A stretch of DNA of 64,000 nucleotides from a virus (lineage: Duplodnaviria > Heunggongvirae > Uroviricota > Caudoviricetes), in IMG/VR virus record IMGVR_UViG_2718218135_000001, positions 49,251 to 113,250 of that record. The stretch is one strand, 5' to 3'. The notes beneath the pieces are model-generated. The model saw nothing but the letters and a program-made list of their open reading frames with translations, searched no databases and had not been told where the DNA came from. A program made the translations under genes and the position numbers. Within the stretch, counting starts at the first letter, position 1. Each line of letters starts with the position of its first letter. This document shows, in pieces, positions 1-64,000 of the stretch.

Positions 1-7
1 TATTTCT

Positions 8-904
8 ATGAATCTGTGGCAAATGCTTATGGCCCGTCGTGGCCTGATGGATGTAGCCGAAGCGCATGAGCGCGGCGGCGCTGGTGGCGGTGCTCCTGCT
101 GGAGACAATGAGCAGAGCATTCAAGACCCAGGCAAACAGGGCGAGCAAAAAGAGCAACCGAAGGGTGACGACGACGAGTATGCCGGTATGACTCAGGAAG
201 AGTTGCTGGCAGAACTGCGTAAGTCTAAGAAAGCCGGTGCTGATCTGTTGAAAGAGAATATGAAGCGCAAGGAGAAAGAGCGCACATTGGCCGATCAGCT
301 GGCTCAGTACGGTGATATTGACCCGACGCGTGCTCGTCAGCTTCTCGAAGCTGAACAAGCCGCAGAAACCGCACGTCGGGAGGCGGAGCAGGCTGAACTG
401 GAACGTCGTGGTGAGTTCGATGCTGTGAAAAAGCAGATGATCGAAGCACACCAGACTGAACTGGCACAGCGCGACGAACGCTACGCCGCTCTGGAGAGCG
501 AGAACGCCGCACTGAAGGCTCAACTGGTCGAAATGACTGTTGGTGTTTCCTTCAGCAGTTCTGCTTTCCTGCGTGACAAAGTTCTGATGACTCCGGCTAA
601 GGCACGCGTTATCTACGGCTCTCATTTCGAAGTGGGTGAAGACGGTAGTGTTGTGGGCTTTGATAAGCCAGCCGGTCAGAAAGAACGTGCAGTTCTGGTT
701 GACGGTGAAGGCAAGCCGTTACCGTTCGAATCCGCGATTGAGCGCATTCTGCGTGCAGATCCGGAAGCTGACGCACTGTTGCGTAGCGAAGCCAAGCAGG
801 GTGCTGGTTCCAATAGCAAACCGCCCCACAAAGTAAGCCAGCCGAAGAGCAAGTCGACTATGGATAAGTTGACCTCCGGTCTGGGAAAAATCGGACTCAA
901 GTAA
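8..904 (+). CDS. putative capsid scaffolding protein (possibly 5'-truncated by window edge)
   Basis: Directly upstream of capsid gene; Glu/Ala/Gln-rich with heptad-like coiled-coil segment (ELERRGEFDAVKKQMIEAHQTELAQRDERYAALESENAALKAQL); frame is open to position 2 so the true start may lie left of the window. Confidence 0.45.
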   Translation: MNLWQMLMARRGLMDVAEAHERGGAGGGAPAGDNEQSIQDPGKQGEQKEQPKGDDDEYAGMTQEELLAELRKSKKAGADLLKENMKRKEKERTLADQLAQYGDIDPTRARQLLEAEQAAETARREAEQAELERRGEFDAVKKQMIEAHQTELAQRDERYAALESENAALKAQLVEMTVGVSFSSSAFLRDKVLMTPAKARVIYGSHFEVGEDGSVVGFDKPAGQKERAVLVDGEGKPLPFESAIERILRADPEADALLRSEAKQGAGSNSKPPHKVSQPKSKSTMDKLTSGLGKIGLK

Positions 905-930
905 CATCTTAAATCATAGGGAAATGAAAG

Positions 931-1806
931 ATGCCATTACTGCGTGATGAAGCTGAAAAGCTGTCTAATAACGAACTTGAGCAGGGTGTGATCGAGACCA
1001 TCATCGATCGCGATGATCTGTTCGCTATTCTGCCTTTCATGAAGATTAATTCTAAGGCATACCTTTACAACCGCGAAGCTACCCTGAGCGAAGCTACCTT
1101 CATTGATGTGAACGACACCATCACTGAAGGCGCAGCAACCTTCAGCGAACACGTTGCGAAGCTACGTATCCTGGCAGGCGACGTAGACGTCGACAAATTC
1201 CTGGCGACCACTATGTCCGACACCAACAACCAGCTGGCAATCCAGGTTCGTCAGAAGGTGAAAGGTCTGGCTCGCGCATTCCGCCGCAACCTGATTCTGG
1301 GCGACTCCAGCACCAACACCAAAGCGTTCGACGGTATTCCGAAACTGATGCACGACGATCAGAAGATCGACATCGAAGGCGCTTCCATGACCTTCTCCAT
1401 GTTCGACGAACTGGTCGACGCGGTGAAAGATCTGGGTGCGGACTGCATCATGATGCGCTCCGAGCATCTGCGTGCTTATCGCGCTCTGCTGCGTACCGTT
1501 AATATCGGCCCGTCCGAAATTATGATGGAAAACTTCGGTCGACCGATGTTGTGCCACAACGGTGTACCTTTCATCGTGAACGACTTCATCCCGACTGACG
1601 CGGGCAAAGCAAGCATCTATTGTCTGCACCTGTCCGAAGAGAACGGTGTGACCGGTCTGTATGGCGGTGAAAACGCTGGTATCGTTGTTGAGAACATCGG
1701 TACTGTTCAGAACAAAGACGCAACCCGTACCCGCGTTAAGTGGTACTGCTCTCTGGCGAACAAGCACGACAAAGCTATCGCCGCGCTGACCAATGTAAAA
1801 ATTTGA
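931..1806 (+). CDS. major capsid protein (HK97-fold type)
   Basis: 291-aa ORF with RBS GGGAAATGAAAG before ATG; position after scaffold and before decoration/tail genes; followed by strong intrinsic terminator. Confidence 0.65.
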   Translation: MPLLRDEAEKLSNNELEQGVIETIIDRDDLFAILPFMKINSKAYLYNREATLSEATFIDVNDTITEGAATFSEHVAKLRILAGDVDVDKFLATTMSDTNNQLAIQVRQKVKGLARAFRRNLILGDSSTNTKAFDGIPKLMHDDQKIDIEGASMTFSMFDELVDAVKDLGADCIMMRSEHLRAYRALLRTVNIGPSEIMMENFGRPMLCHNGVPFIVNDFIPTDAGKASIYCLHLSEENGVTGLYGGENAGIVVENIGTVQNKDATRTRVKWYCSLANKHDKAIAALTNVKI

Positions 1807-1816
1807 TCAGAATACT

Positions 1817-1840
1817 AGGTAAGTAGTTATCTACTTAATA
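1817..1840. promoter_or_regulatory. conserved intergenic motif A copy (AGGTAAGTAGTTATCTACTTAATA)
   Basis: Near-palindromic TAAGTA...TACTTA element recurring in many intergenic regions of this window. Confidence 0.5.
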
Positions 1841-1841
1841 T

Positions 1842-1867
1842 GGGTGGGCTATACGCCCACCTTTTTT
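1842..1867 (+). terminator. rho-independent terminator-like hairpin after capsid gene
   Basis: GGGTGGGC-TATAC-GCCCACC stem-loop followed by TTTTTT. Confidence 0.6.
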
Positions 1868-1880
1868 GTAGGAGCGATAA

Positions 1881-2309
1881 ATGCCAGAACAAAAGATGAA
1901 AATCATGGAGGAGACGTTTGCGGATTTCACAGGGCATATGTGCCGTGCCGGATTCACCAACTCCGTCTCCAACGAGCCTCTGAGCGAGCGCCAGCAGAAC
2001 CATCTTGCGGCTTGCTTCCGGACAGTTCCGTTCACGCAGTCTGTCAGCGTGGAGTCTGTTGCTCTGACTCCTGATTCTGTCTCTGTTGAGAAGGGGAAGT
2101 CAGTCAAATTGCGAGTTGATGTGCAACCGTCAAACGCAACCAATCAAAAAGTCACCTGGACTTCTCAAAATAGCGACAAAGCGACCGTGGATCAGAACGG
2201 TAACGTAGTTGGCGTAGCCGTTGGTACGGCAACCATTGAAGTGGCTTCACATGATGGCAGTCACAAAGCGACTGCGACCGTTGAAGTGACCGCAGCACCG
2301 GCTGCGTAA
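1881..2309 (+). CDS. Big_2 (bacterial Ig-like) domain protein, putative head decoration protein
   Basis: C-terminal region VSVEKGKSVKLRVDVQPSNATNQKVTWTSQNSDKATVDQNGNVVGVAVGTATIEVASHDGSHKATATVEV matches Big_2 domain pattern; RBS GGAGCGATAA. Confidence 0.55.
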   Translation: MPEQKMKIMEETFADFTGHMCRAGFTNSVSNEPLSERQQNHLAACFRTVPFTQSVSVESVALTPDSVSVEKGKSVKLRVDVQPSNATNQKVTWTSQNSDKATVDQNGNVVGVAVGTATIEVASHDGSHKATATVEVTAAPAA

Positions 2310-2352
2310 CCAACATATGGGCAGCATAGCTGTCCATTAAGTGAGAAGAAAA

Positions 2353-2787
2353 ATGAAACCAGCAAAAATTCGTTTATTGGAGCCTCAATTTTTGGGGTAC
2401 ACGGGGATTCTCTGCGGTATCAAGTTTGTAGACGGTATCTCAGTTGCTGAACTGCCATTCGTCGATCAGCAGCGGATTTGTGCTTCCATGCGTGCGACTA
2501 CCGTTGAAGGTAAAAATGTATCTCCTTCTGCCGCGTACAGTAGCCGCAATAACTTGACTGCGGAAGACATTGTCGAGACGCCAGCCCCGGATATTGTGCC
2601 AATGAAACGTGGTGCGGCTGAAACAAAGCCCAAACCGGTACAGCGCTTTACTCGTGAAGAACTGGAGTCGATTGCGGACTGTGAAGGTATTGCGGGTCTT
2701 CGTCAGATCGGCAACCAAATTGGCGTGAAAGCCAAAGGCATCGTTGAAATGATCGAGGGTATCCTGAAAGCACAGGGCGGTGAGTAA
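2353..2787 (+). CDS. hypothetical structural protein (head-tail joining region)
   Basis: ORF in same-strand structural operon; ATG at 2353 preferred over GTG at 2341. Confidence 0.35.
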   Translation: MKPAKIRLLEPQFLGYTGILCGIKFVDGISVAELPFVDQQRICASMRATTVEGKNVSPSAAYSSRNNLTAEDIVETPAPDIVPMKRGAAETKPKPVQRFTREELESIADCEGIAGLRQIGNQIGVKAKGIVEMIEGILKAQGGE

Positions 2788-3620
2788 TGGCACAGATCGA
2801 CACGTACCGTAGCGGGGAAGCCGTTTCCCTGTCGTTTGCATTTAACGTTCTGGATATTGAGTCGGCAACGTATACCGTCAGAGATGGCGCGGGTTCGATC
2901 ATCGTTGATAACGAACCTCTCGATATTACTGAGGGGCAGATGTCCATTCCGGTTGTCGTGTCGGCCGAACACAACCTGCTTGCCGACAAAGAGCGCGATC
3001 TGCGTTACGTCCTCGTCAAAGCGGTGGCATCCGGTCTGACGCATGAAGAGCGCAAGATGTACGTTCTGCTAAATAGCTTCGAGCTGTCTATCCCAGGCCA
3101 GTCATTCGCAACGGTCGCAGACGCCCAGATGCAAGCCATCGACATGCTGAACGGCGACACTCTGTTGGCTGATGGTGACGGGCTGATGCGCAAACGTCTC
3201 ATTGAGGCCACCAGACGCGTCAAAACGCTGCCGTTTTCAATCCGCAAAGTCCTTCGTATCGATTTCGATCGGTACGACCGTCCACAAAACATGCTGAACG
3301 TATATGACGTACCGTGGGGTGCTGACGGGGCATATCGTCACGATCTGATTGATTGGGAGAAGATGACGCAGGATAAATTCGACGAATTCCCTGACTACTT
3401 CAAACAGACATTAATGCTGGCCGTGGTTAATGAAGCCTGCGAAATCGCTAACGGCAATGACGTAGCGGCAGCTCGCGAGGACGGCATCCTGTCTGAATCC
3501 ATTGGTGAAACGACAAATATGTACCGCACCGGCAAAGCGGCAAATTTACATGTGGCTCGCAGTACCTGGAGACTGCTGGTCAGCTACATCAACAACCGCA
3601 TGATTGTTCGCCGTGCGTAA
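2787..3620 (+). CDS. hypothetical structural protein
   Basis: 277-aa ORF, ATG overlaps upstream stop (TAATG); between capsid and tail genes. Confidence 0.35.
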   Translation: MAQIDTYRSGEAVSLSFAFNVLDIESATYTVRDGAGSIIVDNEPLDITEGQMSIPVVVSAEHNLLADKERDLRYVLVKAVASGLTHEERKMYVLLNSFELSIPGQSFATVADAQMQAIDMLNGDTLLADGDGLMRKRLIEATRRVKTLPFSIRKVLRIDFDRYDRPQNMLNVYDVPWGADGAYRHDLIDWEKMTQDKFDEFPDYFKQTLMLAVVNEACEIANGNDVAAAREDGILSESIGETTNMYRTGKAANLHVARSTWRLLVSYINNRMIVRRA

Positions 3621-3717
3621 CGCCAGTCGCATTATTTACTTCTGGTCGAAAGGCTCAAGACGCACAATCGCGCCTTCGCCTGGTAATGCGTGCGGATGCC
3701 AACCACAGGGAGAGTGC

Positions 3718-4062
3718 ATGAACATTTCATGGCAAGCAGAGATGGCGATTTACCGTCTGGGTTCGAAGAATGTCTACGGTGAAGCGCAATTGCAGTTCGT
3801 CAGGAAGACGAACGTCGGTGTCGTTAAGTTTGAACAAAGTAATGAGAAGTCATCGGTACGTGCGGACAGCTCCGGCAGTCGCGGAAAAGCCAATATGGAA
3901 TTGTTCGATGTCGTTCTGGTGGTCCCACTTGAGGCCGCAGTGCAACTTGATGACGTTCTTATTCTGGAGGGGCTAAAGCTGAAGGTATCCAGTGTGCATC
4001 GTCGTTGGGGGTTACGTGGACGCCCTGGTCATCTGGAAGTAGGGGCAAACATATGGGCCTGA
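3718..4062 (+). CDS. hypothetical head-tail joining protein
   Basis: RBS AGGGAGAG before ATG at 3718 (internal start of track ORF 3604..4062); stop overlaps next start (ATGGGCCTGA). Confidence 0.35.
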   Translation: MNISWQAEMAIYRLGSKNVYGEAQLQFVRKTNVGVVKFEQSNEKSSVRADSSGSRGKANMELFDVVLVVPLEAAVQLDDVLILEGLKLKVSSVHRRWGLRGRPGHLEVGANIWA

Positions 4063-4526
4063 AGTATGACTCGCATCAGTTTAAGCGTGCTGGCGACAGA
4101 CTCAATAACAGCCAGAAAGCCTTTAAGCGTTATCTCATTCGTGACATGGAGAAGCTGGCGCGTCTGGTTGAGCGTCTGGCGCGGGCAATGGCTCCGCTGG
4201 AGACTGGCTCACTCGAAAGCGCGATTTTCGCGAGAGTTGTCAAAGAGGGCTATACGGGGCTGCGTATTGAGTTATCGGTGTCTGGGGCTAAACCGCGCGA
4301 AGGGAACCCTGGTGTTGAGGTTGGCGATTATGCGGAGTACATGGAGTTGGGCAAGTATCGTCTCGGCTATCTCTCCCGCATGAAGAGCGTCACCAACCCG
4401 CCAGTTGCTGGTGTGAAGCCACGCGTTGGGCCTTTGTTCCTTGAAAGAGCGGCACAGGTCAGTGAGAAACAGTTCGCTCAGACGATAGCTGAAGCAGCAA
4501 GGAAAGCAGGTTTTACGAGAGGTTGA
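4053..4526 (+). CDS. hypothetical head-tail joining protein
   Basis: ATG at 4053 with GGGGCAAAC upstream; translationally coupled to flanking genes. Confidence 0.35.
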   Translation: MGLKYDSHQFKRAGDRLNNSQKAFKRYLIRDMEKLARLVERLARAMAPLETGSLESAIFARVVKEGYTGLRIELSVSGAKPREGNPGVEVGDYAEYMELGKYRLGYLSRMKSVTNPPVAGVKPRVGPLFLERAAQVSEKQFAQTIAEAARKAGFTRG

Positions 4527-4527
4527 T

Positions 4528-4911
4528 GTGTTTATTGAAGCATTTGCGAGCCTGATGCAGAAGGCGAAGATCGGCACACTCGGCACTGACATTTTCTGTC
4601 ACTACATGCCAGCCAATGTGAAGTCCGGCATCCTGTTGGTTACTCCCAATACGGGGATCGCCATTGACCATGAGTTAAAAGGTTTTTATCACGACTCTTT
4701 TACCGTCATCGTGCGTAATGCGACGATCACAAAGGCGGTGGCGAAAGCCAATAAGATCATGGACATGTTTCCGGTCGAGGAAACCGTGTCAGATGGCGTT
4801 TACTTCCGGTTGGTACGACCAATGTCGATGCCGATAACTTATCCAAAAAACGAAGGCTCGTTGATTGAAGCGGGCATCCCGATTGAATTTGCGGGCTATT
4901 TGTTGAATTAA
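4528..4911 (+). CDS. hypothetical tail completion/terminator-like protein
   Basis: GTG start 2 nt after upstream stop; position immediately before major tail protein gene. Confidence 0.3.
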   Translation: MFIEAFASLMQKAKIGTLGTDIFCHYMPANVKSGILLVTPNTGIAIDHELKGFYHDSFTVIVRNATITKAVAKANKIMDMFPVEETVSDGVYFRLVRPMSMPITYPKNEGSLIEAGIPIEFAGYLLN

Positions 4912-4914
4912 CAA

Positions 4915-4939
4915 AATAAGTAAATATATACTTACTATT
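4915..4939. promoter_or_regulatory. conserved intergenic motif A copy (AATAAGTAAATATATACTTACTATT)
   Basis: TAAGTA / TACTTA inverted arms; about 45 bp upstream of major tail protein start. Confidence 0.5.
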
Positions 4940-4985
4940 GGCGCCATGAAGGTGCTGATTTAACGGAAAAAGGAGTTTTCCAACA

Positions 4986-5732
4986 ATGTCCAATACCCAT
5001 GTAAAAAACATCAAACTTGGCGCCTGCAAAGTGTCGTTTGGTGGTGTTGATCTGGGTTACACCAAAGGCGGTGTTCAGGTTGAGGTTGCGACCGAAACTC
5101 TGAAAGTTACCGTAGACCAGCTAGGGCAAACCACCATCTCCGAGCTGGTACAGGGCCGTAACATCACTATCACTGCGCCGCTGGCCGAGTCTGTGTTGCA
5201 GAATATGGTCGATCTGATGCCGGGTTCTACCCTGAGTGAAGAAGATAACTCTGTGACCATCACTTCCGCACAGGGCGTCAACCTGATCGACGTAGCTAAA
5301 GAGCTGGTTCTGACCCCGCAGGATACCACCGACTACGTTCTGACCATCCCGAAAGCTGCGACCGCAGGTAACTTCACCATGACCTACCAGTCTGATGATG
5401 TTCGCGTGTTCTCGGTTCAGTTCACCGCTTACCCGGATGACGACGGTATTCTGGGGAAAATGAGCGGCCCAAAGCCGGTTAAATCCGTCTCTATCTCTCC
5501 GGATTCTCCGGAAGTTAAAGCCGGTGAGAGCGTGCAGCTGGCAGCCCAGATCACACCTGCAGATGCCGGCGACAAAACCGGTGTGTGGGAGTCCGACAAT
5601 CAGGAGAAGGCTACCGTTGATCAGACTGGTCTGGTTCGCGGAGTAGCTGAAGGTTCGGCAAATATCTCCTTCACCAGCAATAGCGGCGGCAAGAAAGCGA
5701 CCAAAGCTGTAACGGTTAATTCTGCCGAATAA
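4986..5732 (+). CDS. major tail protein with C-terminal Big_2 domain (lambda gpV-like architecture)
   Basis: RBS AAAGGAG; C-terminal VKSVSISPDSPEVKAGESVQLAAQITPADAGDKTGVWESDNQEKATVDQTGLVRGVAEGSANISF is Big_2-like; followed by G/T-like chaperones and tape measure. Confidence 0.6.
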   Translation: MSNTHVKNIKLGACKVSFGGVDLGYTKGGVQVEVATETLKVTVDQLGQTTISELVQGRNITITAPLAESVLQNMVDLMPGSTLSEEDNSVTITSAQGVNLIDVAKELVLTPQDTTDYVLTIPKAATAGNFTMTYQSDDVRVFSVQFTAYPDDDGILGKMSGPKPVKSVSISPDSPEVKAGESVQLAAQITPADAGDKTGVWESDNQEKATVDQTGLVRGVAEGSANISFTSNSGGKKATKAVTVNSAE

Positions 5733-5749
5733 TCGTGACGTGACTAAGC

Positions 5750-5775
5750 AGAGGCTCAGGAAGAGCCTCTCTTTT
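5750..5775 (+). terminator. terminator-like hairpin after major tail gene
   Basis: AGAGGCTC-AGGAA-GAGCCTCT stem-loop followed by CTTTT. Confidence 0.5.
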
Positions 5776-5791
5776 AAAAGGATTTTAACCA

Positions 5792-6109
5792 ATGACCAAA
5801 TTACTCGATCTCGACTCCATTCTACCTCCGAAGAAAAGTATCAAGTTCGGCGGTCAGGAATACCCCATCGTTGAAATGACAGTTGGTCTGTTCGTCTCCA
5901 TCAAGCAGATGGAAGGCAAAGATCTTCAGAACATGTCTCCTGTAGAGCAGGTTACTGCTTACGCCGACCTGGTTCGCAAGGTCATCCCATCCGTGCCGGA
6001 CGCTGTACTGGAAAAACTGACTGTTCCGCAGCTTCAGCAAATCTTCACCTTCGCTATGGAAGTGATTGATGAAGAGAACGAAAAAGCGGCTGGTGAAGGG
6101 GCAAAGTAA
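5792..6109 (+). CDS. tail assembly chaperone (gpG-like)
   Basis: 105-aa acidic protein between major tail and tape measure genes; RBS AAAGGA. Confidence 0.45.
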   Translation: MTKLLDLDSILPPKKSIKFGGQEYPIVEMTVGLFVSIKQMEGKDLQNMSPVEQVTAYADLVRKVIPSVPDAVLEKLTVPQLQQIFTFAMEVIDEENEKAAGEGAK

Positions 6110-6189
6110 TTTCCCGCGATGAATCCGGGGTAAAGACCGTATCGATAGATCTCGGATTCTATTTCAGTCGTGTAGTTGCTCACTACGCC

Positions 6190-6459
6190 GTGTCGCCATT
6201 AGAGCTGCTGGGCGTCCCTCTAACGATGTTCTGGATGCTCAGTCGCAACATCGACCGTCTACGTGCGGAAGAGGATGTCCGCAACCTGCAAGTCGCTCGC
6301 GCTGCCCAGGCAGATGGCGAGGGCGTGAAGGCGTTCATGGAGGGTTTGCAACTCAGGATTGGAAGACCAGTCGTAACCGATAAAGTCTACGATCCGCGCA
6401 AGGATAAGGCAGACCCTGACGCCAAAGAGCAACTGATGCAAATTTTTGGCAGAGGATGA
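6190..6459 (+). CDS. tail assembly chaperone T-like segment (possibly expressed as G-T fusion by -1 frameshift)
   Basis: Frame is -1 relative to 5792..6109 and open from 6097; ends just before tape measure start. Confidence 0.3.
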   Translation: MSPLELLGVPLTMFWMLSRNIDRLRAEEDVRNLQVARAAQADGEGVKAFMEGLQLRIGRPVVTDKVYDPRKDKADPDAKEQLMQIFGRG

Positions 6460-6466
6460 CAAGGGA

Positions 6467-9400
6467 ATGTCACAAAACGTAGAGTTTGTCCTGTCGCTGG
6501 AAGACAAGCAGTTTACAGCGTCAATCGACCGGGCGGGTAAGCTACTTACCAGATTCGGGGAGCAGGCCACAAAACCAGCTCAGAAAATTAACAATCTGGA
6601 ACGCTCGTTGGGTTCGGTCTCCCGCATCATCGGCGTTCTGGAGTCCAAGCTCGATGCCACGGCAGACAAACTACAGGATGTAGCTGCCGGCTTCGAACTT
6701 GTGTCTGATGTTTCGCGCAAGACGCGAGGCAACATTACCAGCCTCAATTCAGGTCTCAAAACCCTGATTGAGCGCGTCGACACAACCACCTCTTCCGTTA
6801 ATAAGCTCACCACATCGTTGCGCAAGGTTCAGTCTGAACTCAATGAGTTTTCCGATTGGGCAACGTTCGCTGGTAAGAGCGCCAGCCGCTTCGGTACGGA
6901 GGTAAAAGAAGCCTCTACATCTGTGAGTGGTATGAATACGCGCCTTAACACCACGACGAAGCGTCTCAGTAATTGGGGTGTCACAACGAACCAGGCTGCC
7001 GAGGGGCTGAAGAAAGTCCGCGATCAGATGGATGCGGTGATTGGCCGCCAGCAGCTGATCAGCAAGCCGGTGCGTGTGCGCACCAGCGGCTACGGTGAGG
7101 GCGGTGGTAATGGCGGTGGCGGTCGACACAGCGGTTCCTATGGCCACGGCGGGCGCGGTGCTGAAAATGGCGTGTTCTCTGGTCTGCGCGGCAATATTTT
7201 CCTGCTGGGCGAGATTGGTGATGCGGCAAGAACGGTAACTGACATCCTGTTCGGCTGGCAGAAGCCAATCGTCGAAGCTGCCTCCAAAATGGAGCGTATG
7301 TGCGTCATGTTGCGCGGGCTGAACAAGGACAAGGCCAACCCTGGCAAAGCAGCCGCAGAGGATATGCAGTACATCGTGGATATGGCGCAAAACGCCCCGT
7401 TTGCGATGCAGGCGCTGACCGATTCCTTCGTTAAATTCCGCTCGGCAGGTCTCGATCCTACTGACGGATCGCTGAAAGCATTGGTGGACTCTGTTGCACG
7501 CTTCGGCGGCGATAGTGAACTGCTAAAACGCGCAGCAGTGGCCGTCCAGCAGATGTCCGGTAAGGGCGTCGTTTCGATGGAAGAACTGCGTCAGCAATTA
7601 GGTGAAGCCGTTCCTAACGCGATGAAAGCGATGGCAGACGCTGCCGGCATTACTATGGGGGAACTGACCAAAGCAGTCTCCAGCGGTACTGTGGAAGCGA
7701 AACAGGCGTTATCGCTGATGTTCGTTGGTCTGCGTGCAGAGAACGAAAACGCCGCCAAAGACATGATGCAAACCTACACCGGTGCGCTGGCGCAACTACA
7801 AACCTCCTTTACGTTGTTCGCCGATCGTGTCGGTCAGACGGGCTATCTGGATTCTCTCTCTAAGGGAATGAAAGAACTAGCCTCCATCATGAATAGCGCA
7901 GAAGGGATTTCGTTTGCTAATTCTTTAGGTTCGGGGTTAACGACGGCAATCGATGGGTTGCGTCAGCTTGCTCAATGGTTAGCAAAGAACCAAGAGCTGG
8001 TAATTAATCTTGGTAAGGTCGTGGCCGCGATGGTTGCGTTCAAACTGATGCGAGCAGGGATCATGGGGGTAGTTGGCGCTGGGAGCCAGATGGTTAGCAC
8101 CTTTGCCACGATGGCGACCGCCATACAGACTCCATTTAACCTCGGCGCTACAGCAGTAACTCGATTCAATCGTGCGGCACGTATGGGGCTGGCTCCGATC
8201 CCCTCTCTTATTTTCGCCATCCGTGGGGCGATTACGGGGCTTAAAGGCGCTTTTGCTGGATTAACGGCGTTCATTGCAGCAAATCCAATTGGCGCTGCGT
8301 TTACCGTGGCAACCGTGGCCGTGGCCGGGTTGATCACGTATATGACCATGCTTCGCAGCGAAACGTCAAAAGTCGTTGACGAGATTAGGAAAATACCAGA
8401 GGCGATGACGGCGGCCAAACGTGCACAAATGGCGGAGTATAAAGCGCGTCTTGAGCAACAAATCACGCAAAAGGAACAAGAGTTAAAATCTGGCGAAAAG
8501 GTGGTTTATGGGCCGGGTATGGCCGGAACTGCAGTAAAGATTAATCAGGATGAACGTAAGCGTATAGAAAATGAGCTAAATGACCTTCGTGAGAAACGCG
8601 ATAAAACTACTGGGGCAATTGAACGCGGAGACACTGCTGTAGCCAAACGTCTTGCAAAAGATGCGGCAGAATCACAGATAGAGAAAATACGGGAAGAGAA
8701 TAGAGACTTTGCGGCAACATTCGCTAAAGCTCGTCAAGAGGCTCTGGAGAAGATCCAAAAAATCAATGATGACGATTCACTTTCTGATGACGAAAAGAAC
8801 AAACTATTGGCACCGTTACGTGAAACGGTAAACAAAAGCTATCTGGAGCCTGCGCAAAAACTGGTTGATTCACTTTCTTCTCGTAAGAATGCGACCGAGA
8901 AGCAAATCGCGACTCTTAATGATCAGCTTGAAAAAGCCAAAAAAGATGGCAATACCGAGCAGATCCAGAAACTGCAAGGCAGTATTCGTGGTTATCAGGA
9001 GCATTTGGAAGCCGTTGCTCAGGAGCTGACTCAGGCAGAGTTCGAGAGAGATAATGCGGCCAAAACTGGTAAGGGCGTAATGTCAAACCAGGGGACTGTT
9101 CTTGGGTTAGGTACAACTGATAAAGCTGCTCAGAAGGCGCTGGCGCAATATATGCGAAACCAGATGGATTCTGCGACTTATCAGCGTACTTTGCCTGACG
9201 GCACTCCGATGATGGACTTCGAAGGTAAGCCGATTATTGGGCCTAAACAACTCAAGACGCAGCTTAATTTGCAGAAAGCATCCAGTGCCAGCTCTCTGGA
9301 GAAAATGAGCGATGCGGAACGCGCCGCAGCCATTGCAGCGCTGACCAAAGCGCGCGAACAGGATGCCGCAGCAGCGGAAAAAGCCGGGCGACGTACAGCC

Positions 9401-11038
9401 AATGCTTCTCAGCGTGCGGCCAAGAAAGAACAGGCAGCGCAACAGAAACTGGCGGCCGGATATCAGAAGGCTCTGGATAAAGCCGATCAGCTTATGGGGC
9501 AAATGGGTGAAAGCTCTAAGGCTACGGTATCGTTTGATCAGTCTCTTCGCGATACAACGAAATCGCTGACTGATTTGGCTAATGCGGTTCCTAACGAGTT
9601 CATCACTCAAGAGATGATCGACAAGGCGAAAAAACGTCTTGAAGACCTTAAAAATGCGACACCTGAATATCGCGAGATGTTTAATCGCCGCAATGTTGAG
9701 CAGATGATCTCCACTTGGGCACCGGAGGCGGATTCCATTATTAGTGCTGGCTATACGCCGTCTCGCGAAGAGAAAGTTGCTGATTTCGAAGACACCTACA
9801 ACCGCAATCTCAAAGCGTTGATAGAACTTCGTGATAAGGCGTCTGATCCTAAAGTTGTGGCGCTTTATACAAAGAAAATCAATCAACTGATTGCTGCTGG
9901 CAATACCGCGCTTATTAAAGAGACGGGGACTGCGACGCAGAAGTTGGCACTGGAATACGAAAACCTGGCAGAGCAGATCGAAAGCACCTGGACTGATTTG
10001 TTTAGTGGCTTAACTGATGTTCTGACTGATTTCGTTATTAACGGGAAGATGAGCTTCTCCAGCCTGTCCCAGTCCATTTTGAAAGATATCACCAATATGG
10101 TCGTGAAGTCGCAGATCACGCTGCCTCTAATGAACATGTTGGGGATGGGAACCACCGCAGTTGGTAGTTCACAGAGTGGTAATTTGCTCACCGGGGTTGC
10201 TTCCGCAGTTGCCAATCAAGGTGTGCGCATAAGCAACACTGTTAATGGCGACAAGTCGGTAGGAGAAGCCACGAAGGAGACGTCCAGTTCGGTAACTGGA
10301 TTGGGGCAAACGACACAGCAGACCACCAGCGCAATTGGCACAGCAACAAATGCGATTGGTAGCTGGGTATCAGGGCTATTTGATAGCACCGAAGCCAAAG
10401 ATGCTGAGACAAAAGCAGTGAAGGATTCCATCTTCTCGATGCAGAACCTCAGCTCTGTTACCGGTGCTCTGTCTGCCGCGTTCGCAATGCTTGGAGCTAA
10501 TGCTTCCGGCTCTGGTAATAAGTGGTTGAATTTCGGCGCGACAGTTGCATCTGGGTTGGTTTCAGTATGGGCAGGTGGTGGTTTCGACAGCGCGACATCA
10601 AACTCTGCTAAAACCGCAACCAGCAGTGTGGCTGACGGAACTAAAGGCATTCCTGCAATCCCGAAGTTTGCAAATGGAGGAATATTCGGAAAAGACGGCG
10701 TGATCCCGCTCCGGGCATACCAGAAAGGCGGTATTGCTAACTCGCCTCAATTAGCGTTGTTTGGGGAAGGTTCTATGAATGAGGCGTATGTTCCATTGCC
10801 TGATGGTCGAACAATCCCTGTAACGCTCAGTACCGATGGTATGAGTGGAGGAGGAAATGTTCTTTCTCCGGTATCAATTGAGATCAACGTCCATAGTGAC
10901 GGTAGCACAACTGAATCCGGCGATACAGAAAGCATATGGAACAATGCCGCTCAACGGATGAAAGCAATCGCGCTTGAGACTATCGCTCAAGAGAAACGCC
11001 CTGGCGGATCACTCAACCCAAACACTCAACGTAACTAA
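6467..11038 (+). CDS. tail tape measure protein
   Basis: About 1520-aa ORF with long helical/coiled-coil content, Gly-rich tract and hydrophobic segments; ATG at 6467 with AAGGGA RBS (track TTG at 6446). Confidence 0.7.
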   Translation: MSQNVEFVLSLEDKQFTASIDRAGKLLTRFGEQATKPAQKINNLERSLGSVSRIIGVLESKLDATADKLQDVAAGFELVSDVSRKTRGNITSLNSGLKTLIERVDTTTSSVNKLTTSLRKVQSELNEFSDWATFAGKSASRFGTEVKEASTSVSGMNTRLNTTTKRLSNWGVTTNQAAEGLKKVRDQMDAVIGRQQLISKPVRVRTSGYGEGGGNGGGGRHSGSYGHGGRGAENGVFSGLRGNIFLLGEIGDAARTVTDILFGWQKPIVEAASKMERMCVMLRGLNKDKANPGKAAAEDMQYIVDMAQNAPFAMQALTDSFVKFRSAGLDPTDGSLKALVDSVARFGGDSELLKRAAVAVQQMSGKGVVSMEELRQQLGEAVPNAMKAMADAAGITMGELTKAVSSGTVEAKQALSLMFVGLRAENENAAKDMMQTYTGALAQLQTSFTLFADRVGQTGYLDSLSKGMKELASIMNSAEGISFANSLGSGLTTAIDGLRQLAQWLAKNQELVINLGKVVAAMVAFKLMRAGIMGVVGAGSQMVSTFATMATAIQTPFNLGATAVTRFNRAARMGLAPIPSLIFAIRGAITGLKGAFAGLTAFIAANPIGAAFTVATVAVAGLITYMTMLRSETSKVVDEIRKIPEAMTAAKRAQMAEYKARLEQQITQKEQELKSGEKVVYGPGMAGTAVKINQDERKRIENELNDLREKRDKTTGAIERGDTAVAKRLAKDAAESQIEKIREENRDFAATFAKARQEALEKIQKINDDDSLSDDEKNKLLAPLRETVNKSYLEPAQKLVDSLSSRKNATEKQIATLNDQLEKAKKDGNTEQIQKLQGSIRGYQEHLEAVAQELTQAEFERDNAAKTGKGVMSNQGTVLGLGTTDKAAQKALAQYMRNQMDSATYQRTLPDGTPMMDFEGKPIIGPKQLKTQLNLQKASSASSLEKMSDAERAAAIAALTKAREQDAAAAEKAGRRTANASQRAAKKEQAAQQKLAAGYQKALDKADQLMGQMGESSKATVSFDQSLRDTTKSLTDLANAVPNEFITQEMIDKAKKRLEDLKNATPEYREMFNRRNVEQMISTWAPEADSIISAGYTPSREEKVADFEDTYNRNLKALIELRDKASDPKVVALYTKKINQLIAAGNTALIKETGTATQKLALEYENLAEQIESTWTDLFSGLTDVLTDFVINGKMSFSSLSQSILKDITNMVVKSQITLPLMNMLGMGTTAVGSSQSGNLLTGVASAVANQGVRISNTVNGDKSVGEATKETSSSVTGLGQTTQQTTSAIGTATNAIGSWVSGLFDSTEAKDAETKAVKDSIFSMQNLSSVTGALSAAFAMLGANASGSGNKWLNFGATVASGLVSVWAGGGFDSATSNSAKTATSSVADGTKGIPAIPKFANGGIFGKDGVIPLRAYQKGGIANSPQLALFGEGSMNEAYVPLPDGRTIPVTLSTDGMSGGGNVLSPVSIEINVHSDGSTTESGDTESIWNNAAQRMKAIALETIAQEKRPGGSLNPNTQRN

Positions 11039-11080
11039 CTATCGACTGCCCCGACCGGGGCAGTCTCACAAGGATGTGAG

Positions 11081-11416
11081 ATGGAAAGACAAACGTTTAA
11101 TTGGTATCCAGATTACGAATCTGAAAAAAGCGTAAAACCGAATGTAACGGTACTTAATTTTGGTGATGACTACGAGCAGCGACAGGCTCAAGGTCTTAAT
11201 CGTATTAAAGAAGAATGGTCGTTAACCTTTACCAGATCATACAACGAAATTAATGCAATCGATGACTTCCTGACTGAGCGATCAGGCGTTGAATCGTTCT
11301 ATTGGGTTAATCCAAGAGGCAAGCAGATTGTAGTTGTATGTGACAGTCATACGGTCAAGCGATATCAGGGGTACTGTGTCTTAACTGCTACATTCAGACA
11401 AGTATTTGAGGCTTAA
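11081..11416 (+). CDS. minor tail protein (gpM-like by position)
   Basis: 111-aa ORF immediately after tape measure. Confidence 0.45.
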   Translation: MERQTFNWYPDYESEKSVKPNVTVLNFGDDYEQRQAQGLNRIKEEWSLTFTRSYNEINAIDDFLTERSGVESFYWVNPRGKQIVVVCDSHTVKRYQGYCVLTATFRQVFEA

Positions 11417-11423
11417 GTATCTG

Positions 11424-11448
11424 GATAAGTAAGTACTAATTTACTATC
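11424..11448. promoter_or_regulatory. conserved intergenic motif A copy (GATAAGTAAGTACTAATTTACTATC)
   Basis: Same TAAGTAAGTA core as other copies; about 50 bp upstream of next start. Confidence 0.5.
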
Positions 11449-11498
11449 ATTGTGGCGCTGACAGGATGTTGGCGCCTTTTTATTTCAAGGAAGAAACA

Positions 11499-12200
11499 AT
11501 GGGTATTAAAGCTGATATTCAGAGCTTGTCGCCCTCCGCGCTCATTGAACTGTTCGAACTTGATATGTCGAACACCACCTCTGGAGGCAAGCTATATTTC
11601 CACGCTGGTACAAACGAGCTGATGGAGCCGGTTGTTTGGCAAGGCGTGTCCTACGAACCGTGGCCAATCAAAGCGTCAGGCTTTGATAAGACTGGTCAGG
11701 GTACTTTGCCTCGTCCAAAAATCCAGGTCTCCAACTTTGCCGGAACTGTCTCCGCTGAAGTTCAGGCAAACGACGATCTGGTAGGTTGCCGCATCATCCG
11801 CAAGATGACACTGGCGCGTTTTCTCGACGAGGCCAACTTCAAAGACGGTAATCCAACCGCAGATCCAAATCAGCACTTCCCGGATGAGATGTGGTTCATC
11901 GAACAGAAGACTCTCGAAACCCATGAGGTCGTCGAGTTTGAGCTGTCGAGTGTGTTCGATCTGATGGGCGTGCAGCTGCCGTACCGCCAGATCATCAAAA
12001 ACACCTGCCCGTGGAAATACCGCGGCCCAGAGTGCGGCTACACCGGCCCATATTTCGACAAAAACAACCAGCAAACCACCATGTCTGGCGCGGATTACTG
12101 CACGAAACGCTACGACTCATGCAACGCACGGCGCAACTACTTTGCCAATGGCGTAATCCACTTTGGCGGGTTCATTGGGGCAACGCGTTATGGGCAATAG
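11499..12200 (+). CDS. minor tail protein (gpL-like) with C-terminal Cys cluster
   Basis: ATG at 11499 with AAGGAAG RBS; C-terminal CPWKYRGPECGYTGPYFDKNNQQTTMSGADYCTKRYDSCNARRNYF cysteine motif as in lambda L-type proteins. Confidence 0.55.
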   Translation: MGIKADIQSLSPSALIELFELDMSNTTSGGKLYFHAGTNELMEPVVWQGVSYEPWPIKASGFDKTGQGTLPRPKIQVSNFAGTVSAEVQANDDLVGCRIIRKMTLARFLDEANFKDGNPTADPNQHFPDEMWFIEQKTLETHEVVEFELSSVFDLMGVQLPYRQIIKNTCPWKYRGPECGYTGPYFDKNNQQTTMSGADYCTKRYDSCNARRNYFANGVIHFGGFIGATRYGQ

Positions 12201-12987
12201 AGTATTCCCGGAGCTTGGTTCGGACGTTATGCAGGAAATCTATCTGACAGCCATTAAACGTTACCCGAACGAAGCGTGTGGCTTTCTGGTGCGTACCACT
12301 GGCGAGAAATATCGCTTCATTGAAGCCCGGAACGTGTCGGAGCACCCGGAAAACACGTTTGTTATGCACGCTGACGACATTATCACTGCGGAAGATGCGG
12401 GAGACGTGGTTGCCATCTGGCACTCCCATACTGACGAATCTGCTGATGCGTCAGACGCCGACCGCGCCGGATGTGAGGCAACGGAAGTTCCGTGGCTGAT
12501 TCTGGCTGTTCGCAAGAACATCGAGGGCGATGCGCCATTTCACTTCAGTGAAATGAATGTGATCACCCCAGACGGCTTTGAGATGCCTTATCTGGGCCGA
12601 CCCTATGTGTTCGGCGTCTTCGACTGCTGGATGCTTTGTCGCGACTATCTGAAACGAGAGTTTGGTGTCGAGCTGAACCCGAATGCGCATCTGCATATTC
12701 CGTTATGGTACACGGGTGATGATGACATTCTCGACCATAACTATCGAAATGAAGGGCTTGTGCGTCTTGCGCCAGGGACGGAGCCGCAGCGCGGCGATGT
12801 CTTCTTCATCCAGTACGGGAAAATGCCTGATCACTGCGCGGTGTATATCGGAGACGGCATGATCCTGCATCACCAAATCGACCGCCTGAGTTGTCGCGCT
12901 TATTACGGCGGCATGTACCAGAAACATACGACGCACCATCTGCGTCACAGAGACTTACTCAAGGGTGATGAAAAGTGTCTGAGTTAG
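12190..12987 (+). CDS. tail assembly protein (gpK-like; MPN/JAMM plus NlpC/P60-like motifs)
   Basis: HSHTDE (JAMM-like) then FDCWMLCRDY ... DHCAVYIGDGMILHH (Cys/His papain-like); ATG at 12190 overlapping upstream stop. Confidence 0.55.
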   Translation: MGNRVFPELGSDVMQEIYLTAIKRYPNEACGFLVRTTGEKYRFIEARNVSEHPENTFVMHADDIITAEDAGDVVAIWHSHTDESADASDADRAGCEATEVPWLILAVRKNIEGDAPFHFSEMNVITPDGFEMPYLGRPYVFGVFDCWMLCRDYLKREFGVELNPNAHLHIPLWYTGDDDILDHNYRNEGLVRLAPGTEPQRGDVFFIQYGKMPDHCAVYIGDGMILHHQIDRLSCRAYYGGMYQKHTTHHLRHRDLLKGDEKCLS

Positions 12988-13568
12988 TTCATGTGCAACT
13001 TGGCGGCCCTATGGCCAAACATTTTGGTCGTCACTGGCATTTGAAAGTTCGCAACACCAAGCAGGCTCTGGATTTGATTGAGGCTAATCGCCCCGGATTC
13101 AAAGCCTGGATGAAGCGAAATCTCAAAACCTACGACAAATACCACATCCAGATCACCAATAAACAGGGCTACAAGTGGTCTGTGGACGAGAGTGAATATC
13201 AGATGATGGGGCAGTCTGACAACATAGCCAAAATCCGCATTACCCCTGTTCCGCGAGGAAGCGGCGGTTCTGCTTTTGGGTGGTTTCAGACGGTAGTAGG
13301 AGCCGCTTTGTTGGTTGTATCGGCGGTAATGATGCCTGCTTTAGCACCTCTCGGTTTGTCACTGATGATGGGCGGTATAGCGCAAATCATATCTCCGCAA
13401 GCCACTAACGAAAGTGTAAGACAGGCAGATAACTCCGACTCGTTCTATTTCGACGGCCCTCAAAATACAGAAAACCAGGGCAACCCAGTACAACTTATCT
13501 ATGGCGAGGAAATTCTGGTTGGCTCACAGGTTGTGAGTTCTTCAATCACGATTGACCAGCTAATGTAA
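12975..13568 (+). CDS. tail assembly protein (gpI-like)
   Basis: 197-aa ORF with hydrophobic segment, between K-like and J-like genes; GTG start. Confidence 0.45.
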   Translation: MSELVHVQLGGPMAKHFGRHWHLKVRNTKQALDLIEANRPGFKAWMKRNLKTYDKYHIQITNKQGYKWSVDESEYQMMGQSDNIAKIRITPVPRGSGGSAFGWFQTVVGAALLVVSAVMMPALAPLGLSLMMGGIAQIISPQATNESVRQADNSDSFYFDGPQNTENQGNPVQLIYGEEILVGSQVVSSSITIDQLM

Positions 13569-13585
13569 ACAAGGATTTTTTGAAC

Positions 13586-16500
13586 ATGGAACAGTTCAAG
13601 AAGAAAAAGTTACCGCTGTTTATTGCCGGTGCGGGTGGTAAAAAAAGTAGCAAAAGCTCCAGCCGTACACCGGTTGAAGCCGACGATACCGTAAATTCTC
13701 GTGCAATGGCCGCTATCCTCGATCTTCTTGGGGAAGGGGTAATTGGCGGCTTAGTAAATGGCGCAAGATCTATTTTTATCGACGATCTGCCGATTGTAAA
13801 TGAAGACGGTTCCTCCAACTTCAGCGGAATCACATGGGATTTTCGCGACGGTTCACAAGACCAGACTCCAATGTCTGGCTTTGATTTCGTTGAAACGCCT
13901 AAATCCGTCAATATCCAGTTAAAAAAAACGCATTATGTAACGGTTTCAATCGATAACGATGAAGCTGATCGGGTTCGTGTCATCATGAAGTTTCCTTCTT
14001 TGCGAAGCATAGATAAAAAAACTGGTGACACGAACGGTACGACTGTTGAGTACAAGTTCCAGATAGCAAATGGCGACTCAACATTTGTAGATGTGGTCGC
14101 GGAAGGTGAAAAAAGCGTTGGCATTAAGCTAACAGCAAAGAAGACCGGCGTTTATTACCGTAGCTATGAGCTGAAGCTGCCTAAGCCTGGACGAGCATAC
14201 AAGGTTCGTGTAGTCCGTATTACCGATGATAACAGTAGCCAGTATCTCTATAACGATACATGGGTGGATTCAATCGGGGAAATTGTCGATACACCGATGA
14301 ACTATCCAAACTCTGTTTTGGTTGGATTGAAGGTAAACTCTGAGCAATTCGGCAGCACCATGCCATCTCGCTCTTATCTGGTGCGTGGCCTAAAAATTCG
14401 AGTACCTTCAAACTATAACGAGTCCAGTAACACTTACGCTGGGGTATGGGATGGCACTTTTAAGCTGTTGTCTTCTTCGAACCCCGCGTGGATTCTCTTT
14501 GATTTGCTGACCAATGCTCGATATGGCCTTGGTCAGTATGTGTCGGAATCTATGATTGACCTTGGCCAGTTGTACCAGATTGGTCGATATTGTGACGAAG
14601 AGGTCGATGATGGCTTTGGTGGCAAAGAGAAACGCTTTGCAATCAATACGCAGATCACCAGTCGACAGGACGCATACCGGCTAATTCAGGATATTGCTGG
14701 AGCATTCCGCGGCATGGTGTTTTGGGCTGGTGGGATGGTTAACATCATGCAGGATAGCCCATCAGATCCGGTAATGATGTTTACCAACTCTAACGTCAAA
14801 GATGGATTGTTTACCTATAAAGGTTCTGCGCGTAAAGATCGCCCATCCGTTGCGCTCGTAACCTACAACAACAAGGAGGACGGTTATAAGCAAAACATCG
14901 AGTACGTTGAAGATCAGGACGCAATGCGCCGTTATGGTGAGCGTAAGACAGAAGTCGTAGCATTTGGCTGTACAAGCCGAGGGCAGGCTCACCGAGTTGG
15001 TTTGTGGCTTTTGTATACCGCCAGAATGGAGTCGGATGTAATTACATTTACTGCCGGCTTAGACGCGTCATTTTTGATGCCTGGTGAAACCGTTCTGATT
15101 CAGAACAAATATCGCGCAGGCAAACGTAACTCAGGTCGAATTGTGGCGTTTACCAAAAACAGCGTCACACTCGATGCGCCTGTGTCGTTAGCCAAAGGCG
15201 GCTGCTTTATTCGAATACTGAATCAGGAAGGCAAAATCGTTGAACGCGATGCTCTTGAAACTGGCGAAAATATAACAAAAGTTACGTTTTCAAAAGCCCT
15301 GTCGTCAGCGGAAACGCCTGTTTTGAACGGTGTCTGGACAATTACAGAACCAGATCTCGAACCTATGCGCGTTCGCATCGTTAACATCGCTCAGGGGGAA
15401 ACGTCGGGTAGCTTTGACATCACCGCTGTTGAAAACAATCCGTCTAAATATGAGGCGATCGACAATGGTGCAACGCTTATCCCGCAGAATACGACGGTAT
15501 TGGACCCGACTTACTCCAAGCCGTCTAATTTGCAAATCACTGAAGGGACTTATCTCTCAAGCCCGGGCAACCTGTCAGTAAAACTGACTGCAACATGGGA
15601 AGGGAAATCTCCAGAGTATTGGATCAGTTGGCGACGTTCTGATGCAAACAATGTATCGAACTGGCAATCGACGCGTGTAACCGAAGAGCAATACGAAATC
15701 GTTAATGTCGCGGAGAATGGACGCTACGACTTCCAACTGTATGCGGTTTCATTCAACGGTAAAAAAACAGAAATTATCAGCACCGTCTACAAAGTTCAGG
15801 GGACGATGACGCCGCCGGATGCACCGACTGCACTGACGGCCGTGGGCGACTACCGCAACGTGATTCTGAATTGGGTTAACCCGGACTCAATCGACCTCGA
15901 TCACATCAACGTGTATGCATCCCGGACCAACAACCTGGACACTGCAAAACTAATTGCCGAAGCAGCCAGTACCACCTTTACGCACGCAGGTCTTGGAGAT
16001 AGCGAAACTTGGTTCTATTGGGTTCGTGCAGCAAACAAACGCGGAATGTTGAGCCAGCCGAACTCCAATTTGGGCACTGAGGCGATGACGAAAGATGTTC
16101 TGTCTTTCCTGACCGGGAAGATCACTTCTTCGGAATTGGGGCAGGAACTGCTTGAGGAAATCGACACCAAAGCCTCGCAGGAAGCCGTCGACGCAATCAA
16201 CAAGCAGATGGAAGAAAGCCTGAAAAGCCTTGATGACAAATTTACTGAGACCGATCAACGGATTGAAGAAGCCCAAAACGTTCTTAGAACGGAAGTTTCT
16301 AATACTGCCAGCAAGGTGGAAGAGGCTCTTAAGGAGGTTGAAAACTCAAATGCCGCATTAATTCAGTTGAAGGAAACTGTTTCAGAGCAGGACAAGGTCG
16401 TTGCTGGAGCGGTTGAGGCCGCGAATGCAGCACTGGACAATTCATCGGCTTTAGTTGCGGAGGAACGTGAGGCACGAGTCGAAGGCGACTTGGCGAACGC

Positions 16501-18163
16501 GAAAGAAATCGAGGCAATGAAGTCAACTGTAGATAGCAGTTTGGCCACCATTGAAGAGATGAAAAAAACCGTGGCTGAAGTCGAGCACTCCAGTGCCGAA
16601 GTGACGACAAACATTGAGGCATTGGCTAAAACAAACATCGATTTAGCTTTGCGTCAGGATGAAGACCAGCACAAACAGATGGTGAGCAATTCCAGGATCG
16701 CCACAACTCAGAAGGCTTTTGCAGATGATATGTCCGCAATGGCTACGAAAATGGAAGAGATTAGAGCTGAAATAAATGAGGATATCAGAGCTTCAATCAC
16801 TGAAGAGACTACGGCTCGTGTAGATGCGGATAATGCTATTGGAAGCAGAATCACCAAACTTGAATCAAAGATTAACGATGACATTTCTGCCGCAATTGTG
16901 AGTGAACAAGAGGCGCGAGCCAGTGCCGATGAAGCACTTTCAAAAGAAGTCCTATCGTTACAAGCCAAAGTTGAAGGCGATATTAGTGCCGCTATATCTG
17001 AAGAAAAAAACGCCCGAGCAACTGCCGACGAATCTTTGGCACAACAGATAACTACATTGAAGAGTCAAACGGGCAAGGATATTAAGGCGGCTGTAGCTGA
17101 AGAGACGAAAGCCAGAACTGATGCTGATTCCGCTTTGGCTTCTAATATCACTAATCTACAGGCTCAAACGAGCAAAGATATTCATGCTGCGATTACATCT
17201 GAAGCGACTGCGCGTACAAGCTCCGACAATGCACTAAGTGGGAGAGTTGACACCTTAAAAGCATCAGTAGATGGAAATACAGCAACAATTCAACAACAGG
17301 CCACAGCTATTGCTGATACGAACAAGAAGGTATCAACAGCCTGGACGCTGAAAATGGAAACCTCCACCAGCGGAGGCCAAAAATATGTTGCCGGCATAGC
17401 GTTGGGCATCGACACAACAGGTCTATCGCAGTTTTTGGTGCAGGCAGATCGCTTTGGTTTGGTGAACTCCGTTAATGGGAAAATTACAACGCCATTCGTT
17501 ATTGATGCCGGTGTGGCTTATATGAACGGAGCTTATATCAAGAACGGCACCATTGATAACGCCAAAATAGGCAACTTTATTCAGTCCAACGATTACTCAA
17601 GCGGGATGACGGGGTGGCATATTAATAAAAACGGGAACTCAGAGTTTAACAATGTAACTGTTAGAGGCACCGTTTACGCAACGAATGGCAAATTCACAGG
17701 AGAAATACAGGCTACCAGCGGAACATTCAGAGGCACGGTACAAGCAGATCACTTCGTAGGCGATGTCGCTAACATGTATGTGGGCAATGACTTCTCAGTT
17801 CGTTACAGCGGCACATATACAATGACATATACAGACTCTTCTTCGTCTGCATTGCCCAAAAATATTTATGTGGCAATAAATGTATATACGGGGGGCGTCG
17901 GCCCTGTTGCAGCCCAATTTACCTGCAATGGAGTGACGAAGACCGCAACCACTGGTAAGGGGGCAACATACAGAGACCCTGATCTTAATTCAACAAGATC
18001 TACAGGCGTCGGTGGCACTCTTTACGCTGCTTTTAACAATGTTACCTCAAGAACTGTTGCTGTTACGGTAAAAGTGACCAGTTCATCACAGACACATATT
18101 TATTCGCCCGTGATGCTAATCAGCCGTGGAAGTGGCGCATTTTCCATGTCGGGCATCAGTTAA
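13586..18163 (+). CDS. host specificity / central tail fibre protein (lambda gpJ-like)
   Basis: About 1525 aa; N-terminal GAGGKKSSKSSSRTPVEADDTVNSRAMAAILDLLGEGVIGG region typical of J-type proteins; internal periodic about 26-aa repeats; ATG at 13586 with AAGGA RBS. Confidence 0.7.
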   Translation: MEQFKKKKLPLFIAGAGGKKSSKSSSRTPVEADDTVNSRAMAAILDLLGEGVIGGLVNGARSIFIDDLPIVNEDGSSNFSGITWDFRDGSQDQTPMSGFDFVETPKSVNIQLKKTHYVTVSIDNDEADRVRVIMKFPSLRSIDKKTGDTNGTTVEYKFQIANGDSTFVDVVAEGEKSVGIKLTAKKTGVYYRSYELKLPKPGRAYKVRVVRITDDNSSQYLYNDTWVDSIGEIVDTPMNYPNSVLVGLKVNSEQFGSTMPSRSYLVRGLKIRVPSNYNESSNTYAGVWDGTFKLLSSSNPAWILFDLLTNARYGLGQYVSESMIDLGQLYQIGRYCDEEVDDGFGGKEKRFAINTQITSRQDAYRLIQDIAGAFRGMVFWAGGMVNIMQDSPSDPVMMFTNSNVKDGLFTYKGSARKDRPSVALVTYNNKEDGYKQNIEYVEDQDAMRRYGERKTEVVAFGCTSRGQAHRVGLWLLYTARMESDVITFTAGLDASFLMPGETVLIQNKYRAGKRNSGRIVAFTKNSVTLDAPVSLAKGGCFIRILNQEGKIVERDALETGENITKVTFSKALSSAETPVLNGVWTITEPDLEPMRVRIVNIAQGETSGSFDITAVENNPSKYEAIDNGATLIPQNTTVLDPTYSKPSNLQITEGTYLSSPGNLSVKLTATWEGKSPEYWISWRRSDANNVSNWQSTRVTEEQYEIVNVAENGRYDFQLYAVSFNGKKTEIISTVYKVQGTMTPPDAPTALTAVGDYRNVILNWVNPDSIDLDHINVYASRTNNLDTAKLIAEAASTTFTHAGLGDSETWFYWVRAANKRGMLSQPNSNLGTEAMTKDVLSFLTGKITSSELGQELLEEIDTKASQEAVDAINKQMEESLKSLDDKFTETDQRIEEAQNVLRTEVSNTASKVEEALKEVENSNAALIQLKETVSEQDKVVAGAVEAANAALDNSSALVAEEREARVEGDLANAKEIEAMKSTVDSSLATIEEMKKTVAEVEHSSAEVTTNIEALAKTNIDLALRQDEDQHKQMVSNSRIATTQKAFADDMSAMATKMEEIRAEINEDIRASITEETTARVDADNAIGSRITKLESKINDDISAAIVSEQEARASADEALSKEVLSLQAKVEGDISAAISEEKNARATADESLAQQITTLKSQTGKDIKAAVAEETKARTDADSALASNITNLQAQTSKDIHAAITSEATARTSSDNALSGRVDTLKASVDGNTATIQQQATAIADTNKKVSTAWTLKMETSTSGGQKYVAGIALGIDTTGLSQFLVQADRFGLVNSVNGKITTPFVIDAGVAYMNGAYIKNGTIDNAKIGNFIQSNDYSSGMTGWHINKNGNSEFNNVTVRGTVYATNGKFTGEIQATSGTFRGTVQADHFVGDVANMYVGNDFSVRYSGTYTMTYTDSSSSALPKNIYVAINVYTGGVGPVAAQFTCNGVTKTATTGKGATYRDPDLNSTRSTGVGGTLYAAFNNVTSRTVAVTVKVTSSSQTHIYSPVMLISRGSGAFSMSGIS

Positions 18164-18231
18164 TTGATAGGAATAATGAGCAGCAATGTATATAGCGTGT
18201 TTTCTTAGTGCAAAAGGATTTTGTATCATGG

Positions 18232-18255
18232 ATAATAAGTAAGTATATACCTATT
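18232..18255. promoter_or_regulatory. conserved intergenic motif A copy (ATAATAAGTAAGTATATACCTATT)
   Basis: About 45 bp upstream of side tail fibre start. Confidence 0.5.
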
Positions 18256-18256
18256 T

Positions 18257-18278
18257 GTGTGGGCAGGGACGCCCACAC
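18257..18278 (+). other. GC-rich hairpin in 5' leader of tail fibre gene
   Basis: GTGTGGGC-AGGGAC-GCCCACAC perfect inverted repeat, no U-tract, immediately followed by AAGGAG RBS. Confidence 0.45.
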
Positions 18279-18298
18279 TTCAAGGAGTGAAAAAGAAC

Positions 18299-21200
18299 AT
18301 GTGGTACAGGGAAGGCACTGTTACATTTACAAAAGGAAGCGACACAATATCAGGCATCGGAACACGTTGGAATTTGACCGAAAACGGCGTGTTACCGGGC
18401 ATGATTGTCATTGGTCCTGACAATAAGTTGTATGAGGTCAAGCGCGTAACCAGTGATAAGGTCATTGTTCTCTCAGAACCTTATACCGGCGAAACTCAAT
18501 CTAAAGTTCCGTGCCGAATCATTACGACCTATGAAGGCGACTTAACTCAGTTTAGTGCGCGCTTTACTGCACTAATGTCGCGTATGTCGGCTGATTCCAA
18601 GTCCATGCGCAGTTGGTTGACCGCTCTGGATGATGTGACAATCGAGCGTGAAGACGGTACAGAAGTGACCGTTAAGCCGCTAATGCAGATCGTCAACGAG
18701 CATAACGAAAACGTTGAGTGGTATAAAAATAACACCGATGCGATTGAGGCCGCTGGAGACAAAGCTCGGGAGGCGGCGGCCAGTGCTGTCGCTGCGGCAG
18801 AAAGTGCCAACACTGCTGTAGAAAAAGCCTCTCAGGCATCTCAAAGTGCATCCGCTGCGGTATCTTCACAAAGTGCGGCGAGTGAGAGTGCAGCTGCTGC
18901 GGAAAAATCTGAAACAAACGCAGAAGCGGCAAAAGAAGCGGCAGCAGAATCAGCATCTGTGGCGTCGACTAAAGCATCGGAGGCAGCCACATCAGCGTCC
19001 AGTGCCTCTGCATCTAAGGATGCGGCTAAATTATCAGAGACTAACGCTTCATCGAGTGCAAACGCGGCAGCATCATCAGCTACAGAAGCTGCAAATTCAT
19101 GTAAGGCAGCAAAAGCATCAGAGACAAACGCAAAAGCGTCTGAAGCTGCTGCCGAACAGAGTGCATTGTCTGCAAACAGTTCGAAATCTGCGGCAGAAAC
19201 GTCAGCGAGCGCGGCCTCAGTAAGCGCGGATAGTGCTTCATCAAGTGCAACGTCGGCAGAAAAGTCTGCGGAAAGCGCTTCGTTATCTGCGGCAAATGCC
19301 ACCGCTAAAGCGACAGAGGCGACGAAACAGGCAACAGCTGCGGAAAAGTCAGCAGAGGCGGCAAAATCTTCTGAAACCAATGCAAAGACTTCAGAAGACA
19401 ATGCCGCTGCTTCTAAGGAGACAGCAGCCGAATCTGCAAGCTCTGCCTCTGTTTCAGCTTCCTCGGCGTCATCTTCAAAAGATGAGGCCGCTCGCCAGGC
19501 GTCAGCGGCAGCAGAGAGTGCGACAACGGCATCAACGAAGGCGACGGAAGCGGCAGACAGTGCGACGGAGGCTGCGCAGAGCAAAAATGCGGCAGAATCC
19601 GCGGCAACACGCTCTGAGACAGCGGCAAAACGAGCTGAGGATATTGCATCCGCCGTGGCGCTTGAGGATGCGAGCACGACGAAAAAGGGGGTAGTACAGC
19701 TCAGCAGTGCGACCAACAGCACGTCTGAAACGCTGGCGGCAACGCCAAAAGCCGTTAAGGCCGCGTATGACCTGGCTAACGGGAAATACACCGCACAGGA
19801 TGCAACGACAGCACAGAAAGGGATAATCCAGCTAAGCAGCGCGACCAACAGCACGTCTGAAACGCTTGCCGCGACACCAAAGGCAGTAAAAGCAGCCAAT
19901 GACAATGCTGAGAAACGTCTGCAGAAAGATCAGAACGGTGCGGATATCCCTGGCAAAGATACCTTTACGAAAAATATTGGTGCCTGCCGTGCCTTCGGTG
20001 GGTCAGTAAGCACAACAACAGGAAACTGGACGACTGCACAGTTTATCGAGTGGCTGGATTCTCAGGGAGCATTTAACCATCCATACTGGATGTGCAAGGG
20101 TTCCTGGTCTTATGGCAATAATAAAATCATTACTGATACTGACTGCGGTAATATTCATCTCGCCGGAGCTGTCATTGAAGTAATGGGGATAAAGTCAGCG
20201 ATGACGATCCGCATTACCACACCGACCACCTCCACTGGTGGTGGAACAACTAACGCCCAGTTTACCTATATTAATCACGGAACAGATTATTCACCTGGCT
20301 GGCGAAGGGACTATAACTCCAGAAATAAGCCAACGGCATCAGAGATCGGGGCGTTACCGTCAGGTGGAACAGCAGTATCATCAGTTAATCTGGCTTCAAA
20401 AGGTCGGGTAACCGCGCTGACAGACAATACGCAGGGGGCAGCAGGTCTTGAGTTATACGAGGTGTATAACAACGGATATCCAACAGCGTATGGAAATATC
20501 ATTCACCTGAAAGGGATGACAGCCGTTGGCGAAGGTGAGTTACTCATCGGCTGGAGTGGTACAAGCGGTGCTCATGCTCCGGCATTTATTCGTTCACGAC
20601 GGGATACGACCGACGCAAACTGGTCGCCGTGGGCGCAGCTTTACACCTCGGCTCATCCTCCTGCAGAGTTTTATCCAGTCGGTGCACCAATCCCGTGGCC
20701 ATCAGATACCGTTCCGTCTGGCTATGCCCTGATGCAGGGGCAGACTTTTGACAAATCTGCATACCCGAAACTTGCAGTTGCTTATCCGTCAGGCGTGATC
20801 CCTGATATGCGTGGCTGGACGATTAAGGGCAAGCCCGCCAGTGGTCGGGCCGTATTATCTCAGGAACAGGACGGCATTAAATCGCACACCCACAGCGCCA
20901 GCGCATCCAGTACGGATTTGGGGACGAAAACCACATCGTCGTTTGATTACGGAACCAAATCCACGAATAACACCGGGGCGCATACCCATAGTATTAGCGG
21001 GACCGCAAATAGTGCCGGTGCGCACCAACACAAGAGTTCCGGTGCATTTGGTGGCACGAACACGAGCATTTTCCCTAATGGTTATACCGCGATTTCAAAT
21101 CTAAGCGCGGGGATTATGAGCACAACAAGCGGTAGTGGCCAGACTCGTAATGCAGGGAAGACATCATCAGATGGTGCTCATACCCACTCGCTGTCCGGCA

Positions 21201-21364
21201 CAGCTGCATCTGCAGGTGCACACGCACATACTGTCGGTATTGGTGCTCATACGCACTCGGTTGCGATTGGCTCACATGGACACACCATCACCGTTAACGC
21301 TGCTGGTAACGCGGAAAACACCGTCAAAAACATCGCATTTAACTATATTGTGAGGCTTGCATAA
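18299..21364 (+). CDS. side tail fibre protein
   Basis: Long Ala/Ser/Glu-rich low-complexity stalk, two tandem about 39-aa repeats ([23 protein letters not shown]), His-rich GAHTHS C-terminal repeats and terminal [20 protein letters not shown]. Confidence 0.7.
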
Positions 21365-21945
21365 TGGCATTCAGAATGAGTGAACAACCACGGACCATAA
21401 AAATTTATAATCTGCTGTCCGGAACTAATGAATTTATTGGTGAAGGTGATGCATATATTCCGCCTCATACAGGTCTGCCAGCAAACAGTACCGATATTGC
21501 ACCGCCAGATATTCCGGCAGGCTTCGTGGCTGTTTTCAACAGTGATGAGGCATCGTGGCATCTCGTTGAAGATCATCGGGGAAAAACCGTCTATGACGTG
21601 GCTTCCGGCGACGCGTTATTTATTTCTGAACTCGGTCCGTTACCGGAAAATGTTACCTGGTTATCACCGGATGGGGAATATCAGAAGTGGGACGGCACAT
21701 CCTGGGAGAAGGATGAGGAAACAGAAAAATTGTTTCAGGTACGGGAAGCGGAAGAAACAAAAAAAAGTCTGATGCAGGTAGCCAGCGAGCACATTGCGCC
21801 ACTTCAGGATGCTGTAGATTTGGAGATTGCAACGGAGGAAGAAGCATCGTTGCTGACTGCATGGAAGAAGTATAGAGTTTTATTGAACCGCATTGACACA
21901 TCAACGGCACCGGATATTGACTGGCCAACAATACCAGCAGAGTAA
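21364..21945 (+). CDS. tail fibre assembly protein (Tfa-like)
   Basis: 193-aa ORF translationally coupled (TAATG) to fibre gene; N-terminal region resembles Tfa-type chaperones. Confidence 0.55.
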
Positions 21946-21990
21946 GGGGCAGATTATATCTGCATTATTAACAACGATTAGTTTGCAAGA

Positions 21991-22017
21991 TATATAGTAG
22001 GTAAGTACATACCTACT
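21991..22017. promoter_or_regulatory. conserved intergenic motif A copy (TATATAGTAGGTAAGTACATACCTACT)
   Basis: AGTAGGTA / TACCTACT 8-bp inverted arms; upstream of lysis cassette. Confidence 0.5.
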
Positions 22018-22078
22018 GCAAATGGTTAAAATATGATATAAACACGCCATCCCGATTTGACTTTTCATGGAGGAAAAC

Positions 22079-22402
22079 ATGTCGAACGAGATGGCGGGAG
22101 TCACAACTGAACAGGTTGAGCGCATCGTCTCAATCGTTGCTCGGGAAGTCGTAGGCAAATTAGGTAAAGAAATACGCGAGGAAATTGGTCAGGAGGTCAA
22201 TGACCAGCTCAAAACCTACTTTGGCGATATGACGCCCGCACAACACAGCATTCAGCACTCCAATCTGGACAAACTTCTTAACCGGCTCGACACCATCTCC
22301 AGTGGGTTCTTTGGCGGCATTGTTTCGAAACTAACGTCGTTCATTATTACCGTACTGCTTTTAGGATTGGCCGCGTATGGCGTAAAAAATGGATTGCAAT
22401 AA
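22079..22402 (+). CDS. putative holin-like membrane protein
   Basis: GGAGG RBS; single C-terminal transmembrane segment (LTSFIITVLLLGLAAYGV); first gene of lysis-region operon. Confidence 0.3.
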   Translation: MSNEMAGVTTEQVERIVSIVAREVVGKLGKEIREEIGQEVNDQLKTYFGDMTPAQHSIQHSNLDKLLNRLDTISSGFFGGIVSKLTSFIITVLLLGLAAYGVKNGLQ

Positions 22403-22415
22403 CAGGAGATCAAGG

Positions 22416-23108
22416 ATGAAAACTCCGAGAGGCATTCGTAATAACAACCCCGGTAATCTTGATAAAGGAGCGCCGTGGCAGGGCTTAGTCAACAACTCTT
22501 CAGAACCGCGCTTCTGCACGTTTAAAGACCCCGTGTGGGGGATTCGGGCATTGGCAGTGACACTCATTACTTACCACGACAAGCGCCGCGCAAAAGATGG
22601 CTCCAGCATTGATACGATCCGCGAAGTCATCGAACGCTGGGCGCCTCCACATGAGAACAACACTTTGGCTTATGTGAACGAGGTATCCAAAGCCGTTGGA
22701 GTAGCACCAGATATGATTATCGATCTGCATGACTACGAGACCTTAAGACCGCTGGTAGAGGCGATCATTAGACATGAAAATGGCCGAGGTCCGCTGAAAA
22801 CCCCCAATAGCTGGTATACACCAGAACTTATCGAAGAAGGGCTGCGACGTGCCGGCATTGTCAAACCGGTAAAGGCTGTAAAAGCCGTTCCTGTAACAAA
22901 AGAAACCACAGGTGCTACAGTCACTGCAGGTATTGGCCTTGCACAAATTGCTGACGTTATGCCTCAAGTTTCTGCCGCAATGGATAAAGCGCAAGGCAAT
23001 ATCTCCAGTGGAGATACGGTACGCATCATCTTTGGCGTAGCTACCATTCTTGTGGCAGCATTCATTGCCTGGTCCCAGGTTCGCAAGCACCAGAAAGGAT
23101 TAGTATAA
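22416..23108 (+). CDS. putative endolysin / cell-wall hydrolase (family not recognised)
   Basis: Position between holin-like gene and spanins; conserved-looking GIRNNNPGN motif; C-terminal hydrophobic segment; CAGGAG RBS. Confidence 0.3.
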   Translation: MKTPRGIRNNNPGNLDKGAPWQGLVNNSSEPRFCTFKDPVWGIRALAVTLITYHDKRRAKDGSSIDTIREVIERWAPPHENNTLAYVNEVSKAVGVAPDMIIDLHDYETLRPLVEAIIRHENGRGPLKTPNSWYTPELIEEGLRRAGIVKPVKAVKAVPVTKETTGATVTAGIGLAQIADVMPQVSAAMDKAQGNISSGDTVRIIFGVATILVAAFIAWSQVRKHQKGLV

Positions 23109-23110
23109 GT

Positions 23111-23362
23111 ATGTTCGACGGCCTGTTGTTCAAAATGAAATCCGCTTTGTTCACTCTGGCCGCCGTCATTCTAGTCCTTGTCGGCGCATACTCCTATGGC
23201 GGGTATATGGCCAGACGCAGTATGGAAGAGAAAGAACGGCGGGAAGATAACAAGCGTCTTCAAAGCACAGTGGAAGTGGTGAATGAGACGAACAGTGAAA
23301 TACGTCAGAAAGATGCTTCTGCCATTCATCGTGAGCTGCATGATAAGTGGGTGCGTAATTAA
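23111..23362 (+). CDS. i-spanin (Rz-like)
   Basis: N-terminal TM helix then charged coiled-coil region; lipoprotein ORF embedded in +1 frame. Confidence 0.5.
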   Translation: MFDGLLFKMKSALFTLAAVILVLVGAYSYGGYMARRSMEEKERREDNKRLQSTVEVVNETNSEIRQKDASAIHRELHDKWVRN

Positions 23363-23498
23363 GCCACAGACCACCAGCGTGTTGTTCTGCGATGGCGCTG
23401 AACCTATTTATATCAGCAATGACGATGTAATGACCGAAGAAACCGAACGCCAAATCCTTTTTCACAATACGATGGGAGAGAGAGTTTGCGGTTGGTGA
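23283..23498 (+). CDS. o-spanin (Rz1-like outer-membrane lipoprotein)
   Basis: Lipobox ISGC in signal peptide; starts inside i-spanin gene in alternate frame (true start may be the internal Met at 23313). Confidence 0.5.
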   Translation: MRRTVKYVRKMLLPFIVSCMISGCVIKPQTTSVLFCDGAEPIYISNDDVMTEETERQILFHNTMGERVCGW

Positions 23499-23530
23499 TG
23501 TCGAAGTTCCCCTCAAATGAGGGGGACACA

Positions 23531-24052
23531 TTATTCTTCGAACAATTTTTCGATAGATTTTGTTGGATAGAACAAAGAACGATCGTTGTTACCAACCAGC
23601 TGGATAAAGCCCAAACTTTTATAAAACGCCCTAGCTTTATCGTTCAACGCCTCAACGAAAAGCCCATGAATGCCTACCGCAAGAGATGCATTGTACACAA
23701 CACGCATTGCGTGAGTTACAAGCATTGAGCCAAACCCCTGACCTTGAAGAGATTTGTCCAAAGCCAGTCTGCCTAAAGTGATACTTGGGACATTCCGATA
23801 AGGCACTTTCTTTTGCTGACTCTTTGAAGGTAAGGTTTCTTTCTCAAAGCAGCTGCCTGACAAAGTGTAATAACCTAATACCTTTGGTATTTCTTCTTTA
23901 GTGCAAAGCACATAAGCGCGAAGAATTTTTCCTTCATGCTGTCTTTTTAAGTGGTTGGTCAAAAATGCGTTTAGTGACTCTTCGCCGCAATCAAAACCGT
24001 TTAGATCATAATCTTTCTCTCCAGAGAAAATCTCGATCGTCGTATTGCTCAC
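23531..24052 (-). CDS. GNAT-family acetyltransferase toxin (TacT/ItaT-like)
   Basis: GNAT motifs (QGQGFGSMLV); GTG start 7 nt after upstream DUF1778-type ORF with GGAG RBS. Confidence 0.65.
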   Translation of the reverse strand: MSNTTIEIFSGEKDYDLNGFDCGEESLNAFLTNHLKRQHEGKILRAYVLCTKEEIPKVLGYYTLSGSCFEKETLPSKSQQKKVPYRNVPSITLGRLALDKSLQGQGFGSMLVTHAMRVVYNASLAVGIHGLFVEALNDKARAFYKSLGFIQLVGNNDRSLFYPTKSIEKLFEE

Positions 24053-24059
24053 GAGTAAA

Positions 24060-24329
24060 TTACTCCATGCTTTTCAGACGATTGGCAGCTCGTTTCAGCT
24101 TGTCGTTCGGTGCCGGAGGATTGCTTATAGCATCCATAACCAGATTCCAGGACTCTTCACTTAGAACCAGTCTACGGTGTTGCTCTATCACCTTCACGGC
24201 ACGTTCGGATGCACTGCTAACCATGAACTGGGTAATGCTCTGGTTAGACATTGCGGCAGCTTCCTCGATGATGCTTTTATCGTCATCGGTTAATCTCAAA
24301 TCGATGCGCTGCTTTTTCAGTGCGGACAT
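24060..24329 (-). CDS. DUF1778-type (RHH) antitoxin
   Basis: 89-aa protein MSALKKQRIDLRLTDDDKSIIEEAA... typical of GNAT-toxin partners; upstream of and co-directional with toxin. Confidence 0.65.
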   Translation of the reverse strand: MSALKKQRIDLRLTDDDKSIIEEAAAMSNQSITQFMVSSASERAVKVIEQHRRLVLSEESWNLVMDAISNPPAPNDKLKRAANRLKSME

Positions 24330-24340
24330 GTGTACCCCCT

Positions 24341-24367
24341 GATGGCCGGTGATGTAGGAAGGCCATC
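24341..24367. promoter_or_regulatory. palindrome in toxin-antitoxin promoter region (candidate operator)
   Basis: GATGGCC-N13-GGCCATC inverted repeat 12-38 bp upstream of antitoxin start. Confidence 0.4.
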
Positions 24368-24598
24368 ATTGCTCTCTATTTAAACTGAGTTTTCGACTCA
24401 AAGGTTATTTAACTGGGCTATAGCCCATTGCGTATGTGTCATCAAATTGTGTACGGCAATTTACCGTACTCGTAATATAGAGGTGATTGTCACTTTTTTC
24501 AACAGACAAATGAAAACAGTTACTAGCAATAGGCAATAACAACCTACTAAATAACCTTTACACCGCAGCCGTAGGCATTTAGGCTATATCGCATATAA

Positions 24599-24614
24599 GA
24601 AAACAAGTTGTTTC
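24599..24614. promoter_or_regulatory. conserved intergenic motif B copy (GAAAACAAGTTGTTTC)
   Basis: Palindromic AAACAA-N-TTGTTT element about 35 bp upstream of parA-like start. Confidence 0.5.
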
Positions 24615-24648
24615 ATACGACAATAATTCACGCAAAGGAAACTCACCA

Positions 24649-25314
24649 ATGACCAAGATCATTGTGGTTGGCGGCACAAAAGGCGGCCCAGGCAAATCTA
24701 CCGTTGCCCAGCAAATTGCGGTATGTCTCAAAGTTAAAAAGAAAAAGAAGGTTCACGTCACCGATATCGATATCCAGCGCACCACGACCAGCTGGTGTGA
24801 AGACCGTCGCCAGAACGAAGATCTTGAACTGATCCCGTTCGCTTATGTGCAGGACGACATCGTCAAACATCTTAAATCGCTTCAGGGGCGAACTGATTAT
24901 GTAGTGGTAGATGCTGGTGGCTTTGACTCCGAAATTCAGCGTCTGGCGATGCTTATGGCTGATGTAATCATCATCCCGCTGCGCCCTAAACGTCGTGATT
25001 TGAAATCTCTGCGTGATATCGACCCGATTATCGACAACGTTCGCAATGTGAACGAGAAAGTTAAGATCCGCGCGGTAATAAACCAGTGTCCGTCATTGCC
25101 TTCCCAGGTATCACGTATTCTGGCCGCGAAGGAAATTGTCGAAACTTTCGGCATCGAGGCTGCGCCGGTCAATCTGTACAACCGTAACGTTTATGACGAT
25201 GCGGAAGAGGCAGGTCGTTCTATCTTTGAAATGACTGGCGCTGAACGCGATAAGAAGGCAGAAGCCGAGTTCGAAGAGTTTGTAGATTACATCTTGAGTC
25301 TGGAGGAAGAATAA
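24649..25314 (+). CDS. ParA/ParF-type partition ATPase
   Basis: Deviant Walker A GGTKGGPGKST at N-terminus; 221 aa; followed by small basic protein. Confidence 0.7.
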   Translation: MTKIIVVGGTKGGPGKSTVAQQIAVCLKVKKKKKVHVTDIDIQRTTTSWCEDRRQNEDLELIPFAYVQDDIVKHLKSLQGRTDYVVVDAGGFDSEIQRLAMLMADVIIIPLRPKRRDLKSLRDIDPIIDNVRNVNEKVKIRAVINQCPSLPSQVSRILAAKEIVETFGIEAAPVNLYNRNVYDDAEEAGRSIFEMTGAERDKKAEAEFEEFVDYILSLEEE

Positions 25315-25673
25315 TGTCCATGAGAATGGGAGACCTTGCAAAGCGCAATGAGCCTAAAGAACCGGCCAAAAGCAGCACTCCACTGCGCCAGCCAGTCAGA
25401 CCGCAGGGGCGTCCGACTCGTGGCAAAGAGAAAATTAAAAGTCGCACAATGTCACTGGAGGACGAATACTTCGAACTGCTGGAAATGATGAAGTTCATCC
25501 CTCGTTTCGAGAAGTTCACCCGTTCTGACGTGATTCGCGCCGCCATTTTCCATCTGGCAGAGAAGTCACCGCAGGAAATCGAGGACATCGTGAAACTTAA
25601 CGAGGCGATCACAGCTGCCGATGTCACGATGCGTACCGATGAAATCAAACGAGAGTTGATGAAGAAAGGTTAA
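25314..25673 (+). CDS. putative partition centromere-binding protein (ParG/ParB-like partner)
   Basis: Small basic ORF translationally coupled to ParA-type gene (GGAGG RBS, ATG overlaps stop). Confidence 0.4.
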   Translation: MSMRMGDLAKRNEPKEPAKSSTPLRQPVRPQGRPTRGKEKIKSRTMSLEDEYFELLEMMKFIPRFEKFTRSDVIRAAIFHLAEKSPQEIEDIVKLNEAITAADVTMRTDEIKRELMKKG

Positions 25674-25678
25674 AAATT

Positions 25679-25709
25679 ATGCATTGGCGCAATGTACGCG
25701 CCAATGCAT
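25679..25709. terminator. hairpin between convergent genes (terminator or centromere-like palindrome)
   Basis: ATGCATTGGCGC-AATGTAC-GCGCCAATGCAT perfect 12-bp inverted repeat, A-run on + side. Confidence 0.4.
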
Positions 25710-25725
25710 AAGTACAGTGTCAGCT

Positions 25726-26493
25726 TTATGCCGCGCTAACACTATGTTCATTCCTAACCACCCCAACCTTCACAAAAGGGCTGCCGTAGCTTGGTGGCTT
25801 CTTGATTAATTTGCCTACATACAGTTTTCTAATATGCTCATCGGCTATTCTGCCAACAAATTCATAACGTTTTGTGTCGGGGCCAAGAGCTATATCCCTT
25901 GTAAAGTACTGCTGAGAACCGGCTTTGACCCAGCATTCAATCTGATAAACTTCCATTATCAGGCCCCCATATGTAGCGTAGGCATATTTGAGATTCTCGT
26001 CTCTTGGAACCTTTGCCCATACGCCACGCGTAGCTTCATATAATGCCAGAGCGGACATTCCTGACTTGTAGGTGCTGTTTAGCAGGAAGGCAAGACCGGC
26101 GTGCTCAGGAGCAATTTCAGTTTCCTCTTGCAGCACTAAGTGATGGTAGGCGTCCAGTGATATTCTGCCCATCATGGAACCACTTCCTCGTACCTTATTC
26201 GTAAGCTCTCCGACACCCATAAGGTCGATGCATGTCGCCTCAACAAGTTTGGCTGTGGTTTCATCCATACCATGACGAAGAATATCTATGCCTAATTTTT
26301 TATTAGCCAAAAGTTCTTTGATCCGCATGGATTTGGGAGAGTCATCGGGATACTTGATGTGATCGAGACAACGAGTCGATTTGCCTTTTCCTATGTAAAA
26401 CGGTCTTTTCATCTTGTCTTCTGTATCATAGAGACAGTAAACATAGTATTTAGCCTTATCCAATGATCTCGCGTATACCGATAAATCGTCCAT
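25726..26493 (-). CDS. GIY-YIG domain protein (free-standing nuclease candidate)
   Basis: N-terminal YYVYCLYDTEDKMKRPFYIGKGKSTR resembles GIY-YIG motif; about 150-aa C-terminal domain of unknown type. Confidence 0.45.
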   Translation of the reverse strand: MDDLSVYARSLDKAKYYVYCLYDTEDKMKRPFYIGKGKSTRCLDHIKYPDDSPKSMRIKELLANKKLGIDILRHGMDETTAKLVEATCIDLMGVGELTNKVRGSGSMMGRISLDAYHHLVLQEETEIAPEHAGLAFLLNSTYKSGMSALALYEATRGVWAKVPRDENLKYAYATYGGLIMEVYQIECWVKAGSQQYFTRDIALGPDTKRYEFVGRIADEHIRKLYVGKLIKKPPSYGSPFVKVGVVRNEHSVSAA

Positions 26494-26620
26494 TATTGCA
26501 TCTCTTAGCTACTGACTAATGCGTTCTATTTTACACATAAGTTTTTAATCAATTTTACAGGCTCAAAGTGTAGAGCTTCTGGGTGTCTAAGACGACAAGT
26601 TATGCCTGTTTCTGTATATA

Positions 26621-26648
26621 AATAATAAGTAACTTATTAAATATATAC
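26621..26648. promoter_or_regulatory. conserved intergenic motif A-like palindrome (AATAAGTAACTTATT)
   Basis: AATAAGT-A-ACTTATT perfect inverted repeat in divergent promoter region. Confidence 0.4.
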
Positions 26649-26740
26649 GGAAGCAGGTCTTTTAAAAGACACCCACCAGAACAACTCCCTTCCGTTTCCA
26701 CTTCCCAAAAATATCTCCAGTCGCTATGATTCGCTCACTT

Positions 26741-26763
26741 AGATAAGTAAGTACATACCTATT
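26741..26763. promoter_or_regulatory. conserved intergenic motif A copy (AGATAAGTAAGTACATACCTATT)
   Basis: Matches TAAGTAAGTACATACCTA consensus; upstream of 26776 gene. Confidence 0.5.
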
Positions 26764-26775
26764 AAAGGGAATCAT

Positions 26776-27501
26776 GTGAGCCAGATCTTCTTCAACACTA
26801 TCGACAATGACCAGTACGATTTCATGACAGAGTGGAATACCGCTGTTATGGACAAGTGGGTCGCTGAAAACATTGGTTTGTCGCGCTGTAAAGACGAGGC
26901 TGAACTCTTCGAGACGAAGTGGTTTGATTACCGCGACATGCACCCACTTATGGCCACATGCCTTTTCACTGAGGCATACAAGCGCCAGTACTCATACATC
27001 ATGCTGTCGCATGGTCGTGAACACTATGAGACGGCTCCATTCACAACCGGTCTGAAGCGTGTGCCATATCAGGAGTTGTCGACGGTCAACAAAACGTCGC
27101 TCTGGAAAGCACGCCAGTTTGCTGACCGCTATTGCTGCTCATACGACTACTTTATCTCCACCGTTCTTTCCGCAGCTGCACGACGGCTGTGGGACAAATT
27201 ACCGCGCCCCCAGCATCTCTGGCAGCCCGAGTTGATCGAGATATTCGAAGAGAAGTTAGCCAAACGCGCTGTAACCCGTCTGGATGACTCTCTGGTGAGT
27301 TTTAAGCATCTTGGAGACATGCAGCGTGACCCGATTCAGGAACGCTATTTTGAGTGGATTCTGGAGCGTCTGCGTGGCATTACCCGAGATAAACGCATCC
27401 GTATCATCTTCTCCGCTGTCTGGTTGATGGAAATCGTGCCTGAGCGTGTGATTTACGCGCACTTCCCGGAAGAACTGGAAGAAGCACGGCGATTCTGTTG
27501 A
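26776..27501 (+). CDS. hypothetical protein (replication-region, function unknown)
   Basis: 241-aa ORF, GTG start with AAAGGGA RBS; upstream of helicase. Confidence 0.4.
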   Translation: MSQIFFNTIDNDQYDFMTEWNTAVMDKWVAENIGLSRCKDEAELFETKWFDYRDMHPLMATCLFTEAYKRQYSYIMLSHGREHYETAPFTTGLKRVPYQELSTVNKTSLWKARQFADRYCCSYDYFISTVLSAAARRLWDKLPRPQHLWQPELIEIFEEKLAKRAVTRLDDSLVSFKHLGDMQRDPIQERYFEWILERLRGITRDKRIRIIFSAVWLMEIVPERVIYAHFPEELEEARRFC

Positions 27502-27527
27502 TCCCCTATCTGGCTTTTTTAGTATTA

Positions 27528-27542
27528 GAAAACAAATTGTTT
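27528..27542. promoter_or_regulatory. conserved intergenic motif B copy (GAAAACAAATTGTTT)
   Basis: Identical core to copy at 45164; about 20 bp upstream of helicase start. Confidence 0.5.
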
Positions 27543-27561
27543 AAGCACCAAAGGAAAGCAC

Positions 27562-37687: not shown

Positions 37688-38500
37688 ATGAAAGAAGAAT
37701 TTCAGAAGTTAGTCTGCGACATCATCGACAAATCCGGCGTAGAAATTGATACAGAAGAGCGCCAGAAGATTATCGACGAGGCGATCCAAACTGCGCTGGA
37801 GCATATCGCCACGTCCGTGAGCGCCGCACCTCTTTCGGAAGGCTCGAAATACATGCAGGTCTGGGTTCGTTTTGGAGAGTCCCCGGAGTTGCCAGGTGTT
37901 AAGCAGAAACGCGCGGCACTTGTGGCGTTCTCTCGCGAGATGAAAGACGCAACGGTCGAAGTGAGTACCGGTGCATGGTACGACGGTCGCATTGTCTACA
38001 CTAATCAGACTGTCTACACCAATCAGACTGTGTGCGATGAAGGTGAACGGTTTGAGGATATTGTCGACGCAACTCTTCGCACGCTCAAAGTCAGAGCTGG
38101 TGTGGCGGATGACCCGTCCATCGCGGCGTTCCTGAGTATTGTCGAACAGTCTGAAGTTACCGAGCGCGTAACAGATCTGACAACTCCACCTGGTTTGCTG
38201 GAATTGGTGGTCAGTGGCGATATCAAAAAAGCCGTTGAGCGCATTCGTGAGGTGGAATACGGCATTATCTGCGATATGTGCCGCAGCGACTTAGACCTGG
38301 TGCGCATCATTGTCGACGCGGGTCAGGCATGTGACGGAGTACTCGCCAGTTTTGCAGGGCAAGTGGCTCGTCTGGCCAACGAATTACCCATGATTAAACA
38401 AGAAGCCAAATCCTACGCCGTTCATCGTACCAACGATTTACTGGACCCATACCGGTTCGAAGCTGCTCAGGACAAAATGACTGGCTGGGCGACCTGGTAA
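37688..38500 (+). CDS. hypothetical protein
   Basis: 270-aa acidic ORF with AGGAG RBS; contains 18-bp tandem duplication (VYTNQT x2). Confidence 0.4.
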   Translation: MKEEFQKLVCDIIDKSGVEIDTEERQKIIDEAIQTALEHIATSVSAAPLSEGSKYMQVWVRFGESPELPGVKQKRAALVAFSREMKDATVEVSTGAWYDGRIVYTNQTVYTNQTVCDEGERFEDIVDATLRTLKVRAGVADDPSIAAFLSIVEQSEVTERVTDLTTPPGLLELVVSGDIKKAVERIREVEYGIICDMCRSDLDLVRIIVDAGQACDGVLASFAGQVARLANELPMIKQEAKSYAVHRTNDLLDPYRFEAAQDKMTGWATW

Positions 38501-38517
38501 GCCTCGATAAAACATTT

Positions 38518-38539
38518 AGCCCCCTCGTGGGGCTTCTTT
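38518..38539 (+). terminator. terminator-like hairpin
   Basis: AGCCCC-TCGT-GGGGCT followed by TCTTT. Confidence 0.5.
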
Positions 38540-38550
38540 AAACTGCGATT

Positions 38551-38570
38551 AATAAGTAAGTACAAGATTA
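38551..38570. promoter_or_regulatory. conserved intergenic motif A copy (AATAAGTAAGTACAAGATTA)
   Basis: TAAGTAAGTA core; between terminator and next start. Confidence 0.45.
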
Positions 38571-38581
38571 CGGTTAGAAGC

Positions 38582-39058
38582 ATGTCCACAAGAACAGATT
38601 TGTCGAAAATCCCGTCTATCTCCGGAAACAACGGTTATTCGCTGCGCTGCCCGGAAGTGAAGCTCAACGGCCATGAGGCTCATTGCAGCTATACAGTCTG
38701 CCAACACACGATCCTCGCCTATAAAGAAAAACGTCTCCCGGCTACATCGTTCCAGTCCTGCGCTGCGGCTATTGCTGCTGGTAAATGTCAGGCACTGAAA
38801 ATGATGGTCGAAGAGATCCGCAAAGACGAACAGCTCTACTTCATCGATATGTCTTCACTTATCAAAGAAGTGGAAGAGCAAAACGACCATGCCAGAACGC
38901 TCCCCCGGAAGCGAAACACCGCGACAATTGACAGTCTTATTCATCGCACGAAGAAAACAGAACCTGCTAAATCCGAAACCAAGCCCACCGATTCACTGGC
39001 GCCGGTCACTGACGTGTACGCGGCACTCATTGAAGAAGCAACCAAAGAAAACACATGA
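38582..39058 (+). CDS. hypothetical Cys-rich protein
   Basis: 158-aa ORF; several Cys/His (CPEVKLNGHEAHCSYTVCQH). Confidence 0.35.
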   Translation: MSTRTDLSKIPSISGNNGYSLRCPEVKLNGHEAHCSYTVCQHTILAYKEKRLPATSFQSCAAAIAAGKCQALKMMVEEIRKDEQLYFIDMSSLIKEVEEQNDHARTLPRKRNTATIDSLIHRTKKTEPAKSETKPTDSLAPVTDVYAALIEEATKENT

Positions 39059-39092
39059 AAACTCCCGAGCGACCGATGGAGGTTAAACACTA

Positions 39093-40415
39093 ATGGAAAA
39101 ACTGATCGCCCTAAAGCACAAGCTGGATGCTATTAAAACGATGGGAACCAACGCCAAGAAAGAGGCGCTGGCCAATCTGGATGAATTTGAACAGAGCATG
39201 GTCTCGCTAATGCTCAATCCATTCATTCGATTCGGTGTGAAGAAGTACAAAGTGGCCGAGCCACTCGATACTTCCGTACCCAGCGACCAGAAGGTAGTAG
39301 ATCTGCTGGAGAAGCTGGCAGCGCGCGAACTGACCGGGAACATCGCTATTGCTGCTGTCGAATCACTCGTTGCCTCGATGTGCGCTGACGGGCAGGACGT
39401 GTTTCGTCGCTTCCTGCTGAAAGATCCGAAAGCCGGTGTCGGCATCAGCCTGTGCAACAAGGTGTTCGAAAACCCAATTCCGAAGTTTGAGGTACAGCTG
39501 GCGTCTCCGTACAAGGAGAAAGGCGACAAATACCCATTTAAACCAAATCCAAAGGCCAAGTGGCCAATGATCGGCAGTCTCAAACTCGATGGTCTCCGGG
39601 TTATCTGCGAAGTCATCGTGGACGAGGGTGAGGTCAATTTCCTGACGCGCACCGGCAATCCGATTACGTCACTCGATCACCTTAAACCAGCCATGCTGGA
39701 GCGGAGCAGACTCTCCGGCTTCAATCACATCTTCTTCGATGGAGAGGGCACTGCAGGTACATTCAACCAGTCAGTGTCGGCGCTTCGTAAGAAGAACGTG
39801 AAAGCCATTGGTGCCGTTTACCACATTTTCGATTTCTTCTTACCGGAGTGGCGTGCTCAAGCAAAAAGCAAAGAGTACCTGAAGACCGGTATGAAGCTGA
39901 AAGAGCGCCTGGCTATGCTGGTGGCGTTGTTCCGCAACACTTGCGTGGAAGATTATGCGCAAGATATCCACCTTCATCCGTTCTACATCATCCATAGCCA
40001 CGAAGATTTCATCGAACGTTTCATGAAGCGACTGGACGAGAATGAAGAGGGAGAGATGGGCAAAGATCCGGATTCAGTTTACGAGTTCAAACGTACCCGC
40101 AGCTGGTGGAAGCTGAAAGACGAGGATTCAGAAGACGGTGAAATCATCGACTTCGAGCCTGGCGATCCGGATTCTGGATTTGCGCATACGCTAGGCAAGA
40201 TAGTGATTCGTCTGGAGAACGGCGTCATCGTTCGTGCCAGCGGTATCAAGCATAAATACCTGGATGAAATCTGGAACAATCAGGAGAAGTATCGTGGACG
40301 CATCGTTGAGGTTCACTGCCATGAGAAAACGCCAGATGGTAGCTTGCGTCATCCACGTCTGAAGTGGCCTAAATGTCTTCGAGATACCGAAGATCGTATT
40401 GGAGATAAAGAATGA
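39093..40415 (+). CDS. ATP-dependent DNA ligase
   Basis: Motif I KLDGLR, motif III FFDGE, motif V-like WWKLK; GGAGG RBS. Confidence 0.65.
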   Translation: MEKLIALKHKLDAIKTMGTNAKKEALANLDEFEQSMVSLMLNPFIRFGVKKYKVAEPLDTSVPSDQKVVDLLEKLAARELTGNIAIAAVESLVASMCADGQDVFRRFLLKDPKAGVGISLCNKVFENPIPKFEVQLASPYKEKGDKYPFKPNPKAKWPMIGSLKLDGLRVICEVIVDEGEVNFLTRTGNPITSLDHLKPAMLERSRLSGFNHIFFDGEGTAGTFNQSVSALRKKNVKAIGAVYHIFDFFLPEWRAQAKSKEYLKTGMKLKERLAMLVALFRNTCVEDYAQDIHLHPFYIIHSHEDFIERFMKRLDENEEGEMGKDPDSVYEFKRTRSWWKLKDEDSEDGEIIDFEPGDPDSGFAHTLGKIVIRLENGVIVRASGIKHKYLDEIWNNQEKYRGRIVEVHCHEKTPDGSLRHPRLKWPKCLRDTEDRIGDKE

Positions 40416-40591
40416 TGCTCGGCTGGATGTTTGTATTTTTAGTCGTCGGCATTGTTATCGGAAGTCTGGTTATGTCCAGCTGTATCCACGATTACGTAAA
40501 AGCCGGTGTCATGCAAAGGCGAGGTCGTATTTATCGCATAGTAGATATCACGGACACACTGAAGGAGATTAAGGATGAGCATGTTAAGTAA
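40412..40591 (+). CDS. small membrane protein (59 aa)
   Basis: ATG overlaps ligase stop; one TM helix; C-terminal RIYRIV motif shared with ORF at 40787. Confidence 0.25.
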   Translation: MMLGWMFVFLVVGIVIGSLVMSSCIHDYVKAGVMQRRGRIYRIVDITDTLKEIKDEHVK

Positions 40592-40787
40592 ACGAGAGAA
40601 GGAAACCCTGCGTGAAATCAGCAAGTGGAAGGAGTTCTACGCCAACTGGAAGCCGAAGACCAGAGCCAAACTGGAGCGCATGAATCTTGTCGCCAACGTT
40701 TCTCCAAAGGGATGTATTGAGAACTATCAACTGACTGAAAAAGGTTATTTGTTGTTGCAGCAATTGACTGAGGCGGGGGCATACTGA
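40575..40787 (+). CDS. small hypothetical protein (70 aa)
   Basis: GAAGGAG RBS; overlapping small-gene array. Confidence 0.3.
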   Translation: MSMLSKREKETLREISKWKEFYANWKPKTRAKLERMNLVANVSPKGCIENYQLTEKGYLLLQQLTEAGAY

Positions 40788-40939
40788 TGATTCCATACAT
40801 CATTTTATCATTCACTGGTGGCGTGGGCCTCGGCCTCGCAATCTGCCGCGCCCTGGTCCAGCAGGAACTGAAAACCAAAACACTTCGTGTCGGTAAGCGT
40901 GTGTATCGGGTTGTTCACGAGACGGGAGTGCGAAAATGA
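40787..40939 (+). CDS. small membrane protein (50 aa), paralog-like of 40412 ORF
   Basis: Starts ATGATTCCATAC; TM helix then RVYRVV motif; stop overlaps next start. Confidence 0.2.
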   Translation: MIPYIILSFTGGVGLGLAICRALVQQELKTKTLRVGKRVYRVVHETGVRK

Positions 40940-41241
40940 GCAATTTGACTTCCTTCGACTGGTGGCTGGCAACCTACCTTGTTGCGGCCGGCTTCGGATT
41001 TGCCTTTTACGTTGGTCAGTTAATCGTAAAGCTACTGCTGATAAGATTCGCCAGCGATAAACGCATAGACGACGGTCTGTGGCGTCTGGGGCCCCTGTTA
41101 GAGACGCATTACGGCGAACTCAAGGAAAACGAAACTATCACTATTCAAGCGAAGCGTTTTACCGCCATCATCACGAGAACTTCGGAACAAAAGGGGAGCC
41201 TGATCAAAAAGATAGCAACTAAACGCATCACAGATAGATAA
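40936..41241 (+). CDS. small membrane protein (101 aa)
   Basis: N-terminal TM helix (WWLATYLVAAGFGFAFYVGQLIV). Confidence 0.35.
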   Translation: MSNLTSFDWWLATYLVAAGFGFAFYVGQLIVKLLLIRFASDKRIDDGLWRLGPLLETHYGELKENETITIQAKRFTAIITRTSEQKGSLIKKIATKRITDR

Positions 41242-41258
41242 GTATTTACTTACCTATC
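41233..41258. promoter_or_regulatory. conserved intergenic motif A copy, extended palindrome (GATAGATAAGTATTTACTTACCTATC)
   Basis: 12-bp inverted arms with one mismatch; at the edge of the non-coding tRNA region. Confidence 0.5.
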
Positions 41259-41984
41259 TAATATGTATAAGATCACTTTGTTTTCGTTGAGATGCGACTG
41301 TTTGAACGTTAAATATAACTGCAAACGAAGATGCATACCTGGCAGTAGCCTAAGAAGCCAAACACCAGCGAGGTCAGTTTCCAGCCTCGTCACCAAAATG
41401 GGACACACTGAGCGAGTGTGATTGCAGAACGCAGAATAGGGCATATTGCACCATCCATGCCCTATTCAATGAAGTAACAGAATGGGCGGTTGGTTTCATC
41501 ATTCCATTCACCCATCCCGGTTTCAGCTGACCGTCCATTCTGTTACGTCATTTCCATTACTTATGTCGTTTATACTTGGGTTAAAAGCGGCGACGTAACC
41601 CGGCTGACTTGGTTAGTCAGCACATAACGTTGAGATCACTGATTTTTCTTAAAATCATACAGGCGATTCCACATAGCTGTAGCGACTGATCAATATGTTG
41701 GGTTGAACATTAATCGGTTCAGTGATCTCAACGTTGTGAAAGCAGGATTAATTAACCCTCTAGTGAAAACATTGTTGCCTTTATTGCCCCTGGCTTCACA
41801 ACATGTATGATTCCATACATCTAATAAGATCGAAGAATCTAACGGCAATCAACCACCGAGAAAGATTCCAGATCTTCGCTCATATGAGCGAGCCACATAC
41901 CTTGTCTGGCACTAACGTAAAGTGCAAGTTGCGGGAAAGTTTCTGGCTGCCTGGTTGTCCATAAGCTAGTACCGCCGCGAATAT

Positions 41985-42059
41985 GATGGTGTAGCTCAGT
42001 GGTAGAGCGGTTGACTGTTAATCAACTGGTCGGTGGTTCGAGTCCACCCACCATCGCCA
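41985..42059 (+). tRNA. tRNA-Asn (anticodon GTT)
   Basis: Cloverleaf by hand: acceptor GATGGTG/CACCATC, D-arm GCTC..GAGC, anticodon stem GTTGA/TCAAC with loop CTGTTAA, T-arm GGTGG-TTCGAGT-CCACC, discriminator G, CCA encoded; differs from E. coli tRNA-Asn as I recall it. Confidence 0.75.
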
Positions 42060-42213
42060 ACATAGCGCTGAACGGTTTGGATTCGCCACCACCGTCCGAA
42101 CGAAAGACTCCGCAAATGTCGCCAGACCGTTCAGCGCTGTGATAGACACGGCAGACGTTTTTTAACCATTGCTTCTAAGCATCGTAGCAACACTTTTTTC
42201 AGCGCAAAATCCA

Positions 42214-42235
42214 AAGGGGCTTCGGCCCCTTTTTG
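42214..42235 (+). terminator. rho-independent terminator
   Basis: AGGGGC-TTCG-GCCCCT followed by TTTTT. Confidence 0.6.
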
Positions 42236-42313
42236 CTATCAAGTCGCATATGCAACCAACTTTTTTTAGCTTATAGTTAAGTTCAGTAGTAGAATGCTAC
42301 GCTTCGTCGAGAA

Positions 42314-42829
42314 ATGACGATTATGGAGTCTATCGTGAAATTTAAAATCCAGCATTTGCAGGCAGCAGTGGCACTGGTTCTTGCCAGTATCCAGCCGCAA
42401 CCCAAAGCGGTTGCGTGTCAGCCTACGATTGTAGAACGGGTTTATGAGATGGGCGCTAGAGTCAACAAAACCGACATCAGTGATCTTACAGCTGCTCTCA
42501 ATGAATTGGCTAAAGAACTGCGTTCAAGCCGCGCTGAACTTGCTCGTTATGCTGACACTGACTTCTTTGCTGCTATCAAAGTAGCGGAAGAAATTAAGAA
42601 TCAAACTATTCATGTAGCCGGTATCGCAGAATCTTTTGTTTTGATGTTACCTGAAAAAGACGTCATCATGTCTTACGACAAAAACACTGTTGAGTTTGCG
42701 TTTTTTAAAGCTATTAAAATGGTCAGTATTGCGACCAAAAACTATCTCAATCTGATTGATCAGATTACACACACTTCTGTAGTGCGTGACTCTGGTGTCA
42801 ACCTTTTAGCCATGAACCATTCTAGCTGA
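42314..42829 (+). CDS. hypothetical protein
   Basis: 171-aa ORF after terminator; TAGAAT -10-like element upstream. Confidence 0.4.
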   Translation: MTIMESIVKFKIQHLQAAVALVLASIQPQPKAVACQPTIVERVYEMGARVNKTDISDLTAALNELAKELRSSRAELARYADTDFFAAIKVAEEIKNQTIHVAGIAESFVLMLPEKDVIMSYDKNTVEFAFFKAIKMVSIATKNYLNLIDQITHTSVVRDSGVNLLAMNHSS

Positions 42830-42997
42830 ACTTTAGCGATCGTCATCTTCTTCATCATTCTTTTTCTTCTAACAAATCATTCTCATCAATCTGGCTCAGA
42901 TGGCATTCCAAAGTTGGCGTTATTAGGCGCTTTTTACTATTTAGCGTTTAAGATGGTTTGTCTACATAATTTATTCAGAATTTACGTAAGCTATATA

Positions 42998-43030
42998 AAT
43001 GATTCCATACTTGTAAGGTATGGAATCATT
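42998..43030. repeat. perfect 13-bp inverted repeat (AATGATTCCATAC-N7-GTATGGAATCATT)
   Basis: Exact palindrome about 100 bp upstream of recombinase gene; ATGATTCCATAC core also at 40787 and 41807. Confidence 0.6.
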
Positions 43031-43128
43031 TTCAAAAACAGTCTATTTTACTGTTGATCATACAAAACTTAGGCCTAACATACTGTTTATAAATACAGTA
43101 AAAACAGGCTTCACTCAGTGAGTGGACT

Positions 43129-44232
43129 ATGAAAAACACTTTTGATAAAGCACGCGCAGCAGAAAACACCTCTAGAGAAGCCATCGAGTATCTCGAACGC
43201 GCTTCCGGTTTGTCAGCAGTGTCGACCACCAATTTCGACGGTGACATGTCGTTTTCTTCCGCATTCATGTTATTCACTCGCTTATCTTTGCTGATAACGA
43301 GACGTCGACCTGAAATAGCTGTTCATTGTATTTTGATACATGTAATGCCGCATATCTGTGAAGTAAAAGTAAGTGACATTAGTAGGGTTTTAGTCAACCA
43401 GCTGGTGAACCCATTAATACTTGAGGGCAAGATCGTCCAGGGCAGACGTGTGTTCTCGCTGATGAAGCAGTTTCTCAGTTGGTGTGCATTTCAGGGCTTA
43501 ATTGATACATCCCCATTGAACGATATGTCGCTTAACAGAGTAGCCGGTGGCGCGAAGCCCACGCCGCGCGAGCGCAAACTGACCGACGCAGAGGTCTGGG
43601 TCTTTTGGAATGTATGGGACTACTTCAACGTATGTGAGGGTACAAAGTGGGCGGCCAGATTATGCCTTGTAGCGGCCAGACGACCAGATGAAGTGCTCCG
43701 AGCTAAAAGATCAGAATTCAACCTCGAATATAATTTATGGAATCAAGGAACGAGGAATAAATCGGCTCGCCAGCACTCGTTACCATTAAGCCCGCTAATG
43801 CGCAAATGTGTTGAGGAGCTGATCAAATACGGAAAAGGCAGCCAGTGGCTTGTTCCTTCAAACAAGAAACAGGGTGAGGATGTGCCAATGTCTAAGGTGG
43901 CCATATCACAGGCGTTGAGAAGGATTTTAGAACGTCCAGAGTTGATGGAGCTTGAGCCATTTACTCCCCGAGATTTGCGTCGTACTGCGCGTAGTTACTT
44001 CCCCGCGTTAGGCATAAGTCAGGAGGTATCCCGCAAAATTATGAACCACAGTCTTGAGGGGATAGATCGAGTATACGATCGACACGATTATATAGACGAG
44101 ATGCGAGACGCCTTAAACAGTTTTTCGGCGTACATCGCATCAATCGTAGAGAAACAGGATTTAGAGGAGATAGATCATAAGTTCAAGGGAGATCGACTCG
44201 CTACTGAGCTAATCCGTGTAAATTTCTCATAG
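43129..44232 (+). CDS. tyrosine recombinase / integrase
   Basis: C-terminal catalytic region RDLRRTARSYF ... MNHSLEGIDRVYDRHDY (R..H..R..Y pattern). Confidence 0.65.
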   Translation: MKNTFDKARAAENTSREAIEYLERASGLSAVSTTNFDGDMSFSSAFMLFTRLSLLITRRRPEIAVHCILIHVMPHICEVKVSDISRVLVNQLVNPLILEGKIVQGRRVFSLMKQFLSWCAFQGLIDTSPLNDMSLNRVAGGAKPTPRERKLTDAEVWVFWNVWDYFNVCEGTKWAARLCLVAARRPDEVLRAKRSEFNLEYNLWNQGTRNKSARQHSLPLSPLMRKCVEELIKYGKGSQWLVPSNKKQGEDVPMSKVAISQALRRILERPELMELEPFTPRDLRRTARSYFPALGISQEVSRKIMNHSLEGIDRVYDRHDYIDEMRDALNSFSAYIASIVEKQDLEEIDHKFKGDRLATELIRVNFS

Positions 44233-44616
44233 CGACTTGATTGCCTCAACAACCCGCTCCGACGCACCACGTTGGTCACCGAAACGTCGACGGAAGGCTT
44301 CCAGAACTAGTTTTTCATCTTTAGTCAGAGGGGCTGTGCCTTCGTCGCGAAAAAACTCTAACAGCTCTGGATGACGCTCTTCCAGCACCATTAGCATCAA
44401 TCGGACCGAATCGGCATCCAATGCTTTAGCCAACGCTCTGACCTTGTCGATCGGAAGCGGGATTTTGCCGCTCTTGATAAGTGAAAGATTGTTAGGATTT
44501 TTATAGCCTGCTTCTTTCGCGATGGTCGCCTGGCTTTTCGGAGAAATCGCGATTAAAGCGTCAATGTAAGCAGCGTAGCGACCTACTTTAGCTTCTGTTA
44601 TTTCGTTGGTAGCCAT
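44227..44616 (-). CDS. HTH transcriptional regulator (candidate repressor)
   Basis: HTH-like QATIAKEAGYKNPNNLSLIKSGKIP; divergent from 45198 operon with motif B in the shared region. Confidence 0.45.
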   Translation of the reverse strand: MATNEITEAKVGRYAAYIDALIAISPKSQATIAKEAGYKNPNNLSLIKSGKIPLPIDKVRALAKALDADSVRLMLMVLEERHPELLEFFRDEGTAPLTKDEKLVLEAFRRRFGDQRGASERVVEAIKSL

Positions 44617-44872
44617 AATTATCAACCTGCGTGTTTTGATTTTATATGGTAAGTGCTTACTGATATTACATCAAAGGTTAGTGTTGTAAAGACTTATCTA
44701 TTTTTTTTCGTAGAGTTATTGACCGCAAAAGGCTTCATTAATAGACAACTATCTAAAAAACAACTCATTTAAGAACTTAAAACTAAGTTGTATTTGATAT
44801 ATAAGTATTCCGTATTGATACAATAGGTAGTAGTATTGCAAGGCATTTACGTGTTCAGTTGGATGATATGAA

Positions 44873-45085
44873 ATGAAAAAAATAACTTCTAATTTGATCG
44901 CCCTTGAGGTCGGACATACGGTTTCAATTGACGATGATGGGGCAGCAGCCATACTCACTGAACTGCCAACAAAGTCTTTGTTACTTGACATGAAAGACGC
45001 AACCGCATACATCTTTGAGCTAAAGGGCAAGTGCTTCACTCTCATCAATACCGGCTGCGGTTCAGTAGCCGTCCGCACTATTTAA
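44873..45085 (+). CDS. small hypothetical protein
   Basis: 70-aa ORF in AT-rich divergent region. Confidence 0.2.
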   Translation: MKKITSNLIALEVGHTVSIDDDGAAAILTELPTKSLLLDMKDATAYIFELKGKCFTLINTGCGSVAVRTI

Positions 45086-45163
45086 CACACCCCTCCCATC
45101 CTCTCTAGCGCCTGTACGAACAGATTAGATGCCTGTTCGTACAGTGATAAATTACGCACATCA

Positions 45164-45179
45164 GAAAACAAATTGTTTT
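45164..45179. promoter_or_regulatory. conserved intergenic motif B copy (GAAAACAAATTGTTTT)
   Basis: Palindrome 19 bp upstream of VWA gene ATG at 45198. Confidence 0.5.
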
Positions 45180-45197
45180 AACAACAAGGAAATTCTA

Positions 45198-47426
45198 ATG
45201 TCCAAAAAAACCACCAAAGCTGTACTGAAAGAGGTGCAGGATTTTCGCGACTGTGTAAAACGAGTTGTAGCGATGCTTTCAGGTAAACAGATACCTGTTG
45301 CAGAACGAGGCAATGAAGCATATGTCCGCTATAACCGGCGCGGCGAACCAGTGCTGGTAAACATCCCATCTATACCGGACGACGCGTCGCCAACCCTCAT
45401 GAACGCAGTGCGTGGTTTTCTCGACCATGAGGTGGCCCATATTCTCTTTACTGAACCGAAAGTCGCAATGCAGATGCGCGAAAGAGGAAAGGCTCCGTCT
45501 ACGGGGCTTTGGAATGCGCTGGAAGACGTTTTTATTGAACGCAGAATGGGGCAGGTCTTTAACGGAACCCGGCGTAATTTACTTGCAACACAGAGTCTGG
45601 TTATCGACAAATACTTCAGGAATAAAGTACCAGAAGCGGTTTTAGCCTGTCACGGAGACCAGCGTGAATTGTTTTTGAAATTCTTCCTTTGCCCGGTCGT
45701 CCGCGCCTGGGATGGACAAAGCCCCTTCATCGATTTTATGGAAGAACACTGGCGCCTTATCGAGAGGCCGGTAGCCTTACTAAAGGAGCATGGTATAGAC
45801 GTGGCCGTTCGCAATATGTCGAACACTGAGGATTGCGTGAAGGTCGCTGCTGCTATAGCCCAAATCATGCAGGATATGAAAGACAAGCCAGAGGGCAAAT
45901 TACCAGAACTTAAATCATCTGCCAGAAAGCCGTCGGAGAGCAAAGACGAGTCCGAGGAAACGCCAGAATCAGGTGACGAGCCGTCTCATGGTGACTCTGC
46001 ATCTAAGCCTGCCAAAGGCGAAGGCGATGACAAGGAAGAACGAGAAGATGATGCATCAGAAGAGGAAGATTCTGGGGATTCCGATTTGCCTGATTCGTTA
46101 GATAAGGACTTACCTACACACGTTAAAGATATTAGTGATACAGAAAGTAAATATACAGAAGCAGGCCACGAAGAGTCAGGAGACACCCCAGAATCCGATG
46201 CTATCGGCATGAAATCAAGTGACTCTGACACTGATGGTGATGACGGTGAGGACTCCGATACTGATCGTGGGGAAACTGAAGAAGACGTCGAAGGCAAAAA
46301 AAATAAAGATGGTGCGGAAGTGCCCAAAGACAGTGAGTCTGGCTTTGTTCCTGCGCCGGATGAAATGACTCTGGAGGAGGCGCTAAAGGCGCTCGACGAG
46401 ATGGAAGACGGAATCGGTGAAATGACCGAAGACGCACTGTCGGCCACCATCAGCAAAGAGCTTATGAGCGTCTCACCTTCTGATTATCGGCCATACGATC
46501 GATCATACGACTTTATCGGGTTGATTGATGGAGCCGAAGAGCATGTGAAGCGCACCAGAAAGACGTTCGGTGCAATACCAATGCACTCACCAGTCGACCG
46601 CTACCGTATGGTGCCAGAAGGCAGAAAACTCTTTGAACTGAAAATCGAAAAACATCTGTCTGCAGGCGTTTCTTCGACGCTGGCCAAAGACCTGGAGCGG
46701 GCCATCGCCAGCCGCAACCGAGTTCAGTTTATACCTGGTCAGAGGCGTGGGCGGATACATGGCGCGAGCCTGTATCGTCTGGCAATGAACGACGACCGAG
46801 TGTTCCGCAAGAAGGAAGACCATAGAGCGGTGAACGCGTGTGTCCAGCAGGTCATCGACTTGTCCGGCTCAATGGATGGCGTGAAGATTCAACTGGCCCT
46901 AGCCAGTGCCTATACCATTGCGGATGCTTTAGATCGTATCAATGTCCCCAACATCATCACCGGCTTTACCACGTTCGGTAGCCCAGATTATGAAACCAGG
47001 TCGAAGCGCGGGTTTACACGCTTCGAGGCGCTCATGCTGCCCATTATCAAAAACTGGAATGAGAAAGCAAACTCTCCAGAGATCCGTGCTCGCATGGGAT
47101 GCGTATGTGAGACGTTCCCACTGCTCAATAACGTCGATGGTGAGAGTGTCGCGCAACTGGCTACCCTGTTTGCAGGGCGAATGGAGGACAAAAAGATCAT
47201 GCTGGTTATGAGTGATGGGGAGCCATGTGCTACAGGTAGTGGATTCCATCAGCATTTACGAACCGTCACCAAAGAAATTGAGACCTTGAGCGACATCGAA
47301 CTGATGGCTATCGGCATTCTGACCGACGAACCACGGCGTTACTACAAAAATTACGCACTGGTTAACAGTGTTGAAGAGCTAGGGCCGTCAGTCGTCACTG
47401 AGTTATCTCGTATCATTCTTGGGTAA
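45198..47426 (+). CDS. VWA-domain protein (CobT-like) with long acidic tract
   Basis: MIDAS motif DLSGSMDG; Asp/Glu/Ser-rich region about 45950-46400; ATG at 45198 preferred. Confidence 0.55.
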   Translation: MSKKTTKAVLKEVQDFRDCVKRVVAMLSGKQIPVAERGNEAYVRYNRRGEPVLVNIPSIPDDASPTLMNAVRGFLDHEVAHILFTEPKVAMQMRERGKAPSTGLWNALEDVFIERRMGQVFNGTRRNLLATQSLVIDKYFRNKVPEAVLACHGDQRELFLKFFLCPVVRAWDGQSPFIDFMEEHWRLIERPVALLKEHGIDVAVRNMSNTEDCVKVAAAIAQIMQDMKDKPEGKLPELKSSARKPSESKDESEETPESGDEPSHGDSASKPAKGEGDDKEEREDDASEEEDSGDSDLPDSLDKDLPTHVKDISDTESKYTEAGHEESGDTPESDAIGMKSSDSDTDGDDGEDSDTDRGETEEDVEGKKNKDGAEVPKDSESGFVPAPDEMTLEEALKALDEMEDGIGEMTEDALSATISKELMSVSPSDYRPYDRSYDFIGLIDGAEEHVKRTRKTFGAIPMHSPVDRYRMVPEGRKLFELKIEKHLSAGVSSTLAKDLERAIASRNRVQFIPGQRRGRIHGASLYRLAMNDDRVFRKKEDHRAVNACVQQVIDLSGSMDGVKIQLALASAYTIADALDRINVPNIITGFTTFGSPDYETRSKRGFTRFEALMLPIIKNWNEKANSPEIRARMGCVCETFPLLNNVDGESVAQLATLFAGRMEDKKIMLVMSDGEPCATGSGFHQHLRTVTKEIETLSDIELMAIGILTDEPRRYYKNYALVNSVEELGPSVVTELSRIILG

Positions 47427-47442
47427 TAGCTTTACCCTTAAA

Positions 47443-47465
47443 AATAAGTAACTACTTACTATACA
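47443..47465. promoter_or_regulatory. conserved intergenic motif A copy (AAAATAAGTAACTACTTACTATA)
   Basis: AAGTA / TACTT arms; about 55 bp upstream of AAA+ gene. Confidence 0.5.
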
Positions 47466-47521
47466 GCCTAATATATTTCTATAAGATATACCCCACAAAC
47501 GACAAACAGTAAGGAAAAAAC

Positions 47522-48757
47522 ATGACCGCTACTGCACTACAGCAAGAAGAACATTTGCCGGAAGCCATCGTCTGCAAGTGGTGTGGCAAATCCTTTCATT
47601 ACCTGAAATCCCATATCTCTATGGGCCGTTGCGAGAATATTCCTGAGTCTGCGAAGGGTCTGGACGTGGACGAAGTGGTGAAGATGTACACCTCTGCGTT
47701 TCCAGATGAACCAACGATCTCTCGCACGGCACTGGCCAAACTCAATGAGAAGCGTGCCGAAAAGCATTCAGGCGAAGGAAAAGTAGCGGAGATTAGCGCA
47801 CATCCGGGCTACGCAGGAACGGTCGAATACAAGACCGAACTGGTGGCCGCGCACGAGCTGCTTGGCGTAACGATCAAAGAGCTGGGTACACCACGCGGAA
47901 AACCACTACAGGTGACAGTCAACGTCAACACGCCCTATCCGGAGTTCGTACCTGAAGCGAAGAAAAACTATGTGTATGGCGACTTCGACCTGATCAAGGA
48001 CATCTTTATGATGCTGGAAATCGGAATCCCGGGTTATCTCTGGGGCCATGCAGGAACCGGTAAATCTTCTCTTCCTACGCAGCTATGTGCCCTGCTAAAT
48101 CGACCACTGATCCGCGCCCAGCATACGGCGTCTATGGAGGAAGCGCACGTTACAGGCCAGATCCTCGCTCGCGATGGTTCCACCTATTTCGAACCGGGTT
48201 TACTAGCGCTGGCGATGAAAAATGGTTGGGTTTACCTCGCTGATGAATATGACTTCGCGTTCCCGCAGATTCTGGGTGTGTATCAGCCAGTTCTTGAAGG
48301 AGAGCCGCTGATCATCAAAGAGGCAACTGCGGACTGGCGCCGCATCACCCCGCATAAACGCTTTGCCTTCATTGGCACTGGCAACACTAACGGCTCTGGC
48401 GACGAAACAGGTCTCTATCAAGGCACAAACATCCAGAACGCAGCGAACTTCTCGCGTTTTGGCATTGTTTCAAACGTGAAGTACATGAGTACGAAGGCAG
48501 AAGTCAACATGCTGGCTGAAGCAGGCGTCATCCGCGAATACGCCGAGAAGATGGTGAAGTTCGCGAATCTTATCCGTGAAGGTTATGAAAAGCATCAGAT
48601 TAGCCAGCCAATCGGGCCTCGTGAGCTGCTGCTGTCCGCCAAAATCGGAATGATGCGCGGTGATTTCTCTGCCGGCATCGAAAAGTCGTTTATCAATAAA
48701 CTTCCATCCACGTCTGCACAGGCAGCGCGTGAAGTGGTTCAGAAGATCTTTGGTTAA
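47522..48757 (+). CDS. AAA+ ATPase (MoxR/CobS-like) with N-terminal zinc-ribbon
   Basis: Walker A GHAGTGKS, Walker B VYLADEYD; CKWCGKSFHYLKSHISMGRC zinc motif. Confidence 0.6.
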   Translation: MTATALQQEEHLPEAIVCKWCGKSFHYLKSHISMGRCENIPESAKGLDVDEVVKMYTSAFPDEPTISRTALAKLNEKRAEKHSGEGKVAEISAHPGYAGTVEYKTELVAAHELLGVTIKELGTPRGKPLQVTVNVNTPYPEFVPEAKKNYVYGDFDLIKDIFMMLEIGIPGYLWGHAGTGKSSLPTQLCALLNRPLIRAQHTASMEEAHVTGQILARDGSTYFEPGLLALAMKNGWVYLADEYDFAFPQILGVYQPVLEGEPLIIKEATADWRRITPHKRFAFIGTGNTNGSGDETGLYQGTNIQNAANFSRFGIVSNVKYMSTKAEVNMLAEAGVIREYAEKMVKFANLIREGYEKHQISQPIGPRELLLSAKIGMMRGDFSAGIEKSFINKLPSTSAQAAREVVQKIFG

Positions 48758-48937
48758 TCGTGCGTAAAGGATGTTTCGGCTCTCTTATCGCAGCGTCTGA
48801 AACTGGCAGTGCTTGTTTGGCATGTCCGGATAGACCCGAGTGCCACCAGTCAGCCAAAGAGGTTGCGATTTCGATGTATGGGAAGTTCGTTGGCTTCCCC
48901 AATGACAAAATCAAGAAAACCAGAAAGGTAAAAGCAC

Positions 48938-51900
48938 ATGAAGGCTCTGATGGTCAGAACTGACTTCTCCCTGGGAGAGTCAGCTCTAAAAGCAGAAAAC
49001 GCGGTGAAAATCGCGAGAGACGCTGGCTACACCGCTGTCATTTCCGCTGACAGCATGAACATTGCCAGTGTGATCCCCCTGCAGCGTGCCGCTGGCGACG
49101 ACATGGCGGTTATTTGTGGTGTTAAGCTGAATGTGGTCGACGATCCGACATACGAGCATCGCGCCCGCCTGGCGAAAGAGTCAGGAGGATGTATGGAATC
49201 ATTGGTGCGTGATCGAAGCTACTGCTTCACGGCACTGATAAAGAATGAGCAAGGTTATCGCGACGTGTGCGAACTGATGACCTTAGCCAACAAGCGCGAG
49301 CAATTCTACTTTGTTCCGCGTCTGGCACTTGACCAGCTGGCGGCCGCATATGCCAAAGGCAACATCATCCTGCTGACGTCCGACATTGGCAGTGTATTCC
49401 AGCGCCGGGACTTCGCAAAGATTATCGGGACGCTGGTGACAGCTGGAGGACGCGATAACTTCTACAGCGTGGTTTATCCGCACCCTACCCCATTCTACGA
49501 CCAGATTAACGTCCGGGCGATGAAAGTGGCGAGCGCACTGAAAATAGAGCCAGTGGCGTTCTATCCCGCTTATTACGAAGCGATCGACGACGCTGACATT
49601 AAAGACATTGCGCACATGGTTACGAACAACATCAAAATCGACCAGCCGCATCGTCTGCGCATCCCCCACCAGCGAGATAACGCTGTTAATGGTCGTCGCC
49701 ATCTCCTTGAAGCGCTGAAAGCCTTCTCCGTTCGCATGGGCGTACCGGTAACAGCTGCAATGGTCTCAACAACGCAGGACACCATTATTGAAGCCTGCAC
49801 ATGGCGCTGGCATGAACTGCCACCAGCACTGCCCAAGATGGCAGACGACGAGCCTGCAACGCTGATGAAGCTGGCTGTCGCGGGGCTACGCAAGCGTCTA
49901 ACTACTAAAGAGTTTGGCTACACACCACCGGCTTCTGAGCACCGAGTGTATGTTGAGCGACTGAAGTACGAAATGGACACACTGACCCGTCTGGGCTTCT
50001 GTGGCTACTTCCTGATGGTACGCGATCTGATGAATCACAGCCGTGAAACAGGAATACCGGTTGGGCCAGGTCGTGGTTCCTCTGCCGGTTCTCTGGTGGC
50101 GTGGTGCATAGGCATAACCAACGTCGATCCTATCCGTCACGGTCTTCTGTTTGAGCGTTTCATCAACCCTGAACGTCTTGACTTACCGGATGCGGATCTG
50201 GACTTCAGCCAGGCACGTCGTCATGAGGTGATCGAGTATCTGAATGAACACTATGGCGAAGATTACGTTGCCGGTATTCCAAACTTCACCTATCTGGGCG
50301 CCGCTTCTGCGCTGCGAGACACTGCGCGTATTTACGGTGTCGACGCTGCGGATATGTCGGTATCCAAAGAGTTCAAGAATCTGGAAGACGATAGCCTGTC
50401 TCTGGAAGAGCTGCGCGAGCAACTGGCCAGCCTGGACAAATACGCCACGAAAAACCCGGAAGCGTTCAAAGCGGCGTGTAAGCTGCAAAGCCTGATGCGT
50501 GGTTTTGGTCGTCACGCTGCGGGGATGATCGTCGCTGGCGTTCCACTGGTAGAGCGCACGCCCGTCGAGCTGCGTGGCAACGCTCGCTGTATTGCGTTCG
50601 ATAAACGTTACTGCGAGGCGATGGGGCTGATTAAGCTGGACGTTCTCGGTCTGGCAACGCTCGATCTGCTGGATAGCGCGAAACGCTACATCAAAGAGAG
50701 TACCGGGGAAGACATCAATCTCGATGCTATTCCACTGGACGATCGTAAGGTTCTGGATGGGTTCGCTGCAGGGTACACGCAGGGCGTATTCCAGCTGGAG
50801 TCCGGCCCCATGCGCAAGCTGCTTAAAGATCTGGGCGGTGGCATTGAGCCAATGAGCTTCAAAACCGTTGTCGCCACGACCGCACTCTTCCGACCTGGCC
50901 CGATCCAATCCGGCATGTTGGACGACTATGTCTCCGTGGCCAAAGGCTTCATGGCTCCACATTCAATTCATCCGCGTCTTGAGGAAGTCACCCGGGAGAC
51001 TAATGGTGTTTTGCTCTATCAGGAACAAATCATGCAAAGTTCCCGAGTACTTGCCGGGTTCTCTATGGCCGAAGCAGACGCTCTGCGTTCCGCTATCGGT
51101 AAAAAGAACATGGATAAGATGAAAGCGATCGGCAGCGATTTTGTAGAACGAGCACAAGCAGGCTGGGTGACACTGTCACTCAAAAATGGAGGTACTGTAG
51201 AGGTTCACAAACACGCAAAACTGGATTGCTCAGACGGTAAGCGTAGAAGCTACAGCGAGGCTATTAGTGACGGCATAGACTACGTGGAGATCGTCTCTGA
51301 ACAAGAAGGTCTCAGTAAGGAAAAAGCCCAAGAAATATGGGACGCCTTTGAGAAGTTCGGTGGATATGCCTTCAACAAATCACACAGTGTTGCTTATTCT
51401 TTAATCAGCTATCAGTCTATGTGGTTAAAGACACATTACCCTGCTGAGTTCTTCGCTGCTGCGCTCACCATTCTGGGCGAGGATAAGCACCAGGGGCTGG
51501 TTAAGGATGCGCTGACCTATGGCATTCGCGTATTGCCACCAGACGTTAACGTGTCATCTAACCGAATTGAGATCCGCACGCTGGAAGACGGCAGTCAGGT
51601 TCTGTATGCACCATTCTCTGCTGTGAAAGGCTGCTCTGAGAATGGTTGCCAGGCCATCATGAGAGCGCGTGAGAAAGTTGGCGGCAAATTCGAGTCACTT
51701 GAGCAATTTGAGGAAGCGGTCGAGAAGCGTGCATGTAACAGCCGGGTACGCGAATCACTGCAAAAAGTCGGTGCGTTCGCATCGATTGAGTCTGGCAGTC
51801 TGCCAGCGACAGATCCGGAACGGCTGCGCGACCAGGCAGAGTTGATGGGTAATCTGGTGATCGACGCTGTAAAAGCCTCTCGACCGTTCGAGATGAACCC

Positions 51901-52444
51901 TAAGCGCTCTGCTGAAGTAAATGTACTGATGACGCGCATGGCGGCCGAAATGGGGCTGGGAGACGATCTAATCCGTCCAAGCATTGGTATTAAGCCAAAA
52001 ATCATGGTTATTCTGGACAACGCGAACGGCAATGATGGGCGTACCGGCTACTTCATGGAGAACGGTTACGACGACTTTAAGGCGAAGTTGCTTACTGCAG
52101 GCGATCTGCGTATGGGCGATCTCTACGTCACCGGCGTGTGCAAAAAGGTGAAGGACAAAGAGAAGGACTACACCAAAGACGAGATCGGTCAGTTCACCGA
52201 CTTTATGCGTGAAGAGATCAATCTGGTGCGTCCGACCTATGTACTGACGTGTGGCAGCCGGGCGACGTCGCTCTTCAACAACAAGAGCAAACCATCCGAC
52301 CTGGTTGGACGCAAAGAGTATCTGCCGGAGCTGGATGCGACCGTTTTCTACGGATTTAACCCGAATATCCTTTACTTCCGACCGGAAGAAGGAGAGCGAC
52401 TGGAGGCCATTCTGACTGATATTGCGGAGACGATAAATAAGTAA
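48938..52444 (+). CDS. DNA polymerase III alpha-type (DnaE-like) replicative polymerase
   Basis: GYFLMVRDLMNHSRETGIPVGPGRGSSAGSLVAWCIGITNVDPIRHGLLFERFINPERLDLPDADLDF matches DnaE palm signature; 1168 aa. Confidence 0.8.
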   Translation: MKALMVRTDFSLGESALKAENAVKIARDAGYTAVISADSMNIASVIPLQRAAGDDMAVICGVKLNVVDDPTYEHRARLAKESGGCMESLVRDRSYCFTALIKNEQGYRDVCELMTLANKREQFYFVPRLALDQLAAAYAKGNIILLTSDIGSVFQRRDFAKIIGTLVTAGGRDNFYSVVYPHPTPFYDQINVRAMKVASALKIEPVAFYPAYYEAIDDADIKDIAHMVTNNIKIDQPHRLRIPHQRDNAVNGRRHLLEALKAFSVRMGVPVTAAMVSTTQDTIIEACTWRWHELPPALPKMADDEPATLMKLAVAGLRKRLTTKEFGYTPPASEHRVYVERLKYEMDTLTRLGFCGYFLMVRDLMNHSRETGIPVGPGRGSSAGSLVAWCIGITNVDPIRHGLLFERFINPERLDLPDADLDFSQARRHEVIEYLNEHYGEDYVAGIPNFTYLGAASALRDTARIYGVDAADMSVSKEFKNLEDDSLSLEELREQLASLDKYATKNPEAFKAACKLQSLMRGFGRHAAGMIVAGVPLVERTPVELRGNARCIAFDKRYCEAMGLIKLDVLGLATLDLLDSAKRYIKESTGEDINLDAIPLDDRKVLDGFAAGYTQGVFQLESGPMRKLLKDLGGGIEPMSFKTVVATTALFRPGPIQSGMLDDYVSVAKGFMAPHSIHPRLEEVTRETNGVLLYQEQIMQSSRVLAGFSMAEADALRSAIGKKNMDKMKAIGSDFVERAQAGWVTLSLKNGGTVEVHKHAKLDCSDGKRRSYSEAISDGIDYVEIVSEQEGLSKEKAQEIWDAFEKFGGYAFNKSHSVAYSLISYQSMWLKTHYPAEFFAAALTILGEDKHQGLVKDALTYGIRVLPPDVNVSSNRIEIRTLEDGSQVLYAPFSAVKGCSENGCQAIMRAREKVGGKFESLEQFEEAVEKRACNSRVRESLQKVGAFASIESGSLPATDPERLRDQAELMGNLVIDAVKASRPFEMNPKRSAEVNVLMTRMAAEMGLGDDLIRPSIGIKPKIMVILDNANGNDGRTGYFMENGYDDFKAKLLTAGDLRMGDLYVTGVCKKVKDKEKDYTKDEIGQFTDFMREEINLVRPTYVLTCGSRATSLFNNKSKPSDLVGRKEYLPELDATVFYGFNPNILYFRPEEGERLEAILTDIAETINK

Positions 52445-52454
52445 TAAAGAAAAA

Positions 52455-52475
52455 CCCGCCATTTGGCGGGTTTTA
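52455..52475. terminator. bidirectional rho-independent terminator
   Basis: CCCGCCA-TT-TGGCGGG with flanking A-run and T-run, between convergent genes. Confidence 0.65.
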
Positions 52476-53033
52476 TGCGCAAATTTTTTCGCAGTCTTGC
52501 GAGTGACTGAGTGAGCGAGTAACTCTCTCCACCTCATGAATGTCGCCCAACGATCTTATACGCATGGCAAGATTCCACGTACTCAATGTGCGCGCGTTAC
52601 GCACCAGTTCTTCCCGTGCTTTTTCGTCTTTGCTGTCAAGACGACCGCAGTCGTTCAACCATTTAGCGACTTCCGCCCAGTCCCAGAGTGGAGACTGACC
52701 GCTGATACGCTGAACAGGGCAAGGAAAATCACCTTTGCCACGTAATCCGTCTTTAAGCAGAGTAATAGCCTGGCGCGTTAAGCCAGAGAGTTGAGCAATA
52801 TCGCTCAAGCCTACCAGTGCTGAATCTACCGATTCCACCACTGCGCCAATGCCTGCTGTTTCAATATCAAGGATTGCCGATTCGATTGCTTCATCTAAAG
52901 ATTTAGCTTCTCGGTCAAATTCTACATACACTGAGTTTCCGTAGTAGCAAATGAGCGCATCATCGCAACCGTGGCTATACAGAGCATCTGCGACTACGCA
53001 GTACTGACTACAGGTTATCAGAATTATCCCCAT
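52473..53033 (-). CDS. hypothetical protein with C-terminal HTH-like region
   Basis: 186-aa ORF filling otherwise empty 0.7-kb interval; LSDIAQLSGLTRQAITLLKDG HTH-like. Confidence 0.35.
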   Translation of the reverse strand: MGIILITCSQYCVVADALYSHGCDDALICYYGNSVYVEFDREAKSLDEAIESAILDIETAGIGAVVESVDSALVGLSDIAQLSGLTRQAITLLKDGLRGKGDFPCPVQRISGQSPLWDWAEVAKWLNDCGRLDSKDEKAREELVRNARTLSTWNLAMRIRSLGDIHEVERVTRSLSHSQDCEKICA

Positions 53034-53142
53034 TTACATCAGCTTATCTACGTCAGCCCTCAAGTTCTTCAGCAAGCCAGCTCCACCGCCTGATTCCAAC
53101 ATGATAGAATTGATATACTAAAATAAGTATATAGATAACATT

Positions 53143-53574
53143 ATGAGCACCGATATCTACGAAAAAATCATGTCCGATCTGGAGTTCGACCGCGACAATC
53201 TGGAGGAAGTCTGGCGTCAGCAACCGCGTCTGTTGATGGAGTATGGCTCTAAGCTGGCACGGGCAGAACGTGAGGTTGCAGATGCAAAACTCTCTCTCGA
53301 CGCGATCGAGGCAAAAATCTATGACAACGAGCGTAAGAGCTTGAGTATGAATGGAATTAAGTTTAATGAATCCGTACTGGAAGCGAAGGTTAGAACCAAC
53401 CCGCAATACCTCGCAAAGCGCCAGAAACTCGACGATGCTCGACACATTGCAGACCTGTACAAGCACGCTGTAGCCGCCTTCTCCCACCGCCGCGATATGA
53501 TTGTCCAGGCGTCGAAGATGGCTATCGTAGAGATAGAGCGTCTGGGGGCCGAACGATTCCATTTACCCCGTTAA
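53143..53574 (+). CDS. hypothetical coiled-coil protein
   Basis: 143-aa charged helical ORF; preferred over overlapping antisense ORF. Confidence 0.35.
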   Translation: MSTDIYEKIMSDLEFDRDNLEEVWRQQPRLLMEYGSKLARAEREVADAKLSLDAIEAKIYDNERKSLSMNGIKFNESVLEAKVRTNPQYLAKRQKLDDARHIADLYKHAVAAFSHRRDMIVQASKMAIVEIERLGAERFHLPR

Positions 53575-53583
53575 TTTATGCTA

Positions 53584-53608
53584 GATAGTAAGTAAGCACT
53601 GATCTATC
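53584..53608. promoter_or_regulatory. conserved intergenic motif A copy (GATAGTAAGTAAGCACTGATCTATC)
   Basis: GATAG...CTATC outer arms plus TAAGTAAG core; upstream of SSB-like gene. Confidence 0.45.
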
Positions 53609-53693
53609 ATTCTTCTCGCTCGAAAGAGCCACGAACAAACGAACGCCCAATGCGCATAGCGCCAATGGCCACAATCACAACAAGGAGAAATAC

Positions 53694-54710
53694 ATGTCTA
53701 AGTCATTACTTGATCTGCTTAACAAGACCCGTGGCGATATTGCTTCCAAACGTGGCAATAACATTGATTTGACCCGTCTGAAAGATGGCAATAACTATCT
53801 GCGCATTTTTCCGAACAAGGACGATCCGAATGGCGTGTTCTTCCAGACTTTCGGTATGCACTACGTTAAGCATCAGAATGAGGAAGGCAAAGATGTAACC
53901 ACCGCCTATATCTGCGAACAACACACCCACGGCCACGCTTGCCAGCTGTGTGAGATGGTTATGGAAGGTCGCGCTCGCTTTAAGGGCAACAAAGCGATGG
54001 AAGAGCGCATTAATAGTATGCGTGCTACGCCGCGTTATCTGGTCAACGGTGTTCTGTCTGCGCGTGAAGACTTTGCGGACGCAGAGAAATGCCAGCTGAT
54101 TGAGCTGCCGTCTACGGTCTTCGACGATATCTGCAAAGTGATGTCCGAAGATATTGCGGACGATATTGGCAACCCACTGAGCAAAGAAGAAGGCTATGCG
54201 TTCCTGATTAAACGCACCGGTTCCGGTCGTGACACCAAGTACGACGTATCCCCGAAACGTAAAGTCTACAAAGGCGACATTCCTGAGAAGCTCTGGACTA
54301 CCCAACACGATCTGATCGCATATGCGAACCAGGCTGACGAAACTCGTTTGCTGTCCACGACTCGCACTATGGGTCGTCTGATTGGTATTGCGGCTCCGGC
54401 AGCAACTATGTCCTCACCAGCCATTTCTTCCGCTGCAAAATCAGCCGCAGCTGGACTGCCAGGCTTTGGCTCTATCACTGGTCATACGGAAGGCGCAGCT
54501 GCTGTCGCTACAGCACATACTCCGGCGCCAGAGTCCACCAGCCTGGTTGATGAAGAGATCCTGCGTGCCGCTGAAGCTGAGTTCAAACCGGAAGAAGCGA
54601 AAGCTCCGGAAGCCACCGAAGCCGCAAGTGCTTCAGCATCTGCTGCCGCTGCATCTGTACCAGCTGATGAAGGTCTCGATGACCTGCTGGCTGAACTGGA
54701 CGCTCTGTAA
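53694..54710 (+). CDS. single-stranded DNA-binding protein (T4 gp32-like architecture)
   Basis: His/Cys zinc motif EQHTHGHACQLC, Ala/Ser-rich linker and acidic C-terminal tail DEGLDDLLAELDAL; AAGGAG RBS. Confidence 0.5.
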   Translation: MSKSLLDLLNKTRGDIASKRGNNIDLTRLKDGNNYLRIFPNKDDPNGVFFQTFGMHYVKHQNEEGKDVTTAYICEQHTHGHACQLCEMVMEGRARFKGNKAMEERINSMRATPRYLVNGVLSAREDFADAEKCQLIELPSTVFDDICKVMSEDIADDIGNPLSKEEGYAFLIKRTGSGRDTKYDVSPKRKVYKGDIPEKLWTTQHDLIAYANQADETRLLSTTRTMGRLIGIAAPAATMSSPAISSAAKSAAAGLPGFGSITGHTEGAAAVATAHTPAPESTSLVDEEILRAAEAEFKPEEAKAPEATEAASASASAAAASVPADEGLDDLLAELDAL

Positions 54711-54726
54711 TCCCATAACGTAACCA

Positions 54727-54755
54727 GTAAGGCGTCTGCGGACGCCTTACTTTTT
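54727..54755 (+). terminator. rho-independent terminator
   Basis: GTAAGGCGTC-TGCG-GACGCCTTAC followed by TTTTT. Confidence 0.65.
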
Positions 54756-54770
54756 GGAAGGAGTGTACCG

Positions 54771-55715
54771 GTGAATTATCTCTTTGTGGACGGTAACAGC
54801 CTGGGCTATTACCACCAGCAATCCGACAAATTACACAACGGCGAGATGGAAGTTCAGGCGGTTTTTGGCTTCGTGAAGAACGTTCGTCGTTACGCCTCAA
54901 TTCTCCATGCCCGGCCAATGATCTTGTGGGATGGATTCAGCGACAAACGTCGCGACTTCTACCCGGAGTACAAAGCGAACCGCGACGACGACCCGGACAT
55001 GAAGAAGATGAAAGAAGGCTTTGCCATCCAGAAGCCGTACATCTTGAAAATGATGACCGCGCTGGGCGTTAACCAACTCATTGCAAAGGACGCAGAAGCG
55101 GATGACCTGGCTGGAATGCTGGTCTCTCGTCTGGCTCCGCAGCCGACCGTCGATCACATCTACCTGCTGACTGGCGATGGCGACTGGCTCCAGCTTGTTC
55201 GTGAGAACGTGAGCTGGATAAGCCTGCGTGAAGACGCCAAGCACAAGCAGGTGAACTTCGAACAGTTCGCAGAGCTGACCGGTCTGCCGACCCCACGCGC
55301 GTTTCTGGAAGCGAAAGCGTTGCAGGGCGATAACTCGGACAACATCAAAGGCGTAGGTGGCATTGGTGATGGTGGCGCGAAAGAGCTGCTTCATGAATGG
55401 GGAAGCGTGGCCGCAATGGTACGCGGCATTAACGACGGTTCCATTGTCATCAACAAAGGTCGCTATAAGACGGCATTCAACAAGCTGGCAAAGAACGCCT
55501 TCAACGAGAAGACGGGCTGCCGGATGCTCGAAGCCTTTAAGCGCAACATGATGCTGATGAACCTTATCGACACAAAATTCCCACCCAGCGAAATCGAGTC
55601 GATTAAAGGCGCACGCGATATGAGCGCCTTTGAACAGATGTGTTACGAGCTGAATTTCCGTTCGTTTCTGGAAGATCTGGAAGTGTTTGTTCTGCCGTTT
55701 GAGAGGTATTGCTGA
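54771..55715 (+). CDS. 5'-3' exonuclease / flap endonuclease (FEN, PolI N-terminal-like)
   Basis: N-terminal YLFVDGNSLGYYHQ and H3TH-like KGVGGIGDGGAKELL; GTG start with GGAAGGAG RBS. Confidence 0.7.
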   Translation: MNYLFVDGNSLGYYHQQSDKLHNGEMEVQAVFGFVKNVRRYASILHARPMILWDGFSDKRRDFYPEYKANRDDDPDMKKMKEGFAIQKPYILKMMTALGVNQLIAKDAEADDLAGMLVSRLAPQPTVDHIYLLTGDGDWLQLVRENVSWISLREDAKHKQVNFEQFAELTGLPTPRAFLEAKALQGDNSDNIKGVGGIGDGGAKELLHEWGSVAAMVRGINDGSIVINKGRYKTAFNKLAKNAFNEKTGCRMLEAFKRNMMLMNLIDTKFPPSEIESIKGARDMSAFEQMCYELNFRSFLEDLEVFVLPFERYC

Positions 55716-55981
55716 TGCTGAAATCCATCATTAATGGCGGGGCAACTACGCCAACCATGCTGGCAAAGGAGATTGTTTTCTGCCACGGCGAGCACGCTGT
55801 GGTAGCGCTGCCGAACATTCTGGGCGCTGCTGGCATTTCTGCTACTGAGCGTGAGTTCGCGCTGGTCAGTGAGCAGGTCGTGAAGATCATCGCTCGCGTC
55901 GCCAAACACCTGAACCACGACGCAATCAAGTTTGACGAAGCCGCTGCTTCGAAGCGAATCAACGAATCAAAAGGAGCCTAA
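55715..55981 (+). CDS. hypothetical small protein
   Basis: ATG overlapping FEN stop; 88 aa. Confidence 0.3.
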   Translation: MLKSIINGGATTPTMLAKEIVFCHGEHAVVALPNILGAAGISATEREFALVSEQVVKIIARVAKHLNHDAIKFDEAAASKRINESKGA

Positions 55982-55983
55982 TC

Positions 55984-58323
55984 ATGGCAAAAGGCAAATC
56001 CGCACTGGCACTGGCGCTGAAAAAGAAAATCGGCAGCAATGACGAGATTCAGAAGGTCTCCCACTGGATTGACTCCGGTTTCCCTCCACTGAACAAAGCC
56101 ATTTCCGGACGTTACGACGGTGGTTTTCCGTGTGGGCGTATCGTTGAAGTCTTCGGGCCACCAAGCGCGGGGAAATGTGTTACCGCAGACACCATGCTGC
56201 TGACGGAGCGTGGAATTGTAACAGTGAAAGAACTGTTTGAGATTGAGGGGCACAAAGCAACATGCACTACTCGCGATGTAGAGCATAACGTTGGACTCAT
56301 CAATGAAAATGGCGTGATAGAGAAGACCTCACACCTGACATGGAACAACCGTCGCAAATTCAAGCGCATTAAGCTGGCATCAGGGGGTTACATCGAGGCT
56401 ACGTTCCGTCACCCAATTCGTGTGGTTGACGACTTAGGCAATATCGTCTGGCGGTATGCTGAAAAAATCAGTGTAGGCGACACGATTCCTTCAATGGTTG
56501 GCACACATCAATTCGGCGATCAGCACTTGGATGCCAATATCGCAAAACTGATGGGCTATTTAATTGCTGACGGATACGTGGCCTCTGAAAATTCTGTGCA
56601 TTTTTCTAACACAGATCCATTCATCAAGGATGAGTACTACCGCCTCATTTCGCTGGTATCAGACAAGATGCCAGTTACGAGAAAACATAACGGCTCGGAA
56701 GACCATGTGCTGTTTAGCAAAGAGGTGCGTTCGCTGCTTTTTAAAGAATATGGTCTGGAGTATGAGAAAGCTGCTGGCAAGCAGGTTCCGTTGAGTGTGC
56801 GTCGCGCCAATAGCGAGGCTCAAATTGCATTCCTTCGCGGCTACTTTGAGCTGGAATGCCACGTCAATGATGGTCGCTGCATTGAGGTTGTGAGCGCGAG
56901 TGGGCTGCTGCTACAGCAAATTCGCCTCATGCTCCTGAATCTGGGGATTACGTCAACTATCTCTGAAAAACACGTCGCAGGTTATAAAAACATATATTAC
57001 CGGCTGTCATTCAGTGGCTCTAACTACGACCTTTTCCTGTCAACGATTGGGTTCGAGTCTCCGGCTCGTTTAGCAGTGGCAACCAAACGGGACATTAGTT
57101 TTGACCGCACTTATTTAGGCTACGTTCCGCACATCAGCGGCTTAGTGAAATCACTCTACGAGTCACTCACCAAGACCTCTCGTAAAGACTACGTTCTGGT
57201 AGATCACGTTATTGGCCGCGGCGATCGTGTCGGAATAGACAAACTGCGAGAAATCTATGTCTCCTTCATTGGCAGAAAGAATCGTTTTAACGAGCATCTG
57301 TTTGCACAACTGGCAGCGGTAATTGACTCTAACTTGTTCTACGACGAAGTCGTGGCTATTGAGGAAGGTGAAGCACCAACGTTCGACGTAGCGATGCCGG
57401 AAACACACTCTTTCTGGTCTAACGGGATTATCAGCCACAACACATTCCTCGCGACGGCTGCGATGGTGTCAGCACAAAAACAGGATGGTCTGGCCGTATT
57501 CCTTGACCACGAAAACAGTTTCGACGTTGGTCTGGCGGTAGCGAACGGACTGAACGCCGACGAAGACGACGGTCAGTGGGTCTACAAACAGCCGGATACC
57601 TTCGAAGACTCCGTAGAGCTGATCGGCACAATCCTCAAGCTGGTGCGCGACGAAGAGCTTATTCCGGAAACAGCCCCTATCTGCATCGTAGCCGACTCTC
57701 TGGCGTCGATGGTTCCGAACTCGAAGGCTGAGAAGTTCGACAAGATGGCAGAAGGCACTGCGAAGGACAAAGATCAGCTGAACATGAACGACAACACGGC
57801 GCTGGCGCGCGCGACAAGTGCGAACTTCCCTACTCTGGCGCTTTGGGCGCGTAAGTACAACGCGTGCATCATCTTCTTGAACCAGGTGCGTACCAAAATT
57901 GGTGTGATGTTTGGCGATCCGACTACGTCTCCGGGTGGCGACTCTCCGAAGTTCTACGCGTCGGTGCGCATCCGTCTGGGTGCATCCGTCATGAAGGATG
58001 GCAAAGAGAAGATCGGACAGGACGTTGGCGCCGAGTGCATTAAAAACAAAGTCGCGCCTCCGTTTGGCAAATGCTCATGGAAATTCTACTTCGACCCGAC
58101 TCGCGGGCTGGACGTCGTCGAGTCTCTGGTTGAATACATGCTGGAGGAAGGATACCTGCCCAAGAGCGCCAGCGGGCGTGTGGAAATTGGCGAGAAGAAA
58201 TACACCAAATCACAGATCGTCGAGATGTACCGGGAGAAGCCATTAGCTGAAATCATTGCTGCGTTACAGGCAATAGATGACAGGCGCGAGAAGACATCAC
58301 CGACAGATGAATTAGAAGATTAA
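55984..58323 (+). CDS. RecA-family recombinase (UvsX/Sak4-like) precursor containing an intein
   Basis: Exteins give GPPSAGK|T Walker A, FLDHENSFD, IVADSLASM, PGGDSPKFYASVRIRL RecA-like motifs; AAAAGGAG RBS. Confidence 0.75.
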   Translation: MAKGKSALALALKKKIGSNDEIQKVSHWIDSGFPPLNKAISGRYDGGFPCGRIVEVFGPPSAGKCVTADTMLLTERGIVTVKELFEIEGHKATCTTRDVEHNVGLINENGVIEKTSHLTWNNRRKFKRIKLASGGYIEATFRHPIRVVDDLGNIVWRYAEKISVGDTIPSMVGTHQFGDQHLDANIAKLMGYLIADGYVASENSVHFSNTDPFIKDEYYRLISLVSDKMPVTRKHNGSEDHVLFSKEVRSLLFKEYGLEYEKAAGKQVPLSVRRANSEAQIAFLRGYFELECHVNDGRCIEVVSASGLLLQQIRLMLLNLGITSTISEKHVAGYKNIYYRLSFSGSNYDLFLSTIGFESPARLAVATKRDISFDRTYLGYVPHISGLVKSLYESLTKTSRKDYVLVDHVIGRGDRVGIDKLREIYVSFIGRKNRFNEHLFAQLAAVIDSNLFYDEVVAIEEGEAPTFDVAMPETHSFWSNGIISHNTFLATAAMVSAQKQDGLAVFLDHENSFDVGLAVANGLNADEDDGQWVYKQPDTFEDSVELIGTILKLVRDEELIPETAPICIVADSLASMVPNSKAEKFDKMAEGTAKDKDQLNMNDNTALARATSANFPTLALWARKYNACIIFLNQVRTKIGVMFGDPTTSPGGDSPKFYASVRIRLGASVMKDGKEKIGQDVGAECIKNKVAPPFGKCSWKFYFDPTRGLDVVESLVEYMLEEGYLPKSASGRVEIGEKKYTKSQIVEMYREKPLAEIIAALQAIDDRREKTSPTDELED
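56176..57441 (+). other. intein with LAGLIDADG homing-endonuclease domain, inserted in RecA P-loop
   Basis: Begins with Cys (CVTADTMLL), ends SHN followed by +1 Thr; LAGLIDADG-like blocks LMGYLIADGYV and FLRGYFELECH; length 1266 nt = 422 codons in frame. Confidence 0.7.
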
Positions 58324-58328
58324 TTTTC

Positions 58329-58353
58329 AGGCGTCCGAATGGACGCCTTTATA
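58329..58353 (+). terminator. rho-independent terminator after recombinase gene
   Basis: AGGCGTCC-GAAT-GGACGCCT followed by TTTAT. Confidence 0.6.
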
Positions 58354-58413
58354 CCTTGAAAATATATAATCACTTACTTATCATCTACGCACAATAGCCA
58401 CATAGGAAAACAC

Positions 58414-58614
58414 ATGATCAAACTCTATCTGATGGCAGTGGCTACAGGTATATCTGTAGTTTTCATCTACTGTTTGCTGGTTCCGTCGCTGATCTCGGCT
58501 AAAAGCGATATTGCCGTAATGCTTGGAATCATTGTTGCTTTTGGCGCTCCTGTTATCGGCTTTAATGTTGGTCGTAACTTTCTGAAGTCACTAATTAATT
58601 CGAAGGGGAAGTAA
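58414..58614 (+). CDS. small membrane protein
   Basis: 66 aa, two hydrophobic helices; AGGAAAACAC RBS region. Confidence 0.3.
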   Translation: MIKLYLMAVATGISVVFIYCLLVPSLISAKSDIAVMLGIIVAFGAPVIGFNVGRNFLKSLINSKGK

Positions 58615-58617
58615 GTA

Positions 58618-58809
58618 ATGAAGAAAGGTTTACTGGCAGTGATCGTGGCTGCTGTTTGCACAATGGGTCTTACAGGCTGCGATCGTGTTGAGCCTGGGTA
58701 CGTTGGCATCAAAGTAAACAAATTGGGTGAAGACAAAGGTATCGGTGAAGTTGTCGGCGTTGGCCGTCAGTGGACTGGTCTGAATACCGAGCTGTACACC
58801 TCTCTTTAA
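58618..58809 (+). CDS. small lipoprotein
   Basis: Signal peptide with lipobox LTGC; 63 aa; translationally coupled to upstream small gene. Confidence 0.4.
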   Translation: MKKGLLAVIVAAVCTMGLTGCDRVEPGYVGIKVNKLGEDKGIGEVVGVGRQWTGLNTELYTSL

Positions 58810-58880
58810 GTCATCTTAAATGACTCTGAGGTGTCTGTTAAACCTGTGGCGATTCAGTCTATTAAACCTGTGGCGATTCA
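58797..58880. repeat. inverted copy of IS3-family left terminus (60 bp, 1 mismatch vs 37160-37219) plus 24-bp tandem duplication of the terminal segment
   Basis: CACCTCTCTTTAAGTCATCTTAAATGACTCTGAGGTGTCTGTTAAACCTGTGGCGATTCA is reverse complement of 37160-37219; GTCTATTAAACCTGTGGCGATTCA repeated directly at 58857-58880. Confidence 0.6.
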
Positions 58881-59041
58881 CTTTATGGTGTCATAAACTT
58901 AAATCTAGCGCCGGGTAGAACAAGTTAATCGAACGATGTAGCGGCCATTTAGGCGTTACAGAAAGAACAGAATTTTAAATTTATAGTGAAGCCGTTGCAG
59001 CAACTTTGTGGGGTGCAACCAACACTGAACAGGAAAAGAAA

Positions 59042-61474
59042 ATGGATCATAGTGTACATAACAAGCTCATCTCATTTATATGGAACATTGCCGACGACTG
59101 TTTACGTGATGTGTACGTTCGCGGTAAGTACCGCGATGTGATTTTACCTATGGTGGTATTACGACGTTTAGATACGTTACTTGAACCCACCAAAGAAGCC
59201 GTGCTTGAAGAGGTCAAGTTCCAAAAAGAAGAGATGCAAGCCACGGAGCTTGATGATGAACCATTGAAGGCGGCTAGTGGTTATGTTTTTTACAATACAT
59301 CTAAATGGACCCTGAAATCCCTGTTCAACACCGCAACGAATAACCAACAGATATTACTCGCCAACTTTGAAGAGTACCTGCTTGGCTTTAGCGATAATGT
59401 TAAAGAAATCATTGAATGCTTTAACCTCAAGTCGCAAATTCGTCACATGGCCTCAAAGCAAGTCCTTCTTGATGTCGTCGAAAAGTTTGTTTCCCCTTAC
59501 ATCAACTTAACTCATGAAACGATCGAAGACCCAGATGGCAACAAGATGCCAGCCCTTACTAACCTGGGTATGGGGTACGTGTTCGAAGAGTTGATCCGTA
59601 AGTTCAACGAGGAGAATAACGAAGAAGCCGGTGAGCACTTTACACCTAGGGAAGTGATTGAGCTGATGACACACTTGGTTTTTGACCCAGTGAAAGAGCA
59701 GCTACCATTGACCATGACCGTTTACGACCCTGCGTGTGGTAGCGGTGGTATGCTCACTGAATCTCAAAACTTCATTGAAGAGAAATACCCGAACGACAGC
59801 CGAGATATTTACCTTTACGGCAAAGAGATCAATGACGAGACCTACGCGATTTGTAAATCGGACATGATGATCAAAGGTAACAACCCTGAGAACATCAAGG
59901 TAGGCTCAACCTTGTCTACCGACGAGTTTGCGGCTTCTCGCTTTGACTTTATGTTGTCTAACCCGCCATACGGTAAGAGTTGGGCGTCTGAACAGAAGTA
60001 CATTAAAGACGGCAGTGATGTGATTGACCCGCGTTTTAAGGTTAGCCTGAAAGACTATTGGGGAAATCTCGAAGTGGTGGATGCCACGCCACGTTCGAGT
60101 GATGGCCAGCTGCTTTTCTTAATGGAGATGGTCAACAAGATGAAAGATCCGAGCGTAAGTCCATTAGGCAGCCGGATTGCCTCTGTTCATAACGGCTCAT
60201 CGCTCTTTACCGGCGATGCGGGCGGTGGCGAAAGTAATATTCGTCGCTTCATCATTGAAAACGACATGCTAGATGCCATCGTTCAGTTACCTAATAACCT
60301 GTTCTATAACACTGGCATTACCACTTACATTTGGGTGTTGAACAACAATAAACCTGAGGCGCGTAAAGGTAAGGTGCAATTAATTGATGCCAGCTTGCTC
60401 TACCGTAAGTTGCGCAAGAACTTAGGTAACAAAAACTGCGAATTTGCGCCTGAGCACATCACGGAAATTACCGATACTTACCTCGCGTGTAAGGATGTTG
60501 AAAGAGCACTGGATGCAAACAATGATCCTGTTGGCATCGCCAGTAAGGTATTCAGCAATGACGATTTTGGCTACTACAAAGTCACTATAGAGCGCCCAGA
60601 TCGCCGCAAAGCCAAGTTTACTCAAGACGCAATAGCCCCACTGCGTTTTGATAAGCAACTTAGTGAAGTGATGGAGTACGTGTACGCAGAGCACGGCGAA
60701 CGTGTTTACGAAAAAACTGGCTACGGGTCAGATCAGAAAAAGAGCTTCTTAAAATCCATCGAGAAAGACATTCTTTCTTGGTGTGAAGATAACGACATCA
60801 GTCTCAATGCTAAGGCTAAGGCCAAACTGCTTGATGTGAAACACTGGCTGGCGCTAAAAGCATTGCTTGAAACTGCACAAACGCTGATGGCTGACATCGG
60901 TAGCATTGAATTTGATGACTTCAATAGCTTTAAAACCCAAGTTGATAAATCGCTAAAAGCCCATGCTATTAAGCTTTCAGCACCTGAGAAAAATGCCATT
61001 CTTCACGCGGTGAGCTGGTATGACGAAACCGCCAAGAAAGTGGTTAAAAAGGTAGTTAAATTAACGGGTGATAAATTAAACGACCTGCTGGAGCGCTATG
61101 AGTGTGAAGTCGCTGACTTGCCAGATTTTGGTTATTACCCCGTTCCTTCAGCAGAAGGCGGTAAAAAAGGCGAGTATATCACTTACGAGACCAATTCAGA
61201 CCTGCGAGATACAGAATCTGTTCCATTAAAGCAAAGCATTTACCAGTACTTCCTAGATGAAGTGAAGCCTCATGTCGATGAAGCATGGATAAACCTAGAT
61301 ACGGTAAAAATTGGCTATGAAATCAGCTTCAATAAGTATTTCTACCGTTATAAACCGCTGCGTAGTTTAGAAGAGGTCGCAACCGACATCATCAACCTAG
61401 AACAAAAAGCCGAAGGTCTCATTGCGCAGATATTGGGTGTTAAAGTGGCGGAAGTAAAAAAGGTTCAGGGGTAA
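59042..61474 (+). CDS. type I restriction-modification methyltransferase subunit (HsdM-like, long form)
   Basis: N6-adenine MTase motif IV NPPYG and motif I-like DPACGSGGML; followed by HsdS; ATG at 59042 preferred. Confidence 0.7.
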   Translation: MDHSVHNKLISFIWNIADDCLRDVYVRGKYRDVILPMVVLRRLDTLLEPTKEAVLEEVKFQKEEMQATELDDEPLKAASGYVFYNTSKWTLKSLFNTATNNQQILLANFEEYLLGFSDNVKEIIECFNLKSQIRHMASKQVLLDVVEKFVSPYINLTHETIEDPDGNKMPALTNLGMGYVFEELIRKFNEENNEEAGEHFTPREVIELMTHLVFDPVKEQLPLTMTVYDPACGSGGMLTESQNFIEEKYPNDSRDIYLYGKEINDETYAICKSDMMIKGNNPENIKVGSTLSTDEFAASRFDFMLSNPPYGKSWASEQKYIKDGSDVIDPRFKVSLKDYWGNLEVVDATPRSSDGQLLFLMEMVNKMKDPSVSPLGSRIASVHNGSSLFTGDAGGGESNIRRFIIENDMLDAIVQLPNNLFYNTGITTYIWVLNNNKPEARKGKVQLIDASLLYRKLRKNLGNKNCEFAPEHITEITDTYLACKDVERALDANNDPVGIASKVFSNDDFGYYKVTIERPDRRKAKFTQDAIAPLRFDKQLSEVMEYVYAEHGERVYEKTGYGSDQKKSFLKSIEKDILSWCEDNDISLNAKAKAKLLDVKHWLALKALLETAQTLMADIGSIEFDDFNSFKTQVDKSLKAHAIKLSAPEKNAILHAVSWYDETAKKVVKKVVKLTGDKLNDLLERYECEVADLPDFGYYPVPSAEGGKKGEYITYETNSDLRDTESVPLKQSIYQYFLDEVKPHVDEAWINLDTVKIGYEISFNKYFYRYKPLRSLEEVATDIINLEQKAEGLIAQILGVKVAEVKKVQG

Positions 61475-61480
61475 GTCGTT

Positions 61481-62818
61481 ATGATGAAGATTTCTGAAAT
61501 GCCGAAATATGACGATTATGTAGATTCTGGGGTTGAATGGTTGGGACGAGTTCCTTCTCATTGGCAGATTATAAGATTGAAAAATACGATCAATGGATGC
61601 GTCAATGGCTTATGGGGGGCTGATCCAAATGGTAAAGATGAATTGGTTGTAGTAAGAGTTTCGGATTTTGATGAGCAAAAATTGAATGTTTCTGATGAAA
61701 AACTTACTTATCGTTCCATACCTGAAAACGAACGGAAAAGTCGCCTATTGAAATTTGGTGATTTATTGATAGAAAAATCAGGTGGAGGCGATAAAACTTT
61801 AGTTGGTAGAGTTGTTTTGTTTGATAAAAGCTATACGGCAGTCACGTCAAACTTCGTCGCAAAAATGACTCCAAAAAATTGGGTAAACCACAGTTTTTTA
61901 AAGTATGTATTTTTTAGTTTATATAGTCGAGGTGTCAATTACGTATCTATTAAGCAAACAACAGGTATCCAAAACCTTGATGCGAATTCGTATTTAAATG
62001 AAGTTTTCTGTTTTCCTGATGAATTTGTTCAGGCAGAGGTCGCCAACTTTCTTGACAAGAAAACCGCTCTAATCGACGAAGCGATTTCGATCAAAGAGCA
62101 GCAAATTAGCCTGCTGAAAGAGCGTAAGCAGATCATCATCCAACAGGCGGTGACCCAAGGGCTTGACCCGAATGTGCCAATGAAAGACTCCGGTATGGAT
62201 TGGATTGGGAAGATTCCGCAACACTGGAAATTAAAGCCTAATAAGTGCCTTTTCAAGTTAAAAAAATCATTGGTAGGAAAAAGATCTGGAGACTATGAGC
62301 TTCTATCTCTAACCCTAAAAGGGATAATTAAACGAGATATGGATAACCCAGAGGGGAAATTTCCAGCTGAGTTTAATACGTACCAAGAAGTTAGTGTCGG
62401 TGACTTTGTATTCTGTTTATTCGATGTAGAGGAAACCCCTAGAACTGTTGGTCTTTCTAAATTTAACGGAATGATTACTGGGGCCTATACGGTTTTTGAA
62501 CTTGATGAGAGTGTTAGTAAGGAATTCCTTTATTATTTTTATTTAAATTTAGACTCAAGAAAAATGATGAGACCATTGTATAAGGGTCTAAGAAATACCA
62601 TCTCAAAAGAGACTTTTTTGAGCTTTAAGTCATTTATACCACCTTTGAAAGAGCAAGAAGAGATCGTTGATTTTATTGAATATGAGGTTAATAAGATAGA
62701 TCTCACTATAGATGGGATATCCGAACAAATTGATAAAATAAAGGAATATAAGTCTTGTCTAATAAATGGTTCGGTCACAGGTAAAATTAAAGTTACGTCA
62801 GAAATGGCTGAGCGATAG
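61481..62818 (+). CDS. type I restriction-modification specificity subunit (HsdS)
   Basis: Two target-recognition domains separated by conserved central helical spacer; AT-rich codon usage. Confidence 0.7.
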   Translation: MMKISEMPKYDDYVDSGVEWLGRVPSHWQIIRLKNTINGCVNGLWGADPNGKDELVVVRVSDFDEQKLNVSDEKLTYRSIPENERKSRLLKFGDLLIEKSGGGDKTLVGRVVLFDKSYTAVTSNFVAKMTPKNWVNHSFLKYVFFSLYSRGVNYVSIKQTTGIQNLDANSYLNEVFCFPDEFVQAEVANFLDKKTALIDEAISIKEQQISLLKERKQIIIQQAVTQGLDPNVPMKDSGMDWIGKIPQHWKLKPNKCLFKLKKSLVGKRSGDYELLSLTLKGIIKRDMDNPEGKFPAEFNTYQEVSVGDFVFCLFDVEETPRTVGLSKFNGMITGAYTVFELDESVSKEFLYYFYLNLDSRKMMRPLYKGLRNTISKETFLSFKSFIPPLKEQEEIVDFIEYEVNKIDLTIDGISEQIDKIKEYKSCLINGSVTGKIKVTSEMAER

Positions 62819-62827
62819 GACGCGAGT

Positions 62828-63991
62828 ATGTTCACGGTAAATCATCAGACCAATAGGATTAGTCCGGTTAAGACGAAGAAGTTCAGTGAGTTGGGCTTTA
62901 CTGAGCGCAAGCATCTTCAGGAGTGGTTGGCACACGAACCTTCCGCACTCGGTGAAGAGTTGTTGATTATTCAAAAAGAGTTCGATGGCTTTGATGACAC
63001 CCGTGAACGCTTAGATTTACTGGCACTGGATAAAGATGGCAACTTGGTCATTATTGAAAACAAGCTGGACGACAGTGGCCGCGATGTGGTGTGGCAGGCG
63101 CTTAAATATGCCTCTTACTGTGCCAGTTTAACCAAAGCGCAAATAGTTGAAATTTATCAGCAGTACTTAGACCGCTATGAGCCTGTCACAGGAGAGGTAG
63201 ACCTGTTAAATGCCCCTGCAAGTGCCTCAGCTAGAATATGTGAGTTTTTGGATGCGCCCGATCTGGATGAGTTAAAGCTCAACCTGGGTAACAGCCAGCG
63301 CATCATGTTAGTTGCGGCAAACTTTCGCAAAGAAGTGACCAGCACCGCGCTGTGGTTATTGGGTCAAGGAATTAGCATTGCCTGCTTCAAAATCACGCCT
63401 TATTCACTGGGTGAACAGCTACTGATTAATATTGACCAGATCATCCCAACGCCGGAAGCGAAAGAGTTGATGATCGGCATTAATGCCAAGGAAGCGGAAG
63501 AAAAAACCACCGAAGTGGTACTAAAAAACCGCCATACGGTGCGGCGCGAATACTGGGAGCGTGCCTTAGAGGCGTTTCAGAAAAGCGCTTGCCAACTCTA
63601 TAACAACATTAGCCCAAGCAATGATCATTGGTTATCAGCAGGCTCAGGGTTAAGTGGGTGTCCGTATAACCTGATATTTCTGCAAAAAGAGCTTCGAGTA
63701 GAGCTTTGTATCAGCCGTGGGGTTACCGAAGAGAATAAATACCTTTTTGACTTGTTGAGTCAGTCCAAACAGGACATTGAACATACTTTTGGTGCAGAAC
63801 TTGAGTGGATGAGGCTGGATGAGAAGAAATCTTGCCGTATTCAGTTTTCGACCAAAGCTGATGGGTTTAACAAAGATACGTGGCCCCAAGCGGTTGCGTG
63901 GCACTTAGAGCAGATGACAAAGTTAGAAAAAGCCTTAAAAGGACCGCTGCAAAAAGCGGCTGAGGCAATGAAACAGAAGAATTTTGATTAA
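62828..63991 (+). CDS. PD-(D/E)xK-like nuclease-domain protein associated with RM locus (DUF4268/NucS-like, tentative)
   Basis: N-terminal RERLDLLALDKDGNLVIIENKLDD fits D...ExK nuclease signature; immediately downstream of hsdS. Confidence 0.35.
   Translation: MFTVNHQTNRISPVKTKKFSELGFTERKHLQEWLAHEPSALGEELLIIQKEFDGFDDTRERLDLLALDKDGNLVIIENKLDDSGRDVVWQALKYASYCASLTKAQIVEIYQQYLDRYEPVTGEVDLLNAPASASARICEFLDAPDLDELKLNLGNSQRIMLVAANFRKEVTSTALWLLGQGISIACFKITPYSLGEQLLINIDQIIPTPEAKELMIGINAKEAEEKTTEVVLKNRHTVRREYWERALEAFQKSACQLYNNISPSNDHWLSAGSGLSGCPYNLIFLQKELRVELCISRGVTEENKYLFDLLSQSKQDIEHTFGAELEWMRLDEKKSCRIQFSTKADGFNKDTWPQAVAWHLEQMTKLEKALKGPLQKAAEAMKQKNFD

Positions 63992-64000: not shown

Follow-up and report, generated by a model that had tools for sequence, protein, structure and literature searches.

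The window analysed here, a 64,000-nt stretch of an Escherichia coli phage-plasmid of the SSU5/pHCM2 type, carries a recurrent 20-bp palindrome whose copies are best read as the dispersed operators of a global prophage repressor, while a new promoter class is not favoured. The copies probably bind a dimeric helix-turn-helix repressor encoded by the phage-plasmid itself, most likely a 132-aa XRE-type protein encoded at 44227–44625 on the minus strand; we infer both the identity of this protein and repression through its binding. The plague plasmid pMT1 and Klebsiella plasmids share this system, and Acinetobacter plasmids have a re-specified variant of it.

Sequence and distribution of the palindrome

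The motif core is the 20-bp palindrome ATARGTA-AGTACT-TACYTAT, and the consensus of the 20-bp unit (ATARGTA-N6-TACYTAT) was ATAAGTAAGTACTTACCTAT, with A/T-rich, weakly palindromic flanks. The original prediction had described a near-palindromic unit of about 22 bp; its palindromicity held, but the true unit is 20 bp. The motif was present at all 14 positions that had been listed. With two or fewer mismatches, the 11-mer ATAAGTAAGTA, of which five exact copies exist, matched 40 times in the window vs. 12.2 ± 3.4 times in shuffled sequences, and none of 100 shuffles reached 40, confirming that the motif is more frequent than composition predicts. A symmetrised weight matrix at a score of ≥16 found 13 strong loci, while 100 sequences simulated with a second-order Markov model gave 0.06 on average. 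This test is partly circular because the matrix was derived from the same sites, whereas the 11-mer test is free of circularity. Two extra weak copies were also found. The sites and their adjoining hairpins are as follows, the palindromes being given without strand except for the weak variant at 44645–44664.

1815–1838 (core 1815/1819–1838), motif copy in the gap that separates the major capsid gene from the following head gene; 4-nt register ambiguity, CTAGGTAagtagtTATCTAC or GTAAGTAgttatcTACTTAA
1842–1862, + strand, terminator-like hairpin and T-run (GGGTGGGCTATACGCCCACCT TTTTT) directly 3′ of the motif, then a ribosome-binding site
4916–4935, motif copy ATAAGTAaatataTACTTAC, ahead of a tail gene whose start is at 4986
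4937–4959, + strand, GC hairpin without T-run, adjoining the motif; −10.6 kcal/mol (pl 45748)
11425–11444, motif copy ATAAGTAagtactAATTTAC, flanked by tail genes M and L and serving as spacer in the sigma70-like match TGGATA-17-TATCAT (11422–11450)
11454–11476, + strand, terminator-like hairpin and T-run, starting 9 nt past the motif
18235–18254, motif copy ATAAGTAagtataTACCTAT, upstream of a tail-fibre gene (ATG 18299), followed by a hairpin at 18257–18278
21997–22016, motif copy GTAGGTAagtacaTACCTAC, upstream of holin/lysis genes; the Cyrano site 26657 precedes the holin gene
26743–26762, motif copy ATAAGTAagtacaTACCTAT, 13 nt ahead of the helicase/primase block, whose first gene starts with GTG 26776
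37627–37646, motif copy ATAAGTAgatactTACTTAT with perfect arms and deviant centre, before a 270-aa gene at 37688 (Cyrano orthologue, CYRAN_34)
38552–38571, copy ATAAGTAagtacaAGATTAC, with only the left half strong, preceded by a terminator; ATG 38582 follows 10 nt later
41238–41257, motif copy ATAAGTAtttactTACCTAT, heading a non-coding stretch that leads to tRNA-Asn (41985–42059)
44645–44664, − strand, weak variant ATCAGTAAGCACTTACCATA before the repressor gene, over the −10 hexamer and predicted start site of its promoter
46098–46117, weak copy TTAGATAaggactTACCTAC inside a cobT-like gene, conserved in relatives (kp 91932)
47440–47463 (core 47440/47444–47463), motif copy between cobT-like and cobS-like genes; 4-nt register ambiguity
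53123–53142, copy strong only in its left half, ATAAGTAtatagaTAACATT, abutting the ATG of a UvsY-like gene at 53143
53588–53607, motif copy GTAAGTAagcactGATCTAT before a gp32-like SSB gene; spacer of TAGATA-17-TATCAT (53582–53610)
58362–58381, motif copy ATATATAatcactTACTTAT, originally called a reversed copy, after a terminator; spacer of TTGAAA-17-TATCAT (58356–58384; 10/12 matches)

The listed copy at 26621 was present, but it lay inside a different element, an inverted repeat of about 55 bp (CCTGTTTCTGTATATA...TATATACGGAAGCAGG) that recurs independently in relatives. As predicted, the copies lay upstream of genes; however, start codons followed the end of the motif at 0–86 nt (median near 42) rather than 20–60 bp.

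Each of the complete relatives (NZ_CP115313, a plasmid, Cyrano and pJN2-26) had about 30 motif loci, and 100 kb of pVH1-2-1 had 28. Nearly all copies occupied short intergenic gaps of the backbone ahead of all classes of lytic gene, from head, tail and lysis genes to those for replication, recombination and nucleotide metabolism, and none was found in the fimbrial/toxin-antitoxin cargo (30.2–37 kb) or the restriction-modification cargo (after 58.4 kb). The copy at 1815–1838 has orthologues in NZ_CP115313, Cyrano, pJN2-26, pVH1-2-1 and Acinetobacter, and its motif-then-hairpin order is conserved down to the latter (site 40516). Positions 4 and 17 combined freely, with an A/C mismatch in 5–7 of 22–23 sites per genome and no covariation of the RNA type, so the constraint on the motif acts on DNA rather than on an RNA stem. 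No second conserved element, including a −35 or −10 partner, was found at a fixed spacing from the motif, which together with the perfect dyad, its symmetric flanks and the roughly 30 cargo-avoiding backbone loci per genome argues for operators. Conservation was somewhat stronger in the upstream half of the motif than in the downstream one (45 vs. 21 sites), hinting at a directional function that a pure dimer site would not need, and this counts against the operator reading.

Promoter and terminator context

At about a fifth of the sites, the motif formed the spacer of a sigma70-like match oriented along the genes, either completing the −35 hexamer with its first bases (ATA) or beginning the −10 hexamer with its last (TAT). 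Such matches numbered 22 in gene orientation vs. 2 reversed, and the excess came from 5–6 independent loci conserved across genomes, which suggests operators overlapping promoters. The earlier statement that the motif does not resemble sigma70 promoters was thus half right. Most sites lacked a convincing −35 (18% scored above the random 90th percentile vs. 10% by chance), which counts against the operator reading, and 35 of 109 sites scored well even in reverse, so that promoter-likeness stems largely from the palindrome itself. The 26-bp gap between terL and the portal gene, for example, holds a copy without recognisable promoter.

Among the 109 sites of five genomes, a strong hairpin lay 3′ of the motif at 22 and 5′ of it at 5. 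The 3′ hairpins began within about 20 nt of the motif (≤12 nt in most), and many were followed by a T-run; the one at 4937–4959 contains G-U pairs, which can pair in + strand RNA only. The copies had been said to stand often right after a terminator, but only 2 of 13 window sites (38552 and 58362) do so.

Expression in lysogens

LF82 lysogens of Cyrano expressed the repressor gene CYRAN_45 at 96 vs. a median of 9.8, while genes directly after motif copies stayed at 5–22 except CYRAN_34, the sole motif-preceded gene expressed (44 vs. the median of 9.8; PMC9928086). The silent genes include ones behind good sigma70-like promoters (TTGAAA-17-TATGAT and TTGATA-17-TAACAT). An expressed repressor and silent motif-led genes are consistent with operators; however, the silence would fit activator-dependent promoters equally well, and CYRAN_34 expression counts against the repressor-operator reading, since a strong copy sits directly upstream.

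A candidate repressor and its coupled change in Acinetobacter

The candidate binding protein is encoded next to the integrase gene.

44227–44625, − strand, 132-aa XRE/Cro-C1-type helix-turn-helix protein

It is homologous to Cyrano CYRAN_45, annotated as "putative repressor". Its predicted model (mean pLDDT 82) comprised a five-helix XRE/Cro-C1 domain and C-terminal helices, and superposed on C.AhdI, 434 Cro and lambda cI with about 2 Å rmsd over about 65 residues, a fold that supports the operator reading. Motif-like sites occurred in the divergent region beside the repressor gene in every lineage examined, one full site in the enterobacterial lineages and several in Acinetobacter. In the window, the predicted promoter of this gene (TTTACA-16-TAATAT, 44690–44663) is overlapped by the 44645–44664 site, which is conserved in Cyrano and pJN2-26.

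In Acinetobacter, the syntenic plasmid NZ_CP096896 carried about 33 copies of the variant ATCAGTCAGTACTGACTGAT, in which TAAG is changed to TCAG in all four sub-repeats, so that both half-sites are altered together. These copies lay at orthologous places, in the terL-portal gap, after the capsid gene (a terminator then following) and before the holin gene. The Acinetobacter repressor homologue shares 40% identity, and its recognition helix starts with K-R-P-N, where all four TAAG-type lineages have K/E-N-P/A-N. This coupled change of motif and recognition helix argues for operators. The link from motif to this particular protein rests on gene neighbourhood and one evolutionary switch (phylogenetically n = 1), which counts against the reading. 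The suggestion of a global regulator operator in the original prediction therefore agreed with the perfect dyad, half-sites that change together in a distant lineage, motif-like sites beside a lysogen-expressed repressor gene, and silent downstream genes.

Alternative explanations

The promoter class that had also been proposed would require a phage factor (activator, sigma-like protein or RNA polymerase) that recognises the palindrome and starts some 30 lytic units, lysogen silence reflecting its absence. The placement before start codons, the silence of downstream genes, the 22 vs. 2 preference of promoter-like hexamers for the gene direction and the better-conserved upstream half are compatible with it, and another promoter-associated palindrome, distinct from this one, occurs in these genomes and would fit temporal promoter classes. 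However, this explanation seems unlikely: a full, symmetric dyad is unlike known sigma or single-subunit polymerase promoters, no conserved −10 hexamer was found at a fixed distance, and none of the four annotated relatives has an RNA polymerase or sigma factor among its annotated genes. Further, the strong hairpin just 3′ of 22 of 109 sites would abort transcripts begun upstream, several copies leave just 0–13 nt to the start codon, good sigma70 hexamers with an optimal 17-bp spacer should need no activator, and early-type (replication, nucleotide metabolism) and late-type (head, tail, lysis) genes are both preceded by the motif, so that no temporal class emerges. Pure roadblocks like the mycobacteriophage stoperators, which would be unconnected with promoters and only stop elongating polymerase in lysogens, would match the copies without recognisable −35 and those filling tiny intra-operon gaps such as terL-portal, and copy number and intergenic placement resemble L5-type stoperators (PMC9283540, PMC6550527). 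They are nevertheless improbable given the directional promoter excess at 5–6 conserved loci and a palindrome without orientation, in contrast to the asymmetric, orientation-dependent stoperators; moreover, the operator reading already has copies without promoters acting as roadblocks.

A non-transcriptional role, as centromere-like sites for two ParB-like proteins (as KorB with OB), as signals for packaging or replication, or as hot spots of recombination where modules meet, is suggested by the two ParB-like proteins and ParA of the element and by a copy directly upstream of parB (Cyrano 105107), and palindromes of this size are typical of parS or OB sites (RK2 KorB). Yet the ParB-like genes were at background (5.0 and 9.5) in the plasmid state, when a partition or silencing protein is needed, the copies are evenly spread without clustering near par genes, and cargo is avoided while the placement relative to gene starts is kept between genera despite the re-specified sequence, making such a role very improbable. 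Most doubtful of all is an RNA-level function, in which a short AU-rich hairpin of polycistronic transcripts would be a processing site or translational-repressor target. The motif is intergenic and palindromic, a second, GC-rich hairpin with strand-specific G-U pairs often adjoins it, and the element encodes a FljA-like protein, members of the FljA family being mRNA binders. But primary sequence rather than pairing is conserved, the position 4/17 A-C mismatch is as frequent as the pair, the stem would have only about 8 AU-rich pairs, and in the Acinetobacter variant every copy shows the same specific base changes, the pattern expected of protein-DNA recognition.

Comparison with known systems and proposed mode of action

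The dispersed operators proposed here resemble the gp71 system of mycobacteriophage L5 and Cluster A, in which one prophage repressor has about 30 dispersed sites, most of them within short gaps between genes of early as well as late operons. One of these sites is at the early promoter, and the site sequence diverges along with the repressor between immunity groups (PMC9283540, PMC6550527). By description, gp71 has two domains (PMC9283540), in contrast to the single predicted XRE-type helix-turn-helix here. L5 stoperators are asymmetric 13-bp, monomer-bound sites effective in one orientation, whereas the 20-bp palindrome implies a dimer and about a fifth of its copies are built into sigma70-type promoters. 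In the phage-plasmid P1, the autoregulated master repressor C1 controls many lytic promoters via dispersed, overlapping operators; likewise, the putative operators of the present phage-plasmid are dispersed and overlap promoters, and repressor autoregulation is proposed. However, P1 operators are asymmetric 17-bp sites and its late structural genes use the activator Lpa and their own late promoters, while in the present element the one motif is also found before head, tail and lysis genes.

The repressor of Streptomyces phage phiC31 also binds a highly conserved inverted repeat at many intergenic loci near promoters or terminators, although host, sequence and repressor family differ, and phiC31, unlike a plasmid prophage, integrates into the chromosome. 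The candidate's predicted five-helix domain is that of lambda, 434 and P22 cI/Cro and of restriction-modification controller (C) proteins, and these systems likewise have palindromic operators over a divergent promoter pair beside the repressor gene. Unlike these systems, with 3–6 operators in one control region, about 30 sites are spread across 100 kb here, and the 132-aa protein has no LexA-like (S24) cleavage domain. KorB of IncP-1 plasmid RK2, a ParB-family global regulator, represses many operons through 12 dispersed OB palindromes; the candidate is similarly plasmid-encoded with a palindrome dispersed over the replicon, but it is of XRE type, and the ParB-like genes here are silent in the plasmid state.

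While the element lives as a plasmid prophage, the repressor would occupy all copies, keeping almost every virus gene silent. At some copies, where the palindrome forms the 16–18-bp spacer of a predicted sigma70-type promoter and overlaps its −35 and/or −10, the bound dimer would exclude host RNA polymerase, and at copies without recognisable promoter it may act as a roadblock to read-through transcription. Negative autoregulation would come from the weaker copy that covers the start site of the repressor gene itself. Upon induction, loss of the repressor would open all units at once.

Distribution of the palindrome in the phage-plasmid family

The window, with a G+C content of 48%, was 99% identical to the E. 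coli plasmid pCUVET18-789.1 (NZ_CP115313), and over the aligned parts it was ~92% identical to Salmonella phage SSU5 and 80–85% identical to Escherichia phage Cyrano; on the basis of these identities it is part of an SSU5/pHCM2-type phage-plasmid. Besides head, tail, lysis, partition, and replication genes, it contains a fimbrial and toxin-antitoxin cargo island, integrase and repressor genes, cobT- and cobS-like genes, dnaE, recombination genes, and a type I restriction-modification system.

Alignment of the repeated intergenic copies defined the unit as a 20-bp palindrome, ATARGTA-N6-TACYTAT, the consensus of which, ATAAGTAAGTACTTACCTAT, is a central TA with two TAAG repeats per side. All 14 coordinates of the original prediction, which had described a near-palindrome of about 22 bp, hold the motif, but the copy at 26621 is the AT-rich centre of a different, longer inverted repeat. 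The motif was commoner than expected from composition, as the 11-mer ATAAGTAAGTA with at most two mismatches occurred 40 times, five of them exact, vs. 12.2 ± 3.4 times in shuffled sequences. A symmetrised weight matrix at a score of ≥16 found 13 loci vs. 0.06 in Markov simulations, although this enrichment test is partly circular. Two weak additional copies exist, and the window has 13–16 loci. The features of the window referred to in the text are:

1842–1862, 4937–4959, 11454–11476, and 18257–18278: GC-rich hairpins 1–12 nt past motif copies of the structural region
11422–11450, 53582–53610, and 58356–58384: sigma70-type promoter matches from an independent scanner
24601–24613, 27530–27542, and 45166–45178: copies of a second palindrome
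~26604–26660: long inverted repeat
42314–42829: ORF at the place of Cyrano gene CYRAN_43, differently oriented
44227–44625 (−): gene of the 132-aa candidate repressor, beside the integrase gene
44645–44664: weak motif copy before the repressor gene
46098–46117: weak motif copy inside the cobT-like coding sequence
55984–58323: recA-like gene, 779 aa

In complete genomes of five lineages ~28–33 loci were found (28–32 each in NZ_CP115313, Cyrano, the Klebsiella phage pJN2-26, and the K. pneumoniae plasmid pVH1-2-1), more than the 10 taken as the mark of a dispersed-operator regulon. The motif also emerged with no prior model from word counts of pJN2-26 and pVH1-2-1, where it ranked among the most over-represented. 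When viral contigs were scanned for the perfect consensus, 73 stretches were obtained, many of them from 100–111-kb contigs on which the terL-portal and capsid sites are 3446 bp apart. The centre of the consensus, AGTACT, is a ScaI-type hexamer (e.g., window 11432–11437 and 26750–26755), which both the enterobacterial and the Acinetobacter variant retain, but of which pVH1-2-1 has a degenerate form. Several DNA methyltransferases are encoded by the element.

Comparison of their positions with the annotations placed nearly all copies in the short spaces that separate co-directional backbone genes, with every functional class represented. One almost fills the 26-bp gap between terL and the portal gene, another lies at the 3′ end of the portal gene, and a third separates the capsid gene from the next head gene; further sites occur at tail genes, the tail fibre, and holin, in the helicase and ligase blocks, between cobT and cobS, at uvsY-ssb and recA, and at sbcD, the ribonucleotide reductase genes, thyX, a dam-like methylase gene, and parB. 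No copy was found in the cargo islands when scan positions were compared with the annotation, that is, none at 26.8–37.6 kb (fimbrial and toxin-antitoxin cargo) or past 58.4 kb (restriction-modification cargo) of the window. Most sites are thus intergenic and ahead of lytic genes, and cargo has none. The weak copy inside the cobT-like coding sequence is conserved between genera (also pJN2-26 91932 and the pMT1 segment), and it may serve as an operator within the gene or have survived by chance in a region of acidic repeats.

The recA-like gene of the window is annotated as a LAGLIDADG homing endonuclease on the near-identical plasmid NZ_CP115313, and the recombinases of pJN2-26 and pMT1 have ~357 aa vs. 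its 779 aa, which suggests an intein or homing-endonuclease insertion.

Symmetry of the site

In a position-frequency table of 68 sites, conservation stopped ~3 nt outside the 20-bp core, the flanks were weakly palindromic and A/T-rich (wwR...Yww), and the 60 nt to either side showed no other conserved column, so neither a fixed −35 nor a downstream −10 hexamer accompanies the motif. A mobile repeat of the REP or MITE kind was rejected because conservation ends so close to the core. Positions 4 and 17 combine freely, with A/C mismatches as frequent as paired states, which disfavours selection on an RNA stem; on these combinations, with no compensatory pairing, an RNA hairpin or RNase III site was rejected. 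The upstream half was kept somewhat better than the downstream half (45 vs. 21 sites; p = 0.0025 in Cyrano).

Promoters and terminator hairpins around the motif

Strict sigma70-type matches, defined as at least 9 of 12 positions with the motif filling a 16–18-bp spacer, were found in gene orientation at 22 of 109 sites from five genomes and in reverse at 2. Their −10 hexamer occupies motif positions 18–23 or 21–26, and they trace to five or six orthologous loci, such as TTGAAA-17-TATGAT within the portal gene and TTGATA-17-TACTAT ahead of the ribonucleotide reductase genes. In the window, 3–4 of 13 sites have a sigma70-like match around the motif. A permissive weight matrix (score >4) accepted 48 of the 109 sites forward and 35 in reverse, vs. 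8% of random positions; because so many also score well in reverse, much of the promoter signal is intrinsic to the palindrome. As a general feature, a −10 hexamer (nAnAAT) ending at motif position 2 scored equally in both orientations (1.49 vs. 1.11, p = 0.71) and is therefore a by-product of the flanks, the only clear user of this register being the repressor gene's own promoter.

Among hairpins within 40 nt of the motif, strong ones (at most −9 kcal/mol) came after it at 22 of the 109 sites and before it at 5, which contradicts the earlier description of copies sitting right after a terminator. Most trailing hairpins start 1–12 nt past the motif, and many have a T-run (window 1842–1862 and 11454–11476). 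After the capsid gene the order of stop codon, motif, terminator, and ribosome-binding site is kept from E. coli to Acinetobacter. A simple promoter reading fits poorly with trailing hairpins, except where transcription would start within the hairpin 5′ arm, and the spacing at many sites is compatible with such a start. The structural-region hairpins and their orthologues, part with a T-run and part without, are tightly coupled in position to the motif, and compensatory changes occur in Cyrano (GTGTGGGC...GCCCACAC vs. TGGCGGGC...GCCCGCCA).

Candidate repressor and its own promoter

The 132-aa protein encoded beside the integrase gene is a homologue of CYRAN_45, annotated as "putative repressor". 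It gave no match in a Pfam search, but matched PHROG 8 "transcriptional regulator" with E = 4e-11, and its homologues carry XRE family names in the sources. In an AlphaFold2 model (pLDDT 82), an N-terminal domain of five helices is followed by three C-terminal helices, and the domain superposes at ~2 Å over ~65 residues on C.AhdI, 434 Cro and repressor, lambda cI, SinR, and Stl. The Foldseek matches to C.AhdI, 434 Cro, lambda cI, and SinR were at 1.8–2.2 Å over 61–66 residues, with weak E-values of 0.007–0.09. The modelled fold is that of an XRE/Cro-C1 five-helix HTH protein; an S24 cleavage domain is absent from it.

A sigma70-like promoter of the repressor gene, TTTACA-16-TAATAT, recognised by consensus match only, is conserved in the window, Cyrano, and pJN2-26. 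Its end coincides with the two opening bases of ATCGGTAAGYACTTACCA, a variant palindrome that is predicted to cover −8 to +12, so that promoter and site together span window 44690–44645; half-sites continue toward the divergent 70-aa gene. On pVH1-2-1, two weak copies lie 32 and 59 bp upstream of the repressor homologue.

Three other proteins were considered as binders of the motif, and supporting evidence was found for none: the FljA-like protein (PF03614), a 186-aa excisionase-like DNA-binding protein that is absent from Cyrano, and a 270-aa CYRAN_34-like protein with no informative homology. The FljA-like protein ("repressor of phase-1 flagellin", 174 aa, PF03614 at E = 6e-69) is encoded outside the window at NZ_CP115313 83443–83967 and by all enterobacterial relatives examined, as CYRAN_114 in Cyrano, and may target host flagellin expression.

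Joint change of site and repressor in Acinetobacter

With the 132-aa protein as tblastn query, homologues were found on ~1000 plasmids, including 40%-identical ones on ~107–114-kb Acinetobacter baumannii plasmids. One Acinetobacter plasmid, NZ_CP096896, is syntenic with SSU5-type elements, and its most over-represented words assemble to ATCAGTCAGTACTGACTGAT, which has the identical 20-bp architecture with TCAG for TAAG in all four sub-repeats. It carries ~33 copies of this variant at orthologous places, several of them in the divergent region next to the repressor homologue. At the entry to the predicted recognition helix, the four TAAG-type lineages aligned (E. coli/Cyrano, pJN2-26, pVH1-2-1, and the metagenomic relative L015, only 29% identical) have K/E-N-P/A-N, and the Acinetobacter homologue has K-R-P-N. 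Site and repressor thus co-vary, by a single switch event (TAAG to TCAG with K-N-P-N to K-R-P-N). Pairing of Asn with A and of Arg with G is a familiar pattern of protein–DNA recognition, and by this pattern the one Asn/Arg change seen would match the change from TAAG to TCAG. The remote homologues L016, L017, L019, L020, and L021 revealed no third specificity class, their contexts being non-SSU5-like or their sites too few.

Yersinia pestis pMT1 (NC_004835.1 44832–85215) retains an 85%-identical repressor homologue and, over 40 kb, no fewer than 8 copies of the motif. The caf1 (F1 capsule) insertion on pMT1 is flanked by such copies, as are several IS elements.

Expression in a Cyrano lysogen

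Strain LF82, in which Cyrano is a plasmid at ~5.5 copies per cell, releases virions when treated with ciprofloxacin (PMC9928086). From the normalised reads per gene in S1 Table of that study, with an element median of 9.8, the repressor gene CYRAN_45 reached 96, and the genes immediately downstream of motif copies gave 5–22, except CYRAN_34, whose copy has a deviant centre and which reached 44 (PMC9928086). Genes behind good sigma70-like promoters belong to the silent set. The candidate repressor gene, active in the lysogen, has a motif site over its predicted promoter. The hypothetical gene CYRAN_43 (40268–40822, −) gave ~7000 normalised counts in lysogens, ~720-fold the element background, and may hide an abundant small RNA.

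Other repeats

A second palindrome, (ag)AAAACAAnTTGTTT(aa), occurs 9–12 times per complete relative (e.g., Cyrano 82, 29259, 32080, and 93165), 15–35 nt before the start codons of parA, a dnaB-like helicase gene, cobT, the small terminase gene, and several small genes. At ~10 nt upstream comes a −10-like hexamer (GATAAT, TAGTAT, or TATTAT), with a T-rich −35 region beyond. The palindrome resembles either a distinct promoter-plus-operator class or a class of 5′-leader hairpins; in lysogens only the parA copy is active. The long inverted repeat, CCTG(C/T)TTCTGTATAT, ~25 AT-rich nt, and ATATAC(A/G)GAAGCAGG followed by TCTTTT, is present 3–4 times per genome (Cyrano 31160–31215, 78085–78140, and the genome end; pJN2-26 15285 and 74858), and looks like a large terminator or other structured site.

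Discussion

The observations fit a reading of the motif copies as dispersed operators of a dimeric repressor encoded by the phage-plasmid itself. This reading rests on a symmetric site acting at the DNA level with ~30 copies confined to the lytic backbone, on the coupled change of site and HTH protein in a distant lineage, on motif-like sites at the repressor gene, one of them apparently autoregulatory, and on well-formed promoters that are silent in lysogens. At copies inside sigma70-type promoters a bound dimer would exclude polymerase, and the remaining copies would plausibly act as roadblocks. Multi-operator regulons of this working are those of P1 C1, L5 gp71, and phiC31 c. The system is not a strict stoperator since the site is palindromic: an L5-type element would be asymmetric, monomer-bound, and orientation-dependent, whereas a 20-bp dyad with symmetric flanks and a mild half bias was found.

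The original prediction had offered a promoter class beside a global regulator's operator. A phage-specific class served by a phage RNA polymerase or sigma factor (T7-like, T4 late, or phiEco32-like) is unlikely, as its defining features are absent: it calls for a directional conserved element, but the motif is palindromic and no extra column is conserved within ±60 nt. The suggested search for the cognate enzyme returned nothing, no RNA polymerase or sigma factor being annotated in NZ_CP115313, Cyrano, pJN2-26, or NZ_CP096896, a survey at annotation level that a very divergent sigma factor among the hypotheticals could escape. A P1 Lpa-type late promoter, with a dyad at −22 and a −10 downstream, is rejected because no conserved −10 follows the motif and several copies lie too close to a ribosome-binding site or start codon. 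A ParB-parS or KorB-OB centromere is likewise not indicated, the two ParB-like genes being at 5.0 and 9.5, i.e., background, in lysogens (PMC9928086).

It is also conceivable, if improbable, that motif and trailing hairpin form one insulating module, or that the palindrome is the target of an unrecognised activator and marks a new promoter class. In the module, the operator would be the spacer of a lytic promoter, with a predicted start ~10–13 nt past the motif, inside the 5′ arm of a terminator beginning 1–12 nt past it. Read-through from upstream would therefore be terminated, and transcripts begun at the module, lacking the arm, would escape. One small repressor would then gate ~30 self-insulated units, with a specificity re-programmable via a single Asn-to-Arg change from TAAG to TCAG.

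No description of the motif sequence was found in the literature, nor, in the literature mentioning SSU5, an account of how SSU5/pHCM2-type phage-plasmids stay lysogenic. The palindrome supplies a concrete regulon map of ~30 sites pointing to a candidate master repressor, and TAAG with Asn vs. TCAG with Arg is a natural specificity switch accessible through site and protein swaps. These phage-plasmids, including Salmonella Typhi pHCM2 and the backbone of Yersinia pestis pMT1, are common among clinical Enterobacteriaceae and Acinetobacter and bear resistance and virulence cargo. The motif has practical value, since pHCM2, pMT1, and many resistance-carrying plasmids belong to the family. The map would aid prediction of inducibility, of immunity groups, and of how cargo is expressed when inserted between operator-bounded units.

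Follow-up and report, generated by a model that had tools for sequence, protein, structure and literature searches.

Two GC-rich hairpins with very similar stems lie in the DNA analysed here (64,000 nucleotides of a virus, hereafter the window), each behind a copy of a repeated motif, motif A. The question is whether they mark the 5ʹ ends of phage transcripts, serve as processing or antitermination sites, or simply terminate upstream transcripts. Judged by its sequence, the window is an SSU5-like phage-plasmid: its late genes are ~87% identical to those of Salmonella phage SSU5 and related phage-plasmids, and both hairpins are intergenic, within the late structural operon. They were found where they had been described, each 2-8 nt past a motif A copy and upstream of a ribosome-binding site, and the pattern GTGGGC-N3-8-GCCCAC occurs exactly twice in the 64 kb (0.01 expected). 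The elements of the two loci are:

1815 to 1834, no strand assigned: motif A copy CTAGGTAAGTAGTTATCTAC, 8 nt past the stop of the major capsid gene (931-1806), 14/16 arm matches
1842 to 1867, plus strand: predicted intrinsic terminator, 8-bp stem GGGTGGGC/GCCCACCT, loop TATAC, T6 tail (1862-1867)
18235 to 18254, no strand assigned: motif A copy ATAAGTAAGTATATACCTAT, in the gap from tail gene J (stop 18163) to the tail-fibre gene, 15/16 arm matches
18257 to 18278, plus strand: GGA-loop hairpin GTGTGGGC-AGGGAC-GCCCACAC, -14.7 kcal/mol, no T-run

The post-capsid hairpin begins 36 nt past the capsid gene stop and consists of GGGTGGGC (1842-1849), TATAC, GCCCACC(T) (1855-1862) and TTTTTT to 1867, followed by AGGAG (1870-1874) and ATG 1881. 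In the tail-fibre hairpin, GTGTGGGC (18257-18264), AGGGAC and GCCCACAC (18271-18278) are followed by AAGGAG (18282-18287), a ribosome site that begins 3 nt past the hairpin, and by the tail-fibre ATG at 18299. The 1842 hairpin folds at -14.9 kcal/mol, and the 74-77-nt contexts of the 1842 and 18257 hairpins had fold z-scores of -2.7 and -2.4. The likeness of the two stems holds in the window but is not kept in relatives, where the post-capsid stem stays constant as GGGTGGGC (74 related loci, invariant except for one variant, a U.G wobble on the plus strand) and the tail-fibre stem drifts (GGTGGGC, GGCGGGC, GATGGGC, GACGGGC, GGCTGG, TCAGC). A T5-T9 run follows the post-capsid hairpin in 74/74 related loci, and a terminator-like scan of positions 1-20000 placed 1842 among its two top-listed sites. 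The 1842 hairpin with its T6 is a canonical predicted intrinsic terminator; it would reduce transcription of whatever follows the capsid gene, whose product is needed in very large amounts.

The 18257 hairpin lacks a T-run in the window and in most relatives, and the terminator scan does not call it. Its stem is paired in 91% of cells, with both-side changes at 5/8 pairs, a level of covariation reached by 0/500 shuffles. The loop is conserved as ANGGAY while the stem drifts: GGA is found in 29/37 distinct variants, on at least 12 different stems, and is missing in three tail-fibre lineages. This hairpin is predicted not to be a terminator, and the conserved hairpin set to which it belongs probably controls translation. 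Thus, the idea that neither hairpin is a simple terminator stood for 18257 and failed for 1842, and the two do not belong to one class.

The original observation was also incomplete, in that motif A followed by a hairpin is found at four late sites (1815, 4916, 11425 and 18235), not two. The arrangement is recurrent and non-random: a hairpin of -10 kcal/mol or lower lies within 45 nt downstream of 4/13 palindrome sites, against a background of 6% (P = 0.006). The pairs beyond the original two are:

4916 to 4935, no strand assigned: motif A copy before the major tail protein gene (ATG 4986), 14/16 arm matches, orthologue at SSU5 9067
4937 to 4959, plus strand: hairpin ATTGGCGCC-ATGAA-GGTGCTGAT, -10.1 kcal/mol, no loop GGA, no T-run
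11425 to 11444, no strand assigned: motif A copy after gene M (stop 11416), 14/16 arm matches, conserved in 80 loci
11454 to 11485, plus strand: GGA-loop hairpin GGCGCTGAC-AGGAT-GTTGGCGCC (11454-11476, then T5) with TTTTTATTT tail, before tail gene L

The 81-nt context of the 4937 hairpin has a fold z of -3.5, and a G.U pair of the window is an A-U pair in SSU5. The hairpin at 11454, the other of the two top-listed terminator-like sites, is followed by the ribosome site AAGGAAG and ATG 11499 of tail gene L. The motif-then-hairpin order would result when two control sites, one acting on DNA and one on RNA, are packed into gaps of 75-135 nt.

Motif A itself is a 20-bp palindrome, ATARRTAR-N4-YTAYYTAT. 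Its 10-mer (in TAGGTAAGTA at 1816 and TAAGTAAGTA at 18236) occurs in 8 exact copies against 0.27 expected. With at least 14/16 arm matches, we found 16 matches in the window (13 distinct sites; 0.55 expected), 26 in SSU5 and 20 in the Klebsiella phage pJN2-26, with orthologous sites in all three genomes. The palindrome at 1815 has an orthologue in 74/74 related loci, the copy at 18235 is conserved upstream of tail-fibre genes among relatives, and both arms change together between lineages (e.g. TAGGTAG...CTACCTA). Early and late gene blocks are both preceded by motif A: the genes that follow it are the portal, post-capsid, major tail, post-M, tail-fibre and lysis genes as well as the helicase operon, ssb, nrdA, thyA and methylase genes. 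The FljA-like gene discussed below has no copy nearby. Further copies in the window are:

21997 to 22016, no strand assigned: GTAGGTAAGTACATACCTAC, after the tail-fibre assembly gene and before the lysis genes, no hairpin downstream, SSU5 orthologue at 27474
26743 to 26762, no strand assigned: at about +6 to +25 of a sigma-70-like promoter, GTG start 26776
37627 to 37646, no strand assigned: 16/16 arm matches, upstream of the gene at 37688
41238 to 41257, no strand assigned: at the start of a conserved non-coding stretch reaching tRNA-Asn (41985-42056)
53588 to 53607, no strand assigned: in a divergent region before an SSB-like gene (53694), orthologues at SSU5 52175 and pJN2-26 99981
58362 to 58381, no strand assigned: a terminator-like hairpin (58329-58348) lies upstream of the palindrome

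The logo of motif A is symmetric including its flanks, and its arm mismatches are strand-neutral (36 G.T versus 38 A.C), which indicates that it acts as DNA. It has no fixed -35 or -10 partner. Relative to promoter-like hexamers its position is variable: downstream of them, over the -35 region, or in the narrow space left by a stop codon and the ribosome site that follows. Motif A is probably not the directional phage promoter that had been suggested; most likely, it is the DNA operator of a dimeric phage regulator. A dimeric phage-encoded protein would bind it at the head of nearly every lytic gene block, and the variable placement would fit a global repressor silencing the plasmid-prophage, as P1 C1 or RK2 KorA/KorB do. 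What a repressor leaves unexplained, and what speaks against it, is the position of the operator upstream of a terminator at the four late sites and before nrdA but downstream of one at 58362.

The strongest of the other explanations, although still an unlikely one in our view, is that motif A is or contains a phage-specific promoter in which an activator site replaces the -35 element (P1 Lpa or T4 MotA type). Transcripts would then start just before the hairpins, whose 5ʹ stems would shield the late mRNAs from 5ʹ-end-dependent decay. In keeping with this, nearly all gene blocks have motif A in front, at 20-130 nt from their start codons, and the hairpins start 2-10 nt past the motif. The right edge of the motif plus 3 nt is often TATCAT, TATTAT or TATTAA; however, the symmetric flanks mirror TATCAT, so that this may simply belong to the palindrome. 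At early sites, a conserved extended -10-like element (TGnCATAAT/TGnAAGAAT) lies 5-7 nt past the palindrome, which would place the palindrome over the -35 region. At 37627, for example, TGaAAGAAT follows after 5 nt, with TGtAAGAAT in SSU5 and TGtAATAAT in pJN2-26 at the same offset. P1, itself a phage-plasmid, also offers a precedent: Lpa binds a 9-bp inverted repeat in each of the 11 late promoters of this phage (PMC10695390). Nevertheless, neither half-site quality nor mismatches show an orientation bias, and a sigma-70 scan gives no hit at 1816 or 18236. In front of portal, thyA and SSU5_038, only a few nt separate the motif from the ribosome site, which leaves no room there for a start site beyond the motif. 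The palindrome at 26743 lies downstream of a promoter, TTCCCA (26702-26707)-17-TATGAT (26725-26730), with hexamers that SSU5 and pJN2-26 conserve as well. Among relatives, between ~5 and 16 nt separate the palindrome from the post-capsid hairpin, and a transcript carrying the whole 1842, 11454 or nrdA hairpin with its T-run would terminate. No phage RNA polymerase was found among the window ORFs scanned or in the SSU5 and pJN2-26 annotations.

The loop of the tail-fibre hairpin recurs in the late operon. Together with 18257 and 11454-11476, two further hairpins make up a GGA-loop class specific to late-gene leaders:

5750 to 5770, plus strand: GGA-loop hairpin AGAGGCTC-AGGAA-GAGCCTCT, located past the major tail gene and 22 nt upstream of ATG 5792 (ribosome site AAAGGA)
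11063 to 11082, plus strand: hairpin GTCTCAC-AAGGAT-GTGAGAT, with the ribosome site for minor tail gene M (ATG 11081) as its loop

The counterpart of the 5750 hairpin in pJN2-26, AGAGGCCC-ATGGAT-GGGCCTCT, has a compensatory stem change and retains GGA, and the 11063 hairpin is identical in SSU5 (15222). At 11454, the bases at stem positions 3-10 are exchanged from one lineage to another, whereas the AGGAN loop and the C-G and A-U pairs that close it never change; the entire stem can be replaced with ACAGGAUGU retained, and the T-run is lost from most E. coli relatives. Loop GGA is present in 9/20 late intergenic hairpins versus 3/82 elsewhere (Fisher P = 1e-5) and, with orthologous sites collapsed, in 4/8 versus 3/40 (P = 0.01); in the window alone the difference (3/7 versus 1/15, P = 0.08) is not significant. 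Anatomy and conservation, covariation, loop conservation and enrichment are thus direct observations on these elements.

Features known of CsrA sites are CsrB repeats of the form CAGGA(U/A/C)G located in hairpin loops, RUACARGGAUGU as the SELEX consensus, and an ANGGAN hexaloop; the SELEX ligands have stems of mostly at most 4 bp, and the glgC leader combines a loop site with one in the ribosome site (PMC7652899). The GGA loops of the window match this consensus, and the ribosome site carries a further GGA. The 18257 hairpin is probably a sense-strand RNA element displaying a C-ANGGAY-G loop 3 nt before the tail-fibre ribosome site. A GGA-binding protein, most likely host CsrA (the phage itself has no csrA homologue), would dock on the loop, and its second surface would bridge to the ribosome-site GGA 17-25 nt downstream, tuning or blocking the start of translation as happens in the leader of glgC, perhaps with protection of the mRNA as a further effect. 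We infer the identity of the proteins that bind motif A and the GGA loops, as well as the direction of regulation. The loop GGA also mimics a ribosome site, and its reader could be 16S rRNA or another protein.

A FljA-family protein is an equally local candidate binder for the hairpins, or even for the palindrome. That the phage's own protein of this family, and not CsrA, reads the GGA loops and represses translation of late structural genes in the plasmid-prophage seems improbable to us at about one chance in five. SSU5_121 is a full-length PF03614 (FljA) protein (E = 1.4e-80), and its gene is conserved in 80 related contigs, including one that matches the window with 100% identity in the capsid and M genes. 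FljA-type proteins act post-transcriptionally on fliC mRNA, blocking its translation (PMC2652032), and the homologue in Cyrano is listed as a putative lysogeny repressor expressed in lysogens (PMC9928086). The E. coli fliC leader has a GGGU-GGAA-ACCC hairpin with GGA in its loop and an AGGA ribosome site. However, this resemblance is only suggestive, the FljA-like gene lies outside the window, and the loops fit the documented CsrA consensus in detail.

Very unlikely is antitermination, in which a factor loaded on the palindrome DNA, like lambda Q, would make RNA polymerase resist the adjacent terminator. It would suit the order of palindrome, -10-like hexamer and terminator seen post-capsid, post-M and before nrdA, which must be expressed through a strong terminator 17 nt before its start. 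Against it, 9/13 window palindromes have no terminator downstream, Q-type loading depends on a polymerase paused close to a promoter and these sites show no evident promoter, known Q/N systems use one or two sites and not ~25, and no Q- or N-like gene was identified. Equally hard to credit is that both hairpins are plain terminators of upstream genes with motif A nearby by chance: both follow stops of long genes with GC-rich 8-bp stems, 1842 and 11454 score best as terminator-like sites and CTTTTC follows the tail-fibre hairpin in a few relatives, yet 18257 lacks the T-run and the scan call, its conserved loop on a drifting stem is the opposite of the post-capsid terminator, and the motif-then-hairpin order recurs.

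Our preferred reading, in which we have about even confidence, is that the late-operon gaps hold three kinds of element: the motif A operator, the 1842 terminator and the 18257-type GGA-loop RNA element. The first resembles P1 C1 and RK2 KorA/KorB operators in its many copies at gene-block heads, variably placed relative to promoters (here ~13-16 per 64 kb and 20-26 per genome), and in that a phage-plasmid would have to silence ~60 kb of lytic genes. P1 C1 operators, however, are asymmetric 17-mers that do not lie inside a late structural operon, and KorB operators are 13-bp palindromes unrelated in sequence to motif A. As with the P1 Lpa late promoters (9-bp inverted repeat plus -10), an inverted repeat recurs before phage-plasmid late blocks, at some sites with a -10-like hexamer adjoining it or downstream of it, but motif A also precedes early DNA-metabolism genes, and its distance to these hexamers and to ribosome sites is not fixed. 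The 1842 element resembles T7 T-phi after gene 10: its 8-bp stem is GC-rich, its loop has 5 nt, a T6 tail follows, and it stands just behind the capsid gene, ahead of genes that are required in smaller amounts. Here, however, a palindromic operator separates the stop codon from the predicted terminator. Likeness to CsrA/RsmA sites lies in the loops C-AGGGAC-G (18257), C-AGGAU-G within ACAGGAUGU (11454) and C-AGGAA-G (5750), in the second GGA at the spacing given above, and in the invariance of GGA while stems and neighbouring loop bases vary. The stems here are longer (7-10 bp, GC-rich) than those of most SELEX ligands, one member (11454) also has a terminator-like T-run, and the putative targets are phage-plasmid late structural genes. 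The FljA/fliC system of Salmonella phase variation shares with the window's relatives a full-length FljA-family protein and, in the fliC leader, a GGA-loop hairpin upstream of the ribosome site, but differs in that the phage gene lies elsewhere than in the window and the hairpin targets here are putative.

The window belongs to a phage-plasmid of the SSU5 group: its positions 2-17542 matched Salmonella phage SSU5 with 87% identity and a coverage of 87% for the first 20 kb, Escherichia phage Cyrano and Klebsiella phage-plasmids being the next-best matches. SSU5-like phage-plasmids (pHCM2, pLF82/Cyrano, Klebsiella relatives) occur widely among Enterobacteriaceae and, as carriers of resistance genes, are of clinical importance. 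In the literature searched we found no description of their lysis-lysogeny or late-gene control, and the searchable literature yielded nothing relevant on SSU5 promoters, operators or start-site maps. The late structural operon lies on the + strand of positions 1-22000, and its genes were named via the SSU5 annotation:

931-1806, + strand, major capsid gene
6446-11038, + strand, tape measure
11081-11416, + strand, minor tail M
from 11499, + strand, L
13580-18163, + strand, J
from 18299, + strand, tail fibre

Hairpin 1 (1842-1867, after the major capsid gene) and hairpin 2 (18257-18278, ahead of the tail-fibre gene) were both located in intergenic gaps of this operon. The observations behind the original prediction were reproduced: both hairpin sequences were as reported, with folds of -14.9 and -14.7 kcal/mol, respectively; the shared stem, in the form GTGGGC-N3-8-GCCCAC, occurred exactly twice (0.01 expected); each hairpin was followed by a ribosome-binding site and then a start codon; and a T-run (T6) followed hairpin 1 and none followed hairpin 2. 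Motif A, the palindrome preceding them, was overrepresented, with eight copies of TANGTAAGTA against 0.27 expected. Against Rfam, the window and SSU5 75-103 kb gave tRNA-Asn and IS009 only, and nothing at the hairpins. The IS009 match (21707-21905, + strand, 189.6 bits against a gathering score of 117) sits within a lambdoid-type tail-fibre assembly gene region that is 95% identical to side tail-fibre modules of lambdoid phages, which marks the tail-fibre end as a recombined module.

According to the original prediction neither hairpin was a simple terminator, and for hairpin 1 this did not hold. Its 8-pair stem (6 G-C) with a 5-nt loop is followed directly by TTTTTT at 1862-1867, and it was one of the two top-listed terminator-like sites in 1-20000 in the terminator scan. 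We compared 74 related loci with capsid protein identity of 82%-100%, and found the constant order of stop codon, palindrome, GGGTGGGC-loop-GCCC(A/G)CC(C), T5-T9 and ribosome site, the T5-T9 tract being present in 74/74. The stem was essentially invariant, and the loop occurred as TATAC, TATGC, TTTGC, AAGTC or TTGC. The sole common stem variant, GCCCGCCC, is a U.G wobble when read from the + strand and C.A when read from the opposite one, which indicates that the structure acts in the sense RNA. Hairpin 1 is thus a predicted intrinsic terminator. TAATAT at 1836-1841 made attractive, for the window, a start site within the 5' arm that would let transcripts escape the terminator; the gap between palindrome and hairpin, however, varies from about 5 to 16 nt among relatives, and this reading was rejected.

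For hairpin 2 the same claim stood. Its tail, TTCAAGGAGT, has no U-tract and the site was not listed by the terminator scan; in most relatives the tail reads AAATCAAGGAG or CTTATCAAGGAG, and most variants have no T-run. Relatives were gathered with a tail-fibre N-terminus probe, as a J C-terminus probe gave only 3 loci. Among 37 distinct variants the stem took the forms GTGTGGGC, TGGTGGGC, TGGCGGGC, AATGTGGGC, GGCGGGC, TGATGGGC, GACGGGC, TGTGGGCG, TCAGC and ATGGTGGGC, whereas the loop kept ANGGAY (AGGGAC, AAGGAC, AAGGATA, ATGGAT, GGGGAT, AGGAA), with GGA in 29 of the 37 tail-fibre variants. In a 20-sequence alignment 91% of cells paired and both sides had changed in 5 of 8 pairs; none of 500 shuffles reached this covariation, and slid registers fell to 28-45% paired. 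AAGGAG follows 3-8 nt after the hairpin across variants. The proposed comparison of stem conservation among relatives gave different answers at the two sites: hairpin 2 behaves opposite to hairpin 1, its stem drifting freely and its loop being kept, while the stem at 1842 hardly changes.

A hairpin between minor tail M and L (11454-11476, M/L hairpin) showed this pattern even more distinctly. Because MAFFT alignment mis-registers swapped stems, its pairs were counted outward from the loop. Stem positions 3-10 were all swapped between Escherichia/Salmonella (GGCGCTGAC...GTTGGCGCC) and Klebsiella (TCAACGTCAC...GTGACGTTGA), whereas the AGGAN pentaloop and its C-G and A-U closing pairs were invariant, so that ACAGGAUGU is preserved; GGA was kept in 17/17 aligned variants. 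The T-run after this hairpin is present in the window (TTTTTATTT) and broken in most E. coli relatives (TACTTATTT), which argues that termination is not the conserved property. In one relative (IMGVR_UViG_2711768037_000009, L217) the hairpin is replaced by a (GGTGAT)n tandem repeat, and in the most distant lineage (L264-L269) it is absent altogether.

We scanned the + strand intergenic regions of three genomes (the window, SSU5 and Klebsiella phage pJN2-26) for hairpins with a stem of at least 7 bp and at least 4 G-C pairs. This gave 102 hairpins, 12 of them with GGA in the loop. GGA loops were present in 9 of 20 late-region hairpins and in 3 of 82 elsewhere (Fisher P = 1e-5), in 4/8 versus 3/40 when orthologous sites were collapsed (P = 0.01), and in 3/7 versus 1/15 in the window alone (P = 0.08). 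The GGA-loop hairpins of the window found by the scan were:

5750-5770, + strand, hairpin after the major tail gene, loop AGGAA
11454-11476, + strand, M/L hairpin, loop AGGAT
18257-18278, + strand, hairpin 2, loop AGGGAC

The pJN2-26 orthologue of the 5750 hairpin shows compensatory stem changes around the loop ATGGAT. With looser scan settings a further hairpin appeared at 11063-11082, its loop being the gene M ribosome site, and SSU5 and pJN2-26 add a GGA-loop hairpin ahead of terS. The comparisons show the GGA-loop hairpins to be a class of conserved, covarying sense-strand structures directly ahead of late-gene ribosome sites. In SSU5, positions 79904-80024 (L003 4904-5024) carry two successive AGGAT-loop hairpins (TTCGTC-AGGAT-GACGAA and TGTTCC-AGGAT-GGAACG) after the palindrome at 79904, followed by a GC hairpin, GCGGCTGGC-TTG-GCCAGCCGC, ahead of SSU5_091; this region may serve as a multi-GGA leader or encode a small CsrA-titrating RNA.

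The original prediction regarded motif A as a phage promoter or, together with its hairpin, as a processing or antitermination site; the aligned copies favoured neither role. Those of the window and SSU5 form a 20-bp palindrome with the halves ATAGGTAAGT and ACTTACCTAT; the arms read ATARRTAR, the 4-nt centre is usually GTAC, and in a 47-site logo the flanks AAAATG / CATTTT are symmetric too. With a cut-off of at least 14/16 arm matches, the window has 16 sites against 0.55 expected, SSU5 has 26 and pJN2-26 has 20. The sites are intergenic in placement and orthologous across the three genomes, in which they stand ahead of nearly every lytic gene block: at portal, after the capsid gene, at major tail, after M, at tail fibre and lysis, and also at the helicase-primase operon, ssb, nrdA, thyA and a methylase. 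The arms vary jointly between lineages (TAGATAA/TTATCTA, TAGGTAG/CTACCTA, TAAGTAA/TTACTTA). Viral contigs of 13-111 kb held the perfect 20-mer in 26 stretches, and many of these contigs were those found with SSU5-type capsid, M, tail-fibre and FljA probes.

The geometry of the sites relative to promoter elements was variable. At 26743 motif A covers about +6 to +25 of a conserved TTCCCA-17-TATGAT promoter; at 37627, SSU5 63080 and SSU5 84178 it is followed, after 5-7 nt, by a conserved extended -10-like element, so that the palindrome would cover the -35 region; at portal, thyA and SSU5_038 only a few nt separate motif A from the ribosome site behind it, which excludes a downstream start site there. 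This variable geometry, together with the symmetry and the high copy number, is the reason why we favour an operator of a dimeric global repressor, which fits the sites better than a directional promoter does, although at some of them motif A may conceivably act in an activator role. A sigma-70 or activator promoter of fixed geometry was rejected: no -35/-10 pair with 16-18-bp spacing was matched at 1816 and 18236, the only match being at 11422-11450 (TGGATA-17-TATCAT, 9/12), the 47-site logo held no fixed -35 or -10 partner beyond the symmetric flanks, and the ribosome sites at three conserved sites lie too close. An RNA hairpin (nut/boxB-like or processing site) was rejected, since arm mismatches at 46 sites were strand-neutral (G.T+T.G 36 versus A.C+C.A 38), with no G.U preference on the transcribed strand, which indicates selection on double-stranded DNA. 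A promoter for a T7-like single-subunit RNA polymerase (asymmetric, ~23 bp) was not supported: motif A is symmetric, and no phage RNA polymerase was found among the window ORFs scanned or in the SSU5 and pJN2-26 annotations.

Some further copies of motif A lie in other settings. An intragenic one at 46098-46117 (TTAGATAAGGACTTACCTAC), inside a cobT-like gene (45129-47426), is kept at the same gene position in SSU5 (43661) and pJN2-26 (91932), and these two genomes have another copy in the 3' end of the portal gene. Between the copy at 41238 and tRNA-Asn (41985-42056) lie about 700 non-coding nt, and conservation in SSU5 and pJN2-26 extends over the first tens of them (TTGTTTTCGTTGAGAYGCGACTGTTT); the stretch 41238-42056 could be a non-coding RNA, or a promoter and leader of the tRNA-Asn.

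A second repeated element was noticed at 26604-26657, a ~54-bp inverted repeat, CCTG(C/T)TTC(C/T)GTATATAAATA...TATATACGGAAGCAGG, followed by TCTTTT. Its copies lie at about 33460-33510, 78305-78355 and 103265-end in SSU5 and at about 15270, 38535 and 74845 in pJN2-26, one immediately ahead of terS and another ahead of the helicase operon. As RNA it folds with -30.5 kcal/mol (z = -7.3), and its apex is like a degenerate motif A; it could be a strong bidirectional terminator, a packaging/replication site or a regulator site. Other genes of the window include low-GC cargo (31091-36856, - strand, GC 0.40-0.45) absent from SSU5, and a RecA-like recombinase (55984-58323, + strand) split by an intein (Intein_splicing and LAGLIDADG_3 domains), whose SSU5 counterpart, SSU5_060, has only ~358 aa. 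The cargo and a restriction-modification stretch (59006-63991) comprise:

31091-32221, - strand, fimbrial subunit or adhesin, chaperone-usher fimbrial operon
32112-34604, - strand, PapC usher, same operon
34616-35350, - strand, PapD chaperone, same operon
36041-36856, - strand, IS-type rve integrase adjoining the fimbrial operon
59006-61474, + strand, HsdM, type I restriction-modification
61481-62818, + strand, HsdS, type I restriction-modification
62828-63991, + strand, DUF4268 protein after HsdS

The arrangement of motif A and hairpin seen in the original prediction was present at 4 of 13 non-overlapping palindromes of the window (1815, 4916, 11425, 18235), all in the late operon, where a hairpin of -10 kcal/mol or lower lies within 45 nt downstream (background for random 45-mers 6%; P = 0.006). 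SSU5 and pJN2-26 have the same four sites and one ahead of nrdA; at 58362 the usual order is seen instead, the hairpin preceding the palindrome.

In CsrA/RsmA sites, the CsrB repeats CAGGA(U/A/C)G stand in hairpin loops, the SELEX consensus is RUACARGGAUGU with AC and GU paired, an ANGGAN hexaloop is a further published feature, SELEX ligands have stems of mostly 4 bp or less, and in glgC a high-affinity loop site is bridged to a site over the ribosome site (PMC7652899). In the phage, GGA is unpaired in the hairpin loop at 18257 (AGGGAC), 11454 (AGGAT) and 5750 (AGGAA), and the extended consensus is found as C-AGGGAC-G at 18257 and as ACAGGAUGU with A-U and C-G closing pairs at 11454. The loop GGA is 17 nt from the ribosome-site GGA at 18257 and 25 nt at 11454, as in a two-site layout, the second GGA lying in AAGGAG or AAGGAAG; according to Mercante et al. 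(2009), a CsrA dimer reportedly bridges 10-63 nt. The phage stems are not short and weak (8-10 bp, -14 to -15 kcal/mol). A tblastn search for a phage-encoded CsrA with the E. coli CsrA sequence gave only noise with E > 3, which makes host CsrA the candidate binder.

The second candidate is a FljA-family protein. FljA is the 'repressor of phase-1 flagellin', and the presence of a homologue in pHCM2 and SSU5 is puzzling. SSU5_121 (L003 21897-22343, outside the window; also in L303) is a full-length member of the family (PF03614, E = 1.4e-80), and the gene is conserved in 80 related contigs, among them one whose capsid and M genes are identical to those of the window; with 53-99% identity the protein has changed far more quickly than the capsid protein. 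In E. coli, the fliC leader has a GGGU-GGAA-ACCC hairpin and an AGGA ribosome site. FljA-type proteins block fliC mRNA translation post-transcriptionally (PMC2652032), and by analogy the phage protein is a possible reader of the GGA-loop hairpins, which we regard as a lead. It could instead bind motif A, for which the HTH_60-like SSU5_116 and two ParB_N proteins are further putative binders; a motif A copy beside the FljA-like gene, which would have hinted at autoregulation, was not found.

The comparisons show a predicted symmetric DNA operator at the heads of gene blocks and a predicted conserved terminator after the capsid gene. In the mechanism that we propose, a dimeric regulator would occupy the motif A operators in the plasmid-prophage, and in late transcripts the 1842 terminator would set capsid expression relative to that of the genes downstream. 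The GGA-loop hairpins would recruit a GGA-binding protein, most likely CsrA and possibly the FljA-like protein, which would bridge to the ribosome site and gate translation of L and the tail fibre. It is a tentative and rather doubtful proposal that SSU5-like phage-plasmids silence or time late structural genes (terS, G/T chaperone, M, L and tail fibre) post-transcriptionally, via hairpins read by host CsrA and/or their own FljA-family repressor. If true, late-gene control would have a second, post-transcriptional level above the palindromic operators spread over the genome, the output of virions would depend on the Csr growth and carbon state of the host, and the 'flagellin repressor' homologue of pHCM2 and SSU5 would gain a role in the phage; it would be unusual for a temperate phage to place translation of its structural genes under a global RNA-binding regulator of the host. 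If false, the elements are still useful as terminator, operator and module-boundary annotation for this phage group. The analysis also yields the sequence of an operator, with a map of its sites, for a predicted and so far undescribed global regulator, a clear sorting of the hairpins of the late operon into terminators on one side and GGA-loop structures on the other, and a testable hypothesis that host CsrA or the phage FljA-like protein gates tail-gene translation.

Neither the motif A sequence nor the same combination and placement of elements in a phage late operon was found in the searchable literature. Taken singly, the elements are of familiar types, namely an intrinsic terminator, a CsrA-type site and a dispersed plasmid/prophage operator. 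Hairpin 1 resembles the well-known kind of terminator by which transcription is reduced behind a capsid gene. The GGA-loop hairpins are like CsrA sites in the loop and in the layout of two GGA motifs, but unlike them in the length of the stem.

Follow-up and report, generated by a model that had tools for sequence, protein, structure and literature searches.

A probable lysis cassette on an SSU5-like phage-plasmid

The window, a 64,000-nt stretch of IMG/VR record IMGVR_UViG_2718218135_000001 assigned to Caudoviricetes, carries four open reading frames between positions 22079 and 23498, placed just as in an original prediction that had read them as a lysis cassette. The genes, and a hairpin that follows them, are:

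22079..22402, plus strand: first cassette gene, in the holin position, encoding an SSU5 gp26-like protein of 107 aa (phrog_5093 and SSU5_026 homology)
22416..23108, plus strand: Enc34/M4Lys-type endolysin, 230 aa (PDB, PHROG and BLASTP homology; hydropathy)
23111..23362, plus strand: i-spanin, Rz-like, 83 aa (phrog_1026 "Rz-like spanin", 4.2e-22 over the full length)
23283..23498, plus strand: o-spanin, Rz1-like lipoprotein, 71 aa (phrog_1275 "Rz-like spanin", 2.9e-25)
23506..23527, no strand assigned: GC-rich hairpin with a 9-bp stem containing 6 G-C pairs (terminator-like scan, consensus match only)

The lysis reading held up, with PHROG matches far beyond chance and with the GenBank entries of phages SSU5 and Cyrano labeling the matching genes Holin, Endolysin, Rz and Rz1. 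SSU5 gp26-gp30 and Cyrano CYRAN_22-25 are the direct orthologues, in identical gene order. At the DNA level, the window is 80-83% identical to Cyrano and SSU5 and 99.8% identical to plasmids of about 106 kb from E. coli and E. fergusonii. We found the cassette in 242 of 5,426 complete E. coli genomes, every copy being plasmid-borne. Positions 22079-23498 thus very probably constitute the late lysis cassette, with three working modules, of an SSU5-like temperate phage-plasmid of Escherichia. About 4% of complete E. coli genomes contain such an element, and RefSeq names the cassette genes on them only "hypothetical protein" or "membrane protein"; annotation pipelines could safely name all four.

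The genes are tightly packed, with 13 nt separating the first gene from the endolysin gene. A GGAGG sequence (22069-22073) lies 5 nt upstream of the ATG at 22079, and an AGGAG Shine-Dalgarno sequence lies 7 nt upstream of the endolysin start; a promoter scan found no sigma-70-like promoter upstream of 22079. The hairpin is placed between the cassette end and a convergent GNAT-toxin gene and is probably a terminator shared by both, in a region where the terminator scan counted no more terminator-like structures than expected from shuffled sequence. The GNAT toxin-antitoxin pair also follows the cassette in Cyrano. On the upstream side, the cassette comes directly after a lambda-like tail-fibre assembly gene, whereas in SSU5 three extra genes (encoding an outer-membrane protein, a membrane protein and Cor) stand in between.

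Homology places the 230-aa protein in the Enc34/M4Lys endolysin class

To characterize the putative endolysin, we mapped the following features. Here and throughout, membrane helices were assigned by Kyte-Doolittle (KD) hydropathy as the sole criterion.

22416-22865, plus strand: catalytic domain, residues 1-150 (homology to the solved Enc34 ORF39 domain)
22638-22640, plus strand: W75, conserved Trp
22671-22673, plus strand: Y86, conserved Tyr
22776-22778, plus strand: E121, conserved Glu, proposed to be catalytic
22908-22982, plus strand: proximal helix, approximately residues 165-189, Gly/Ala/Thr-rich and weakly hydrophobic (KD about 1.0)
23016-23081, plus strand: distal membrane helix, residues 201-222, strongly hydrophobic (KD 2.15)

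The original prediction had described this protein as a candidate endolysin of unusual type, lacking any motif of a standard lysozyme, amidase or peptidase family, carrying a conserved-looking GIRNNNPGN motif and ending in a membrane-anchor-like helix, and each of these points was borne out. Pfam and NCBIfam scans returned nothing at threshold. By contrast, PHROG identified phrog_873 "endolysin" at 3.2e-86, and a phmmer search of the PDB retrieved 7q47_A (E=5.9e-56, aligned over residues 3-151) and 9vvp_L (1e-20). The protein is 90% identical to SSU5_027, 56% identical to Enc34 ORF39 over residues 4-228 (BLASTP) and 55% identical over its full length to the endolysin of the Chi-like phage iEPS5, which has been grouped with M4Lys (PMC7143992). 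By these alignments, it clearly belongs to the Enc34/M4Lys endolysin class, with a predicted C-terminal membrane anchor. A 2019 study of phage Siskin was the first to note this endolysin type (PMC6498227); M4Lys of Salmonella phage BSPM4 was characterized biochemically by Bai et al. in 2020 (PMC7143992), and the structure of Enc34 ORF39 (PDB 7Q47) was reported by Cernooka et al. in 2022 (PMC8943055). With the class already published, crystal structure included, the case in the window is mostly explained. What the window adds is that SSU5-like phage-plasmids, and not only Chi-like phages, carry this class; SSU5 is not mentioned in the main text of either PMC8943055 or PMC7143992.

Conservation follows the known functional residues. 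For Enc34 ORF39, Glu131 has been proposed as the catalytic residue, with Trp79 and Tyr95 positioning the substrate (PMC8943055), in a numbering shifted by one relative to the genome-encoded ORF. The counterparts here, E121 (within RHENG), W75 (within ERWAPP) and Y86 (within AY), occupy invariant columns in the alignment of homologues, and PRGIRNNNPGN, at residues 4-14, is invariant in six homologues with identities down to 58%. A Lys/Val/Pro-rich linker follows the catalytic domain and leads to a C-terminal module that aligns with its Enc34 and iEPS5 counterparts and keeps the pattern "AQ..D ... SG..V.I.FG..T...W...KH..G" invariant among the homologues. The distal helix is directly followed by the basic tail RKHQKGLV, and the end of the module (W..RKH..G), which M4Lys requires for lysis, is kept. 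Hydropathy revealed no hydrophobic segment in the first 160 residues, and there is no N-terminal signal.

The likeness to Enc34 extends beyond the enzyme. Both endolysins combine a PHA02564 catalytic domain, sharing the Glu, Trp, Tyr and PRGIRNNNPGN, with a C-terminal two-helix membrane domain, and both genes lie between a gene for a small membrane protein and overlapped, homologous spanin genes. The two systems differ in the carrier (a 60-kb Chi-like virulent siphovirus for Enc34, a phage-plasmid of about 106 kb here), in two catalytic-domain insertions of Enc34, PPKKNGVVENN and SPEDYD, which are missing from the window endolysin, in the linker, which is longer here than in Enc34 (VKPVKAVKAVPVTKE), and in the gene upstream of the endolysin, which is unrelated.

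M4Lys has been measured as an N-acetylglucosaminidase that lyses E. coli on its own and is unaffected by Sec inhibition, its membrane domain alone being merely bacteriostatic (PMC7143992). Taken together, the homologues are muralytic and are toxic only as full-length proteins, and their lysis is independent of Sec and of a holin but requires the membrane domain (PMC8943055, PMC7143992), although the Enc34 authors themselves caution that holin-independent lysis may be an over-expression artefact (PMC8943055). Extrapolating from these homologues at 55-56% identity, we expect the window endolysin to be muralytic as well.

The original prediction had named as its counter-case a protein devoid of muralytic activity and homologous to a virion structural protein, with a conventional endolysin elsewhere in the genome. 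The catalytic domain is indeed shared with virion proteins: its family was formerly annotated "virion protein V / structural protein P5" (PHA02564), and it also occurs in K1F-type gp16, the D6 tail injection transglycosylase, tape-measure proteins and PM2 P5, so that the 230-aa protein might be a virion-associated (entry) lysin or structural protein instead of a release endolysin. Yet the protein is free-standing and membrane-anchored, its gene lies between the holin-position gene and the spanin genes, inside the lysis cassette and outside the protein-fusion contexts of the structural operon, and homologues of the same architecture lyse from within (PMC7143992). We also found no other endolysin. 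The enzyme profile HMM matched this ORF alone in the window, with no second Enc34-type domain, for example in the tape-measure protein; the SSU5 annotation lists no endolysin beyond SSU5_027; the window ORFs absent from SSU5 are fimbrial, IS, recombinase and restriction-modification genes, with no endolysin among them; and none is annotated on the rest of one plasmid whose cassette region matches at 99.8% identity. Because the homologues are muralytic and no other endolysin was found, we consider a virion role very improbable.

An overlapped spanin pair related to those of Chi and Enc34

Both spanin genes carry the signals expected of their products:

23126-23200, plus strand: i-spanin N-terminal membrane helix, approximately residues 6-30 (Kyte-Doolittle)
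23343-23354, plus strand: o-spanin lipobox, I-S-G-C24 (lipobox motif)

Beyond its membrane helix, the i-spanin consists of a short, charged, helical domain, predicted to be periplasmic, that ends in KWVRN. A TraQ match on the Rz helix was sub-threshold Pfam/NCBIfam noise and was set aside as compositional. The mature o-spanin would comprise 48 aa with two additional Cys residues; the Cyrano Rz1 is annotated from a later start. The o-spanin gene begins 80 nt before the i-spanin stop, in another frame, and runs 136 nt past it. The two genes are therefore overlapped, as the original prediction had it in its title, and not embedded, as its text had stated. An inner-membrane protein and a lipoprotein encoded by overlapped genes also make up the two-component spanins of the P2 LysB/LysC type. 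The i-spanin is very short at 83 aa compared with lambda Rz, which has 153 aa.

Identity to SSU5 is 65% for the i-spanin (SSU5_028) and 74% for the o-spanin (SSU5_029). Against Enc34 ORF40, the i-spanin shows 25% identity (E=1e-3) with equal length and architecture, and the o-spanin is 40-43% identical to Enc34 ORF41 and iEPS5 Rz1 (E=2.6e-20 and 1.8e-17, respectively). To judge from these alignments, the cassette spanins are homologous to those of Chi and Enc34, in line with the published placement of the SSU5 o-spanin in the Chi/Enc34 family (PMC6139136).

The first gene belongs to a family that heads diverse lysis cassettes

Two features stand out in the product of the first gene:

22220-22258, plus strand: motif F48-G-D-M-T-P-A-Q-H56-S-I-Q-H60 (family conservation)
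22307-22384, plus strand: sole membrane helix, C-terminal, approximately residues 77-102 (best 19-residue Kyte-Doolittle mean 2.11)

The protein starts with an acidic helical region and, as had been remarked of this holin candidate, has its only hydrophobic segment at the C terminus. Just 5-8 residues follow the helix (YGVKNGLQ, net charge +1); the charged domain lies at the N terminus, and the protein lacks the long, charged tail that holins (classes I-III) typically have at the C terminus. An AlphaFold2 model with a mean pLDDT of 72.7 and a pTM of 0.31 predicts two long helices, at residues 10-48 and 54-104. A dual-start motif is unconvincing: of the ATGs at 22067, 22079 and 22091, a Shine-Dalgarno sequence precedes only the one at 22079, and the codons between these Mets include none for a basic residue.

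The protein is 92.5% identical to SSU5_026, a "putative holin", and its best PHROG match is phrog_5093 (1.4e-66), a family of "unknown function". Neither Pfam nor NCBIfam gave a match at threshold, and PHROG gave no holin family. A SLATT_1 match on the membrane helix was sub-threshold noise in the Pfam/NCBIfam scans and was set aside as compositional. Holin is thus a label that position alone makes plausible. We also rejected kinship with the first gene of the Chi/Enc34 cassettes, as profile-sequence hhalign gave probabilities of 0.1-0.2% against iEPS5 gp37 and Enc34 ORF38. The two kinds of protein are nonetheless alike in build. The "class IV holin" candidate of Siskin/Chi (PMC6498227) has the equivalent cassette position, about 110 aa and a single membrane pass; its one large domain is charged and helical, and hardly anything lies on the other side of the membrane. 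Its membrane helix comes first, however, the opposite of the order here (hhalign probability <1%), and the BSPM4 neighbor ORF_37, whose membrane helix is N-terminal and whose coiled region is C-terminal, is likewise a mirror image of the first gene product.

A family profile retrieved 55 representatives, in which G49, H56 and H60 are invariant and the membrane helix and its adjoining region are the most conserved parts. By this profile, the first gene belongs to a previously unannotated family whose members share the invariant G...H-x3-H motif and have their predicted membrane helix at the C terminus, and on which our literature search found no experimental work. Its members lie directly upstream of, or one gene away from, at least five types of endolysin (Enc34-type, Peptidase_M15_3, Amidase_2, GH108+PG_binding_3 and phrog_669), near spanin-like genes, and several adjoin a separate holin-like gene.

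To compare these cassettes, we used 11 informative contexts, drawn mainly from 10 exact-protein look-ups, with a narrow-alignment search giving 2 IMG/VR loci. In all three lineages with an Enc34-type endolysin (window/SSU5/Cyrano, L007 and L013), no other small membrane protein is encoded before the spanin. By contrast, each of the eight informative cassettes in which the nearby endolysin is of another type or is missing encodes an additional small protein with 1-3 hydrophobic segments; one of these proteins matches the holin family phrog_8226. The endolysin C-terminal module does not appear to be a fused copy of these free proteins (hhalign probability <1% for all eight). In L013, the Glu, Trp and Tyr of the enzyme domain are all gone, yet the membrane module is kept.

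A model for lysis and the role of the first gene

Two questions arise from this arrangement: how a C-terminally anchored enzyme reaches the wall, and what the upstream gene does. We propose that the N-terminal, all-helical, lysozyme-like glycosidase domain of the endolysin would use Glu121 as its catalytic residue, with Trp75 and Tyr86 positioning the substrate, and that a basic linker would join it to a membrane module formed by a weakly hydrophobic helix and one strong helix with a basic, predicted cytoplasmic tail. By analogy with M4Lys and Enc34 ORF39, this module would keep the enzyme at the inner membrane and would be required and sufficient for access to the wall, independently of Sec or a separate holin. 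Once the wall is cut, the inner-membrane Rz-like protein and the outer-membrane Rz1-like lipoprotein would disrupt the outer membrane. The first gene product would be held by its C-terminal anchor with its N terminus in the cytoplasm, bringing the conserved G...H-x3-H motif, on the cytoplasmic side, next to the membrane. The first gene most likely sets the timing of lysis, either as a hole-forming or depolarizing holin or as a regulator of the endolysin membrane module.

It is quite possible, if tentative, that the protein is a true holin of a mirror-image, single-helix class on which the endolysin depends. The endolysin would then be tethered in an inactive state until gp26-like oligomers form holes or depolarize the membrane in the manner of a pinholin, releasing or activating the enzyme, in functional analogy to SAR endolysin and pinholin systems; the Enc34 authors have speculated on such a SAR-like, pinholin-like model (PMC8943055). 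The gene has the canonical position immediately upstream of the endolysin gene, across the 13-nt gap, its relatives head cassettes of at least five endolysin types, which is the classic genomic signature of holins, and the helix with its neighboring region is the most conserved stretch of the family. On the other hand, the protein has no homology to any holin family in Pfam, NCBIfam or PHROG, M4Lys alone lyses E. coli, and the non-homologous Chi-like protein at the equivalent position was non-toxic and slightly delayed lysis (PMC7143992). Moreover, a separate small membrane protein is already present in all eight cassettes of other types, so that the first-gene family need not be the hole-former.

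That last pattern leads to the other tentative reading, to which we give serious weight: the first gene product may time or regulate lysis in the manner of an antiholin, and the lesion would be made by the endolysin membrane module, such that the enzyme is in effect a fusion of holin and endolysin. Where relatives have soluble endolysins, the regulator would pair with a free-standing small holin, which fits the complementary distribution of the extra small membrane protein (absent from 3/3 Enc34-type lineages, present in 8/8 others). On their own, full-length M4Lys and Enc34 ORF39 are lytic or toxic, for which they need their membrane domains (PMC8943055, PMC7143992), the module bears a holin-like charged C-terminal tail (PMC7143992), its conservation in L013 outlasts the loss of the Glu, Trp and Tyr, and the invariant cytoplasmic G...H-x3-H resembles a binding or sensing site more than a pore element. 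Against a regulator stand the small sample of 11 contexts with crude membrane-helix calls, the lack of similarity between the module and the free small membrane proteins by hhalign, the merely bacteriostatic effect of the isolated M4Lys membrane domain (PMC7143992) and possible over-expression artefacts.

A broader generalization, which we regard as doubtful, is that SSU5 gp26-like proteins form a new, widespread lysis-timing class whose members always act alongside another membrane element. Most phages would supply this element as a free small holin, and SSU5-like phages and some others as the C-terminal membrane module fused to an Enc34-type endolysin. If this is true, the cassette would consist of a holin-fused endolysin with a dedicated regulator and would mirror the Chi-phage arrangement as a natural, non-homologous counterpart. 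SSU5-like and Chi-like phages have the endolysin and spanins in common and unrelated upstream partners of mirrored topology, and the first-gene family also heads cassettes with soluble endolysins; together, they therefore offer a clean comparison in which hole formation and timing could be told apart.

Relation to other membrane-tethered endolysins

As in SAR endolysin/pinholin systems (P1 Lyz, R21/S21 of phage 21), the endolysin appears to be membrane-tethered and has a weakly hydrophobic, Gly/Ala-rich helix, and in both types lysis may proceed independently of a large-hole holin. The SAR domain, however, is N-terminal and Sec-exported, whereas the hydrophobic module here is C-terminal. We rejected identification as a SAR endolysin because the defining N-terminal signal-anchor-release domain is absent. 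LysAP of Acidovorax phage AP1 similarly has a C-terminal membrane domain, which is required for its localization and for lysis, but its catalytic domain is an unrelated GH24 lysozyme and involvement of Sec has been reported (PMC8879335). Upstream of LysAP is a holin of about 111 aa, a member of the known family holin 2_3, with a single helix that lies near the N terminus (PMC8879335).

The cassette encodes a membrane-anchored endolysin of the Enc34/M4Lys type

The four ORFs that the original prediction had assigned to a lysis cassette at window 22079-23498 were all found where proposed.

Lysis cassette and adjoining hairpin
22079-22402, +, gene 1 (first gene, in the holin position), 107 aa; GGAGG 5 nt upstream
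22416-23108, +, gene 2 (endolysin), 230 aa; AGGAG 7 nt upstream
23111-23362, +, gene 3 (i-spanin), 83 aa; begins 2 nt past the gene 2 stop codon
23283-23498, +, gene 4 (o-spanin), 71 aa; begins within gene 3, in a different frame, and extends 136 nt past it
23506-23527, GC-rich hairpin between the cassette and a convergent GNAT toxin gene

Hydropathy places a single hydrophobic helix at the C-terminus of gene 1, in agreement with the prediction for the holin candidate; an alternative in-frame ATG at 22067 lacks a ribosome-binding site. Gene 3 has an N-terminal helix and gene 4 a lipobox (ISGC, Cys24). The spanin genes overlap as predicted, but the o-spanin is not embedded, since it outruns gene 3. 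PHROG profiles matched gene 1 (phrog_5093, unknown function, 1.4e-66), gene 2 (phrog_873, endolysin, 3.2e-86) and genes 3 and 4 (Rz-like spanins, 4.2e-22 and 2.9e-25), and Pfam and NCBIfam scans gave no above-threshold match for genes 1, 2 and 4. This explains why gene 2 had been left without a standard lysozyme, amidase or peptidase family. A 133-nt gap separates the tail-fibre assembly gene from the first lysis gene; scanning it revealed no sigma-70-like promoter, and it holds an inverted repeat with a perfect 8-bp stem (21996-22017, AGTAGGTA...TACCTACT).

Searching PDB sequences with gene 2 returned 7q47_A ('Endolysin', 170 aa; E=5.9e-56, residues 3-151) and the N-terminus of 9vvp_L, a 1,295-aa phage protein (1e-20). 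7Q47 is the catalytic domain of ORF39 of Hafnia phage Enc34, which has a PHA02564 'virion protein' domain that does not recognisably resemble standard endolysins, an all-helical fold like that of lysozyme's alpha-lobe, Glu131 as the proposed catalytic residue plus Trp79 and Tyr95, and a C-terminal two-helix membrane domain; it is toxic only when full-length, and its authors noted that the domain's crossing of the membrane fits no known translocation mechanism (PMC8943055). M4Lys of the Chi-like phage BSPM4 degrades purified peptidoglycan with N-acetylglucosaminidase specificity and lyses E. coli alone, which azide does not block, and lysis is lost on removal of its 13 C-terminal residues (PMC7143992).

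In an alignment of six endolysins (window, SSU5, Cyrano, a 66%-identical metagenomic relative, iEPS5 and Enc34), the Glu (E121 here), Trp (W75) and Tyr (Y86) are invariant, as are much of the C-terminal module and the PRGIRNNNPGN motif, of which GIRNNNPGN had already looked conserved. Over its full length, gene 2 shares 90% identity with SSU5_027 and 55-56% with the iEPS5 and Enc34 proteins. The predicted anchor-like helix is present as a strongly hydrophobic segment at residues 201-222; a weakly hydrophobic Gly/Ala/Thr-rich stretch (~165-189) comes before it and RKHQKGLV after it. Gene 2 has all the Enc34/M4Lys sequence features that we examined; given the PDB match, the identity to homologues and the conserved residues and module, it is, at the level of sequence, a member of this known, experimentally characterised class.

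By tblastn, the catalytic domain occurs in 810 of 50,697 phage records, with carriers including K1F-type gp16, PM2 P5, DMS3-like phages and the D6 tail injection transglycosylase. Matches over most of the endolysin length were found in 182 records only, and among the matches listed the near-full-length ones are Chi-like phages, their relatives and SSU5-like elements. This class of enzyme has been published, together with its structure and unusual architecture, and annotation already exists for the SSU5 and Cyrano cassettes; the texts of PMC8943055 and PMC7143992 do not mention SSU5.

No conventional endolysin was found elsewhere, leaving the endolysin reading intact. The enzyme profile hits gene 2 alone in the window, the SSU5 RefSeq annotation has no endolysin besides SSU5_027, none occurs among window ORFs lacking an SSU5 counterpart, and, outside the window span, no lysozyme-like annotation occurs on a plasmid whose cassette region matches at 99.8% identity. 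Beyond the homology, conserved catalytic residues, membrane module, cassette order and lack of an alternative endolysin established here, analogy with the homologues suggests that the enzyme would be a membrane-tethered glycosidase acting on Gram-negative peptidoglycan, its membrane module giving access to the wall with no requirement for Sec. From composition, its basic tail is predicted to be cytoplasmic, as is the N-terminus of the first gene product, because this lacks a signal sequence and carries its helix at the very C-terminal end.

The Enc34 and iEPS5 o-spanins share 40-43% identity with gene 4 (E=2.6e-20 and 1.8e-17). The i-spanin, 25% identical to Enc34 ORF40, matches it in length and has a similar C-terminal ending, ...KW.R. 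Kongari et al. assigned the SSU5 o-spanin to the Chi family, treated its i-spanin as a singleton and listed both with the overlapped pairs (PMC6139136). SSU5-like and Chi-like phages thus have the endolysin-Rz-Rz1 block in common.

The cassette in an SSU5-like phage-plasmid

Most of the window is syntenic with Salmonella phage SSU5, taking in genes for head, tail, tail fibre, lysis, partition and replication, with cargo insertions breaking up the synteny. DNA of 21300-23600 is 80-83% identical to phages Cyrano, CMS-2020a and SSU5, and that of 21900-23600 matches ~106-kb plasmids of E. fergusonii and E. coli at 99.8% identity; the cassette is carried by 242 of 5,426 complete E. coli genomes, plasmid-borne in every case. 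By these phage and plasmid matches and the plasmid-only occurrence, the element is an SSU5-like phage-plasmid. In matching plasmid and RefSeq E. coli records, the three PGAP features under 21900-23600 are labelled only 'membrane protein' or 'hypothetical protein', alike in hundreds of plasmids, an annotation gap given that the endolysin class has a solved structure.

Neighbouring features and cargo missing from SSU5
18257-21945, 1,035-aa tail-fibre gene and tail-fibre assembly gene (21364-21945), lambda stf/tfa-like module at the end
23531-24329, -, GNAT acetyltransferase toxin (173 aa) and an 89-aa ORF directly upstream of it, converging on the cassette
25726-26493, -, GIY-YIG domain protein, missing from SSU5
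31091-32221, -, fimbrial subunit or adhesin, missing from SSU5 (cargo span 31091-36856)
32112-34604, -, usher, fimbrial cluster, missing from SSU5
34616-35350, -, PapD-like chaperone, fimbrial cluster, missing from SSU5
35352-35900, -, 182-aa ORF, fimbrial cluster, missing from SSU5
36041-36856, -, rve-family transposase, adjoining the chaperone-usher cluster
43129-44232, +, tyrosine recombinase (Phage_integrase domain), missing from SSU5
59006-61474, +, HsdM, type I restriction-modification, missing from SSU5
61481-62818, +, HsdS, type I restriction-modification, missing from SSU5
62828-63991, +, 387-aa ORF after HsdS, reaching the window end

Window ORFs with no counterpart in SSU5 comprise the chaperone-usher cluster, transposase, recombinase, GIY-YIG protein and restriction-modification subunits. 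Window 21300-21927 is ~92% identical to lambda DNA; where SSU5 has its own fibre tip type, the window has the lambda-like module, and the outer-membrane protein, membrane protein and Cor genes that SSU5 carries between fibre and cassette are all absent, which looks like a host-range module swap abutting the cassette. The 89-aa ORF is probably an antitoxin. Cyrano has a KacT toxin and putative antitoxin annotated for the corresponding pair; SSU5 has two unrelated hypothetical genes there.

The first gene belongs to a lysis-cassette family

The SSU5-type first gene is the sole part of the cassette without an existing explanation. It occurs in 12 records of the phage collection, all SSU5-like, and in a 5.8-billion-protein database it finds only close relatives (full-length matches at least 60% identical, all unnamed). 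It has no homology to the Chi/Enc34 first gene (hhalign probability <1%), whose layout is opposite, with an N-terminal membrane helix before a charged helical domain, and was regarded by the Siskin annotators as a possible 'class IV' holin (PMC6498227). An exhaustive profile search yielded 55 cluster representatives (15 below 1e-10) of 94-141 aa with one common plan: a charged helical N-terminal region, an F-G-D-M-T-x-x-Q-H-x-x-Q-H motif with G49, H56 and H60 invariant, and a single C-terminal membrane helix. An AlphaFold2 model has long helices at 10-48 and 54-104 (mean pLDDT 72.7, pTM 0.31).

Genomic context was surveyed in 13 distinct cassettes, two of them truncated (L010 and L020), with membrane helices called by Kyte-Doolittle only. 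Of the other eleven, three are lineages with an Enc34-type endolysin, five encode a soluble endolysin and three carry a small hydrophobic protein right after the first gene.

Genes downstream of first-gene relatives (L numbers denote loci)
SSU5-like group, L007, L013: Enc34-type membrane-anchored endolysin directly downstream; no further small membrane protein ahead of the i-spanin
L011/L012, L017, L018: soluble Peptidase_M15_3 endolysin, then small protein with one or two membrane helices
L021: soluble Amidase_2 endolysin, then small protein with one or two membrane helices
L019: soluble GH108+PG_binding_3 endolysin, then small protein with one or two membrane helices
L014: small phrog_8226 holin (two or three hydrophobic segments) directly downstream, then phrog_669 endolysin with N-terminal hydrophobic segment
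L015, L016: small protein with two or three hydrophobic segments directly downstream

Several of these cassettes have spanin-like genes downstream. Association with at least five endolysin types firmly marks the family, by gene context, as a lysis-cassette component, and in the surveyed cassettes a second apparent membrane element always accompanies it, free or fused to the endolysin. This pairing is consistent with a holin-antiholin pair, although the pattern does not tell which partner forms the lesion. Some observations point to a regulatory role: the BSPM4 protein in the same position is non-toxic and delays lysis slightly (PMC7143992), M4Lys needs no partner to lyse cells, and the family's invariant His-x3-His motif is predicted to face the cytoplasm. 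Because the sample is small and the helix calls are Kyte-Doolittle only, we give about equal weight to the first gene being the holin and to its being a regulator. The family offers a comparative handle on endolysin export and lysis timing.

At L013:3368-4063 (Logan SRR30563942 contig), with a gp26-like gene on one side and a phrog_1026 i-spanin on the other, lies a 231-aa Enc34-type homologue, 41% identical to window 22416-23108, in which all three proposed catalytic/substrate residues are gone ('RHENG' to 'VMYNG', 'ERWAPP' to 'LDFCEY') and the C-terminal membrane module is nearly intact; this retention suggests a catalysis-independent function for the module. A small two-helix family (L011:3791-4066, L017:3755-3973, L021:3300-3557; motif RP[YF].T..V...[FY]N ... 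GP.N..I..WF.ER) has no Pfam match, and its PHROG matches are all weak (phrog_6637, unknown function). Its members recur just 3' of M15 or Amidase_2 endolysins where a gp26-like gene heads the cassette, and are candidates for a holin or antiholin partner.

Follow-up and report, generated by a model that had tools for sequence, protein, structure and literature searches.

A probable AtaRT/KacAT-clade toxin–antitoxin operon with a structured leader RNA in the cargo slot of an SSU5-like Escherichia coli phage-plasmid

Introduction

What kind of toxin–antitoxin (TA) pair sits between the lysis genes and the partition locus of this phage-plasmid, where is it controlled, and what does it do for the element that carries it? 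The original prediction, made from the sequence alone, described a TacT/ItaT-type GNAT toxin with a DUF1778 ribbon-helix-helix (RHH) antitoxin, controlled through a palindrome in the promoter. We examined this locus in a window of 64,000 nucleotides (the whole stretch of DNA analysed; all coordinates refer to it). Our main reading, with a probability of roughly 0.75, is that the locus is an intact type II TA operon of the AtaR-AtaT/KacA-KacT clade, carried as exchangeable cargo by an SSU5-like E. coli phage-plasmid.

Results

The TA cassette fills a variable cargo slot

The following features define the locus and its surroundings.

22067-23498, plus strand: holin, endolysin, Rz and Rz1 genes, one flank of the TA module
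23481-24551, no strand: variable cargo slot of 1.07 kb with the whole TA cassette inside (blastn of the window against SSU5)
23506-23527, no strand: G+C-rich hairpin, a terminator-like site, likely common to the convergent Rz1 and toxin genes
23531-24052, minus strand: GNAT toxin, 173 aa, GTG start (open reading frame listing, Pfam, PDB phmmer)
24060-24329, minus strand: RHH antitoxin (DUF1778/TacA1), AtaR/KacA homologue, 89 aa (Pfam, PDB)
24649-25673, plus strand: parA/parB-like genes, the other flank
25726-26493: match to the PD-T4-3 defence family beyond parAB (E 1.3e-23)
30308-30685, minus strand: doc (Pfam)
30685-30912, minus strand: phd (Pfam)

The window was compared with SSU5 by blastn. 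Homology stops at 23480 (79.6%) and restarts at 24552 (93.5%), leaving a slot flanked by Rz/Rz1 on the lysis side and by parA, which in SSU5 itself holds two unrelated hypothetical genes. Both open reading frames of the proposed GNAT/DUF1778 module were present, matched the Pfam families GNAT and TacA1, and lay on the minus strand opposite the plus-strand lysis and partition operons, as had been described. The antitoxin gene precedes the toxin gene with a 7-nt gap, and near-identical RefSeq plasmids carry identical gene calls for the pair. The stop codons of Rz1 (23498) and of the toxin gene (23531) bracket the hairpin at 23506-23527 (9-bp stem, 6 G-C pairs). The interval first assigned to the module, 23531-24367, encloses both reading frames and falls short of the promoter and operator (24451-24502). 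The second, independent TA system that had been proposed, phd-doc, was confirmed, with both genes recognized by Pfam.

The toxin and antitoxin are closest to AtaT/AtaR and KacT/KacA

The toxin scored as a GNAT protein in Pfam (Acetyltransf_1/7, E 4e-8, above the family cut-offs). When it was searched against PDB with phmmer, the best matches were AtaT (6GTS, E 3.7e-79) and KacT (5ZGN, E 2e-76), and the remaining solved GNAT-toxin chains gave E 1e-21 or weaker, so the TacT/ItaT-type label did not hold. The weaker matches include 5FVJ and 7BYY, which we take to be TacT and ItaT, respectively. The identity to E. coli AtaT was 68.8% over 172 residues without indels. The features that mark membership of the family, namely the GNAT fold, a Q/R-x-x-G-x-G/A acetyl-CoA motif, Gly108 and the catalytic Tyr144, were all found; the motif reads Q103-G-Q-G-F-G108 (QGQGxG), in register with AtaT, and the catalytic residues were thus intact on alignment. 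Residues L27, F30, H34, R37, S76, K77, S78, K81, K82, Y85, R95 and L136 were kept as well. Mutation of Y144, G108, Y85, R95 or L27 abolishes AtaT activity (PMC7595197), and every one of these positions is conserved in the window toxin. Most of the clade-specific positions that contact the tRNA acceptor stem (S76-K79 and helices alpha-1 and alpha-3) were also kept. On the other hand, four tRNA-contact or pocket positions differ from AtaT (A26S, R40E, R71K, K79Q), and the target range of the toxin could therefore differ. By homology, a toxin dimer would acetylate the alpha-amino group of charged tRNAs with acetyl-CoA, blocking translation.

The antitoxin matched Pfam TacA1/DUF1778 (E 3.5e-26, residues 8-86 covered) and aligned over its full length with KacA (E 2.5e-41) and AtaR (E 5.2e-40), being 75% identical to the latter. 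It keeps R8, D10 and R12, which are the DNA-reading residues of KacA (PMC6698736), together with M65 and I68, and K77 as in AtaR. Given 69–75% identity to the crystallized complexes, a T2A4 heterohexamer and conditional cooperativity are expected for the window pair. The C-terminal half of the antitoxin would wrap the toxin and block both acetyl-CoA binding and dimerization, and the N-terminal RHH dimers in the T2A4 hexamer would bind GTACGG-N7-CCGTAC at 24451-24469, repressing the operon.

Judged by the 69%/75% identity to AtaT/AtaR and the kept catalytic and DNA-reading residues, the pair belongs to the AtaT/KacT clade and not to TacT or ItaT proper. Since its closest characterized relatives are AtaT/AtaR and KacT/KacA, it is placed in the broad-specificity clade A (PMC9177977), whose toxins would target Gly-tRNA as well as initiator Met-tRNA and other tRNAs that carry hydrophobic amino acids. 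AtaR-AtaT of E. coli O157:H7 (6AJM, 6GTS; PMC7595197) resembles the window pair in gene order, sizes, catalytic residues and operator arms (GTACGG-N7-CCGTAC). However, AtaRT is chromosomal, between panM and livJ, whereas the window module is on a phage-plasmid; its leader is short, only 26 nt separating operator and ATG, whereas 121 nt with a three-hairpin leader lie between them in the window; and, apart from the four substitutions, the window toxin differs by its GTG start. KacA-KacT of Klebsiella pneumoniae (5ZGN, with operator DNA; PMC6698736) has R8, D10 and R12 identical to the window, and its crystallized 27-bp operator has the half-sites of the window and an AT-rich spacer of equal length (7 nt). 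KacAT, too, is a chromosomal locus, and its leader is short: 30 nt in K. pneumoniae ATCC 13883, as against about 125 nt in the window. The K79Q change is also present in KacT. TacA-TacT of Salmonella and ItaR-ItaT of E. coli share the RHH-DUF1778 plus GNAT architecture and aminoacyl-tRNA N-acetylation, but TacT and ItaT are much more distant and belong to clades D and B with other tRNA specificities (PMC9177977).

The operator is predicted at the transcription start

Two elements were located upstream of the antitoxin gene.

24451-24469, no strand: operator GTACGG-N7-CCGTAC, predicted site of the antitoxin–toxin complex (same arms as the KacAT crystal DNA)
24474-24502, minus strand: sigma-70 promoter, TTGAAA (-35), 17-nt spacer, TATATT (-10) (promoter scan, 10/12 matches)

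The KacAT operator was crystallized as AAATGTACGGTTATTAACCGTACATGA, which defines the motif GTACGG-N7-CCGTAC (PMC6698736). One exact match was present in the window, compared with none in 100 shuffles. Of 42 Enterobacterales chromosomal loci from many genera, 41 carried the exact motif 5′ of the antitoxin gene; O157 ataRT and two E. coli plasmid loci (L005, L006) had it as well. Among relatives the spacer is AT-rich and variable, and the distance to the ATG ranges from 14 to 165 nt. The -10 box ends 4 nt before the operator, and this register (TTGAAa-17-TATAnT-4-operator) was repeated in 59 distinct promoter–operator sequences from 89 loci. A palindromic operator that overlaps the promoter and the transcription start is thus present by sequence, with binding predicted; the predicted operator spans the transcription start, as the KacAT operator does (PMC6698736). 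The operon would run in the order promoter, operator, structured leader of about 125–140 nt, antitoxin, toxin. Chromosomal ataRT has an identical operator and identical RHH reading heads, and cross-regulation between the host and phage-plasmid copies is therefore predicted.

The palindrome originally proposed as the operator, GATGGCC-N13-GGCCATC, exists and is one base longer in each arm (24340-24368), but its position is outside the promoter, in the stretch that separates the predicted transcription start from the Shine-Dalgarno (SD) sequence; the predicted real operator is about 100 bases upstream of it. A second promoter between the operator and this palindrome (TTGAGT-17-TAGAGA) was rejected as a poor match that is absent as a conserved element in the Cyrano-type allele.

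The module probably serves plasmid maintenance

The distribution of the module was surveyed in plasmids, viral contigs and chromosomes. It was carried by 144 PLSDB plasmids, 130 of them non-mobilizable, and a ParA homologue was found within 3 kb in 46 of the 48 IMG/VR contigs carrying the window-type antitoxin. The record of phage Cyrano annotates the toxin as "KacT". Chromosomal ataRT was found at 1627 chromosomal places among 5426 complete E. coli genomes (∼30%). The 1925 records that matched the family came from only 1854 genomes, which puts the number of genomes with at least two members at roughly 70.

The likeliest role, by analogy, is post-segregational killing that would stabilize the low-copy plasmid state together with parAB and phd-doc. 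The location on an SSU5-like low-copy phage-plasmid beside parAB fits an addiction module. GmvA-GmvT, likewise a GNAT/DUF1778 pair, is encoded by pINV, the large low-copy virulence plasmid of Shigella, where it works in vertical plasmid maintenance with partition systems and other TA modules (PMC6519299, PMC8923223), and is an analogous precedent for such pairs in plasmid maintenance. GmvT itself differs from the window toxin in being Gly-tRNA-specific (clade D; PMC9177977), distant in sequence and not phage-borne.

Anti-phage abortive infection as the primary role is unlikely. Infection would deplete the labile antitoxin or shut down host transcription, and the freed toxin would halt translation. 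Many type II TA systems act by abortive infection. In addition, the slot that the module occupies is a variable, accessory part of a temperate phage, the PD-T4-3 match at 25726-26493 lies beyond parAB, and PD-T4-3 and other defence systems were found in a survey of SSU5-group phage-plasmids (10.1101/2025.09.12.675607). However, neither TA protein matched any of the 5027 defence profiles of PADLOC-DB v2 at E ≤0.01, the literature searched contained no account of an AtaT/KacT-type pair defending against phages, and the tight synteny with parA suits maintenance at least as well as defence. One module could also serve both roles.

Still less probable is that the module is neutralized or domesticated in most hosts, and is either an anti-addiction element or cargo that hitch-hikes neutrally, through cross-talk with chromosomal AtaR in either direction. 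Judging from the shared operator and the 75%-identical antitoxin, a chromosomal ataRT could cross-neutralize or cross-repress the plasmid copy and so weaken addiction. The frequency of chromosomal ataRT, the roughly 70 genomes with at least two family members and the identical operator arms and reading residues are in favour of such cross-talk, and cross-neutralization was observed between chromosomal and plasmid GNAT-RHH pairs of Klebsiella (PMC9431474). Against this, work cited in a passage of the same paper describes Salmonella TacAT paralogues without cross-reaction. Moreover, both window-type genes are intact and at least 99% conserved over 45 plasmids, and distinct TA alleles fill the same slot in many phage-plasmids, which argues for selection.

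The mRNA leader is structured and covaries

The leader between operator and start codon contains the following elements.

24329-24454, minus strand: structured mRNA leader of ∼125 nt, operator to start codon (covariance model)
24335-24339, minus strand: SD sequence GGGGG of the antitoxin gene, 5 nt from the ATG (read from the sequence)
24340-24368, minus strand: HP3, TGATGGCC-N13-GGCCATCA, 8-bp stem and 13-nt loop (inverted-repeat search, folding)
24386-24400, minus strand: HP2, UGAGU-cgaaa-ACUCA (MFE and centroid folds)
24414-24427, minus strand: HP1, UGGGCUA/UAGCCCA (folding, covariance model)

HP3, the third leader hairpin, is the palindrome discussed above, and its 3′ arm directly abuts the SD sequence, which aligns with GGAG/GGGAG in relatives. 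A covariance model of the leader, built from 7 other loci only and free of window-type sequences, found the window leader with 46.4 bits (E 2.3e-7) as its sole match in the 64 kb. Across 12 distinct sequences 94.5% of cells were paired, with double changes in 12 of 16 pairs; pairing reached 96% in the HP3 stem, where both partners had changed in 8 of 10 pairs, and 91% in HP1 (model helix 1), where this was so for 4 of 6, all counts being inflated by an alignment fitted to the covariance model. No shuffle among 500 was as good, and slid alignments gave 18–48%. With 23 G·U cells, the pairing of 94.5% on the mRNA strand compares with 83% on the opposite strand. A plain MAFFT alignment of the 12 leaders gave 57.8% pairing for the window-derived structure, with a slide of -1 equally good. 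In that alignment the window group was out of register with the rest by one column, and the sequences were realigned by the non-window covariance model. HP2 lies outside the covariance-model structure; by inspection, relatives have equivalent stems of other sequence.

Besides the window phage-plasmid, the leader occurs on an IncF plasmid of E. coli and in chromosomal ataRT-like loci of Salmonella, Enterobacter, Lelliottia, Huaxiibacter and Morganella. The HP3 loop is conserved as pyrimidine-rich/AUCAC, and its length differs by allele (13 nt vs 12 nt). The TGATGGCC-N13-GGCCATCA palindrome thus varies in the manner of an RNA stem: its changes are compensatory or of the G·U type, and its loop differs in length. 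That it is instead a DNA operator, either a second site for the antitoxin or the target of some other phage or partition protein, is highly improbable: it is a perfect 8+8 inverted repeat near the antitoxin start, GATGGCC-N8-20-GGCCATC occurs once in the window against none in 100 shuffles, and symmetric DNA sites too can evolve symmetrically, but the DNA-reading residues are identical to those of KacA/AtaR, whose operator GTACGG-N7-CCGTAC stands upstream, the arms vary (GATGGCC, GACCGCCC, GACCATTT, CTGACCGTTCTT) in relatives that keep these residues, G·U-type changes break DNA symmetry, the arm spacing is 12 or 13 nt between near-identical alleles, the hairpin also occurs in chromosomal loci that have no ParA close by, and about 100 nt separate it from the conserved promoter upstream.

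Other functions of the leader were considered. HP3 as an intrinsic terminator, considered for both strands, was rejected, its loop being too large, with no U-tract on the mRNA strand and no call by the terminator scan; so was HP3 as a partition site, as the leader is also found in chromosomal loci without nearby ParA and lies inside an exchangeable cassette. A 14-codon reading frame in the window leader has no SD sequence and by inspection is unconserved in relatives, and a leader peptide was rejected. RNAalifold on the mis-registered alignment paired the 5′ half of the HP3 loop (CUUCCU) with the SD sequence, as an anti-SD switch or pseudoknot. This was rejected as the main fold because it leaves no linker nucleotides, is incompatible with HP3 and is far weaker than the G+C-rich HP3 stem. 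Partition-function calculations of SD accessibility with and without HP3 in six homologues gave inconsistent directions, and therefore lend no support to a simple SD-masking or SD-unmasking role. An SD-adjacent hairpin as a family-wide feature was frequent by eye and was also rejected: for about half of 55 distinct leaders, shuffled sequences gave equally long SD-adjacent stems, so the hairpin claim is limited to the leader family detected by the model.

An Rfam scan of 23400-24700 in E-value mode returned three chance-level matches (E ≥5.5, far under the gathering scores), and no leader hairpins are described for KacAT in the KacAT literature examined. Lying directly 5′ of the SD sequence, HP3 would most plausibly tune mRNA stability or antitoxin translation. 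Our proposal that the three-hairpin leader of ∼125 nt is an uncatalogued cis-regulatory RNA, in which HP3 and its loop may set antitoxin translation or mRNA half-life, is tentative.

Discussion

The TA module itself is routine, and the leader RNA is the only new element of the locus. The allele, an uncharacterized AtaRT/KacAT member, is widespread among SSU5-like phage-plasmids of E. coli, where it probably acts with parAB and phd-doc to keep inheritance stable. With the operator reassigned, EMSA, reporter and repression work belongs at 24451-24469 and not at the SD-proximal palindrome. A leader with solid covariation that is absent from Rfam and present in a subset of a TA family could be a small new cis-regulatory RNA. 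If this is true, the HP3 leader would set the toxin:antitoxin ratio, a post-transcriptional layer undescribed for GNAT-RHH systems.

Genes of the module and their neighbours

The original prediction had placed a GNAT toxin and a DUF1778 antitoxin between the lysis genes and the partition locus, on the opposite strand. ORFs, Pfam matches and neighbouring genes all agreed with this arrangement: the larger protein was a GNAT acetyltransferase in Pfam and the smaller one matched TacA1/DUF1778 (E 3.5e-26). The ORF listing and the flanking genes gave the following order.

22067-22402, plus strand: holin-like gene
22389-23108, plus strand: endolysin
23111-23362 and 23283-23498, plus strand: Rz/Rz1 spanins
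23531-24052, minus strand: toxin ORF, 173 aa, GTG start
24060-24329, minus strand: antitoxin ORF, 89 aa, 7 nt upstream of the toxin ORF
24649-25314, plus strand: ParA ATPase
25314-25673, plus strand: protein in the ParB position, 119 aa

A 9-bp G+C-rich hairpin (23506-23527), located just inside the boundary of the cargo slot between Rz/Rz1 and parA, lies exactly between the convergent stops of Rz1 (23498) and the toxin (23531), and probably ends both transcripts. For the protein of 119 aa at the ParB position, Pfam gave no match, and the PHROG that contains it has no assigned function. Its homologue is labelled "RelE/ParE putative toxin" in the annotation of the related phage Cyrano, which looks like a misannotated small centromere-binding protein.

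Family assignment of the toxin and antitoxin

Both proteins were searched against all PDB chains. The toxin matched AtaT (6GTS, 6AJM; E 4e-79) and KacT (5ZGN, 5XUN; E 2e-76), whereas the next-best GNAT toxins scored 1e-21 or weaker, so the earlier label "TacT/ItaT-type" is correct for the superfamily and wrong as to the subfamilies. The antitoxin matched KacA (E 2.5e-41) and AtaR (E 5e-40). Global alignment gave 68.8% identity to AtaT, over residues 1-172 without indel, and 75% identity to AtaR. The AtaT residues needed for toxicity have been defined by mutagenesis, with Y144 being catalytic and G108 serving acetyl-CoA binding (PMC7595197). Among these, Y144, G108, L27, F30, H34, R37, S76, K77, S78, K81, K82, Y85, R95 and L136 are kept in the window toxin, and four positions are changed (A26S, R40E, R71K and K79Q). 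The catalytic residues, whose absence the original prediction had named as refuting it, are therefore present on alignment to AtaT.

The PDB scores, the identities to AtaT/AtaR and the residue conservation together assign the module, at the sequence level, to clade A of Bikmetov et al. (PMC9177977). The clade A members tested (AtaT, KacT and AcaT) acetylate Gly-tRNA and tRNAs with hydrophobic residues (PMC9177977). Structures and mechanisms already exist for AtaT/AtaR and KacT/KacA, homologues with 69-75% identity. Such systems are well known. RefSeq and GenBank already contain identical sequences, one of which is labelled KacT; the allele in the window appears uncharacterised so far.

Predicted operator and promoter

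The DNA duplex in the KacAT-DNA crystal is AAATGTACGGTTATTAACCGTACATGA; its palindrome spans the transcription start, and its bases are read by KacA R8, D10 and R12 (PMC6698736). These three residues are also found in the window antitoxin. A motif search and a promoter scan identified two candidate elements.

24451-24469: predicted operator GTACGGCAATTTACCGTAC, the sole exact GTACGG-N7-CCGTAC in 64 kb
24502-24474, minus strand: predicted sigma-70 promoter TTGAAA-17-TATATT

An exact match to the operator motif was contained in 0 of 100 shuffles. No other minus-strand site between the genes matches sigma-70 well, and the operator begins 4 nt downstream of this promoter; we infer a transcription start at about 24467. 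Several independent sets contain the same motif: it precedes O157:H7 ataR (as GTACGGTGACATACCGTAC), an IncF-plasmid paralogue and the Cyrano-type allele, a relative's version of the module. It was present in 41 of 42 antitoxin loci from various Enterobacterales genera, the lone exception having a 6-nt spacer. In all of these loci the arms stay the same, with a variable AT-rich spacer between them, and the ATG follows at a distance of 14-165 nt. The consensus of 59 distinct promoter-operator sequences (89 loci) reads gTTGAAa, 17 nt, TATAnT, 4 nt, operator. Homology and comparative evidence thus predict 24451-24469 to be the operator.

Two variants were observed among the related loci. One phage-plasmid contig (IMG/VR_UViG_2802429232_000004, L067) differs by a single base in the left operator arm, GTACAG in place of GTACGG, and otherwise equals its allele group over the 150 nt preceding the ATG, the part displayed. 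Either the operator is naturally derepressed in this variant or the change is a sequencing error. Two other IMG/VR loci (L097 and L099) have, between the intact operator and the antitoxin gene, a second operator-like copy in degenerate form, GTACAAAAGCAGGCCGTAC, with the same ACAATTTGA flank after it, suggesting a local duplication.

The palindrome in the leader

The original prediction had proposed the palindrome GATGGCC-N13-GGCCATC, in the promoter, as the operator. The palindrome exists and is slightly longer than reported (TGATGGCC-N13-GGCCATCA, 24340-24368); it is unique in the window, and such a site was found in 0 of 100 shuffles. Its location does not fit the proposal, for the promoter is about 100 nt further upstream and the palindrome falls within the transcribed leader. 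The mRNA strand reads UGAUGGCC-uuccuacaucacc-GGCCAUCA, directly followed by GGGGG (the Shine-Dalgarno sequence, SD), UACAC and AUG. Single-sequence folding placed this hairpin (HP3) in both the MFE and the centroid structures, with upstream hairpins at 24414-24427 and 24386-24400. Relatives whose leaders are about as long have a hairpin in the equivalent position, built from other arm sequences. The loop measures 13 nt in the allele of the window and 12 nt in the Cyrano-type allele.

Arms of the HP3 hairpin (5′ arm / 3′ arm)
Window, Cyrano type: GATGGCC / GGCCATC
Enterobacter soli, Huaxiibacter, Lelliottia: GACCGCCC / GGGTGGTC
Morganella: GACCATTT / AAATGGTC
IncF plasmid: CTGACCGTTCTT / AAGAGTGGTCAG

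An operator read by an invariant RHH protein would not be expected to show arms of varying sequence, wobble pairs or changes in spacing, all of which fit an RNA stem. The palindrome is thus predicted to behave as an RNA stem, the operator role falling to the KacAT-type site. Of the original interpretation, the family, the genomic context and the second toxin-antitoxin system hold, the subfamily is refined, and the operator assignment is very probably wrong.

The HP3 loop (24348-24360, minus strand) is partly conserved in sequence, whereas the stem is not. It has UUCCU in its pyrimidine-rich 5′ half and AUCAC at its 3′ end, and the same loop is found in L011, L017, L021, L025, L043, L097 and L099. 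In one alignment, RNAalifold paired the loop CUUCCU with the SD (AGGGGG/GAGGAG) in 12/12 sequences. Possible readings of the loop are an anti-SD element and an S1 or ribosome standby site; the pairing may also be a coincidence.

A structured leader RNA

A covariance model was built from seven leaders, leaving out all window-type sequences to avoid circularity. It matched the window leader at 24329-24454 (minus strand; 46.4 bits, E 2.3e-7) and nothing further in the window. In the model-based alignment of 12 distinct sequences, which is fitted to the model and so favours pairing, 94.5% of cells were paired and 12 of 16 pairs showed changes on both sides; 0 of 500 shuffles reached these values. 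When the partner was slid by 1-3 columns, pairing was only 18-48%. For the HP3 helix, 96% of cells were paired and 8 of 10 pairs were compensatory. Because 23 cells are G·U, pairing was 94.5% on the mRNA strand versus 83% on the opposite strand. An earlier MAFFT alignment, one column out of register, had given weak pairing numbers. No Rfam family matched the leader, and in silico the SD accessibility responded inconsistently to HP3 disruption. Our best guess is that the leader is a 5′-proximal stabiliser or an insulator of the ribosome-binding site. It is the sole element of the module with some novelty.

In another allele group in the same slot (L007, L086-L096), variable-number tandem repeats lie in the leader between operator and SD. 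On two IMG/VR phage-plasmid contigs these are 19.6 copies of a 14-nt unit, AAACTGAAACCTAG (L095, 2672-2947), and about 6-12 copies of a 7/14-nt AAAACTG-type unit (L087, 2852-2948). Copy number varies from contig to contig.

Carrier element and cargo slot

Escherichia phage Cyrano is 90% identical to the region, and its annotation names the two genes "KacT acetyltransferase-type toxin" and "putative antitoxin". In PLSDB, 45 E. coli plasmids match the region at ≥99% identity, and the module is found on 144 plasmids, 130 of them non-mobilisable; those listed are mostly ~105-115 kb, some larger. RefSeq labels the pair "GNAT family N-acetyltransferase" and "DUF1778 domain-containing protein", surrounded by phage tail, lysis, DnaB-like helicase and phd/doc genes. 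These matches and surrounding genes identify the window as an SSU5-like phage-plasmid. Homology with SSU5 itself ends at 23480 and restarts at 24552; two unrelated hypothetical genes occupy this interval in SSU5. The whole cassette (convergent terminator hairpin, both genes, leader, operator and promoter) therefore forms an exchangeable cargo of 1.07 kb that fills a defined slot. Among 48 IMG/VR viral contigs encoding an antitoxin 84-100% identical to that of the window, 46 have a ParA homologue within 3 kb of it.

On the other side of parAB is a 255-aa GIY-YIG-domain protein (25726-26493, minus strand; Pfam LEM-3_GIY-YIG, E 5.5e-7) with a match to PD-T4-3, a PADLOC anti-phage defence family (E 1.3e-23). 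Accessory and defence cargo thus borders the partition locus on either side. PD-T4-3 has been reported in SSU5-group phage-plasmids of E. coli/Shigella (10.1101/2025.09.12.675607).

The second toxin-antitoxin system of the original prediction was also recovered.

30308-30912, minus strand: phd-doc pair (phd 30685-30912, PhdYeFM, E 6.6e-13; doc 30308-30685, Fic/DOC, E 8e-9; Pfam)

A chaperone-usher fimbrial operon, an unusual cargo for a phage genome, starts directly beside it (31091-32221, minus strand, onward), with a fimbrial protein in the window; the near-identical plasmid NZ_CP122497 shows its usher, chaperone and YehD-like subunit.

Proposed mechanism and biological role

The proposed mechanism follows closely homologous systems for which structures and assays exist. 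A bicistronic mRNA would be transcribed from the promoter at 24502-24474. The antitoxin would dimerise via its RHH, and its C-terminal half would hold the toxin, preventing acetyl-CoA binding and toxin dimerisation. A T2A4 complex on the operator over the transcription start would repress the operon, and toxin excess would destabilise it (conditional cooperativity). Upon loss of the antitoxin, the toxin dimer would acetylate charged tRNAs and translation would stop. The toxin's GTG start and the antitoxin's strong SD would fit a design with antitoxin in excess.

Post-segregational killing is the favoured role, given the low-copy extrachromosomal prophage, the synteny with parAB in nearly all phage-borne copies and the precedent of GmvAT. 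This GNAT/DUF1778 pair, itself located on Shigella pINV, serves post-segregational killing there (PMC6519299) and is a precedent for a maintenance role. A role in abortive-infection defence is less probable: PADLOC gave no match for the module proteins, and no precedent for such a role of this kind of pair was found in a literature search.

Post-segregational killing has to be considered together with chromosomal homologues. Chromosomal ataRT (~65% DNA identity) was found at 1627 chromosomal places in the 5426 complete E. coli genomes searched. The search gave 1925 matching records from 1854 genomes, which leaves about 70 genomes with at least two AtaRT-family loci; in such strains the operator arms are identical and the loci are mostly on separate replicons. 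Because operator arms and reading residues are identical, cross-repression between chromosomal ataRT and the module is predicted. Cross-neutralisation is plausible, with a precedent in Klebsiella (PMC9431474). Strains with several AtaRT-family loci are a natural setting for cross-regulation, which complicates a role in post-segregational killing.
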